Origin: Reclinomonas americana ATCC 50394
Lineage: Eukaryota
Reading direction: 5' to 3'
NCBI GenBank assembly: GCA_048213135.1
Contig: PS015054.1
Span: 443,812 to 485,987 of the forward strand
Length of the DNA stretch: 42,176 nucleotides
The notes under the pieces are model-generated. The model saw only the letters and a program-made list of their open reading frames with translations, did not search any database and had not been told where the DNA came from. This document shows positions 1 to 42,176 of this stretch, in pieces; position 1 is the stretch's first letter, and each line of letters begins with the position of its first letter. Both the position numbers and the translations under genes were made by a program.

Positions 1-328
<328 letters not shown>

Positions 329-573
329 TCAACGGCACATGATCGCCGCTCTTCCTCTTCTTCTCTCGTGTGCAGAGAACCGCCAAGTGTGTCATCCTTC
401 AGTTGTCAATCGTCGACTTCTCTCGACGTCATTATTTCGACTTCAAACTGTACACTCGTCACCCCCTCTTCTCCTTCCTCAATGTACAAGCTATGTACAG
501 CAGTATGTGTTGGGATATTTTCCGGGAGGAGAGGGGAGGAGACTCACTGACAACCGTGTGCCAGGCGCCCGCA

Positions 574-3422
574 TCACAAGCAGTCAAAGTAAGGTGCAGG
601 TCGGCATGTGGTTCCCGGCGTGCACGTCACTTGCACCGCCCAGCCGCCGTATGTGCACACCGACAAGTTGTTGTCGACGCAGTCCCACGCGCCGCGGTTG
701 ACATTGGGATCGCAGACTGGTTGCCCTGAGCCAGAGCGAGTGACTGCAAGATGGATGGATACATGAGACAACTGCCAGCCGAATTCGAAGAAAGACATGC
801 AGGCTGCGTGCTTATAGTTACCTCCCGCAATCGTAAACAGCTTCTCCGTTTGGAGACCAACTGCATTCGTCGAACGAATGCGTACAGTGAGAGTGGTACG
901 ACTCTCGCCGGCGTTCGCAATGCGCAAACTGTTGCCACTGATGTTGAATGCATCGCCGTTCGTCGATGCGTCGCTGACAATCGTGTAGGTGAACGACGAC
1001 GTGACGGAGGCAGTGGTCGACAGTTGGCCGACCACTGTGTTTGCAGAGGCCGTCGGAGCGGAGAAACTCGTTGCCGACAGCGAAATATTTGTGGGTCCAC
1101 CTGCACGTCATTGGTCAGATATCTCTCTCCCGCCTCTCCGCAGCATCGCTCCAAGAGACACAAACACACCTTGTGCGGTTGAACAAGGGTCGAAGCTGAG
1201 CGCCACCATCTTCCACTGCAGTTGCAAGTAAAGTTGATTTTGCAGCGTGTATGCGCACTGCAGCAAGGTGGTGCCGTTGCACTGCAGAGTGCACGACGTG
1301 GAGCAGCTGTCTCCCGGATTGGGGGCGGACGGTGTGGGGGTCGGTGTGGGCGTAGGAGTCGGCGTCGGTGTGGAGTTCACTGTGCCGATTGCGAAGACAA
1401 CATGAGCTCCATCATCATCCAAGCAGAGTGATGAACACAGCTCACCTCCAGCAATAGTAAACGTCTTCTCAAAGTACTTGCCACCGTTGGCGGCGGCGTC
1501 AGTGCTGCGCACGCGCACCGACAACGACGCCGACGACAGACCGGCCGTGGCGATTTGCAATGTATTGCCGCTCGCGCCGGCAATCTCAAACACATCGCCG
1601 TTCGTGCCACTCGCCGCCACAATGGTGTACGTGAAGGGACCGACGGTATCGGAGGTGGTAGACAGAGAGCCGATCACTTGGTGCGCGGTCGACGGCATCG
1701 AATACTGCCCGTTGCCGGAGAGCATCAGGTCGCTGGGACCGGCGGGTGGGTTGGGAGTCGCGCTGCCGGTGAGGCGATCAGCGACGCCAGCCAGCAGGGC
1801 GACACCATTTGACACTGCGGAGGAGAGGGTGAGCGAGCGGGTGGCAAGCACGGATCTCATTGGCTCTCCAACGACGCAACACTCCCAAATCATTATGCCT
1901 CCGTAGCCATTGGCCTTGACGTAGTCGGCCTTGAGACCCAACGACTGGTCGTCGTCGTACGAGATGAAGATTTGTGCCGACGCACTGTACAAGTATGGCA
2001 CCTGTGCGGCGCTGTCCCAGTACCGCTGGTAGCCATTGATGCCGGCGTTGCTGGTGCCGAGGAACCGGTTCACCACATCATAGTAGAACACGGAGCCACT
2101 GGCGCCGAGTGTGCCAGTGCCCGCATACGAGGCCGGCGAGAACAGGCCATTCTGCGTGGGTCAAACAGACTCAGCGCACGTACAAGCAGAGTGCGACAAG
2201 CAGCGCGCGCGACATACCCGCGTGCCTGCAGAGACGCCGGCGTAGATGTGGCCGTAGAACGCCACACCCGCAGCCAAGCGACCGGCTGGTGCGCCACCGC
2301 TGACGTACGCCTGCAGCGAGGCCACCACGTTGAACTTGCTCTTGGCCGGCTCACTGATTGGCGACGACGGGTCCGCATACAGCGGGGCGTTGTGTCCAGT
2401 GCGCGACAGATCCCAGGTGCCGAAAAAGTCGTAGGCTGTGTTGTGTGTTGGGAATATATCAATGAGCAACTCGAGGGATAAGCAGGAAGATAAGAGAGGG
2501 AGGAGGGAGGTACGAAACCCATCACGTTGACCCAGTCAATGTACTGCAGCATGTTGGCCAGCTGCAGGTTGACGACAGCCGACGGAGCCGCCGGACCGGC
2601 AATGGTGATGAGGCCGTTGGTGAGCCCACGCGCTTGCATCTCCTGCCGCAGCGCTTGCACCAGCAGCACGTAGTTCGCCCCGTCGGACGGCAGGTGCGGA
2701 ATGTTGTTGCCACCCTGCGCAAGCATGAAATGAGCACAGCAAGCAGGAAGACGCGTTTGCTTGGCGGTTCACGTACTTCCACCGGGTACTCCCAGTCCAA
2801 GTCCACGCCATCAAAGGAGTAGTTGACCATAAAGTCCACCGCCGACTGCGAGAGGAGCAAGGCCAGTGAGACAAGGAGGAAAAAACAAGAAACGATCGAG
2901 ACTGTACTGCTCCAACCTTGGCAAACTTGGTGCGGTTGGTGGCCGAGGCGGCGACCGCAGAAAAGTTCGTGGACCACGTCCACCCACCAATGCTAATCGC
3001 CGTGCGCACATTCGGGCAGCGCTGCTTGAGGGCCTTCAGCGCCAGCAGGTTGCCGACACTGCCATCGCGCATTGGCAAGCCCGTGTCGGCCCACGAGTCG
3101 CCCACCAACACCGTTCCGCTGCTGTCCAGGTTGGCAAAGGCAAAGTTGATCACGTCCAAACGAGCGCACATGGCCGCAGTGATGTCGGCAATCTGATAGT
3201 TGCGCTCGTACACGGACCATGACGCCACATACGAAATCACTTTGGTCGTGCAATCACGAAGTCTCTGCGTTGTGTTGTGTGAGTTGTGCACAATGAACAC
3301 AAGTGCGTGTGCATGCACGCAACTACACCGCTTGCACATGCAGCATCCGCGTGACGCGCCTGCACTGCAACCAGCACCACCACGAGGAGAGAAAGAAGCA
3401 AGGAAAATCTCGCACGACACAT
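574..3422 (-). CDS. Secreted GH18 chitinase: signal peptide, GH18, cadherin-like, PT linker, 5-Cys module, cadherin-like, CBM19-like 6-Cys module (about 10 exons)
   Basis: Spliced translation gives hydrophobic leader MCRARFSLLLSLLVVVLVAVQA, then YVASWSVYERNY, NFAFA, SIGGWTWS, intact catalytic FDGVDLDWEYP, NVMAYDFFGTW, FISYDD and GGIMIWELS. The tail ends CDPNVNRGAWDCVDNNLSVCTYGGWAVQVTCTPGTTC...DCL*. Confidence 0.93.
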
Positions 3423-3747
3423 GAGAATGATGATGCGTTGCACGCTGTTTGTGTGTGCGTTTCAAGACTCTCAACACTGTGTGACGGAGATCCCCACGCG
3501 GCCTCACAAAGCACGTTGCGCAAAACAATGCGTCAGTTGCGCGCAACCGACTTAGCCGATTTGAGGTTGCACATTTTTTTATCGTGCCCCTGGGCGCACC
3601 CGCTGCAACCACTTCCGCCACACATCTTTTTTATTCGCTTTCCGTTGTGCAAACGACGCAACTCCCCCCCACCCGCCACCCGTGTATCTGTCGCTGTGTG
3701 TTGTGCGCACAAGTGGTTTGATTTTCCGTTCAAGAACGACAAGGAAG
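3423..3747. promoter_or_regulatory. Putative bidirectional promoter between chitinase and LPMO
   Basis: 325 bp between divergent ATGs (3422 minus, 3748 plus). Contains palindromes TTGCGCAA (3516-3523), GTTGCGCGCAAC (3536-3547) and TTGTGCGCACAA (3701-3712). Confidence 0.55.
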
Positions 3748-6700
3748 ATGCATGCAAAGTCATCTGCTGTGTGGTTCCTGCTGTGTGCGGTGCTGCTGGC
3801 GTGTGTGCCACTGGTCACCGGTCACGCACTTCTGCTTTCTCCTCGTTGCGTTTGTGTGCTGTTGTGATCAATGGGTGATGATAATCTCTTGACACTTTGT
3901 GTGTCCACAGTTGCACGGTCCGGGTGCCCGAGCTGCAACAACTACTGCCCGCACTGTTTGAATGCCGGTGGCCCAGGGTTCCGTCGTTCTTGACTTGTAT
4001 GCTCATGTGTGCGCTGCGCGATTGCTGACTTCCTTTCTGTCACCAGACAAGTGTCGGCATTCACTCCTGGCAACCATGCGTGGCCGGCGGTGGAGACGGC
4101 GACGACTGCGGTGCGCCGTGGTCTGTGCGGTGGCAATCCGGATGGCACCGGCTTGCAGTTTCTGACACCGGGGCCGCTGGCGGCCTCGTATGCCGCTGGA
4201 CAGGTCATTAACATGACTGTGCGTGTGACGGCGCATCACAAGTTGAGTGCGTTGCGGTCAGTGATGACTACGTTGGCGCCCTCCGAGAACTCACGCTTCC
4301 CCCATTGCTTTGGTGTCGATCCGCAGAGGTCACATGGAGGTGAGATATCAGCGGCCGCTGAGCAGTCACTTTAGTGTTTCTCGATCACTCACTCATGTGT
4401 GCAGGTCCGCCTGTGCGAGAACGCCCAAGCGTTGACTCAAGATTGCTTGAACGCCCACGTGCTTCAGCGTGTGGACACCACGTATTCACCGATTGATGCC
4501 GCGTATCCCGGTCGCTGGTACTTGCCACCGAATGGCATTGGCGACTACCCGATGCAGTATCGCTTGCCGGCCGGTGTCACGTGCAACAACTGCGTGCTGC
4601 AGGTAACGAGCCTCCACTGCGTCGTGGGGATCGCTGCCGTTGTCTCATTTGTGTTGACAGTGGTGGTACGTCACTGGCAACTCCTGCTCTGCTCCCGGGT
4701 ACGGCACCTATGCCTTCCCCAGTTCATCGTGGTGGAGTCCTGGAGTCGGCACGTGTGGTGTCAATGCGCCCTACCCCGAAGAGTTGCGCCATGTCGTCAG
4801 AAAATAACAGAGCACTGATGCCACCATCGCTGCTGACACCTCCCCCAGGTTTTGGAACTGCGCCGACATATCCATCACCGCTGATGGCTCGTCGCCGACA
4901 CCAACTCCGACGCCCACGCCCACGCCGACCCCGACGCCAACGCCTACGCCTGCGGCGCCAAACGTCGGCGACGTGTGCCCCGACAGTTGCGACATGACTT
5001 GCAACGGCTCATCGCTGCTGCAGTGCGAGTATGTGTCCACTGGTGCGTCGGCTCTCGGGCGCAAGTGGGCCCTGTTGGCCTCCAACTGGCCGGCGTGTTC
5101 ATTCGGCAACACACCAGGTTTGCTGCGCTTGCTTTTCCCCTCGATGCCCTGTATTCGTGTACGATATCCTGACTGTGATGACTGTGGCCCCAGCGGGTCC
5201 CACGGACATTTCACTGAGCGCATCGTCGTACCAGTCACCGTCGGTGGCCAACCAGACTGTCGGAACCCTCGCAGCCACATCGGACACCACTGGTCCGTTC
5301 ACCTTCTCGATTGTGAGCGACACGGCAACGAATGGGACGCAGTTTGCGATTGCCAACGGCAACGTGCTGCAAATCACGACGGCCGGACTGACGTCCGCGC
5401 TGTCGGTACGCGTGCGAGTGACCGACGCGGCGGCAAACGGTGGCAAGTCGTTTGACAAGCTTTTCTCAATCTCGGCTGGTGAGTGAGTGGGTGGTTGGGT
5501 GCAGTGTGATGATGATCAGTGCCTGAATATTGTGTGTCGTACAGTTGCACCACCAGCGACAGGCCCCACCAACATCACACTGAGCGCCTCGTCTTACCAG
5601 TCGCCGTCGGTGGCCAACCAGACTGTGGGAACCCTCACAACCACATCGGACACCACCGGTCCGTTCACCTTCTCGATCGTGAGCGACACGGCAACGAATG
5701 GGACGCAGTTTGCGATTGCCAATGGCAACATGCTGCAAATCAAGACGGCCGGACTGACATCCGCACTGTCGGTGCGCGTGCGAGTAACCGACGCGGCGGT
5801 AAATGGTGGCAAGTCGTTTGAGAAGGTGTTCTCGATCTCGGCTGGTGAGTGAGTGGGTGGTTGGGTGCAGTGTGGTGATGAGCAGTGGCTGAATAGTGTG
5901 TGCCGCACAGTTGCACCACCGCCGACAGGTCCGACCAACATCACACTGAGTGCTTCGTCGTATCAGTCGCCGTCGGTGGCCAACCAGACCGTGGGAACCC
6001 TCACGGCCACATCGGACACCACCGGTCCATTCACCTTCTCGATCGTGAGCGACACAGCAACGAATGGGACGCAGTTTGCGATTGCCAATGGCAACGTGCT
6101 GCAAATCAAGACGGCAGGACTGACATCTGCACTGTCGGTGCGCGTGCGTGTTACGGACGCAGCGGCAAATGGTGGCAAGTCGTTTGAGAAGGTGTTCTCA
6201 ATCTCGGCTGGTGAGTGAGTGGGTGGTTGGGTGGTTGCAGTGTGGTGACGATGCATGGCTCAATTCTGTACGCTGCTGCAGTCGCACCACCACCGACACC
6301 AAAAGGTCCGACGAACATCACACTGAGCGCCTCGTCGTATCAGTCGCCGTCGGTGGCCAACCAGACTGTGGGAACCCTCACGGTCACATCGGACACCACC
6401 GGTCCGTTCACCTTCTCGATCGTGAGCGACACGGCAACGAATGGGACGCAGTTTGCGATTGCCAATGGCAACGTGCTGCAAATCAAGACGGCAGGACTGA
6501 CATCCGCACTGTCGGTGCGCGTGCGCGTTACGGACGCGGCGGTAAATGGTGGCAAGTCGTTTGACAAGGTGTTCTCGATCACGGCTGGTGAGTGGGTGTT
6601 GCAACGTTGTGAGTATGAGAGTGTGTGTGGATGCTTACGGATCGGAACAGTCTCTTCCCCGACGTGCAACCCGTCGGTGAACCGCGGAGCCTGGGCTTGC

Positions 6701-6811
6701 ATCGGCAACAATCTTTCTACGTGCGACTGGACCGGATGGGTAGTCATCCAGAAGTGCACGGCCACCCAGGTGTGCCAGGCATCGCCGGCCACGGGCTACT
6801 ATTGCAAGTGA
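3748..6811 (+). CDS. Secreted AA15 lytic polysaccharide monooxygenase: signal peptide, AA15, PT linker, 5-Cys module, 4 cadherin-like repeats, CBM19-like 6-Cys module
   Basis: A 25-aa signal peptide ending VTG is followed directly by His (codon 3823-3825). Spliced product reads HALLLSPLAR, CPHCLNAGGP, GLCG, TAHHKGHMEVRLC, QYRLPAGVTCNNCVLQWWYVTGNSC and PEEFWNCADISI, all typical AA15 motifs. Confidence 0.9.
5194..6587 (+). repeat. Four near-identical tandem exon+intron units encoding cadherin-like domains
   Basis: Exons 5194-5478, 5545-5844, 5911-6210 and 6282-6587. Donors at 5479, 5845, 6211 and 6588 give spacings of 366, 366 and 377 bp. The first three introns start gtgagtgagtgggtggttgggtg, and all introns are phase 1. 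Confidence 0.97.
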
Positions 6812-6988
6812 TATTTTGCTCTCTTTCTCTCGCTGTACATACTTGTAAAAAATGGTGTACATTTGTCAAGTCGATGTACTGCTCGTCTCCTCTGCGGACT
6901 CCTTTCCACGACAGCGCGACAACTCGACTTGCAACAAAGCTTCGAGACAATTGCAAAAGCGGACACGGGACAAATAACGTTCGAAAAA

Positions 6989-9900
6989 ATGACTGAGCGA
7001 TGGGAACAGCGACGACTCGAGCTGTTGCGTCACACACACCCTCTCTCTCTCTCTCTCTCACATATACACACGCATGCTGACAATCTGCTTTGCGTGCGTC
7101 AGCGATCACCGATTGGACGCACTGCGGCGACGAACAGGCGGGTTGGTCGACAGCGGCGATGTGGGTGTCAGCGGCAGTCGGCTTGCGGTGCGTCGCGCTG
7201 AGCGAGCGCGGCTGGAGCTGAACGAACTGAACAAGGAGAATGCGGAGGCGGCCGCACGCAATCAGCGATTGCTGAGCGTGTTTGGAGATCTGGTCAAGCA
7301 CTTGTCGCAGATGCAGGCGCCGGCCACAGAGGCCGCGCAGCAGCTTCGTGCGGAGAAGGTGCGTTGCAGGACACTGCTGGTGTGGGGAGAGAGAGATAAG
7401 TGCTGAATGCGATGGGAGCAGGAAAAGTACTATTCTCATGTGATGGAACAACTGCCGGAGTGGCGTCGGCGACGTGATGCTGTGCGCAGTCGCGATGTGC
7501 AACGCATGGAGCAGGAGATTGTGCGTATGGAGGAGGAGCGGGCACGATTGCAGCGGGAGTTTGAGAATGAGCAGCTGGCACATGGAGTGTATTTGCGCAA
7601 GAGCATCGAACATCAGCAGACCAAGGAGCGACTGATGATGGAGGCGGAGCGGATGAAGGCGGAGCGAGAGCAGCGGGAACGCGAGGGTGAGATAATCTAG
7701 AGTGAGGCGGCCTCGGTTTGAGAGATCCTCATTGTGTGTCGACAGAGGCCGAACTGCAGCTGATTGTGCAAGAGGCTGCGCGATTGGAGAAGGAACGCTT
7801 CCGGCAGCAGTCGCAGACGGCAGTAGCCGAGGTCGCTCGTCGACAGTACTTGGACGTCAAGGGTAACGTGCTGCACTCGAACGCGTCGCATCAGCATCGA
7901 AGCTGACGCAAGTGTCTCGTGTCTTTTTTCTTTTCAGCTCAACTGCTCGAGCAAGCTGCCACCGGTTCCATCGACTTTTCTTCGACAGCAACCTCACAGC
8001 AGTCACTGCCGCGCACGGAACTGGTGCGGGAACCACTGACTACGCTCTACAGTTCCGGCTCTAGTGCGAATGCGGCGGCAGCCGGCGCCAGTTCCACGCT
8101 TACGCCGTTGCGGCTGTCGTCCAACCTCCTGCAACTGCGCGCAGCACCTGTGCCGCTCTCAGCTTCTACGCTCACCGCAATGTCGCTGGAGGCCGATACT
8201 GTGGAGCACGTTGTGAATTCAATGACAAAAGACCAGTTGCGTGCAAAGCGCTTCACTTGCAGCATTCCCCATCGTGCCTCACCGCGATCCGCCAGAATTC
8301 TTGCCGTGTTTATCGCTCTGGTGGCTGAGCTGGAGATGATTGACGCGCACGTGATGGTGAGCGTGTCTCGCGCTTGTCGGAAAGAGCTCCACTTGCCTGA
8401 CTTACAATCGCTTTGTGATTGATTTCAGTGTCCATACGCGTCCATGGATGCGACCATGTCGTTTGCACCCACCGGTGTCGAGAGTGCATCGCGTGTTGCA
8501 CTGCTGAGGCATGTACTGAGTGGAGCCAGTGCGGCACAGCTGCCTGTCGGCGAGCGTGCGCAATCGGTGCTGGATCTGGTGCATTTTTATCCGCAAGGTA
8601 CTGCCTGAACTCATGCTTCTTCTCCCAGTCGATAATGACACCAGCTGTCCACAGGTCTCGCTTCGCTCTCGTTTATTCAGGATTGCCTTATTACCACCAC
8701 TCGCTACACGCTCGACATGATCGATAAGCACTTTTTCGGCAGCACCCGAGGTTGGCACTTCATCCATGCCCTTTCGCTCTCTCTCTCGTCTCACAAGTGC
8801 GACACGCAGAAATATGGATACGCATGGTGCGTCACTTGCAGGTGGTCGTCACGCGGTATCCGCAAGAAAAGTACACGGTGCTGCAAGCGTTTGCATCGGC
8901 CCTGGTTCCACCCGGCGAGACCGTACATGCCTTTTCCATGTCGCGCAAGGTCTGCTGATCGCCCGTCCTGTGGCTGTCGTCGCAGTCAATTCTCACTGTG
9001 TGTGTGTGTGTGTGCGCGTGGGATCACAGATATTGCAGTTCCTGGAAGCGCTGGTTCGCCAGTCTCGTATCTCCGAGACGTACGCGCTGACGCGATCGAC
9101 TGAGCGGCTAATGGCGGCGGAGAGTGACGCGCTGCACCCGGTCACCGCTGTCACACCGACGGTGGCTGCTGCCTCAACACCGGTGGGTGTCGCCAATCCC
9201 GCTACTGCGGCGGCTTCGCATGCACAGAAGCCACCATTGGGCGCGACAGCCCCGCCTTCCAAGCTGCTGCCTCTGCATCTGATTGCACAGTCGACCGCCA
9301 CTGCAGTCTCGCAGCCGTCGCCGCCGGCCACCACCGGTGTTCCGAGCATGAGCATTTCGAGTCCGCCCACCGATCTCGACAACGGCGCCAATGAACGAGT
9401 AGCACGTGAGCAGGCCGCTTTGGCGGAGCGGCAACGCCTGGTGGCGCGCCAGGCAGAAGCCTTGCTGCAGATGCAACGCGAGCTCCAGGAGCAGGAGGAG
9501 CGAGCAAAGGCCGTACAGGAGGAGGAAGCTGCAAGGCGGCGGCAGGAGGCCGAAGCAGCAGCCGCAGCAGCCAAACAGCGACAGTTGGAAATGGAAAGAG
9601 CGGTGGCCGAGGCGGCGGCGATGGAAGTCAGAAGGCGGCAGCAGCAGCAGCAGCAGGAGCAGCAAGAGGCCGAACAGAAGGCTGCACAAGAGCGTCAGCG
9701 CAAGCTGGAGCAGGAGCAAGCAGAACAGCGCCGACTGGAGCAGGAACGTGCAGCGGCGGCTGCAGCTGCTGCATCTCAGAAAGTGGCACCTGTTGTTGTC
9801 GCTGCGGGAAGAACGGAACGAACTGTGCCAGTGGCATCGGTTGCCTCCCCGCCACGTGCCGGAAGCGCTGTGGCCATTGACGACATTCCGGCTGGCGTTA

Positions 9901-11894
9901 CCGCACGACGAGCGTCACTCTCCAATACTGCGCCCGCCGTCGGACTTGTGCCGGGTGTGGTCGGCTTCCTCGAGGAGGAGAACGACGAAGTGAACACTGA
10001 CGAGGACATGACGGGCACGGCGCTCTCGTCAGAGGCCAGCCAGCCTGCGACCATGCCTGTCAATGTTGGCAGTCTGCCAGGATTCCGCTCCACAGGTTCC
10101 TTCGCCCTCGCTGCCGTTTGCTCGGTGCATCCGTGTTTCTCATTTTTTGGTTGCAGGTGGCGCACCGCCCACCATGGTGGTGACTCCACCAGGCTGGGGA
10201 AGTGGCGACACGGAAGGTGGCGTGGCCGACCTATCCTCCATTACCTACAACAATGGAGAGGATCGAGCCAAGTTGCGTGTACCTCCCTGTCCAGTGCGCT
10301 CGCGGCACGCTTTTCTCACTGGACGATGTGTCGATGGCAGCGCGTCGCACGTGTCGTCGTTTGCGTTTACGGAGGAGAGCACCATTGATGCGCACCCCTC
10401 TCTCGGCACGGACACAGGTGCCGCAGCCGGCAGTTCCACCGCTGGCGCAGGGTCGACTGCGGCCGCGCCCGGCGGCAGTTCCGGGCCATCACGACCGGGG
10501 TCAGCAAGCGGCCGCTCACAACCACCACGAAGCAAATTGGAGCGCGAGTTGCAGAGGCGCGAAGAGAAGGAACGCGAGCGCAGTTACGTCGGCGCGCTTC
10601 AGCGTGAAAGAAAGCTGTGTGGCAAGTGAGGCTAAATCTCAAGCATGCAGAGCTGGCTGAGCAACGACAACGTGAACTGGAGGAGCAGACGGACAGGCAG
10701 CGACAGCAAGCAGAAAAAGAGGAACGGCAGCGACAGGAGGAGCGTGAACGGCAACGACTGAAAGAGGAACGAGAGCGCCAAGAGCGGATAAGACGACAGG
10801 CCGAAGAAGAGGCGGAGCGGCGGAAACAGGCGGAGGCTGCGGAGCGCGAGGTCCGAATCGCCATTCATGCGTTTGTGTGGCGACCGAGAGTCTCACCCTC
10901 CATTCTTTCATGCAGCGGGAGGAGCGCGAACGCGAAAGGCGTCGCAAGGAGGAGCAAGAGGCGGAGGAGAAGAGGAAACGGGCCGAGGCAGAGCGTCTGC
11001 AGGTGTGTATTGTTTGTGTGTCTCTGTCTTTCTTTGCGATTATTGTTGTTGTTTTTGATTGCTCGGTTCATCGTCTCCAGCGAGAGGAAGAAGCGAGGGC
11101 ACGACGATTACGAGAGGCAGAAGAGGAGCAGCGACGCCGTGAGCGCGAAGCCGAAGAGCAGCGATTGGTTTGTGTGCTGCGTGACTGTGTCTCGTGGGCT
11201 TTGCAAGTCGCCTGCTCTAATTACCATTGATGCGTGCGCAGCAAGAGGAGCGTGCGGCACAGGAAGCCGCAGAACGAAAGCAGAAACTGGCGGAGAAGGC
11301 GCGGCAGGCACAGCGCGAGGCCGATGAGCGTGCTGCTGAGGAGCAGCGGCGGCGCGAAGAAATGCGCAAGAGTGGCATCTTGGAGAAGAAGAAGGTGCTG
11401 TTGACGGGCACATCACCGCAGCCCGTGCGTGCCTCCGGCGCGTCGTCTAGCAGTGCAACCAGTCAGCGGTCGACCAGCAACAGTGGCCGCAAGGTCAGCC
11501 AGCGCAGCGCGCACCGCCGTATGTAGTGTGTGTGACTGACAGTTTTTGGCGGTGCACACAGGTCTCCAACAGTGACATTCGTGAGGCGGCTGCACTTGCG
11601 GCGGCCAGCTCGTCTCGTGGGTCTTCTGTGTTCAGCAAATACGGTCGCCGGCCGACGTCGTCGACAACGAGAGCCACGGGGGGTGGTGGTGGTGCTGCGA
11701 GGTCGGTATCTTGTCACACCACGAAATGTGCATTCCGCCCCACTCTCATTTTTTCACATGCTGTGTGCAGTCGACGACCCTCGGTGCTTGCCAACGACAG
11801 CACGGAGAGTGATGCCACCGGCGGCGACGCTCACTCGCATTCGACCATGCAGTCGGGCGCCACCGATTTCTCGGCGGATGAGTTTGACTTTTGA
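6989..11894 (+). CDS. Kizuna-like centrosomal coiled-coil protein (multi-exon)
   Basis: N-terminus MTERWEQRRLELDHRL...AAARNQRLLSVF...QQLRAEKEKY resembles, from memory, the Kizuna N-terminal coiled coil. A central helical block reads EIWIRMVRHLQVV...LQAFASALVP...KILQFLEALVRQS, followed by long E/R/Q-rich coils and an acidic end SADEFDF*. Exon structure near 8580-8680 is uncertain. Confidence 0.55.
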
Positions 11895-12004
11895 GTGGAA
11901 CCAAAATTGTGTGTCTTTAATATTGCGGTGTTAAACAGGGTGGATAATACAAACTACAACAGCAACAATAGGGAAAATAACGCTTCTATGTTGAAACAGA
12001 CAGA

Positions 12005-15000
12005 TTACAAGCGAGCCGAGTCGGCTGGAGGGAAATAGATCATGGGAGAGAACGTGACATGCTCGGTGTCGTCGTCCATCGGCGGCGCAGTGGGTGCCAG
12101 CTGACGAGGATACAGGCGCGGACTAATGAGTTGCGTGGGACTGGGAGAGCGTGTGCGCGACTTGCTCGGCGAGGTGGACTCTGGTCGTGCACCGGCAACG
12201 GCTGGCACAGCCAAATGCGACCGCGGTGCAAAGGGAGGCGACGACGCTGCAGACGACAGCGACGATAGGGAAGGCGGCGGCCGTGTCGGGGATGCCGTGG
12301 TTCCGTTCGCATTTTGCTTGGCAGCATCGATTACGGTCGGCGCGCTCTCGCCGCTTTGCGACTGCACGAAACGAATGAGTGATACTGGCAAACATCCACT
12401 GCCATTGCACTACGTTGCATACCTGCGTGGCCGACGACGATTTCCCAGCCGGAGCACCTGGCATGTGCGGCGACTCGGACCCTCGAGAGCTACCGGTGCC
12501 TCGGGCAGCCAAGACCGCCGCAGCGGCCAGGCCCGGCAGAACGACCGGTGGCTTGCGTTCTTCGGGGGCGGTCGACGGACGCTTCTTGGGCGACAAGCCA
12601 GCCGTGACACCGGGACTTGCGTTCACTGCAAAGGGACGATAAGAGTGAGCAAGTGGCCAGTGCGTGCAAGATGTCGTGTAGCTACTGACAACGCACTTCG
12701 ATACTGCAGCAACAGGCCGATGCTCTGCACCGGTGACGCCGAGGCCGATCCGTGCGAATACTGCAGCGAATCGGCGTCGTCATCGTCACCGTCCTGCGTG
12801 GCCACCGACACATTGTCGCCGGACGATGTCGTAGTGGTGCCGGCTGACAGAGAACCGCGAGGCACCACCGGCACCGGGGCGGGCGACTGGGAATGAGCGG
12901 CAGGCTTGCCACCGCTGCCACCGACCCTTTCGGGGTGGCGCACTCGCGGTTGCGCGCTTAGTGGCCGATTGGCCGCAAACAGCAACGATGGCACGTGCAC
13001 CTCGCCACCTGGACGAGCACCACCTGACGACACATCATTCAGTGAGATAGTCTCGCAGTCGCACGCAATTGACACATCACATCACACAGACGCACCTGGC
13101 GAGCGAGTGGGCGGGGCAGTGGTTGGGCGGCGTCGCGAGGATCCGGAGCCGTTGCCAGCGTCTGGCACGGTGGTGATTTCTTCGCGTCCCTCCACCGACA
13201 CGGTGGTGGGAGACGAGCCTCCGTGACTTCCGGCGTCGTCGTGCACGTTGCTTGACGTGTCGATCGACTGTCCGCGTGAGCCGCTGCCGGCGGGCGGTGG
13301 CAGTGCACGCAATCGAGAATACTGTCGGACTCACACGTGTCAGGCACGGGAGAGGGAGCGAGGGAGAGGAAGTGGCATATTGCAAGCGGACGCAACAGAA
13401 ATGTCGGGCACCGCAGTGCCGCCGGCGACGGAGCCAATGAGCAAGCCGTGAAGTCGCTCCATGTCAAGCTCGCGTCGCGGCGTGCGCGGAGTGCGCGGTG
13501 TCTCCAGTGGCGTGGAGACGGCGGAAACCTCCGAGTCACCACCGTGGTCGGCCGCCCCAGTGGCACCCGACCCAGCCACACCCAGCCGATCCCACGTCGA
13601 CGACGCAGCCACCACCGGCAGTCCGTCTATGAGCGACGAGCGTCCGGCCACAGCGGCAATAACAGCCTCGTTGGCGGGACCCGCGGTGGCGCCACTCAGA
13701 ATAGCAGCGGCAGTGAGGCCTCCAGCAGCACCCGAGTTGATACCGCGACTCGTGGAGAGCAGAACACGGGAGAGACCACGTGCGTTTCCTTCCTCCATCA
13801 GACTCGACGGCGCCATTTCGGCCAAGTCGCCGGCGATCCGCGACACGAGATGCACGCGACGCACAAACTCGGCTGCAACTCGTGTGAGCACAATGGCCAG
13901 CGGAACACACAACACAGACACACGTCTATCAAGTCTGGCACGCAACTGGCGACAGCATCGTCAGCCTCGACCGGTGTCACCATGCAGGCGGGCGGATCTG
14001 CGAGCCACGTGAGAGACATGCTACACGATGCATGTTCCAATGGAGGGGGACACAAACACGTACCGCGCGTTGTTGCGACACAGCGGCGATAGTTTTGCAG
14101 AGAGCGCATGCGCACATTGGCCAGTGGGGCCAGCCGGTGACGATGGCGGTACTCCCAATACGCATCGGAAATCACCCGCACAGCATGCTTGTGGCGCGTG
14201 TGCACCTCCACGGTGTGCGTCAGCAGCACATCGAGTTCGCCCAGTTGAGCGTCCAGTCGCTTGTGCAACATGACACCTTCGCGAACCATGCGTTCCACAA
14301 ACATGATTTGGCGGACGTGCTGCTGGATCACTGCGGCGGCTCGATGGCGGCGGCCAAGATGGCTGCGGTACTGCCGCTGAATCGCACGTGCCGCAGTAGA
14401 ACGGCGCAGCTCGCCCAGCTGTTGTGTGTTGTAGACAGTGGTGAGTTGCCGACGCGAGTGATGAGTGCACACAAGCCAAGAGCAGAGAGACGCACCCGAG
14501 AATCGCGTGCACGGTGTTGTCGATCGAGGTGGTGACGGAAGCTGCGCTGGATGCTGGTGGCAGCCTCGTTACGCATGGCGTGGTGCCCTGTTCGCACACA
14601 GGTGGGTAGCCTGTCGGAGAGAAGACAATACACAAGAAGCGCGGCAAACGCACCACGCCAAGTCGTCTGGATGACACGCGCGGCGGCATGCTGCACACGT
14701 CGGTCGCCGAGTGTCCGCAGGAAGCGTCGAATGTTGCGCTGCAGCAGCGAGGCAGCAGCCCTCGATCGCACAAAGCGCTTCCTTTCCACGTAGGCTGTCG
14801 CATTTGCTCGATGAGCACAACACGCACCACTGTCGCAAACACAAACAAGCTGCTGCAAACCTCGTGCTTGATGCTGAATCACACGCGCTGCGGCCGTCCA
14901 CTCATCGAACAACTCGTCGCTCGGGTACCGCGCGCATTCTCGTGGCAGCGAGAAACGCGGGTGGTGTGCCGACTACAGTACCGGTGATGAGTCCAACTGC

Positions 15001-18000
15001 GACGAACACACACATGTCGGAAAAACAACAGAGCACACGTAACTCGCATGCGCCGAGGAAGCTCGGAGCCGGCATGCGGGCCGCACTGTTCCGGGCCAAG
15101 CTCATCGAGACCGCACAAGAAGAGGGCACGCGGAATGACACGATAGTGCACGAGGTGATGGGCCACCCGCTGCGGCGCCTCTCGTCGTTCCTTGGCGAGA
15201 TCCAACATGCGGTAGATGAAACTGCAAATCGCCTCCTGCGTCAGCCATCACAGCAGCTCATGGAAAAGGGCGAAGCAACGCACCGACGAATGCGATTGTA
15301 GGCTCGCGCGACAGCATACAAGCGTCGACCTTGCTGGCGAGACTTCCAAGCACACTGGATTCGCCGAGCAGCAGCATGGCGTCGGGCCAGTCGACGACGG
15401 TCGAGGAAGCCTCGGATGGTGCGCTGAAGCGTGAGGCCCGCAACTGTGCGCGATCACCAGTCAGACGGTGGGAAACACGCGTGCCATGGAAACAATCACA
15501 AAGTCAACTGATGTCGTCGTACCTGCGCGGTGGCGTAGCCGTGCTTCGCGCAACCAGCGGCGGATGGCGCGCTGCACACGAATGAGTGCCTCGCGACGGG
15601 AGCGCGCCTCTGTGCGTCCCACGTGACCCAGCCAGCAGGCTTGCAGGCGCGTGGCGGACTTGTGCGCGGTCTCCAGTTGCGCACGAGTACGCACACCCCG
15701 GAAACGCGCTTGCCCGTGTACCAGCGACCGCTGCAAGCGCGGATTGTGCGCCAAGCGGATGAGCGGATCGGTGGCTCGAACGCGGCACGCTCGCCACCAT
15801 CTCTGAATCAAGCGCGTGGCTCGTCGCAACCGCTGATACGATCGCGACGCGGCGGCTGATCGCAGCGTGCGCTTGATGCGATTGGCAGCCTCGTGACGGC
15901 GTGCCACTCGCCGTCGGTGCACAAAGCCGCGCACCACCCGCTGTATCGTACGAATAGCACCCACGTGCTGCAAGTACGAGCTGCGCTGCTTCCATCCACG
16001 CCAAGTCGCCTGAATCCACGACACTCGTCGATGCTGTCGTGGTCAACAAAATCAGTACCAAACTCGACACACGCACATGATAGCAGGCGCACGTATGCGT
16101 ACGCACCAGACGATGACGCAGGAATGTACGAATAGCGCGCTGCACGGTGAGCACTGCACGAGCGACTCGAGCCAGGCGCTTCTTGTGTTGCGCCACGTCG
16201 TGTCGACCACGCCACCATCGCTGCAGCAGTGCCGCACCACGACGCTGCTCTGCCAGTGCACGTCGAACTCGTACACCAACAAACCTACGCGACACGGGGG
16301 AATACAGTGCATGAGATTGCAGTGCGAAGAAGAAGAAGAAGAAGGAGAACGTACCAGCTCTGCAGTCGCAACACCGCCATGTGCGTCTTGGCGACGCTGG
16401 CACGCACACGAAGACCGCGGAACCAGGCCTGCAAGCAGGTAGCTGCGGTCGACTGCGCACGCAAGCGACGCCGCTCGCGAATGACGGCGACAAATCCAGC
16501 AAGTACACGCTTGGCCAGCAAGAGGGAGCGCACGCCGTGGCGCACTCGGCGAGCGGAGAACGCGTGCTGGATGCGTCGAGCACTGGCGTGCTGCTTGGCC
16601 AGACGGCGGCGCTGTGCGAGGAAGCAGGTGTGAATGGAACAACAGGCGCACATGCTTCTCCGAGGGAGCAGTAACCCACGAACCTGCAGATGACCGCGCA
16701 CTGCTGCTTGGATCTTGGTGGTTGCCTCCTGCGTCTTGGCCAGTCGGCGCTGTCGCAACCAGCGACGAGCGGCACTCTGCAGCACACGAGCAGCGTGGCG
16801 ACGATGCTTGCGCTTTCGAACCTCGCGACGAGCACTGCAGCAACAAAAAACAACAAGGATGAATGCCACTTGTAGTGGGCATAAGAGAAGGTGATCTGTG
16901 TGCCACATACCGGTAGTACTGCTGGATGCGTGATGCAGACTCGTTGCGGTGCTTCAGATGGCAGCGTGTAAGGAAGGCGCGCACGAGACCTTGCAGGCGG
17001 ATGAGACGTGGAATGTTGATCACCCGGCCAACTGCGAACGCAGGAGCAAGTGAGACGATGACTGCCTGGAGCATGAGTGTTTTTGGGAACAACGCAACAG
17101 GCGTAGAGCAGATGCTGGGAGCGACGGAGCGCTTCGTTTGCTTGCGCAACGGACGCCTCGTACCGCAGTCTCCTGACCTCCTGGCGAGCCGCCATGCCAC
17201 TGACGAAAACGAGACTGAAGGTGAACATGCAGTGGTATTTCTGGAGAAGAATAAACACACACACACACACCGTGCGCCCGCACAGATCCGACTGGCCTTG
17301 GCCGCACGCCGCTGCTGCCGCCGACGACTGAGGAAGCCGCGCAGCACTCGCTGGATTTGCACCACAGCCTTGGCGGCAACAGCCTGTCGTCGCCGCTGCA
17401 GGTGTCCTCTGCGATTGTGGTGGAGGGCGGTCAATTTCACAGCACAGCATACGTGGCGCGTTGCACTCCACGGTATCCCCCTAACGAACCGTACGCCGGC
17501 TTGAATTCGCGATGCCGCCTTGTTGCGCACCATTTGACGACGGGTGATGAGTGTGGCGCGCCACCACTTTTGCACCTTTCGCAGCGCAGCTGAAAGCGTC
17601 ACAAAGCGCTTGCGCTGTTGCTTTCTGCGCACCAGCGACTGGCAGCACACCAGACTCTTGTTGAGAGCCTGCGTCATAACACAGATTATACAGAGGTCAG
17701 ATGGAATCCATGAAAAAGCGTGCACGACGATGCATGTACCTCCAAGCGGCGTTGCTGCAGAACGCTCAGATACCAGCGAGCCACGCGTCGCGCAGCATCT
17801 CGCTGGCGCACAAATGACAGTCGCTGGAAGCGGCCACGCAGCCAGTGCTGGAGCACAGTGCAGGCCGTGCGCTGTCGACGGAGAACGCGGCCCTCGTGCA
17901 GCCAGTACTTGAAGAAGCTGACACGCACACGCACATACAAGAGATTTTAGTGGAAAGATACAACAGCATGAAGTGTGTTTGTGGCGGTACACACCGTTGG

Positions 18001-20932
18001 AAGCCTTTGAGAACGCGCATCTCCTCCCGGAAGTGAGCGCGCGCGACATTGCCGCGATAGAGGGCTTGCACCAGTGCGATTGAGCGCTTCTCCTTCGGCA
18101 CCACGATGCGGCGAACGTAGAAACCACGCATGACACGCTGAATGGTGAGGCACGATGACTTTTTCTTTCGCCACCGCAGTCGCTCCAGCGCACCACGCCA
18201 GTATCGCTGAATGTACGTGGCCACTGCCAGCCAAAAAATAAATAAAATAAGGACAGCCGTGTCAGCAGCGTGCCACACCTGCCCACACAACACAGTGCGA
18301 CGACTCACCAGCGTTGACATAGGGCATGACAAAGCGCGCCAGCACCTCCTCCCACGAATGCTTGCGCCACAAGCGCAGCACTCCAGCCAGAGTCTCATCG
18401 GCAGGCTCCACAAAGCGCGCCTCGCCAAGCACCTCGCGCAGTTGCACGGGTTCGTTGCGGTAGATGCCATCAAAGCGTGTCTGTTGATGAAGCATGTGAG
18501 CCAAACTGGCAAGACAATCACAATACAAGACCCGCCAAACATACGCACCCTCTGCGTCGGCAGCGGCACATTGATGAGGCGCATGGGCAAATTGTGCACG
18601 GCGTGCACATGCGACTGTGGATGGAGGAATCTGGCGACAAACTCCTTGCTCACATGCCCCCTGTCTGGTGCCCCGTCATTCAGCTTGGCCATCTCCAGTG
18701 CCTCGGCGCGCTGCTTGGCCTGTTGCACATGCAGCGCACGGCGGCGCTCCTCGCTCGTCAGGAACGGATTGATGGGAGGCGAGCTGGTGCTGCGTCTGCT
18801 TGGTCCGCCAGACTGCGGACGCTGTGCGGGCGCCGCCACCAGTGTCGGCAAGTCGGCAGCCAGACGGCCCTCCTCTGCACGGTACCGATGGAATTCGACC
18901 TCGTTCTCGTAGTGAATCCACTCCGCTGTGTGTGTGTGCGCGTCGATGTGAGACACAACCAAAGTAAACCTAACAAAAGTGCACAAACCCTCCAGTGCGC
19001 CGTGGGCCATGACCTGCTGGCTCGCCACCGACGACGAGTCGTCGGATGACGCGTCCGACTGACTGGCCACGCTACCGGCGAGGCTGGCGGGCGTCCCAGG
19101 TCGAACACGCACCGGCGACAGTGATCGGTGCTGCCGTGCTGATGAAGGTGGAGGTGGACTGCGAGACCGTGCACTGTGTCGCGGAGACGGCGATTGGCGA
19201 CCACTGAGTGGCTTTCGTCGCCGCCGCCGACGGACGGCTGCGGTGAGCACCTCGGGACACAGGCGGTGCACGGCAGAGGCTACCACTTGCACAAACACCG
19301 GCACCGACTCGACGGCAATGACGGCGCCTCCCGTCCGCAAAAATGGACCCTGTCGCACTTATTGTCAGCGAAAAAGACAATCATCGCGATAAAGACACTA
19401 TCCGCGCAACATTGTTGGCAAACTGGAACGAACGGAACATGCGCTCGGCGAGTGCACCGGTCAAAAAGTCAGACATGTGAGCCTTGGAGGCCTCCGCCTG
19501 CGCAGATCACATAGAGCAGTCAGTACGCGGCACTCTCAGCAAAATTCAACAACAAACACAGACAGACCACTTCGATTTCGGCGTTGCGAACAGTGCCTGG
19601 CGGCACCCCCACGGCGCGCACCAACACTGGCGGGTCGGCGGCGAAAGCTGGTTGCGGCACCACACTTCCCTCTCCGCACAATGAATGCAGATCCTGCACC
19701 GGGAAAAAAGAGAGTTAGTGACCAGCAGTGCCCCACACTCGCCTTCAAAAAAAACCACACACCTTGGCGATGCGCGAGGCAATGTAGGTGGCCTTGGAGT
19801 GCATGTCGTGTGCATGCGCCGTGACACCTCGCGACAACTCCTCCATGGAAATGGCGTGATAGCACAGCGAGATGCTGGCAAAGCAACTGACCAGGAGACG
19901 ACGGCGATCGGTGGGTCGACGTGGCGGCGGTGACCGTGGTCTCACTGGCGACAGATTGTACGGCGGAGTCTGCGGAATGCCCTCGGTGGAGTACGTGATG
20001 CCGGCCTCGGACTCCCACGGCATGAGATAGCCAGGCGGGTACGACGTGAGCTGATTGTGCACTGGCGTCACAGCCGCCTCGTAAAACGAGTGCGGGAAGC
20101 GAGGATGGGCCGTCGATGGCTGGACAACAAAACACACAAAGTGTGAGATAATTTCGGTCCCAGCAGAAGGTGGCCGATCGCATCGGACGCAACATCGGTG
20201 CACAGGTCGCATTGCACCTCCAGATCAGCAATGCCCTCCAGGAGGCGATTAACGTCACTCTCCACACGCGGGTCCAGACGCCACACGGCAAGCAAGTGGT
20301 CCTTTTCCATTGTCGGCTGCACGAGAGACAGCAGTGAGAAGACGGCAGTAGAACACAACAGATAGCAGGTGCTGTGTGCTCCGCAGCGCACCTCTTCATC
20401 CGCATCGGCCTCGCCAAACGGACGGTACATGATCTTGAACAGCTTCTCCAGCAGCACGTACAGAGCACACTGGAAGTAGAAGCCTGCCAGCTCCGGCAAA
20501 TGTCGCTGCGAGAACACCGCACCAATGTTCAAGTACGAGCGCGGCAGCAAGTCGACCAGACGCGTCCGCAGCTCCACACCCAGTGCGCGCTGTGCCGAGC
20601 GCAACGCCTGCGACAAATCGCCGCGACTGCGCTCCAAGCAGCACAGCGAGTTGAGGGTCATGCCGCGGAGGAAGCGCCGACGGCGCAAGCGAATCCAGTT
20701 CGGCTCAGTCAGCGCGTCCGCAATCCGCAACACCGACGCCGCCCTCTCGTACAGCCCCGCGCCGATGAAGCGCAAGGCGTGCGTGTTGCAGGCCAACACA
20801 ACCTGCTCGCACAGAAAGATCACGTGCTGGTGCATGGGACCAAACACCTTTTGCTTCATGATCACGCGCGATTCGAGCTCCCGAATGATCTGCATGCTCT
20901 CCAGCTGGCGAGGACCACAAGTCGAGGGTGAG

Positions 20933-20980
<48 letters not shown>

Positions 20981-23041
20981 GCACAGGCATGCATGCTATC
21001 ATCGGCGCACGACTCACCTCGTTGATTGATGGTGACGCGAGCAGGTCTAGCAGCACCGTGTCGTGAATCTGCATCTTGCGCAGCGGCGTCCACGCTCGTC
21101 GCATCAGCTCCTCCTGATCCTCGCGAGAGCGCGGCGACGTGTAGAAAAAGCTCGATGAAATTGGACGTCGCATCCGCGCCGACGATTGCTTCGGTCGCGT
21201 AAATGTGGCACTGGCAGCACGAGGCGGCATGTCGGAGTGATTGCCAACCGACGAGCGCACAGTTAGCACACCATCATCTGCAAGATGACGAGGGTGGAGT
21301 AGAGTGAGTGACGGCGCAAGACCGCGGATCACGCAGTGGTGTGGTATTACCTTGCGAGCGGCCGCTCTGCAACGCCGTTGGCGACAATGGTCGTTCCAAA
21401 TCCACACTGGCCCGCCCAGACGCAGCCGCGGTCGTGGTGGCCGTGGAGGACTTTCTGCGGAACTTGCGTGCACGCGTTACCATGCCACCGACACCCTTGA
21501 ACGACATGGTGTACAGCGACTGCGCCGCCGAGTGTGTGGACGAGGAGGCCATGTTAAGACGCGACGCCACCTTATCCTTGAGAACCTGCACGGCGCTGGC
21601 TTGCTCCACACGCGTCATCTTTTGCAGCTGTGAGGCACTGAGCCGCTCCACATTCGACAACACAGGCCCCAATGGTGGCACCACCACTGCAGGTGCCGAT
21701 CGCCCGCGGCCATTCACGCCGTTGCTGCCGTTTCCGTGGTGGTGGTGGTCGTCATCGTCGTCATCGGAGCTGCTAAAGAAGAAACCCTCGTCGCCGACTG
21801 TGGACATGAAGGCCTCGTCGCCATCTCCATCGTGATCGATTGACAGCAGCACTTCAGTTGGCTCCGACGGCGGCTGCGGCGGCGAGCCAAACGCCTGCAC
21901 GGCAACACGTGGTGGCGGCTCCGTTGCAGCCGCACGCGCACTGCGATCCTCTCCGGGTCCCTGCACGTGCAAGGATTAGCAACGGTGCAGAAAACACGCA
22001 CCAAAAAAAACGACACACACAAAGACACACCTGGAAGCGGAACCGGCGAAACGCTGTCGTCACACCGTCGGGACTCTTTGGTCTCAGCGAGCTGTCGGTG
22101 GCCGACGCCGACAACGCCGCCACTCCACCGTTCGTCTTGGACGCACTCTTCCTCCGCCGCGTCTGCGGCGCCGACTTGGGCGGCGCAGGTTGGTGCTTCG
22201 GCATCGGCGGCGTCTTGGACCGACGATGCAGGAGCTCCTGCACACGCCGACTGGGCGAGAATCTCTGCCGCGCAAACGCGCCATCCACATCATCGCCGTC
22301 GTAGTCCGCCTCACCCCCACGAAATCCCTTGCGCGCTGGCGGCGGCGGCGGTGGCGGCTGCCAATGCTGCTGCACGACCCGCTTGGTCGCCTGCGATCGC
22401 AGCGCCGGCGAACTGCGCGGCCGCCCACCCGTGGTATGAATGCCTCCCGGAAACACCGGCGCATGCTTACGCTGTTTCGGCGGCGACGACTGTTGCGTCG
22501 GCGGCTGCGGCCGAATCGCCGCCGGCGCACCGGCATTGAGCCGCCTAAAGTTCTTGGCCGGCGAGCTCGAGTAGTTGAGCGCCGAATGCAACCGTCGCTG
22601 CAGCGACGACAGCGATAGCGCCGCCGCCGGGATCACCTCTTCCACTGGCGACACTGACAGCGCCTGCTGCGGCTGTGGCACTGGCGGCGGTGGCGGCGGC
22701 GACTTGGACGCCATGCGCGTCGCCAACAGCGGCTTTCTGCTCGACGGAAACGACAGGCGCGGCAGTGGCGACGCCGACGACGATGACGGTGGCGGCGACC
22801 ACGACTGTCGCTGCTGCTGCTGCTGCTCTGCACGATCCGCCTGCCTACAAAAGTCGTCGAGATCCACTGGCCCGTCCACCAACTGATCCTGGTCTCTCAG
22901 CTGCGCCGGTGATAGCTGCGGCAGCTGAAGCCCCGATGCCGACGCAGATGACGTGCCGTTCCCATTGCTGTGTCGGAACCGATTGCTGCGCGTGCTCCCT
23001 GCTGCAGGTGCCGAAGGCGGTGCGGGCGCGGGTGCACTCAT
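12005..23041 (-). CDS. Large multi-exon protein: low-complexity N-terminus, TPR-like block, long IQ calmodulin-binding repeat array, Ser/Pro-rich tail
   Basis: TPR-like segment near 20900-20450 (GMTLNSLCCLERSRGDLSQALRSAQRAL, SYLNIGAVFSQ). Many IQxxxRG motifs from about 18230 to 14150 (YIQRYWRG, TIQRVMRG, QIQRVLRG, KIQAAVRG, WIQATWRG, TIQRVVRG). The exons checked from 21700 to 19300 join in frame at GT-AG sites. It could still be more than one gene. Confidence 0.7.
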
Positions 23042-23383
23042 GCCTCTCTCTGTGTGAGTGGGTGAGTGAGTGCGACTTGCGATGAAAAATGTCCGAGCTG
23101 CGGGAAACGGAGCAACCACCACCGACACTCACTCACACACACACACGCACTCTCTGACACACGCTCACTCACACCCGCATGCACAGAGAAAGACGCACCG
23201 TGCGACTGTCGTTGCTCCTCTCACTCAGCACGCACACGGGAGATGAGAGACTTGCGCTTTTTGTTGTTGTTGTGTTGTTGGTTTGCGGGACAAATATTTC
23301 CGGTCGGCTCCATCGGTCCGTTCAGGCCGTGGAATATTGGTTGCCCGTTTCGTCTTTTGACAACTTCGCGTTTGCCACCAAAC

Positions 23384-26300
23384 ATGCAGCAAGAGATGGA
23401 TCCCATGTTGGCTGCAGCGGCCTTTCTGTTTGCGGTGAAGGTGTGGTGTTGGTTCTCAACACGCGCGCGCGTGTGTGTGCATTATTCGTGCGAGTGTGTG
23501 CGCGCTCTGTCTGTGTGTGTGTGTGTGTGAGAGAGTGTGTGTGTGTGTGTGTCTGTGTGTGTGTGAGAGAGAGAGGAGAGTTGTGCGAGAAGAGAGCGCT
23601 TCTTCTTTCTTCTTTGGTGTTGGTGTTGGTGTTGTTGTGTGCGCGATCGCACGCACGCGTTTTGTGTGGTGTGCATGAGTTCTCACACTCTGTCTGTTTG
23701 TGCGTGTGTGTAGATAAAAGATGGGCTGTTTGCTGGCAACGCGGCCTCTGCGCACGGTGAGTCTCCGCCTCTCTCATTTTCTCGCACTTAACGACGATTG
23801 GTTCACTGACTGTCTTGTTGTGTGTGTGTGCGCGCTCAGATGAAGAGGTTTCGTGTGTATGTGCTTGTTCTCTGTACCTTGCTTGCTCTCACTCACTCAC
23901 TCACTCTCCATTGGCGATGATGATGACAATGAGCAGTTCCTGTCATCGAACAAGGTTCATTTGATTGCCTGCCTGCGTCTCTGTGTGTACCCTCTCTCTC
24001 ACACACACATACGCACTGTCACACATGCACAGATCACCCACATTATCAACTGTGCGGCTTTGGAAGGTTCCTCCTCGCTCTTGCTCTTGCTCTTACTCTT
24101 TCTGTTTGTCACTCATTCGCTGTCCATCAGTGGGCAACGGGTATCCGGTTCCCGGGCTGCAGTACTTGACGTTCCCGTGGCGCGATCTGGAGAGCACCAC
24201 CATTATCGATCCACAAGGGCGCAACATGAAGGAGATTTGCGATTTTGCCGCCAAGGCCGAGAGGCTCGAGGAGGGCGTTCTTGTGCACAGCTTGTTGGGT
24301 CGATGTTTCGTCTCCACATGCCTCTCTCGCTGTGTTCCCCTTCTCTCCCTCTCTGACATTTCGTCTCCGGCAGCCCGCTGCTCTGTGGTCATTATCGCGT
24401 TCATGATGAAGAAGTTTGGCTGGTCGCTGGAGGACGCGGTGGAGTTTGTGCGTGTCAAGAACGTGGAGATGGACCTGAAGCCCGGTCACATTGCGCAACT
24501 CAAGATGTACTCCAAGAAGCTGGAGGAGGAGCGTGGTCCGGCCGTGGCCAACATTCTCGATCCCGACCTTGATGCCGCCGAACTGGTCAATTTTGACCCG
24601 GAGCAACTCGTGCTGCGAAACACGGTGAGTGTGTGTGTGGATCCATCAAATTGTGGTGTCGTCCTCACACCGATAACCCATCCTCGCAGTACTTTAATTC
24701 GCTGACGAAACCCGAGGATCTCGAGGCCACCATCAACGAACTGCAGTCCAACGGCCCGCCAGTGTTTCAGAGAAGACCAGTGAGTGCGCCCGACGGAGGA
24801 GGGCGGCGGCGAGTCACCTTTTCCACACCACTCACATTTGGTGTGTAATACGTTGCCTGTTGTGATCGTTGTGATCGTCGTTGTCGTCGCTCACTCTCGC
24901 GCCAGTGTTGGGGCCGAGGAAAGGCGCACCGATTCGCAAACCTGGAGTCGGCGGTCCATCGGCGGCCGGTGGTCCCGGTGGCGCCACAGGCGGTGTGTTT
25001 GCTGGCTCACTATCAGTCACGGGGTTGGGTGGCGGTCCGCCATTGGGACCGGCGGCGGGTGGACCGAGCAGCTCCCTCTTCGCGTCGTCGGCCATTACGG
25101 GAGCGGCAGGGGGTGGTCTGCGTGCGGCGCCGAAACCTGTTGCTGGCAAAGTCGGACGTGCGGCTGTCGGTGTGCGAGATCCGACTCCACCGAAAGGCGG
25201 GTTGGACTCGTCCATGTCGTCGTCGGCGGCGGCCGCGGCATCGGGCAACGTGACACAGTCACAAGATCCACGTTACGCCTCACAAGCTGGTTCGTTTCAC
25301 CGTCTCCCTCTCTGCGCCTGCAAGTCTCTCACATCTGCCCTGCAAAAAAACAGCTCGTGCCGATGGCTCCTCTCTCGGCGCAGCCTCTGGATCGTCGGCC
25401 ATGTACGCGGGATCGGCGGCAGCAGGTGGCGGTGCTCCTGGAATGCCGGGCAGCTCTTCATCTTCAACAACGACAGCAGCAGCAGCGGCAGCGGCGGCAA
25501 ATCGCAAGCCACCAGCACTGCGCGGACCGAGATTGTCGATTGGAGAGCCTCTGGACGCGGGAAGTGGCCGTTTGTCAATGCCATCGCAGTCACCGTCACC
25601 CGCCGGATCCTCCGTTTCACTACCGCAGTCGAACATGTCGTCGTCGCTCTCCGGAAGCTCCATGTCGCAGCTGGTGAATTCGTCGTCGGCCAGTGGTAAT
25701 GGCAGCAGCAGCAACGGACAAGGACCGAGCGGCGTAGGTGGTGGGCCTGATCGTCTTTTCGAGATTTCGCGTAAGAAGCCGGGAACTGCGGCGCCAATCT
25801 CAGCTGGACCTGCTGCAGCGACGGCCGCGGCGACGGCAGCCGACGCCCAGAGGCGGCCCCCGAGACCAGCCAGTGCGCCAACATACTCCTCACAGCCGGG
25901 CCTGGTGCAACTGACCAGTCCTTCACCACCGCCGGCCTCGGTGTTGGGTCTCCCTGGAGGCGCAGGTGGTCCTGGTGGTCAACTGCCGCTGGGCGCGTTG
26001 TCTACGGCTGGCGGCATGCCAGCTCGTGGTACCATCAACAGCAAGAACAGGAGGTTTGGCGGTGTTTCGCTGGCGAACCCTCGGAAGAGTATTTCGGCAA
26101 CTGACCCTCTGACATGGCAGATCATCCAGCGATCCGCGAGCCCTGCAGCAGCAGGCGGAACGCGACGAGATTCTGGCGCGCATTCTCGACGAGTCACACC
26201 GATCGCTGACGCTGGAGGAAATGACAGCCGTGGCAACGGCCGCACAGCAGCAACAACAACAGCAGCTGGGCGGCAGCTTGCGTCGACCACAGCGTCCACC

Positions 26301-27245
26301 ATCGGCCAACACTGGCCCGTTGTCCATTGTCAGCGCCTCGGGTTCGCTGGCCAACGGGGCCGGTATGTCGTCGGTGGGTGGCGTCGGTGGTGTGGCCACT
26401 GTGCCGCGACGGTCGACGCCCGTGCGACGCTCGTCATTGCAGCAGGCGCCGCAACAGCAACAACAACAGCAACAGCAGCAACAGCAGCAGCAATTTATGC
26501 AGCACAGTGCCATGTCGCTTGCGCTCTCATCGCAGCAACAACAACAACAACAACAGCAGCAGCAGTCGCAGCATCAGTACTCAATGTCGCAGGGAGGCAT
26601 GTTTGACACGCTGAATGGCATTGGGTACGGCGGTGGTGGCCCCTCTTCCTACGGAGATCAAGGAGCAGGCTATGGCGCCAGCAGCATGCGATCGAGCTCG
26701 CTTGATTTCGGTTCGGGTTTGACGGGGTCGGCACGCACGGCAGGCAGCGGCACTGGCTCGCGCTCCGGTCGGGGTAGCACACCGACGTTGCGTCTTCTCG
26801 TGACATTTGTCTGTACTTTCGTTTGCTTACATGCTTGCTGCAGTCGGCGAGAGTCGCCAGTGGGTATTCCGCAAGCAGGCAGCACGCAGCAACTGTCGTC
26901 GCGGATAGCACCGGCCGGTGGCAATGGCAACATGCGGCAACTCGCGCGCTTGGCCGAATCACCCTACGCCACTCCGCTGATGCGACTGCCGACACCACCA
27001 CGGAACATGCCTACGGGTGGTGCGTTTTTTGCACGCTGTGCATACTCGCGTATGTTACTCACACTGTTGCAACATGTTGCGCAGCACTAGCATATCCGTC
27101 GAGCACAAGTTCAGGTTCGCTGGCCACCGACGAAGCCGACGAAGGCGAGAAGAAGAAGAAAAAGAAGAAGACGAAGAAGGGCACATCGGCGGTGCAGAGT
27201 CGCCTGCTGAAGCCAACCGCGTCCTCCATGGCGCGTAATCGATAG
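23384..27245 (+). CDS. Dual-specificity phosphatase-like protein, probable pseudophosphatase, with long G/P/S/Q-rich tail
   Basis: Spliced: AVK-IKDGLFAGNAASAHDEEFLSSNKITHIINCAALEV...YLTFPW...GVLVHSLLGRSRCSVVIIAFMMKKFGWSLEDAVEFVR...QLVLRNTYFNS. These are DSP fold motifs, with Ser at the catalytic Cys position. Confidence 0.85.
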
Positions 27246-27577
27246 TGTCGTTTCGCTTGTTGTTGTTCTTGTTTTGTGTGTGTGTGTGTCGTCGTTGTTG
27301 TCGCTGTTGATCGTTGTCAATAGCATGTTTTGCCTGTATACTTGGGTTGTTTGTGTGTGCGTCGACGGCGTGGTCGGTGGCTGCACGCACATGTTGTTTT
27401 CTCTTTCCCTCACTATCCCTTTCCCCCCCTTTTGCTTACTTTAAAGATGATCATGAGTGCTACACTACATACACGCAGCGACGGGGAGGAAGAGTGCGAT
27501 TGGGCTTGTCGGATTCACTGTCATTGCGAGTCGACGTGCACGCACAACAGACATGAGCTCTTCCTTGCTCGCGATCC

Positions 27578-28520
27578 TCATGCGCCCTTGGACTTGAGCA
27601 GCTTGGCCATGTAGAACAACTGGTACACGGCAGCCGACACCACAATGACGCCCTGCGTGATGCTCAACCACAACACACGCGAGTTGATGTCCTCGGACAG
27701 GTCGCGCATCTCCTCCTCGCGCTCCCGATAGTGCAACTGCTCGTCGCGCACGTCCTTGACACGATCCTCCAGACGACGAATGGCCAACGCCAGTGCTACA
27801 AAGAACACACACACTCCTCGTCAGCAAAGACGAGAGCCAAGAAGCAGGGAGGGAGGGACGCAACAATCGAGATGTTCGCGCTTGGCCACCTCTGAGTAGT
27901 TCTCCGCCATCTCGCCCAGACGAATGTCAAAGTTGAAGCGGATCTTCTTCTTGTTGGGGAACCACGACGAGCTGTTGGTGTTGAAGCAGATGGTGTGCTC
28001 GCCACTCGACTGCATGACACATGTCAATCTCAGCGCAAAGACATGCAGTGCGCGATGATGTGAGCAGACCTCTGACTTGAACGCAATGCGCGCCCTGTGA
28101 TCCGTGACCTGATCGAGGAACATCACTCCAGTCGGGCCCGTGGCCGTCACGTGAATGCCCAGCGGCTTGCCACTGGTGTTGGCACTGAGAGAGAACGCAT
28201 GAGAATCGCAGCATGCAAAAATGACATGACGAGTGATAGAGCAGGCATTTTCTCACTCACCCCGCCAGCTCCTGCGCAGGGATCTCGTACTTGGCCAGCA
28301 GCAGTGTGTTGTTGGGCAAGTCTGCGACACGCAAAAACGACATGTCACTCACAAGTCTCTCTCTGCGTCGTATCTTACAGCACATACACACACACACACC
28401 CTCAGAGAAGCACTTGGTCTCGCCCTCGCCAATGAACGTGTACACAGCGTGCACTTGCACAGACGCCACCAGCACCACCACCACCACCACCATCATCATC
28501 ACAGCTGTCACTCGCGACAT
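27578..28520 (-). CDS. p24/emp24/TMED family GOLD-domain cargo receptor
   Basis: Signal peptide, GETKCFSEDLP, SGEHTICFNTNSS, coiled coil EQLHYREREEEMRDLSEDINSRVLWLSI, TM helix and short tail KLLKSKGA*. Confidence 0.93.
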
Positions 28521-28671
28521 TCTCACACACACACACTCTCACACACTCACACACACACACACGCACTCACACAGCCTGCGTGCGCGATCACAAACACGAC
28601 GATGAGATGAACGATTTTGAAGTTTCGAGGGCGCGAAATTTGCCTTCAGATCATTATAATTACATTCCCTC

Positions 28672-30134
28672 ATGGACCTCGAAGCTATTAGGCAACGCCT
28701 GTGTCGCCTATCCTCCGCGCGCCTAGTGGCACCTGACATGCGCGAATCGGTAGATGCGATTGTTATTGTGCTGGAGCCACGAGCTGTCAACACACTGCTC
28801 AAGTTATGATAACACGAGGAGGGGGGCCACAGGGACATAAACTCATCGTTTCTTGTGTAGAGAGGTGCAAAGTGCGTTGCACTTGTCGCGGTTCGCGTTG
28901 GATCATCTCAAGCGCGTGCGGAAGATCGATCCGCAGTGCATGCACTTGCTGGTGTGTCCGAGTCGAGTGTGGGAGGAGGATGCAGAGGTGCGAGCGTTTC
29001 GCGAACGGCATGCAAATGGAGTGCTGTTGCGTAGTGAGGTGCTGCGTGTGGCGGTGCCGCGGCATCGGCCGCTGTCGCAGGAGGATTTCGAGGTGTTGAA
29101 TCGGTGGTGGCCGCTGGCCAACAACATCAAGCAAGTCGGGTGCGTCTCTCTGTCTCTGTCGCTCTTGTGTGGCCTTCCGTGCTGATACGGGCGCTGTCAG
29201 GCTGCGTGCCGATGATATCTGCTTGTCGGATGAGGAGCTGGTGAGCTTGCGGCGACACTTGCGGAGGGCGGTCGACTTGGCGGTCGGCGGTGGCTCGCAC
29301 ATTCCTGTCGCGTGCGTGCTGGTGGACCCGGCGAGTGGCGAAGTGGTGGCGGAGGCCGTTGACGGCAGTGGGGACTGGCAGCAGTCGCCGTACCTCACGG
29401 CGCACGCGGACGGACCGCGCTCTGCTGGTACTGTGTGCCATCGTGTCCTCCTCTCGCCACTGTGGAGGGGGACTGAAATCGTGTGTGCGTAGGGTGCCAC
29501 CCGCTGCGGCACGCGGTGATGGAGTGCATTCGACTGGCGGCGGAGCGCTTTCCAGCCAGTCTGCTGGTCGTGCCCGACGACATGCACGAGCATGCGCCGG
29601 AGGTGACCGTGAACGCCACCACCTGTGATGATGGTGTGGTGGATGAAGAGGTGCGCGATGTAGGGGATGAGATCAGTGACCACGTCAGGCTGGTGGCTCA
29701 TGTGCATGCGATACGCAGTCACCAGCGCGCAAGCGACGAAAAGTGACCGCGGCGGCAGACGACGGCGCCAGTGGATCGGCTGCGGATGAGTTTGTGGGCG
29801 AGCCGCACCACCAGTACTACTGCTCCGGATTCGACATGTACTGCACCGCCGAGCCGTGTACCATGTTGCGTTCTCTCTCTCTCTCTGTGCATGCACCACT
29901 GCCGTGCACTCACCGATCACCAAGCGCAGGTGCAGCATGGCGCTTACGCACTCGCGAGTGCGACGCGTCTTTTACGCACGCCCCACACCCAGTTTCGGCG
30001 GCTTGGGGACCAGTGGCCTCACGAATCTGTCGCTGGTGCCGTCGCTGAATCATCATTTTGACGTTTACTGTGGCGGCCTGACCGACGCCGAGTTGGAGGA
30101 GCTCACACGCGCCAGCGAAAGAGGTGTCAGATGA
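28672..30134 (+). CDS. ADAT3: tRNA-specific adenosine deaminase subunit ADAT3/Tad3
   Basis: LDHLKRVRK, WWP, HPLRHAVMECI (Val replacing the catalytic Glu, as is usual for Tad3), [33 protein letters not shown] and SLNHHFDVY. Confidence 0.92.
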
Positions 30135-30176
30135 GAGAGAAAGTGAGAGAGAGACGCAGAGAGGAAAATCTCAGCG

Positions 30177-30743
30177 TCAGGCAAAGGCTCCCGCCACTGC
30201 TCGCAGTGCCAGTGCAACACATCTTGCACCGCCGTCCTCGTGCGTCAACACTCGATCGCCAATGTAGCTGCAGGGCCAGAAAGACATGTGACATGTGTTT
30301 GGTTATGAGTACCACGATGAAGGGACGTACCTCGCGCGCCCCGCACGCGGCTTCATGTTGGCCGTACTCAATGCGCCCTTGTCGGCACCCTCAGCCATGG
30401 CCAGCACCACATCCTTGCCGGTGCACTCGTCCGACGCCGCCGCCACCATGGCAGCACGAGCAGCCGGGACTAGCACATCGATAGAATTGAGATAACGGCG
30501 TATCGTGCGCAGCAAAGACAGTGGACGCAACTGAGTGCATCGAGCATCGTGCGGTATCCCTCACGTGCGTGACCGAGCTCGGAGATGGCTCGCGTGCCCG
30601 CCTCAAAGGCAATGAGCCACGCCAGTGGATCTTCCATGCCCTCATCGTGATCCTCCAACTCGTTGGCCATGCGCAGCAGGAACACGGGCAAGAGAGCGCC
30701 AGAGGTGCCACCAAGCGAGGTTTCCAACACGTGCGCCAGTCCA
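30177..30743 (-). CDS. Dihydroxyacetone kinase/triokinase C-terminal DAK2 (DhaL) domain, last three exons; 5' part not visible
   Basis: LGGTSGALL, ISELGHAREGYRTMLDALIPA, TANMKPRAGRASYIGDRVLTHEDGGA, with stop at 30177-30179. Confidence 0.88.
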
Positions 30744-30769
30744 CTGCGAAAGTGCAGAGGGTGAGAGGG

Positions 30770-31163
30770 GCAGAGGGGGAGATGAGAGAGAGGAGTAAGG
30801 AAGAGAGAAAGGAGAAAGAAAGAGAGGAGGGAGAACGAGATTTAGTTGGTGTGAGAGAAGGAGAGAGAAAAATGAGCGCAGAAGAGAGGGAGGGAGGGCG
30901 AGGGAGGGTGAGAGAGAGAACGAAGAAAACGGGGGAGGAGAAAGGGAGAGAAAGGGAGAGAGGGAGAGAGAGCAGAAGAGAGGGAGGGTGGGCGAGAGAG
31001 GGTAAGAGAATGAAGAAAATGGGGAGGGAGAGAGAGGGAGAGAGAGAGAGAGGGAGAGAGAGAGCAGAAGAGAGGGAGGGAGGGAAAGGAAGGGTGAGAG
31101 AGAATGAAGAAAATGGGGGAGGAGAAAGGGAGAGAGAGACTAAGTGCGTATGTGTTCGAGAGA

Positions 31164-31203
<40 letters not shown>

Positions 31204-31210
31204 GAGCACA
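30770..31210. repeat. Purine-rich (GA/GGA) low-complexity intronic tract ending in (GA)n next to an assembly gap
   Basis: Almost pure A/G on the plus strand, with an internally repeated gagcagaagagagggaggg motif. Confidence 0.85.
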
Positions 31211-31509
31211 CACGAACGACACGCGTGTGGTCGNNNNNNNNNNNNNNNNNNNNNNNNNNNNNNNNNNNNNNNNNNNNNNNNNNNNNNNNNNNNNNNNNNN
31301 NNNNNNNNNNNNNNNNNNNNNNNNNNNNNNNNNNNNNNNNNNNNNNNNNNNNNNNNNNNNNNNNNNNNNNNNNNNNNNNNNNNNNNNNNNNNNNNNNNNN
31401 NNNNNNNNNNNNNNNNNNNNNNNNNNNNNNNNNNNNNNNNNNNNNNNNNNNNNNNNNNNNNNNNNNNNNNNNNNNNNNNAGGAGGTGGGGGGGAGAGAGA
31501 GAGACTCAC

Positions 31510-31543
31510 CGACATAACCAGCACCGACGCAGACGACCTTCAT
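31510..31543 (-). CDS. First coding exon of a UDP-glucose 6-dehydrogenase-like Rossmann-fold protein; remainder not visible
   Basis: ATG AAG GTC GTC TGC GTC GGT GCT GGT TAT GTC G|gtgagt gives MKVVCVGAGYVG, matching the UGDH N-terminal xCxGAGYVG motif. Only 34 nt are visible. Confidence 0.65.
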
Positions 31544-31886
31544 GATGGATGGGTTTGTGGTAAAAAGGGAAGAGGGTTGTTGTTGTTTGTTGTGTGTGAG
31601 TGGCTTTCGCTCTCTCGAAGACGTAGAGGGGCTAGTGTGAGCAAACCGATTTCAGGCCTGCGGTTTTATGGCACTTCGGTTTTCCAGTGTGCGCAAAATA
31701 AACCAATTTTCGAGAAATCGAACAAAATTCCAGTGCAACTGAATCGGTACTTCCACGGGCACTCTGCTGGACAGCACCCAGCAGGGCAACACAGACTAGC
31801 AACGACTGGGGGTGGAGCAGAGGACGTGAGGAAGCCGCAACAACTTGCAAAACATCTTGTCTAAAAACTAAATTGTCCGAAAATGT

Positions 31887-34469
31887 TCATTGTGGTGGCG
31901 ATGAGGTCCGTGAGACGCTGGGAGTCGAGTCTCGCCTCCTGGCGTCGAGGAGTTCTTGCAGGCGTGCGGCGATGATGTCCACGGCGCCAGGCTGCAGGTT
32001 GTGTCTGAGGAGAGGGGGAGAGAAAGAGTGGAGATTTTGTTGAATTTCGATATCGATGTGGGGGGAGGCATTCGCACTCAAACACTCACCTGTCGACAAA
32101 CTGGCAAGCCAGCGCCAGTGGGGCATCGCCGTCACGATAAATATCTCGCATCACACCGTCGGTCACCTTGACGCTGAGGACGACGCGAACGTTGCAGTCA
32201 TCCAGTGGTTGCCACGACGATGCGCTGCATTATAAGACCGTTAACCCGATGGCCAGCTTCCATCCAACATGTGTTTCTCTCTCCAGTTCAATGTCTGCAT
32301 TTGAAAATAAATGTGCCATCAAATTCGCAGCCGCGTACGGCTGAAATCCACGTATTACAAAAATCCCTGTCCTCCGCGGCGATGCGGCTTGCCAGCGCGT
32401 GCAATATGACCATCCTCGTCGACACCTTTGCTCTATAAATGCTATGTCGCTCACAGAGAGCCGCATCAGCGACTACGCGCGCAATGTCATCCGCAGCCTC
32501 GGCACCCATCAGCTGAGCATCATCCGCCACGCCCTCCACTGTGGGCATGACTTCCAGGAGCATGTGGCCCACGCTTCGTCCGCCGTTGAGGGCCACCGCA
32601 AAGTCAGTCGCCCTCGGTCGCGCCGCCGGATCCGCCGACCAACCGCGCCCAATCACGTCACACACAGCAGTCGGAACGCCAACAGCTTCCAGCTCGGCGA
32701 GATCCGGCCGCTCACCACCAATCGTGAACCGTCGCATGATCTGGGCGTCCTTCATGCCGGCAAATACGCGACGCAGCGACAGCAACTCGAACAGGATGAA
32801 CGACAGAGCGTACACATCCGCTGCGGCTGTCGGCTGACCACCTTCTGCCACCTCTGGCGCATCGTATCCGGACCGTGCGGCGGTCCCCGACTGAGTGCGG
32901 AGCAAGAACGATACTCCAATGTCCGAAATGCAGGCCCGGAGGGACGGCCGGGGGTCCGCACCGCGAGGTGCAACGACTTCCAGCCACGGTAGATCAATTG
33001 CAGCAGCTGCTGCGGCGGAGGCCTCCTCGAGCTCTGGAGAAGCAATGGTGGACGTGGACTGCAGCATGATGTTGTCCGGCTTGAGGTCCCGGTGGATCAC
33101 ACCAGCGGTGTGAATTTCGCAGACACCGCGCACAATGTCTCGTGCCAGCCACAAGCGATCGTCAACGTCGAGTGCCACCAGCTCGCGCGATGACTCAGAA
33201 ATGGCTTTCGCGAGTGAGCCGGGCCCCTCCACGAACTCCATGACGATAGCCAAGCCACGATCTCCCAATCGGACACCACCATGCACCGGCACAATCGTCG
33301 GAATCGCCGCGAACGGCCGGGCCACGGCAATCTCGTGCATGAGGGCGGATTCCGCAGCACTTCCTCGAGCAATGGGAACTCGTGGTGCCTTGATGGCAAA
33401 CGTGAACGACTCCGTGGGGATCTTGAACAGGTCGCAGTGAGCACCAGCAGCCACCGGCCGTACATCGTCTGACATCACCACCTCCGCCTGCAACGGCTCG
33501 GGAATACAATAGGTTTCGAGGTCGTCATGCAGTGCACGAAGCCGCGCCAGCACAGCAGCCGAGGGCACCGGCGGCTGCGCTTGTGGCGCCATGGGCGTGC
33601 GGCACTGTGGGCAGTCACGATGTCCGGTGGTCAGCATCCGCGTCACACAGGCGCAACAGATGACGTGCCGGTCGGACGCTGGACAGGGCGCTATGGGCGC
33701 ATGTGGGTGGCCTTCGTCGATGCCAAATCGCTCCATGCAGCTCGGACAACGCATCTCGTGCCAGGCCAGCAGAGCACTGATGGTGACGACGGCGCACGTA
33801 TCCGGTCGACGGCGATGCTGCACAAGAAACCGGGGCAGTACACGTTTCAGTGGAAGCACCACACTAAGTTCGTCGCTCCGCTTGCTGGACAACAAGAGAC
33901 GAGTCAGAGTGCGCAGCACCTGGCACGACTCTCGCGAGGTGAGCTGCGTGGTGAAACGGCGAATGTCGCTCGACAGTCTGTACCATTCACGCACAAACAA
34001 GACGTCCTCAAGTGTAGCGATGCACGTGGCAAGGTATCGTGCTCCGTACGACACACACCCCGGGCAGTACGTATTTGGTCCGTAACCGAGTCGAAGTATC
34101 AAATGCAATGTCGATCCGTCGCGGATCTTGTAGTCGCGCAGTGTGCGGTCGTTGACCAGCTGCTTGCCGTTAAACCAAAGGTGTAATCGATCATGCGGGA
34201 CGTCCAGCTGGTCGTCAATCAGCCGCTTGAGCGCGAAAACCGTGTCGTCGCGATCAATGTCCACCGGGATGCTATTGCCAGTGAGTGTTTTGGCAAAGAT
34301 CTGTGTGTGTGTGTGTGTGAGTGAGAGAGAGAGAGAGAGGAAAGGGGGCGAGAGAGTGAGAGAATGTGAGAGAGAAAAAGAGAGAGAGAGAGAGAGTTGA
34401 GAGAGTGTGAGTGTGAGAATGCTGGTGAGTTGAGTGTGTGTTGTGTGGAATGCACGGGCTCACCTGCAT
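31887..34469 (-). CDS. Ubiquitin-like domain, RING finger, TKL-type protein kinase, and C-terminal PFU-like domain
   Basis: MQ|IFAKTLTGNSIPVDIDRDDTVFALKRLI...GKQLVNDRTLRDYKIRDGSTLHLILRL; RING CPSC...C..HVICCAC...CPQCR; kinase FAIK, HRDLKPDNIML, DIG, DAPE, DVYALSFILFELL. Two 44-nt introns and one further intron extend the frame to DGDAPLALACQFVDRHNLQPGAVDIIAARLQELL...Q* at 31887. The 3' exons are less certain. Confidence 0.82.
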
Positions 34470-34563
34470 TCTTGCACGAGAGAGAGAGAGAGAAACAAGT
34501 CAACGAGGATCACTGCTGACGCTCTCGCTCACGAGATGAAAAGTGATTTCACAATCCACTCAA

Positions 34564-36133
34564 TCAACTCACGACTCGACCTGCGTTGGTCGTCGACGAG
34601 CTTGCATGCAGCAGCAAAAGCCCCGATAGTGAGTAAGGTTTGCGGATCCGATCACGCTGCTGTGGCAATCCGTGAAAACACAGCTGACTTTTACTTTTCT
34701 CCAGCTGGTCCAGAGCCGCGCTCCACGCCAAGAACTGTGCCGACATGGTGTCCATCTGTGGTCACAGTGTGTGAGCACATACAACCGCAGTCGCGACGCC
34801 CTCTACACCACGAACCAGACGATCGTACGACTGCAGCAACTCCTCCAGCTCGGCCGACTGCCTCGCCGCCTCAATCACTTGCGGCGAGTGCACCGATTTC
34901 AGTGGCTGCACACGCGCCTCCAGAACCTCCGGCGTCGCTACGCACACAGGTACGTGAGTGCGCCCGTTGTGAGAAGGAAGAGTGGAACACACAAAACTCA
35001 CCCGGCAACGGCGTCTCCAAGTGCTGCTTGAGTGAGTCAATGGCGGCCAGCTGCGGCGCCATCACCTCCGTGACAAAGGCGTGTTGCGCGGTCAACACCG
35101 CCAGCTTCGCTTCTTTGCTGGTCTCCGCCGCGTCGACGTGGCCGGCTTCGAGGAGAGGGCCGAGCGAGTCCACTGTGGAGGAAGAAGGGGAGGTGAGGAA
35201 AAGGGGGCACCTGAACAACGACAGCACAAATGGATACGAGGATAGTGACACAAGGAGATAGAGGATGACAGACTCTGAAGACGCATGACTGACGGTGCAA
35301 CACTGTGCTGGATGAGCGGCAGAAGACAACTGTTTTGGAGAGAAAGAAAGAAAGACGCAAACGTACACCACGAGCACAACACTCAGTGGGAGCACAAGGG
35401 AGACGAGGAGACGTCAGACAGCAAGCACATTCATGAGCGAGTTCTGTGCGAATGCATCCCACGCCCTCTCTCTCACTCTGTGCAAGCGTGCACGCGTGAG
35501 AGAGAGAGAGAGATAGAGACAGTGAGTAAGTAAGAGTGGGTGGCGAAGAGACAACAGACTGAATGCATACCTCTCTCTCCAAGTGTGTGTGTGTGTGTGT
35601 GAGTGAGTGAGTGAGTATGTGTCGTTTTCTCAGTGTACAAGAGCATGATTGAGTGCGTGGCAACTGCACATTCCTCTCCCATCTCTCTCTCTGTGTGTGA
35701 GAGAGAGAGAGCGGCGATGAGAAAGTGACTGCGTGGCTTCTCCCACTCTCTCGCTCTTCTCATTCTCTCTCTTTCACACACACATTCTCTCTCTCTCTCT
35801 CTCTCTCTCTCTGCGCGCGTGTGTGAGCATGTATGCGCGAGACAACAACACATGCATTCCCTCCCTTCTTCTCTCCCTCTCTCCTCACACTCAACATTTG
35901 CTCAACAACGAATCAAAGCTAATGTACTCTCCACGCTGTGGACTCCACGTTGCCGCCTGCAACTGCGGCTCCAGCTCTTGCAGTCGCGCGCGCAACGACC
36001 TCACAGACACACTTGTCGCAGTTGCTGTCACAGTTGTTGATGTTGCTTCTCCTCGCGGATTGGTGGCGGGAGGCCGAGAGTGGCCAATGGCTGACTCGAG
36101 TGCGCTCACGCGTCGTTGCAAGCTCTCCTCCAT
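34564..36133 (-). CDS. DCTN3: Dynactin subunit p24/p22-like
   Basis: MEESLQRRVSALESAIG..., SKEAKLAVLTAQHAFV...LAAIDSLKQHLE and LEELLQSYDRL-MDTMSAQFLAWSAALDQLE parallel the DCTN3 pattern as I recall it (LQARVEELE; ASKLQFILA; LLEEYN...LSKQFVQWD..L.QLE). The exact 3' end and one middle exon are uncertain. Confidence 0.7.
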
Positions 36134-36321
36134 GACTTGCAAGATTGAAAATATGTCGAGTTGTCCTGTGCATGTACTGTCGTCTTTGTGCGCATTCGTG
36201 GACGCCCAGGAGTGCTCACAGAGGCAGCCTGTTTCGAGCCAGGTGCGTGTGGACATAGCGAGGTGCAGTGAGTGGGTCAAACAACACCACATTAACGATC
36301 CGAACAACTTGTCGACGTTGA

Positions 36322-36605
36322 CGTCCACGTATCCCTTGCCGACGTGTAAGGCGAACGGTGAGGTATTCGTGTGTGCGTGCTCCTGCTGCTCCGATTGTTG
36401 TGGCTGGCGAGTGAGGCCTTGGAGGAGAGAGTATATCGCAATTGCAACTTCGATACAAACTCTGCATTCCGAAGTCCACAAATCCCTTGCCAAAGGGCGA
36501 GGTTTTTATGCGTACGTGCATCTGCATCTACTGCTGCTGCTTTCACTGCTGTGGCTGGCGATTGAGGCCTTGGAGGCGAGAGCACTGCAATTTTCAACTT
36601 CGATA
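36322..36605. repeat. Degenerate two-copy direct repeat of about 150 bp
   Basis: The block gtccac..atcccttgcc...tgtggctggcga.tgaggccttggagg.gagag...gcaatt..caacttcgata occurs starting near 36324 and again near 36474. Confidence 0.8.
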
Positions 36606-37128
36606 TTTGAGTTGCGTGCAAGCAGCGTCTCGTACGCGTGCGTTGCGGCATGCAACACGCGAAGTGGACGAGCCGCGTGTGGAGCTTGCTCTTGTGTCGC
36701 GCTACGGGCTTTGCGGTTCACGGGTGCGCAGGCGACGTCGCTGCAGTTTGCAATTGCCGTCGACTGCGAATTCGAATTCGTCTGCTCTTCATCCCTACAT
36801 GCTACTATAGCTGTGCAGTATCATGTAGCGCGTTCAGGTGTTCCTGCAGCGCGCGGTTTCAAGGTCGACAGCAGTGTCCCGTGGAGTTGCAAATTGCAAT
36901 ATTGGCTTTGCAGTGGCTGCGCCGAGCTGCCTATTATCGCCCGCGTAACAAGCAATGCACTTCTCTCTTCTCGCGTTATCTACACTTGCATGTGCTGACA
37001 CTGCCTGAAACGAAAGCGCTTTTACTTGGCGGACAATGCGCGCGAGCAACTGACAATCACTCTTTTTCTCACGCCACACAAGCGCACTTTGTGTTGCTCT
37101 CTCTCTCTCTCAGTGTGTGTGTGTTCAG

Positions 37129-37398
37129 TTGAGCGCTTTGTGCGTGTCTGAGCAGTTCGCGCAAGAACATAATGTCTTTGCAAGAGATTTTGGTGAGTGT
37201 GTGTGTTTCTCCGCACTTTTTGTAACACACAGTCTTCTTGTGTCTCTCTCTCTCTCTCTGTGTATGTGTGCGTGTCTTTGTCTTTGTTGCTCGTCACATG
37301 AGGGAGTGTGTGCAGTGGAGAATGTGGCGAAAGTGTGTTCCGTCAGAAAGACAGACTCTCGCACATACTTTCTCACACTCACTCACACACATACACTC

Positions 37399-37440
<42 letters not shown>

Positions 37441-37489
37441 NNNNNNNNNNNNNNNNNNNNTCTCTCTCGTCTCGTCTCTCTACTCTCTC

Positions 37490-37545
<56 letters not shown>

Positions 37546-40500
37546 TCCTCACTCCCTTACCTTCCCCTCACCTTCCCCTCTCCTTCCCCTCACAGACCAT
37601 GGCCGTGCACGTCACCTCTCTCGGACAAGCCTTCTCGGAGATGATGTCCTCGCAAGCCGACGCCACCGAGCGCCTCACCTGCGACGTGTCTTCGCTGGCC
37701 AATGTTGCGCACTCGCGCTGGTGCACACGACGACACACACTGTTTAACCATCGCCCTGCGCAGCGCATCCGCTTGAGTCGCGAGGCCGCTGGTTTGGGAG
37801 AGCTCGACAAGCTGCGCGCGCGTCGTCGTGTGCCGCGTGGCGGCAAGCAGGTCAAACTGCCGCCGGATCGCATCCTGAGCTGCCCGAAGGTGTGCATTCG
37901 TTGACTCTCATGCAACTCTTGGCCTATCACTCTAATCCTGTATCTGTTCATTCTCCGCTGACGCCTATTCTTCTTCCACTCGCTCTTGCGTCTTGTCTGC
38001 GCCGTCTCCTCTCTCCTTTCCCATTTTCGTCACTTCGTTCTCTGAACTTCCCTCTTTCTTCTTCTACCACTCATACATCTTCCCTTTGCCGTGTCCTCTC
38101 TCCTTTTCTTGTGTTGCACTCCCCGCTCTGCACTATTCTTCCTCCCACTCCAGCATGTTTATTCGCCATCTCCTCTCTGCTATCCCCATTCCCATCATTC
38201 TGTTTCATTCCCTGCTCAATCTTCTTCCTCCACTTCTGCGTCTTTACTTCGTCGTCTCCTCGCCTTCCATTTCACGCCAGTTCTGTTGCATTCTGTGCTG
38301 CTGCTCATTCTTGTTGCACTTGCTTGTGCGCCTTTCCTTCTCGTCCATTCTTCTCCCACATGGCCTCCACCCGCCATCGTCTCTTTCCTCCCCTCCTTCT
38401 CACTCCTCCCCCTTTTCCCCCTCCCCCCTTCCCCCTTCCCCCTTCTCCCTCATCTTCTCCCTCATTTTCCCCCTTTCTGCAGCCCTGCGCCGTCCCTGAG
38501 TACGCCGACAAATCACCCTACGCCCTCAACATCCCCGACATGGAGCGCCTCGGCATCTCCCTTCGCTCGGCGGCCGACGAGGGTGCCGCAGCATTCGACC
38601 CGCTGGCCAACCGCTCGGCGGCCAGCGTTGCCGTGCCGTTCAAGCGCACCGAGAGGTTCCTTGTTTGTTGGAGAGTCCATCACCAACAAGAACTCTGACC
38701 GTCTCTTCTCCTCTCGTAGCGGTGGTGTCGCGCGTCCCGAAATCAGCGCTCCGCCGCCAATGCTCAACGCCGCACCACGTGCCAGTGTGCGCCCGGACGG
38801 TATGCTTCTGCAGTGTCGTGTTGTTTATGTCGTGCATCATCTCACCGTGCCCAACAGCTGGTGGACCGTCGCGTCCGATCGGCTCGCCGATGCCCCCATC
38901 GCCCTCGTCACAACGTTGCGTGTGTATTTTTTATCCTTTCAATCCACCCTTGCCTTTTCCTATGACGCTTACACTATCTGGCGACGATCAGTGGGTGCCA
39001 ACCAGCCTTCTGCTGGCACTCTCTCTACTCCGCCTCCCGCACCGCCGGCTGCTGCTGCTGGCCGTTCTCCGCCACCGCCGCCGCCGCGCCAAGATGGCGA
39101 CGCACAACGTTGTGTACCCTGCACGCCTACCTTCTGCTTTGTGTGTCGTGCTCACGCTTGTGTGTGTGCAGCCACGGTGCAACCAGTGGTGACTGGGCTC
39201 GCCAATCGCGCGCCGCCCCCACCGCCTCCACAGCAGCAGGGTCCCATCACCACCGGACCTCCACCGCCTCCACGCCAAAGCGGCACCGGTGCTCCGCCTG
39301 CGCCTCCATCCCGTACCGGAGGAGCGATTCCTAATGCCCCGCCACCGCCACCGCGTGATCGCAAGTCTCACGCGCCGGGCGCACCAGCCGCCATTCCGGT
39401 GCGCTCTTCGCGGTCATTTGTGCCATGCGCACGCCCCTCCTCATCCCTCTTCTTTTCTCTTTGCGCAGCCGCCTCCCGGTCAACCCACTGCCGGTGCTCC
39501 TCCTGCTGTGCCTCCACGTCCACCGGCGGCTACCCAGGCGCCCCCGCCTCCAGCTCCTCCAGCTGCTGCCAGCCCTCCTCCCGCGCCTCCTGTTCGCGCG
39601 AATCCTGCACCACCACCACCTCCTGCAGCGGGACCCCCGCCTCCCCCAGGTCCGCCACCGCCCCCGCCTCCTGGCCCTCCACCACCGCCAGGCCCACCGC
39701 CACCAGCACCGCGTGCTCCGGCCGCGCCAGCCGGCGGTCCGCCTGCTCGTTGCGTTGCCATTCGATCTATTTTGATTTTCTCCGCCCGTNNNNNNNNNNN
39801 NNNNNNNNNNNNNNNNNNNNNNNNNNNNNNNNNNNNNNNNNNNNNNNNNNNNNNNNNNNNNNNNNNNNNNNNNNNNNNNNNNNNNNNNNNNNNNNNNNNN
39901 NNNNNNNNNNNNNNNNNNNNNNNNNNNNNNNNNNNNNNNNNNNNNNNNNNNNNNNNNNNNNNNNNNNNNNNNNNNNNNNNNNNNNNNNNNNNNNNNNNNN
40001 NNNNNNNNNNNNNNNNNNNNNNNNNNNNNNNNNNNNNNNNNNNNNNNNNNNNNNNNNNNNNNNNNNNNNNNNNNNNNNNNNNNNNNNNNNNNNNNNNNNN
40101 NNNNNNNNNNNNNNNNNNNNNNNNNNNNNNNNNNNNNNNNNNNNNNNNNNNNNNNNNNNNNNNNNNNNNNNNNNNNNNNNNNNNNNNNNNNNNNNNNNNN
40201 NNNNNNNNNNNNNNNNNNNNNNNNNNNNNNNNNNNNNNNNNNNNNNNNNNNNNNNNNNNNNNNNNNNNNNNNNNNNNNNNNNNNNNNNNNNNNNNNNNNN
40301 NNNNNNNNNNNNNNNNNNNNNNNNNNNNNNNNNNNNNNNNNNNNNNNNNNNNNNNNNNNNNNNNNNNNNNNNNNNNNNNNNNNNNNNNNNNNNNNNNNNN
40401 NNNNNNNNNNNNNNNNNNNNNNNNNNNNNNNNNNNNNNNNNNNNNNNNNNNNNNNNNNNNNNNNNNNNNNNNNNNNNNNNNNNNNNNNNNNNNNNNNNNN

Positions 40501-40761
40501 NNNNNNNNNNNNNNNGTTGCTCACTCATTCACGCACAGCACCGGCCGGTGGCGGCGGTCGTGGTGCTCTGCTGGCCTCCATTCGTGGCGGTGCCACACTG
40601 AAGAAGGTCACTCCACCCGACGACTCGCCCAAGATTCGCCCTGGCGCAGGCGGCGGTGGTGGCGGCGGTGGCGGTGGTGGTGGCGGCGGTGGTGCTGCAG
40701 GCCGCGGACGCGGAGCCCCAATGAGCATGGCCGACGAGCTCGCCGCTCGTCTCCAGCGACG
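37129..40761 (+). CDS. Abi (Abl-interactor/SCAR-WAVE complex)-like protein with polyproline region and probable C-terminal WH2 motif; ends incomplete, spans N gaps
   Basis: Spliced LSALC...FARDFVENVAK-TMAVHVTSLGQAFSEMMSSQADATERLTCDVSSLAN-RIRLSREAAG...YALNIPDMERLGISL resembles the Abi N-terminal helical region. Poly-Pro follows at 39000-39750. After the gap come GRGALLASIRGGATLKKVT (WH2) and MSMADELAARLQR. Confidence 0.62.
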
Positions 40762-41478
40762 NNNNNNNNNNNNNNNNNNNNNNNNNNNNNNNNNNNNNNN
40801 NNNNNNNNNNNNNNNNNNNNNNNNNNNNNNNNNNNNNNNNNNNNNNNNNNNNNNNNNNNNNNNNNNNNNNNNNNNNNNNNNNNNNNNNNNNNNNNNNNNN
40901 NNNNNNNNNNNNNNNNNNNNNNNNNNNNNNNNNNNNNNNNNNNNNNNNNNNNNNNNNNNNNNNNNNNNNNNNNNNNNNNNNNNNNNNNNNNNNNNNNNNN
41001 NNNNNNNNNNNNNNNNNNNNNNNNNNNNNNNNNNNNNNNNNNNNNNNNNNNNNNNNNNNNNNNNNNNNNNNNNNNNNNNNNNNNNNNNNNNNNNNNNNNN
41101 NNNNNNNNNNNNNNNNNNNNNNNNNNNNNNNNNNNNNNNNNNNNNNNNNNNNNNNNNNNNNNNNNNNNNNNNNNNNNNNNNNNNNNNNNNNNNNNNNNNN
41201 NNNNNNNNNNNNNNNNNNNNNNNNNNNNNNNNNNNNNNNNNNNNNNNNNNNNNNNNNNNNNNNNNNNNNNNNNNNNNNNNNNNNCAACGGCTAAGCATCA
41301 GAGAAGCGAGAGGGAAACTCCCCGGACCATTGTGTGCGTGTCTCCTCTCGTGTGTTTTGTCATTTTTTCTCTCCCGCCAATGAACGCCGCTGCTGCTGCT
41401 GCTGCTACTGATGCTTGTGCTCACAACACGCTCCTGTATTCACATTCTTGCTTGGACCCTCCCCAACAGTCGCTTCTA

Positions 41479-41685
41479 TTACTCCTCTTCCTCCTCCGCT
41501 GGTGGAATGTCTTTTTCGAACCGGAACGAGTCCTCGACCTCCATGGCCCACGGGAACTTGTCCATCAGCGTCTTGGCAAAAATCTTCTTGATTGGCACAC
41601 CGTGTTTCTTGCACCACGCCACAGTGATGCGCGGGTCCAGATAATTGATCTTGGACGTGCCGAGAGCCACCGTCTTGTTGGTTTC
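41479..41685 (-). CDS. TOP1: DNA topoisomerase IB, last exon containing the catalytic tyrosine
   Basis: [47 protein letters not shown] after a ccaccag acceptor. Confidence 0.96.
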
Positions 41686-42176
41686 CTGGTGGAAAGGGAG
41701 AGAGAGTGGAATTCAGAAGGAAATGCGAAAGACGAAAGATGCTCTCAGAGCACGCTCAATCTACAGATATCTTTCACAACACTGCAATATGACACGGTTA
41801 TCACATTCCTGCTTAGGATAGACAGAGAGCATCTCCCAGTTTGCGCCTTCTACTCTCTGCCACTCTCACACAGAAATTCCATGACTGTCATAGAATCGTG
41901 TACAACCTCACCACAACATCAGGGAGAGAGAGAGGGAGAGGGAGAGAGCCAGACGGACAGACCTCATTAAACACGTCTCGCCAGGACAAAAAGACAGAAA
42001 GAGAGACAAAGACGGAGCATCGATCGCACCGTACTCATCTGCGCCACATCTTCTTATCGAGTGGCAGCAACTCACATCCAAACACAGGCACCAGAAAACC
42101 TCATGGCCAGAAAGACCCCAGAAAAATGTAATCAAATTGTCTCACCAGGAACTAGCAAAACAAATAGAGAGCATCA

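Follow-up and report, generated by a model that had tools for sequence, protein, structure and literature searches.

Does a pair of neighbouring genes in Reclinomonas americana ATCC 50394 encode a chitinase and a lytic enzyme of the LPMO type that work together on chitin, and do the two proteins owe this to a common C-terminal tail? The question is raised by positions 574-6811 of a stretch of 42,176 nucleotides, here called the window. Two intron-rich eukaryotic genes lie there head to head, and they would encode secreted modular enzymes whose most likely shared substrate is chitin. We put the probability of this explanation as a whole, namely a secreted GH18 and AA15 pair with homologous tails acting together on chitin, at roughly 0.6.

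Two divergent genes for a chitinase and an LPMO

Gene A, the GH18 chitinase, occupies 574-3422 on the minus strand, and gene B, the AA15-like LPMO, occupies 3748-6811 on the plus strand. Their start codons (ATG at 3422 on the minus strand and at 3748 on the plus strand) leave a gap of 325 bp (3423-3747), and their stop codons lie at 574-576 (minus) and 6809-6811 (plus). The original prediction had given the outer coordinates (574-6811), the divergent transcription of the two genes and the length of the gap between them exactly. The gene models were built by hand from the reading frames, the splice consensus and homology, and gave predicted structures of 9 exons and 763 aa for the chitinase and 12 exons and 770 aa for the LPMO. 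All introns of both genes (20 predicted in total) are of the GT-AG type and 58-85 nt long. Introns 5 and 8 are present, unspliced, in five short genomic contigs of run X1 (1919-2221, 5383-6080).

Both genes are real and both N-termini are signal-peptide-like, in line with the proposal of two secreted enzymes. In gene A, exon 1 (3327-3422, minus) carries the start codon and a hydrophobic, signal-peptide-like N-terminus that can be read directly as MCRARFSLLLSLLVVVLVAVQA... Because neither protein has a hydrophobic C-terminal stretch, both are probably free secreted proteins.

The domain identities, like the gene structures, are shown by the analysis. The GH18 catalytic domain of gene A (1741-3264, minus; parts of exons 2-6, including introns 2-5) was delimited by Pfam and PDB matches. 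Pfam Glyco_hydro_18 (PF00704; cut-off 29.6 bits) matched four exon pieces with 70.9, 30.7, 40.8 and 51.1 bits (E 2e-19 to 3.4e-07), covering profile positions 2-314 of 317, and the matching PDB chitinases included 1itx_A (E 1.3e-19) and 5gzu_A (E 2.8e-26). In the spliced model, exon 3 (2777-2845) contains an intact FDGVDLDWEYP, that is, the DxxDxDxE motif with its acid Glu, which we take to be the defining mark of the GH18 family. The predicted GH18 assignment was confirmed by the intact motif together with Pfam matches above the cut-off. Exon 6 continues from the GH18 domain into a cadherin-like domain, and when 185,579 prokaryote genomes were scanned for the pattern of this exon, no relative was confirmed. 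A bacterial origin of the GH18-cadherin unit, which that scan neither supported nor refuted, was dropped as a candidate.

In gene B, a signal peptide (3748-3822) and the AA15-like LPMO domain with His26, His119 and Phe232 together span 3748-4876 on the plus strand (exons 1-7 in part). The closest LPMO relatives found (L001, L002 and L003) carry CBM1, a cellulose-type module, instead of the tails described below, and have no neighbouring GH18. The spliced LPMO domain aligns over its whole length (82.2 bits) with one of them, the intronless metagenomic ORF L003:9398-10780, which the Pfam profile LPMO_10 matches over its full length (39.8 bits against a cut-off of 23; profile positions 1-183 of 183). 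On exon 5 of gene B alone, one exon and not the spliced protein, LPMO_10 scored 18.1 bits, under the cut-off of 23.

His26 comes directly after a hydrophobic leader ending in VTG (..CVPLVTG/HALLLSP.., the slash marking the presumed cleavage site), and this stretch aligns with ..SVHS/HGCMVHP.. of L003. The second brace histidine, in TAHH119KGHMEVRLC, aligns with L003 TTNHNGWFEFIIC, which in turn aligns with QAPH91IGFFEFRLC of 5msz (His91 of Thermobia domestica TdAA15A), and the Ala two residues before this histidine is present in gene B, as in TdAA15A. The alignment passes through an inferred micro-exon of 13 nt (4327-4339, plus; part of ..HHK-GHME-VRLC.., aligned to TNHNGWFEFIIC of L003 and APHIGFFEFRLC of 5msz), without which the predicted model would lose the frame and the motif conserved behind the second His. 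At the axial position, EEF232WNCADISI of gene B aligns, through EEFWNCADVAV of L001, with EEY184RNCADIAI of 5msz. An axial Phe has been linked to chitin-active AA10s and to the chitin-specific TdAA15B (Sabbadin 2018, PMC5823890), which gene B resembles in this residue.

When exon 5 alone was compared with 177,635 PDB sequences, the Thermobia AA15 structure 5msz was found at E 2.8e-5, while the three remaining rows of the four at E<=10 had E values of at least 0.23. The same structure was the sole credible PDB match for this exon, for L003 (E 7.3e-10) and for L001 (E 1.7e-4), and no AA10 entry was among the matches of the three queries in that set. Exon 3 had no credible match among the PDB sequences, and a word-index protein search in the 'longer' length class, in which a blank is weak evidence, returned no relative of exon 5 at E<=0.01. 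The catalytic domain contains 12 Cys, an even number. An alternative donor for intron 1 (..SPRCVFARSG..) was set aside as less likely because it would bring a 13th Cys into the catalytic domain and an insertion with respect to L003.

Gene B has in common with TdAA15A His1, a counterpart of His91, the Ala that precedes this counterpart by two residues and the EE[Y/F]xNCADI motif. It differs from the Thermobia enzymes, which consist of the catalytic domain only, in its tail of ~530 residues; identity is low, and only parts align by phmmer. The predicted AA15 assignment stands in the form of an AA15-like protein, by His26, His119, the axial Phe and 5msz as the only solved relative. As judged from its sequence, gene B is an AA15-type copper LPMO, with an N-terminal His that signal-peptide cleavage would free and with predicted copper-dependent and oxidative activity.

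The common tail and its history

Both proteins end in a Pro/Thr (PT) linker, a 5-Cys module, cadherin-like sequence and a 6-Cys module, in this order, with one cadherin-like domain between the Cys-rich modules of the chitinase and four between those of the LPMO. In gene A (minus strand), exon 7 (1170-1379, phase 1-1) encodes the linker and the 5-Cys module, exon 8 (822-1100, phase 1-1) cadherin-like domain 2, and exon 9 (574-743) the terminal 6-Cys module and the stop codon. The chitinase has an additional cadherin-like domain, domain 1 (1447-1740), which was absent from the original prediction; it lies between GH18 and the linker, continuous with GH18 in exon 6, and is followed by a phase-1 intron. 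In gene B (plus strand), the linker (about 4877-4954) and the 5-Cys module (4955-5117) form the end (4877-5117) of exon 7, exons 8-11 (5194-6587, each phase 1-1) encode the four tandem cadherin-like domains, and exon 12 (6651-6811) encodes the terminal 6-Cys module and the stop codon. All tail introns are in phase 1 (introns 6-8 of gene A and 7-11 of gene B), and at the 5-Cys/cadherin and cadherin/6-Cys boundaries the codons that they split in the two genes are aligned with each other.

Between the two proteins, the 5-Cys modules are identical at 21/53 positions (z 17.0), the 6-Cys modules at 24/51 (z 16.6) and the cadherin-like domains at 45/90 to 58/94 (z 19.6-34.4); in each of these comparisons the observed score was reached by 0 of 500 shuffles. 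The 5-Cys and terminal-module peptides quoted in the original prediction match the sequence letter for letter, and the same ordered tail with phase-1 introns at matching module boundaries, which it had described, proved to be homologous in the two genes, including the positions and phases of the introns. The tails of both proteins are homologous, as observed directly in their alignment and matching intron phases, and their exon structure indicates assembly from symmetrical phase-1 exons.

The further claim that one cassette had been copied between the catalytic domains did not survive in this simple form. The identity of the tails between the two genes is only 40-62%, and therefore any copying would be old and not a simple block transfer. 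In addition, the LPMO cadherin-like repeats are nearer to the pre-linker copy of the chitinase (58/94) than to its in-cassette copy (45/90), which argues for a history older and more complex than a single block transfer. Within gene B, Tandem Repeats Finder detected a 366-bp unit, consisting of exon plus intron, in 3.8 copies with 90% matches at 5196-6598. The four cadherin-like domains of this gene are identical to each other at 85-91 of 94 residues, and of the 135 differences that separate the four repeat exons from each other, 104 are at third codon positions. The array of gene B consists of four recent tandem copies.

The cadherin-like domain had no direct match in Pfam, where only Big_7 appeared at E 0.91. 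Its profile found 2378 proteins at E<=1e-3, and all 7 of the proteins scanned among the 150 matches listed of these 2378 are Pfam Cadherin proteins (the family asked for was PF00028 and its relatives); in one of them, P0068, the cadherin-like stretch at 307-402 coincides with Pfam Cadherin at 316-399. The relatives of the repeat are giant proteins with many repeats and are probably located at the surface; one of them bears a Por_Secre_tail. In this exhaustive HMMER search, the profile of which joined the cadherin-like domain to the 6-Cys module, all 150 listed matches lay at profile positions 1-116 only, and none of those listed contained the 5-Cys module, the 6-Cys module, GH18 or LPMO at E<=10. 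As multi-repeat cadherin proteins swamped the matches, the 6-Cys part was barely probed by this search.

The Cys-rich modules as candidate chitin binders

Pfam returned no family for the 6-Cys module, neither at E<=1 nor at E<=10, and no relative of the 5-Cys module either. Against PDB sequences, its profile gave only a chance row (E 0.36) and the 5-Cys profile only chance rows, and the alignments of both modules returned nothing at E<=0.01 in word-index protein searches of the 'longer' length class, blanks being weak evidence there. The best ESM Atlas scores, 0.84 for the 6-Cys and 0.80 for the 5-Cys module, came in both cases from one set of unnamed Myxococcota clusters and were below the meaningful level.

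An AlphaFold model of the 6-Cys module reached a pLDDT of 89.8, being confident in only 2 of 5 models. Compared with 48,161 chains, this model had 15 matches at Z>=2, and 6 of the 15 were CBM14-type chitin binders (31-50 residues superposed, with a Z of 2.3-3.6 and an rmsd of 2.6-3.7); the top match was an unrelated archaeal fusexin (Z 4.4), and Foldseek gave no match at E<=1e-3. The module resembles CBM14/peritrophin-A domains (Avr4, the CBM14 of chitotriosidase, Der p 23, Blo t 12) as a small six-Cys beta module with conserved aromatics, but differs from them in having no Pfam or PDB sequence match and Z values of only that height. The spacing of its cysteines (10, 7, 10, 5, 7-9, with ~45 residues from first to last Cys) is unlike the CBM14 consensus. 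The predicted fold of the 6-Cys module therefore resembles CBM14 chitin binders weakly; CBM14 itself is described as already known on AA15s (PMC5823890; PMC10154629). Naming a fold for the 5-Cys module (model pLDDT 77.4) was abandoned, as its matches, to knottin-type toxins, PAFC and tachystatin B, reached only Z 2.0-3.3. Both Cys-rich modules are without a detectable sequence relative in these searches and are candidates for new chitin-binding modules; should binding to chitin be confirmed, they would represent new CBM families and could serve as convenient fusion tags.

In the mechanism that we propose, the common tail would dock chitinase and LPMO on chitin, the LPMO would oxidatively nick crystalline chitin chains, and the GH18 enzyme would then hydrolyse the loosened chains. 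The cadherin-like beta-sandwich domains, two in the chitinase and four in the LPMO, would act as spacers. The LPMO might instead act on cellulose or another glycan, with the tail as a general anchor or, given its cadherin-like part, an adhesion device and not a chitin binder. The weak CBM14 likeness, the CBM1 of the nearest LPMO relatives, the giant, probably surface-borne relatives of the cadherin-like repeat and the reported activity of TdAA15A on cellulose in addition to chitin (PMC5823890) are in keeping with such an activity, but a GH18 chitinase bears this tail too, the axial Phe is shared with chitin-active LPMOs, and chitin binders make up the stated 6 of 15 fold matches of the terminal module. 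We consider this alternative quite improbable and retain chitin as the presumed substrate of both enzymes.

The two proteins could also be coupled physically. The 5-Cys module has an odd number of cysteines (five) in both proteins and lies between Cys-free neighbours; since this number is odd and conserved, one thiol may be left for an inter-chain bond. Complex prediction with the 5-Cys modules of A and B gave a score of 0.56, against 0.03 for the best of 3 controls, with a contact agreement of at least 94% among the runs and a partner pLDDT of at least 82. Among 78 solved complexes 51 attain the mark used for complex prediction, and among 108 mismatched pairs 2 do so, yet scores of 0.60 or less include only 5 of the 78 solved complexes and all 4 passing mismatches (of 180). 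A pass at this level gives weak support and is more often wrong than right, and homo- and hetero-pairing are indistinguishable in these models. That chitinase and LPMO are joined after secretion via their 5-Cys modules, in a complex working like the AA-GH18 fusions, appears to us a long shot.

Precedents, biological role and gene spacing

The original prediction knew of no description of this arrangement; precedents are found in Saprolegniales (PMC8393829) and in fusions of AA15 with GH18 or GH19 (Sabbadin 2018, PMC5823890). In Saprolegniales, AA15 LPMOs and GH18/GH19 chitinases are reported to share the Cys-rich modules X473/X474 (Sabbadin 2021, PMC8393829); the consulted text of that report gives X473 six conserved Cys in <40 residues, places both modules in Saprolegniales only, and describes AaAA15A of Aphanomyces astaci as chitin-specific. 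Both there and here, secreted AA15 enzymes and chitinases carry a common short C-terminal Cys-rich module behind a linker, proposed to bind chitin. Our locus differs in its much longer and ordered tail (5-Cys, cadherin-like repeats, 6-Cys) of phase-1 exons and in the direct head-to-head position of the genes; the 6-Cys module (~45 residues) and X473 (<40) are set side by side by description only. With this locus we have a local variation on an arrangement for which water moulds provide the earlier description. In one bicatalytic fusion, Jd1381 (AA10-CBM5-GH18), intramolecular synergy is reported as demonstrated (PMC10154629). Such fusions resemble the present pair in coupling an LPMO and a GH18 enzyme on one chitin surface, whereas here there are separate polypeptides and genes, and the coupling would come from the common tail and perhaps a common promoter. 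Adjacent bacterial genes for a GH18 enzyme and a chitin-active LPMO acting in synergy occur in Serratia marcescens (chiB-cbp21); they differ in being bacterial, with an AA10 and not an AA15 enzyme, no introns and no common modular tail. Our literature search, limited and unable to show absence from print, found no head-to-head eukaryotic GH18/AA15 pair.

The pairing of LPMO and chitinase is a central idea of enzymatic chitin breakdown, and bacteria and oomycetes direct the two enzymes to one surface by equipping both with the same binding module. The locus, which does not overturn current views, would be a further eukaryotic case of that targeting logic, assembled by phase-1 exon shuffling. 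The cadherin-like spacer array would be an addition to it, of which the consulted part of the LPMO-CBM review makes no mention.

Some protist groups that bear AA15 have chitinous walls. The pair may remodel a chitin-containing wall of the organism itself, during division, hatching or cyst formation, instead of attacking foreign chitin. Free secreted proteins without a hydrophobic end could remain in such a wall, and the cited reports describe AA15 in protist groups (PMC5823890) and insect AA15 enzymes acting on endogenous chitin (PMC9156745; PMC5823890). On the other hand, no chitin synthase was seen among the few ORFs scanned, the window shows no sign of chitin making, and the shared-tail enzymes of oomycetes are proposed virulence factors on host chitin (PMC8393829). 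We regard own-wall remodelling as a serious possibility beside the digestion of foreign chitin, if short of an even chance.

The spacer between the start codons (3423-3747) contains both 5' UTRs and any shared promoter, which remains putative. The original prediction had proposed a co-regulated pair. Since the next start upstream is about 320 bp away in this compact window, and the gap on the downstream side measures 178 bp, 325 bp is ordinary spacing and says little about a partnership or about the putative co-regulation. The adjacency could be incidental: the linker/Cys/cadherin-like tail would be a common kit on many secreted proteins, and local duplication and exon shuffling would have placed the two genes next to each other, with neither a shared promoter nor a dedicated partnership. 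Such an origin agrees with the limited tail identity (40-62%) and the repeat relations that misfit a single block copy, as well as with the report that the comparable X474 module of Saprolegniales is found on peptidases too (PMC8393829). The spacer motif GTTGYGCAA was likewise not significantly enriched: the window has 4 matches, including 2 within the spacer, and as many were obtained in 10 of 100 shuffles. Against an incidental neighbourhood, the remaining 35 kb of the window held no other tail-module, GH18 or LPMO copy (best other match E 0.016, over 17 residues), and GH18 and LPMO activities are described as synergists on one substrate (PMC10154629). We judge chance adjacency somewhat unlikely, and favour the two genes as a working pair; if they were co-induced, the locus would offer a compact model of a eukaryotic bidirectional enzyme pair. 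The spacer also carries the palindrome GTTGCGCGCAAC at 3536-3547, and several short GTTGCRC-like repeats and palindromes.

Gene models and domain content of the divergent pair

Region 574-6811 (G+C about 54-60%) contains no long reading frames of bacterial type running through it; instead, many frame pieces are separated by short GT-AG gaps. In our hand-built models, with predicted splicing, the GH18 chitinase gene runs on the minus strand from 3422 down to 574 (9 exons, 763 aa) and the lytic polysaccharide monooxygenase (LPMO) gene on the plus strand from 3748 to 6811 (12 exons, 770 aa), so that the start codons are separated by 325 bp (3423-3747). Each of the 19 introns has GT-AG ends and a length of 58-85 nt, and both stop codons fall exactly where the original prediction had placed them. 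The models are supported by the third codon positions, which hold 104 of the 135 nucleotide differences between the LPMO gene's four tandem repeat exons, by the alignment of the spliced LPMO with an intronless homologue across exon junctions, and by the even number of Cys (12) that the chosen intron-1 donor gives to the catalytic domain. This gene also has a predicted 13-nt micro-exon (4327-4339) between introns of 85 and 65 nt, which, judging from frame and homology, would encode the residues immediately after the copper-binding second His.

Four exon pieces of the chitinase gene match Pfam Glyco_hydro_18 (30.7-70.9 bits, cut-off 29.6) and together cover positions 2-314 of the 317 in the profile. 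The spliced protein contains FDGVDLDWEYP, and among solved structures its closest relatives are chitinases from bacteria and fungi (1itx_A, E 1.3e-19; 5gzu_A, E 2.8e-26). The GH18 domain is followed by a cadherin-like domain, which lies in the exon that ends GH18, then by a Pro/Thr linker, a 5-Cys module, a second cadherin-like domain and a 6-Cys module.

The LPMO gene was analyzed exon by exon and through homologues. A His immediately follows a hydrophobic leader ending in VTG. Exon 5 on its own scores 18.1 bits against LPMO_10, under the cut-off of 23, and matches the Thermobia domestica AA15 structure 5msz (E 2.8e-5), the remaining three PDB rows having E 0.23 or worse. A metagenome scan yielded six loci, including L003, where an intronless ORF (9398-10780) encodes a signal peptide, a full-length LPMO_10 domain (39.8 bits), a linker and a CBM1, with 5msz as its sole PDB match (E 7.3e-10). 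The spliced domain aligns with this ORF at 82.2 bits and with loci L001, L002 and L004 at 72.7, 71.1 and 43.2 bits. Aligned through L003, TAHH119KGHMEVRLC is the counterpart of QAPH91IGFFEFRLC in 5msz, and through the metagenomic homologues EEF232WNCADISI is that of EEY184RNCADIAI. According to the sections consulted of Sabbadin et al. 2018 (PMC5823890), the 5msz enzyme holds copper by His1 and His91, with Ala89 near the site and Tyr184 axial, Phe being the axial residue typically seen in chitin-active AA10s and in the chitin-specific second Thermobia enzyme, TdAA15B. Given these residue roles and the aligned His and Phe positions, the gene carries every sequence mark of an AA15-type LPMO, and its putative axial Phe leans towards chitin.

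Homology and identity of the shared tail

The tail modules of the two proteins were compared pairwise with 500 shuffles each, and no shuffle reached the observed score in any comparison. The 5-Cys modules share 21 of 53 residues (z 17.0), the 6-Cys modules 24 of 51 (z 16.6) and the cadherin-like domains 45/90 to 58/94 (z 19.6-34.4), so that the tails are homologous module by module; 5-Cys and 6-Cys modules show no likeness to each other by alignment (z 0.8-0.9). All tail introns are phase 1, and the split codon lies at an equal aligned position in both genes, before GPT.. and after ..F[TS]I[AT][GA]. As judged from these alignments, the tail exons share ancestry, boundaries included, a textbook sign of exon duplication and shuffling.

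The head-to-head arrangement with a common tail is thus confirmed by gene models, domain matches and tail alignments. The further proposal that one cassette was copied between the enzymes fits the homology down to intron phase and position, but not the kinship of the repeats, and identities of just 40-62% indicate that any transfer was old. The LPMO repeats are nearer to the first, pre-linker cadherin-like copy of the chitinase (58/94) than to the copy between its Cys modules (45/90). These four LPMO repeats form a tandem array, recent or homogenised, of a 366-bp exon-plus-intron unit, with 85-91 of 94 residues in common and 60 of 66 bases shared by introns 8 and 9.

The cadherin-like repeat has no direct Pfam match. 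Searched against 1.84 billion representatives, its profile matched 2378 proteins at E<=1e-3; of these, 1035 reached E<=1e-10 and 278 reached E<=1e-30. All seven proteins scanned among the 150 listed matches are Pfam Cadherin proteins, one with Por_Secre_tail, and none of the 150 has Cys modules, GH18 or LPMO like those here. Neither Cys module has sequence relatives by word search, Pfam or PDB sequence search. AlphaFold2 gave a confident best model of the 6-Cys module (pLDDT 89.8; the others 83.6, 54.7, 50.9 and 46.3), for which Foldseek returned nothing significant and a full structural scan gave Z>=2 in just 15 of 48,161 chains. An archaeal fusexin ranks first (Z 4.4), and six rows are CBM14-type chitin-binding modules, among which we count the mite allergens: Der p 23 (Z 3.6, rmsd 3.7, 45 aligned residues), Avr4 (6bn0: 3.1, 3.4, 50; 4z4a: 3.0, 3.0, 46), Blo t 12 (2.6, 3.3, 44), Der f 23 (2.4, 2.6, 31) and the chitotriosidase CBM14 (2.3, 3.5, 45). 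Because the Z values are low, this modelled resemblance serves as a lead and does not classify the module. The model of the 5-Cys module (pLDDT 77.4) shows likeness to small peptides of the cystine-knot type (Z 2.0-3.3). In the ESM Atlas, the 6-Cys stretch at 577-741 (minus) and the 5-Cys stretch at 4955-5116 (plus) have the same two Myxococcota protein clusters nearest, at low scores (0.76-0.84).

The odd Cys count of the 5-Cys module is conserved in both proteins, and a disulfide between the enzymes was considered. Complex prediction of the two modules gave weak support, with a score of 0.56 (best of three controls 0.03). Of 78 solved complexes, 51 reached the mark, as did 2 of 108 mismatched pairs; with scores of <=0.60, just 5 of those 78 complexes reached it, and so did each of the 4 passing mismatches (of 180). 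For the 5-Cys pair, contact agreement between runs is at least 94%, and the partner has a pLDDT of at least 82. From these models, a chitinase-LPMO pair joined by a disulfide is conceivable but, in our view, unlikely.

Probable substrate of the pair and published precedents

We favor, with a probability of roughly 60%, a secreted GH18 and AA15 pair in which the shared tail, made by exon shuffling, would direct both enzymes to chitin; of the earlier interpretation, the secreted pair and the homologous tails stand, and the single copied cassette lacks support in the form first proposed. The two genes may be co-regulated, and the pair may serve feeding or attack, or else remodelling of the organism's own wall. 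The main evidence against a role on chitin comes from the nearest LPMO relatives reached, which, given CBM1 on L001, L002 and L003, would target cellulose, if anything. L001 and L002 have CBM1 and a concanavalin-like region. L003 has four LPMO copies within 13.5 kb, none next to GH18 and none with the tail described here. These tandem copies (155-13193, on a 14.5-kb metagenomic contig) include at least one with signal peptide, LPMO_10, linker and CBM1, and the last is split into three frame pieces (introns or frameshifts).

The principle of a single binding tail on an LPMO and a chitinase is already known in a eukaryote, from published Cys-rich modules on AA15 and GH18/GH19 enzymes. Of the 31 A. 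astaci AA15s in Sabbadin et al. 2021 (PMC8393829), 16 have short terminal Cys-rich modules, the six-Cys X473 and the four-Cys X474, otherwise typical of GH18/GH19 chitinases, and AaAA15A oxidises chitin. The sections seen of Sabbadin et al. 2018 (PMC5823890) place AA15 in oomycetes, several algal groups and Ichthyosporea, with C-terminal extensions on about a third of members, mostly CBMs (CBM1 and CBM14 fusions are named), and some members joined to GH18 or GH19. Intramolecular synergy is recorded for an AA10-CBM5-GH18 enzyme in a review (PMC10154629) in which the word cadherin does not occur. What looks new is the make-up and length of the tail, its construction from phase-1 exons and the direct head-to-head placement of the two genes.

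Spacer and surroundings

Gene spacing is tight throughout: the chitinase stop lies about 320 bp from the putative ATG of the neighbouring translation-GTPase gene, and the LPMO stop 178 bp from the next ATG, so that the 325-bp gap does not by itself point to a shared promoter. The spacer (3423-3747) holds short GTTGCRC-like repeats and a perfect 12-base palindrome, GTTGCGCGCAAC (3536-3547), with a near copy 21 bp upstream (3515-3526), all without statistical weight; two of the window's four GTTGYGCAA matches lie here, an enrichment that is not significant.

No further copies of the tail, GH18 or LPMO domains were found elsewhere in the window, and the pair's neighbours are housekeeping genes, namely those for a translation GTPase, a p24-family protein and a ubiquitin-kinase fusion. 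The translation-GTPase gene start (1-330, minus; Pfam GTP_EFTU, E 2.6e-08) has a basic first exon resembling a targeting peptide, and a p24-family protein lies at about 28 kb. At 13.8-18.3 kb (minus), long open frames contain many Arg/Gln repeats that resemble strings of IQ-type motifs; the single piece scanned, 13801-14568, has no Pfam match. N runs surrounded by long CT/GA and CA/GT simple repeats occur at about 31.1-31.4, 37.5, 39.8-40.5 and 40.8-41.3 kb and cause the G+C dips at 40-42 kb; proline-rich frames adjoin such N runs or repeats. At 32288-34456 (minus), one long open frame joins ubiquitin (E 8e-19) and a protein kinase (E 1.2e-18), an uncommon combination.

Follow-up and report, generated by a model that had tools for sequence, protein, structure and literature searches.

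A GTTGCGT-type 5′ splice signal alongside ordinary donors at about one quarter of the introns in a 42-kb stretch of Reclinomonas americana DNA

At certain human 5′ splice sites U1 can bind one base out of register, with U6 setting the cut (PMC4856993). That article gives Roca and Krainer (2009; NSMB 16:176) as the source of the shifted-register sites, and puts all validated noncanonical registers together at 1.5% of 201,541 human sites. Elsewhere the donor and U1 have both changed: Entamoeba has GUUUGU(U) donors and a U1 (ACAAAC) that co-evolved with them, and Mastigamoeba donors are GUGCGC with U1 ACGUAC, so that the 5′ end of U1 can vary and may even place G at position 5 opposite a +4 C; Thecamonas trahens and the Mamiellales combine a standard U1 with a preference for C at +4 (Roy & Bowser, 10.1101/2022.06.08.495308). 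Here we describe a window of 42,176 nucleotides from R. americana ATCC 50394 (contig PS015054.1, positions 443,812 to 485,987), the single stretch from which all counts below are taken. About one quarter of its introns start with a GTTGCGT-type signal rather than the usual G/GTGAGT type (the slash marks the cut), as if the local splicing machinery recognized two distinct start signals.

A gene predictor blind to the donor, in that it scores only GT there, placed GTT at the start of 26 of 101 predicted introns. GTTGCGT stood at seven of the recovered starts, some of them absent from the original prediction. GT was found at +6/+7 in 10 of these 26 donors vs 70 of 951 background GTT sites (7.4%). 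A table of 80 introns, 29 hand-modelled and 51 predicted without RNA support, held 19 GTTnnG donors (12 exactly GTTGCGT), 10 other GTT donors and 49 ordinary ones. These figures (19/80 and 26/101) agree with the proposal that the GTT type is a major donor class. In a second predictor round the intronic donor score was trained on the first round, with the −1 base left unscored, so motif frequencies from that round are partly circular. GTTGCGT serves as a donor more often than any other single sequence in the window. Counting both strands there are 21 copies, whereas base composition predicts 5.3 and a 6-mer Markov model 14.6; the ordinary motifs GGTGAGT (18) and GGTGCGT (17) are about as frequent. 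Twelve of the 21 heptamers sit at supported intron starts. Within the GTTnnG class T is at +7 in 17/19, and C is at +5, directly before the G, in 18/19, whereas a C precedes the G in 10/38 ordinary donors (p=6e-7). The table also includes GTT donors of a second kind, preceded by G at −1 (e.g., 2916, 5118 and 24067), and loose donors such as GTCTGC, GTAACG and GTTGGA, with 10 GTT donors having no G at +6. At 16683, 34815 and 25290 the donor is GTTCGT, with U at +3 in the normal frame. We hold it highly probable that the introns and the GTT donor class are real.

For an LPMO gene, in-frame GT/GC-AG variants within ±60 nt of each cut were scored against a profile of LPMO homologues. Introns of this gene and of a GH18 gene are as follows.

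3845..3910, plus strand: LPMO intron 1, c/GTTGCGT; best of 15 variants by 5.2 bits
3978..4046, plus strand: LPMO intron 2, g/GTTCCGT; best of 15 variants by 2.6 bits, gapless alignment
4242..4326, plus strand: LPMO intron 3, a/GTTGAGT; best of 20 variants by 8.5 bits
4783..4848, plus strand: LPMO intron 6, a/GTTGCGC; best of 14 variants by 6.6 bits
5118..5193, plus strand: LPMO intron 7, cag/GTTTGCT, second GTT kind; found by the donor-blind predictor
3265..3323, minus strand: GH18 intron 1, after the signal-peptide exon; candidate donor a/GTTGCGT, position not unique
2846..2916, minus strand: GH18 intron 2, aag/GTTGGAG, second GTT kind; best of 22 variants by 7.4 bits
2436..2518, minus strand: GH18 intron 4, g/GTTTCGT, phase 1; best of 10 variants by 18.7 bits
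1815..1880, minus strand: GH18 intron 6, t/GTTGCGT, phase 1; top of 16 GT/GC-AG variants, 1.9 bits ahead

Splicing of LPMO intron 1 gave a gapless alignment to P0040 and P0041, and the whole gene aligned with Choanoeca transcript ORFs gaplessly across all junctions. The form with intron 3 spliced scored 313.4 bits vs 95.4 bits for the retained form; a 13-nt micro-exon (4327-4339) directly follows this intron. The open 417-aa LPMO frame requires removal of intron 7. In the GH18 gene, intron 1 had three GT-AG solutions, at 375.9, 375.8 and 375.6 bits, and intron 4 offered a sole GT-AG pair within ±12 nt. Donor 2916 of intron 2, absent from the original list, pairs with U1 in the canonical register at −5.4 kcal/mol. 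Intron 6 can be retained in frame, at a cost of 3.1 bits, and its removal gives the profile’s “Wels”, in line with the GH18 WELS motif that had been proposed to be restored by these junctions.

Further cut sites were examined in phosphatase-like, p24, ADAT3 and Dak2-domain genes.

24067..24130, plus strand: phosphatase-like gene intron, aag/GTTCCTC, second GTT kind; donor-blind predictor
24305..24373, plus strand: phosphatase-like gene intron inside the P-loop, t/GTTTCGT; 3′ end at the 99th percentile
27796..27864, minus strand: p24/EMP24 gene intron 4, t/GTTGCGT; EMP24 profile
29865..29929, plus strand: ADAT3 intron 4, interrupting the zinc motif P-C-x-x-C, t/GTTGCGT; chain 7nz7_B
30470..30531, minus strand: Dak2-domain gene intron, a/GTTGCGT; Dak2 profile and donor-blind predictor

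The 24067 intron preserves the phosphatase domain frame. The exon after the 24305 intron begins at DSPc profile position 86, right behind the P-loop, which was read by eye, and the joined reading is H-S-x-x-G-x-S-R, the DSP motif that these junctions had been expected to restore. The expected ADAT3 junction was likewise borne out: in the mouse ADAT3 chain 7nz7_B, the cut is flanked exactly by residue 257, aligned with exon residue 47, and residue 260, aligned with the residue that opens the next exon. In p24 one exon ends at EMP24 position 114 and residue 3 of the next lies at 118, a gap that fits exactly the three residues present. The Dak2 profile is continuous to within one position across the 30531 junction, positions 37-103 lying in one exon and position 110 at residue 7 of the next. 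Direct reading excluded a one-base shift of the boundaries, since a TGA would arise in p24, and conserved residues of the phosphatase, Dak2 and GH18 genes (S, I and L) would become C, S and W. Not supported was a predicted phosphatase intron at 23848..23936 (plus strand, g/GTTTCGT), with five stops in the phosphatase frame in all four junction combinations tried; a GTATGT lies 9 nt downstream of its donor.

The remaining introns rest on gene models or stand as candidates.

7024..7102, plus strand: coiled-coil gene intron 1, t/GTTGCGT; donor-blind predictor
8236..8295, plus strand: candidate intron, a/GTTGCGT; no stop or frameshift if retained, 3′ end at the 68th percentile
13322..13396, minus strand: IQ-repeat gene intron, t/GTTGCGT; donor-blind predictor, 3′ end at the 88th percentile
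13873..13946, minus strand: IQ-repeat gene intron, a/GTTGCGT; donor-blind predictor, 93rd percentile
14973..15043, minus strand: IQ-repeat gene intron, a/GTTACGT; donor-blind predictor, 91st percentile
17032..17098, minus strand: IQ-repeat gene intron, t/GTTGCGT; predictor round 2 only, 92nd percentile
19350..19410, minus strand: intron, t/GTTGCGC; donor-blind predictor, 85th percentile
20120..20193, minus strand: intron, t/GTTGCGT; donor-blind predictor, 83rd percentile
26787..26843, plus strand: low-complexity tail intron, c/GTTGCGT; donor-blind predictor, 94th percentile
37704..37763, plus strand: candidate intron, t/GTTGCGC; in frame and stop-free if retained, 74th percentile
38915..38991, plus strand: proline-rich gene intron, c/GTTGCGT; frame requirement
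39109..39171, plus strand: candidate intron, c/GTTGTGT; in frame and stop-free if retained, 96th percentile

If the 7024 intron is kept, the coiled-coil frame stops at residue 70, and if the 38915 intron is kept, the 388-aa proline-rich frame breaks at residue 251; the 26787 intron is in frame if retained. The 8236 candidate was used in neither predictor round, and no Pfam match was found for the 37704 candidate, spliced or retained. The original prediction had listed 20 GTT-type donors, and the motif is present at every one (GTTGCGT 11, GTTGCGC 3, GTTTCGT 3, and GTTGAGT, GTTCCGT and GTTGTGT one each), with a base other than G at −1 in 17, as claimed. Its cut sites fared unequally. Ten are fixed by homology (3845, 3978, 4242, 4783, 2518, 1880, 29865, 30531, 27864 and 24305) and four are supported by gene models only (7024, 26787, 19410 and 38915); five remain candidates (3323, 8236, 37704, 39109 and 39749, the last with a reading that runs into an N gap), and 23848 is unsupported. 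The list was also incomplete, lacking GTTGCGT donors at 20193, 17098, 13946 and 13396, a GTTACGT donor at 15043 and the second GTT kind.

The two donor classes differ in how the exon ends. In the 80-intron table an exon-final G precedes 2/19 GTTnnG donors (T 9, A 6, C 2, G 2) vs 35/49 ordinary donors (Fisher p=6e-6) and 9/10 other GTT donors (p=5e-5); among the 29 hand-modelled introns alone, the figures are 2/11 for GTTnnG and 14/15 for ordinary donors. The predicted link of the class with exons not ending in G is upheld. In other respects the introns are alike. The median length is 69 nt in both classes, a CAG acceptor is present in 16/19 GTTnnG and 44/49 ordinary introns, and a branch-like YTVAY lies 6-45 nt from the 3′ end in 17/19 and 39/49, respectively; a search of the GTTnnG introns for a further common element beyond donor, branch and acceptor found none. 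With 3′ ends so similar in the two classes, the divergent spliceosome that had been raised as an explanation is unlikely.

Beyond the observed introns, cut sites, motif and exon-end rule, we infer a register and an RNA or protein that reads it. We see about an even chance that these are GT-AG introns of the major (U2-type) spliceosome bearing a second tight 5′ signal, H/GUUGCGU (H being any base but G), which is recognized early in a register displaced by +1. H/GUUGCGU would share a seven-base frame, G-K-U-G-C-G-U, with the ordinary donor G/GUGCGU. Where the second base is G, the cut would come after the first G; where it is U, the first two bases are GU and the cut would come one base earlier. 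The intron’s first base would then take the place normally held by the exon-final G, thereby freeing the exon end from being G. Early recognition may be by U1 or a U1-like partner in the displaced register, with cleavage at GU set later by U6, U5 and Prp8. The displaced frame proposed originally thus accounts for the exon-end rule, but the predicted pairing with a standard U1 5′ end is poorer for GTTnnG donors than for random GT sites (AUC 0.293). Similarly, the motif frame does match a displaced G/GTGCGT, but the class is not simply the ordinary consensus slid by one base: a plain shift predicts the ordinary +3/+4 spectrum after GUU, and C at +5 is instead nearly fixed, the excess of C before G noted above. 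A shifted register should also favor A at the exon end, where T was commoner.

The universal U1 5′ end forms a continuous +1-register duplex with only 2/19 class donors (4242 and 13946), and of the class only 4242 does so strongly, at −5.1 kcal/mol. The mean predicted U1 duplex is −1.05 kcal/mol for GTTnnG vs −5.83 kcal/mol for ordinary donors. When 1024 hypothetical U1 cores were enumerated, using nearest-neighbor energies of short helices and 19 sites, the standard core ranked 968 for GTTnnG donors and 4 for ordinary donors. In all of the best cores for GTTnnG, U1 position 8 was A and position 5 was G (CGUAA, AUC 0.960; CGCAA, 0.907), and no single core served both classes well, the best minimum AUC being 0.794. 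A variant U1 or other factor is a serious rival to a shifted standard U1, and the variant U6 raised originally may also be involved. A second U1 snRNA, or another RNA or protein, might carry a recognition sequence complementary to GUUGCGU, of the type ACG(U/C)AAC at U1 positions 3-9, and bind the whole heptamer in a single unbroken helix, with ordinary U1 serving G/GURNGU donors alongside. The tightness of the motif and the core rankings argue for such a reader, and the altered U1 sequences of Entamoeba and Mastigamoeba provide precedent (10.1101/2022.06.08.495308). Against it, atypical donors often lack a matching U1, since Thecamonas, the Mamiellales and yeasts, lineages with C or U at +4, keep the standard one (10.1101/2022.06.08.495308), and the literature compared here documents no major spliceosome that uses two U1 codes side by side; the enumeration itself is of short-helix energies at 19 sites. 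No snRNA genes were found within the 42-kb window. On balance we regard a dedicated reader as doubtful.

It is decidedly improbable that U1 binds in the normal frame, G+1 with C8 and U+2 with A7, with one U of +2/+3 bulged and the remaining GCGU pairing as +3 to +6. Such a register is experimentally established in human (PMC4856993), and it would yield the correct cut site without later correction. The exon −1 base would, however, still face C9 of U1, and a G preference should persist, yet it is lost (2/19 vs 35/49). Moreover, RNAduplex with standard U1 gave a single bulged U at +2/+3 in 0/19 donors; the nearest was 2518, with a larger internal loop.

We give equally little credence to the view that U at +3 is merely tolerated and the class is a sorting artefact, its GCGU tail coming from base composition, CpG-rich introns or mis-set junctions. 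Donors here are indeed loose in general, the GTTCGT donors have U at +3 without any displacement of the frame, and 6/20 of the originally listed sites are unconfirmed. The enrichment of GT at +6/+7 among donor-blind GTT donors and the placement of 12/21 heptamers at supported intron starts nevertheless speak against an artefact, and the split in exon-final G between the two kinds of GTT donor is unexpected from composition. That a separate spliceosome, whether minor (U12-like) or of another kind, removes these introns is scarcely credible: U12-type introns do typically have a tight 5′ motif, but their donor consensus is RTATCCTT, from which this motif differs, and the branch-like motif, its distance, the acceptor and the length are those of the ordinary class.

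The displaced-register reading has a close likeness in the human +1-shifted sites, which also begin with GU and an extra U, have the consensus G/U at +6/+7, are cut at GU despite pairing one base off, and have the intron’s G+1 in place of the exon’s G−1 (PMC4856993). Such sites are rare in human, whereas here the GTT type makes up about one quarter of introns and supplies the commonest donor. The tail also differs, being GCGU rather than the U1-complementary AAGU, which is why pairing with standard U1 is poor. The human bulge +2/+3 register (Roca et al. 2012; Tan et al. 2016, PMC4856993) shares the GUU start, with one U unpaired, but numbers 68 predicted human sites and predicts a kept −1 G preference, which the GTTnnG class lacks. 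GUGCGU-type ordinary donors (6/49) recall the C at +4 of Thecamonas trahens and the Mamiellales, for which the passages of Roy and Bowser compared here (10.1101/2022.06.08.495308) mention neither a GUU class nor an exon-end dichotomy. Entamoeba resembles the GTT class in its U at +3, its preference at +7 and its misfit to standard U1, but there one atypical donor has replaced the ordinary one in 88-90% of the introns of an intron-poor genome (10.1101/2022.06.08.495308). In R. americana, by contrast, two donor types that differ in frame and in exon-end rule co-exist in an intron-rich genome.

The GTT donors in the window are of two kinds, AG/GTT... and H/GTTGCGT (the slash marks the cut, and H is any base but G). 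This division follows from the last exon base, at -1, which is split between the GTT donors with G at +6 (GTTnnG) and the other GTT donors. The working table holds 80 introns, 29 hand-modelled and 51 taken from the second round of a gene predictor. Twenty predictions with a gene score <50 or a length outside 45-140 nt were left out, and four near-identical introns, in repeat modules of one gene, were entered once. Motif frequencies from the second round, in which a donor score trained on the first was added, are circular in part, and the claim on frequency is therefore based on round 1 and the hand-modelled genes.

Donor classes among the 80 introns of the working table (one 42-kb window; 51 introns are our own predictions)
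Class; introns; G at -1; further features
Ordinary (GT followed by A, C or G); 49; 35; none listed
GTTnnG; 19; 2 (T 9, A 6, C 2); exactly GTTGCGT in 12
Other GTT; 10; 9; A at -2 in 7
GC; 2; 1; none listed

By Fisher's test, G at -1 separates the GTTnnG donors from the ordinary donors (p = 6e-6) and from the other GTT donors (p = 5e-5), and in the hand-modelled subset it was found at 2 of 11 GTTnnG donors versus 14 of 15 ordinary ones. The GTTnnG donors form a tight motif: +5 is C in 18 of 19 and +7 is T in 17; G at +6, in all 19, is set by the class definition. Of the 38 ordinary donors with G at +5, just 10 carry C at +4 (p = 6e-7 versus GTTnnG), and this difference in the base before the G rules out that GTTnnG is the ordinary consensus merely moved by one base. 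In the hand-modelled genes, intron phase is 1 or 2 for 10 of 11 GTTnnG introns versus 7 of 14 ordinary ones. The AG/GTT donors pair with U1 in the normal frame via the exon end, at -3.6 to -7.7 kcal/mol in nine of ten (all U1 energies here are nearest-neighbour estimates over few sites). Among the 49 ordinary donors GTAAGT does not occur (0/49) and 36 have a pyrimidine at +4. The leading forms are GTGTGT (9), GTGAGT (6) and GTGCGT (5), and some of the GTGTGT calls lie within runs of GT and could be wrongly placed.

The predictor was a dynamic-programming exon chain using codon usage, intron composition, a 14-base acceptor matrix and length, and in round 1 it took no donor information beyond GT, GC being allowed at a penalty. 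Round 1 gave 101 introns, of which 26 start with GTT, 71 with GT[ACG] and 4 with GC. In the GTT donors G peaked at +6 (13/26) and T at +7 (14/26); in the other GT donors the peaks were at +5 for G (41/71) and +6 for T (39/71). GT stood at +6/+7 in 10 of the 26 predicted GTT donors versus 70 of the 951 GTT sites in the window that were not predicted as donors. GTTGCGT donors beyond the 20 GTT donors listed in the original prediction were called at 20193, 13946 and 13396 in round 1 and at 17098 in round 2. The window holds 21 GTTGCGT heptamers; 12 are at supported intron starts, and several of the remainder are antisense to genes or within an exon. Five of ten homology-fixed sites were missed by the round-1 predictor, and the donor term recovers three of those five.

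The window, 42,176 nt of nuclear DNA from a eukaryote, has 59% G+C and four N runs. It is gene-dense, with many short introns (median ~69 nt), and the following genes were modelled.

3422 down to 576, minus strand: GH18 chitinase gene (PF00704, E=1.3e-17 for one exon)
3748-6811, plus strand: LPMO_10-type (AA15-like) oxidase gene, divergent from the GH18 gene; Pfam supports LPMO_10
11852-22909, minus strand: very long IQ-repeat gene, an IQ-motif-rich frame with ~30 predicted short introns
32291-34459, minus strand: ubiquitin-kinase ORF, a single 723-aa exon with a ubiquitin-like domain and a protein kinase domain fused
Plus strand: phosphatase-like gene, with a DSPc match in the exon after the 24305 intron
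Modelled in the window: coiled-coil gene
Modelled in the window: p24/EMP24 gene
Modelled in the window: ADAT3 gene
Modelled in the window: Dak2 end of a dihydroxyacetone-kinase gene
Modelled in the window: proline-rich gene

The IQ-motif-rich frame may be more than one gene. Pfam, run on the ten longest ORFs, found the ubiquitin-kinase and one IQ motif and no other family, and a Pfam search names no family for the "WAVE-like" gene; this label and AA15 come from inspection by eye or from the original prediction, not from Pfam. The best protein matches had 50% identity for GH18 and 35% for the kinase, the closest relative of the 723-aa protein being metagenomic. The LPMO is closest to transcript ORFs from two choanoflagellates, Choanoeca perplexa and C. 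flexa, with 64% identity over one exon. Neither the window genes' own proteins nor close relatives were found in the protein collection searched. A metagenome scan gave six loci and no convincing close relative (30-44% identity for four; 71-81% over only 16-17 residues for two), and these loci are of no use for intron comparison. The GH18 and LPMO_10 genes lie head to head with 326 bp between them, and their tails are alike, each with a Thr-Pro linker, a Cys-rich piece, repeated beta-sandwich-like modules and a Cys-rich C-terminus; they look like a co-regulated chitin-degrading pair. The LPMO gene has, at 5194-6650 (plus strand), four near-identical tandem modules of ~365 bp each, all ending in a ctg/GTGAGTG intron start. 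Two CT-rich low-complexity introns, of ~490 nt (30745-31230, minus strand) and 593 nt (37890-38482, plus strand) against the norm of ~69 nt, adjoin N gaps. A search of the window against Rfam gave nothing at gathering scores. At E<=1 it gave 25 matches, no snRNA among them, most on the GA/CT repeats that flank the N run at 37441-37460. The microRNA-like matches at 37395-37552, on both strands and below the gathering score, are artefacts of GA/CT repeats that face each other across the 20-N gap.

All 20 donors of the original prediction carry the motifs claimed for them, and at 17 of the 20 the base at -1 is indeed A, C or T. Homology fixes the cut site at ten, and one, 23848, fits no frame in the combinations tried. 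For the LPMO gene, a profile was made from 14 homologues and used to score, for each intron, all GT/GC-AG pairs within +-60 nt that keep the frame. The predicted donors 3845, 3978, 4242 and 4783 and the ordinary donors 4340 and 4603 each rank first, by margins of 2.6-16.5 bits, and the spliced protein aligns with two Choanoeca ORFs without a gap across all six junctions. A 13-nt micro-exon (4327-4339, plus strand), placed between a GTTGAGT and a GTGAGA intron, encodes part of the conserved H-H-K-G-H, and the homologue alignment is gapless only with it. With a profile of 39 homologues, the GH18 donor 2518 ranks first by 18.7 bits, and 2916 (aag/GTTGGAG), a GTT donor absent from the original prediction, by 7.4 bits. 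For donor 1880 the lead is only 1.9 bits, and keeping its intron preserves the frame at a cost of 3.1 bits; the spliced form regains the profile's 'Wels', as had been claimed. At 3323 three GT-AG solutions fall within 0.3 bits, and the donor position is not unique.

Further junctions were placed by other matches. The ADAT3 junction at 29865 is flanked by residues 257 and 260 of 7nz7_B in a PDB search, and a homologue search with ADAT3 gave no match. Positions 114 and 118 of the EMP24 profile flank the p24 junction at 27864, and the Dak2 profile is continuous across 30531 to within one position. The exon after the phosphatase intron at 24305 begins at DSPc position 86; the upstream exon had no meaningful match in the PDB. 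The introns at 7024 and 38915 are required by the gene models, and 7024, 26787 and 19410 were called as donors in round 1. Retention of any of the candidate introns at 8236, 37704 and 39109 keeps the frame and brings in no stop, and the intron of candidate donor 39749 runs into an N gap. None of four junction combinations tried for 23848 leads into the phosphatase domain in frame; GTATGT is found 9 nt downstream of this donor.

By direct reading, sliding both p24 boundaries by one base would give TGA. The same slide would change conserved residues in three other genes: S to C in the phosphatase P-loop, I to S in the Dak2 motif and L to W in the GH18 'WEL'. As read from the sequence, then, the GTT donors are cut at /GTT. 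The phosphatase-like gene (24280-24400, plus strand) has the loop H-S-L-L-G-R-S-R, with Ser in place of the catalytic Cys of H-C-x-x-G-x-x-R, and because of this Ser the protein is probably catalytically dead, STYX-like. Overlapping donors occur at 24780-24790 (plus strand) in GTGAGTGCGC. By eye, only the second (a/GTGCGC, 24784) keeps the downstream proline/glycine-rich frame, and the frame downstream of the first, which is used in the modelled gene, looks non-coding. In the p24 gene, 28010-28069 (minus strand) was called by eye as an intron, gag/GTCTGC, with C at +3; its retention is in frame and stop-free, and the intron reading follows the spacing expected in the p24 GOLD domain.

The GTTnnG donor class is real and is stronger than the original prediction stated. 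The mechanism proposed there, U1 pairing displaced by one base, is supported in part only. The donors show the signature of a shifted register: they begin with GUU, and the consensus G and U come at +6 and +7 (T at +7 in 17 of 19). The frame G-K-U-G-C-G-U is common to G/GUGCGU and /GUUGCGU; the cut falls at the first GU, and the intron supplies the G that normally closes the exon. In the displaced frame this intron-supplied G would explain why the exons before GTTnnG mostly do not end in G. It is the energetics of standard U1 that give the mechanism no support. Duplexes with the standard U1 5' end average -1.05 kcal/mol for GTTnnG versus -5.83 for ordinary donors, figures to be read knowing that the organism's own U1 may differ. 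A continuous +1 duplex with standard U1 forms in 2 of 19 (4242 and 13946), and nine have only 2-3 pairs at offset +1. Since these energies do not support a shifted register, either help that the energy model misses or a second reader is called for. That the shifted frame is read with help from outside the energy model has, we judge, roughly an even chance.

A second reader of the GTTnnG donors is unlikely, in our estimate, though 1024 hypothetical U1 cores (positions 4-8), enumerated for donors versus 800 random GT sites, speak for it. The standard core, CUUAC, ranks 4th of 1024 for ordinary donors (AUC 0.798) and 968th for GTTnnG (AUC 0.293), and no core among the 1024 fits both classes. The top GTTnnG cores would have A at U1 position 8 and G at 5 (CGUAA 0.960, CGCAA 0.907). 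The best core for ordinary donors is CGUAC (AUC 0.840), reported for the U1 of Mastigamoeba in the part of the source consulted (10.1101/2022.06.08.495308). The enumeration is a model prediction, not a finding. Slightly less likely still are two donor codes side by side in the major spliceosome, where ordinary U1 would read G/GURNGU and a second U1 or another factor, with a recognition sequence of the ACG(U/C)AAC type, would pair with all of H/GUUGCGU in an unbroken helix of 7 bp that is displaced by one base; exons would then fall into two sets, those ending in G and those not. A variant U1 changed only at positions 5/6 was rejected, its 'GC' gain being a GC-content effect when random GT sites served as the control.

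The GTTnnG introns have the GT-AG ends of U2-type introns in 19 of 19 cases, with ten junctions fixed by homology. Seventeen of the 19, versus 39 of 49 ordinary introns, have a branch-like YTVAY 6-45 nt before the 3' end, at a median distance of 18 nt versus 19 nt; the acceptor is CAG in 16 of 19 versus 44 of 49, and intron length is alike in the two classes. U12-type introns have the donor consensus RTATCCTT and the branch site TCCTTAAC near the 3' end; processing by the minor spliceosome was rejected, the donors being GTTGCGT-like instead and the 3' features equal to those of ordinary introns. An Entamoeba-type, near-universal atypical donor does not describe the window, where GTTnnG makes up 19 of 80 introns and ordinary donors are the majority. 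Introner-like repeats were likewise rejected, since 18 introns compared by eye have only donor, branch and acceptor in common and are thus not copies of a mobile intron.

The relation of U1 pairing to the place of the cut is usually studied in a few rare human sites and in engineered minigenes. A genome with a one-base displacement at the donors of about 1 in 4 introns would offer many natural test cases at once, and the GTTnnG donors combine a clean rule, an exon end that is not G, with a motif unfit for standard U1. These cases would tell whether wholesale shifts of register are tolerated, whether U1 or U6 is altered or duplicated, and in what way exon ends escape the need for G. In such an organism, gene finders that have learned GTRAGT-type donors will get many gene models wrong.

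In the running text of the literature searched, we found no account of a pair of donor types that occur together and differ in the exon end they follow; an account in an earlier genome paper is possible. A search for GTTGCGT as a splice donor in introns gave no report of a donor class by title or the start of the abstract. According to the part consulted of 10.1101/2022.06.08.495308, Entamoeba has GUUUGU(U) in 88-90% of introns and a U1 changed to ACAAAC, Mastigamoeba has GUGCGC donors with U1 ACGUAC, and Thecamonas and Mamiellales favour C at +4 with a standard U1. For human, the portion of PMC4856993 consulted gives all validated noncanonical registers as 1.5% of sites, the +2/+3 bulge accounting for 68 sites. 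As described there, the logic of the human shifted register is that of the G-K-U-G-C-G-U frame. Noncanonical 5' splice-site registers are already known, and what would be new here is their occurrence as a major class: shifted and bulged registers are rare in human, as far as that source describes them, whereas in the window GTTnnG is a major class of donor.
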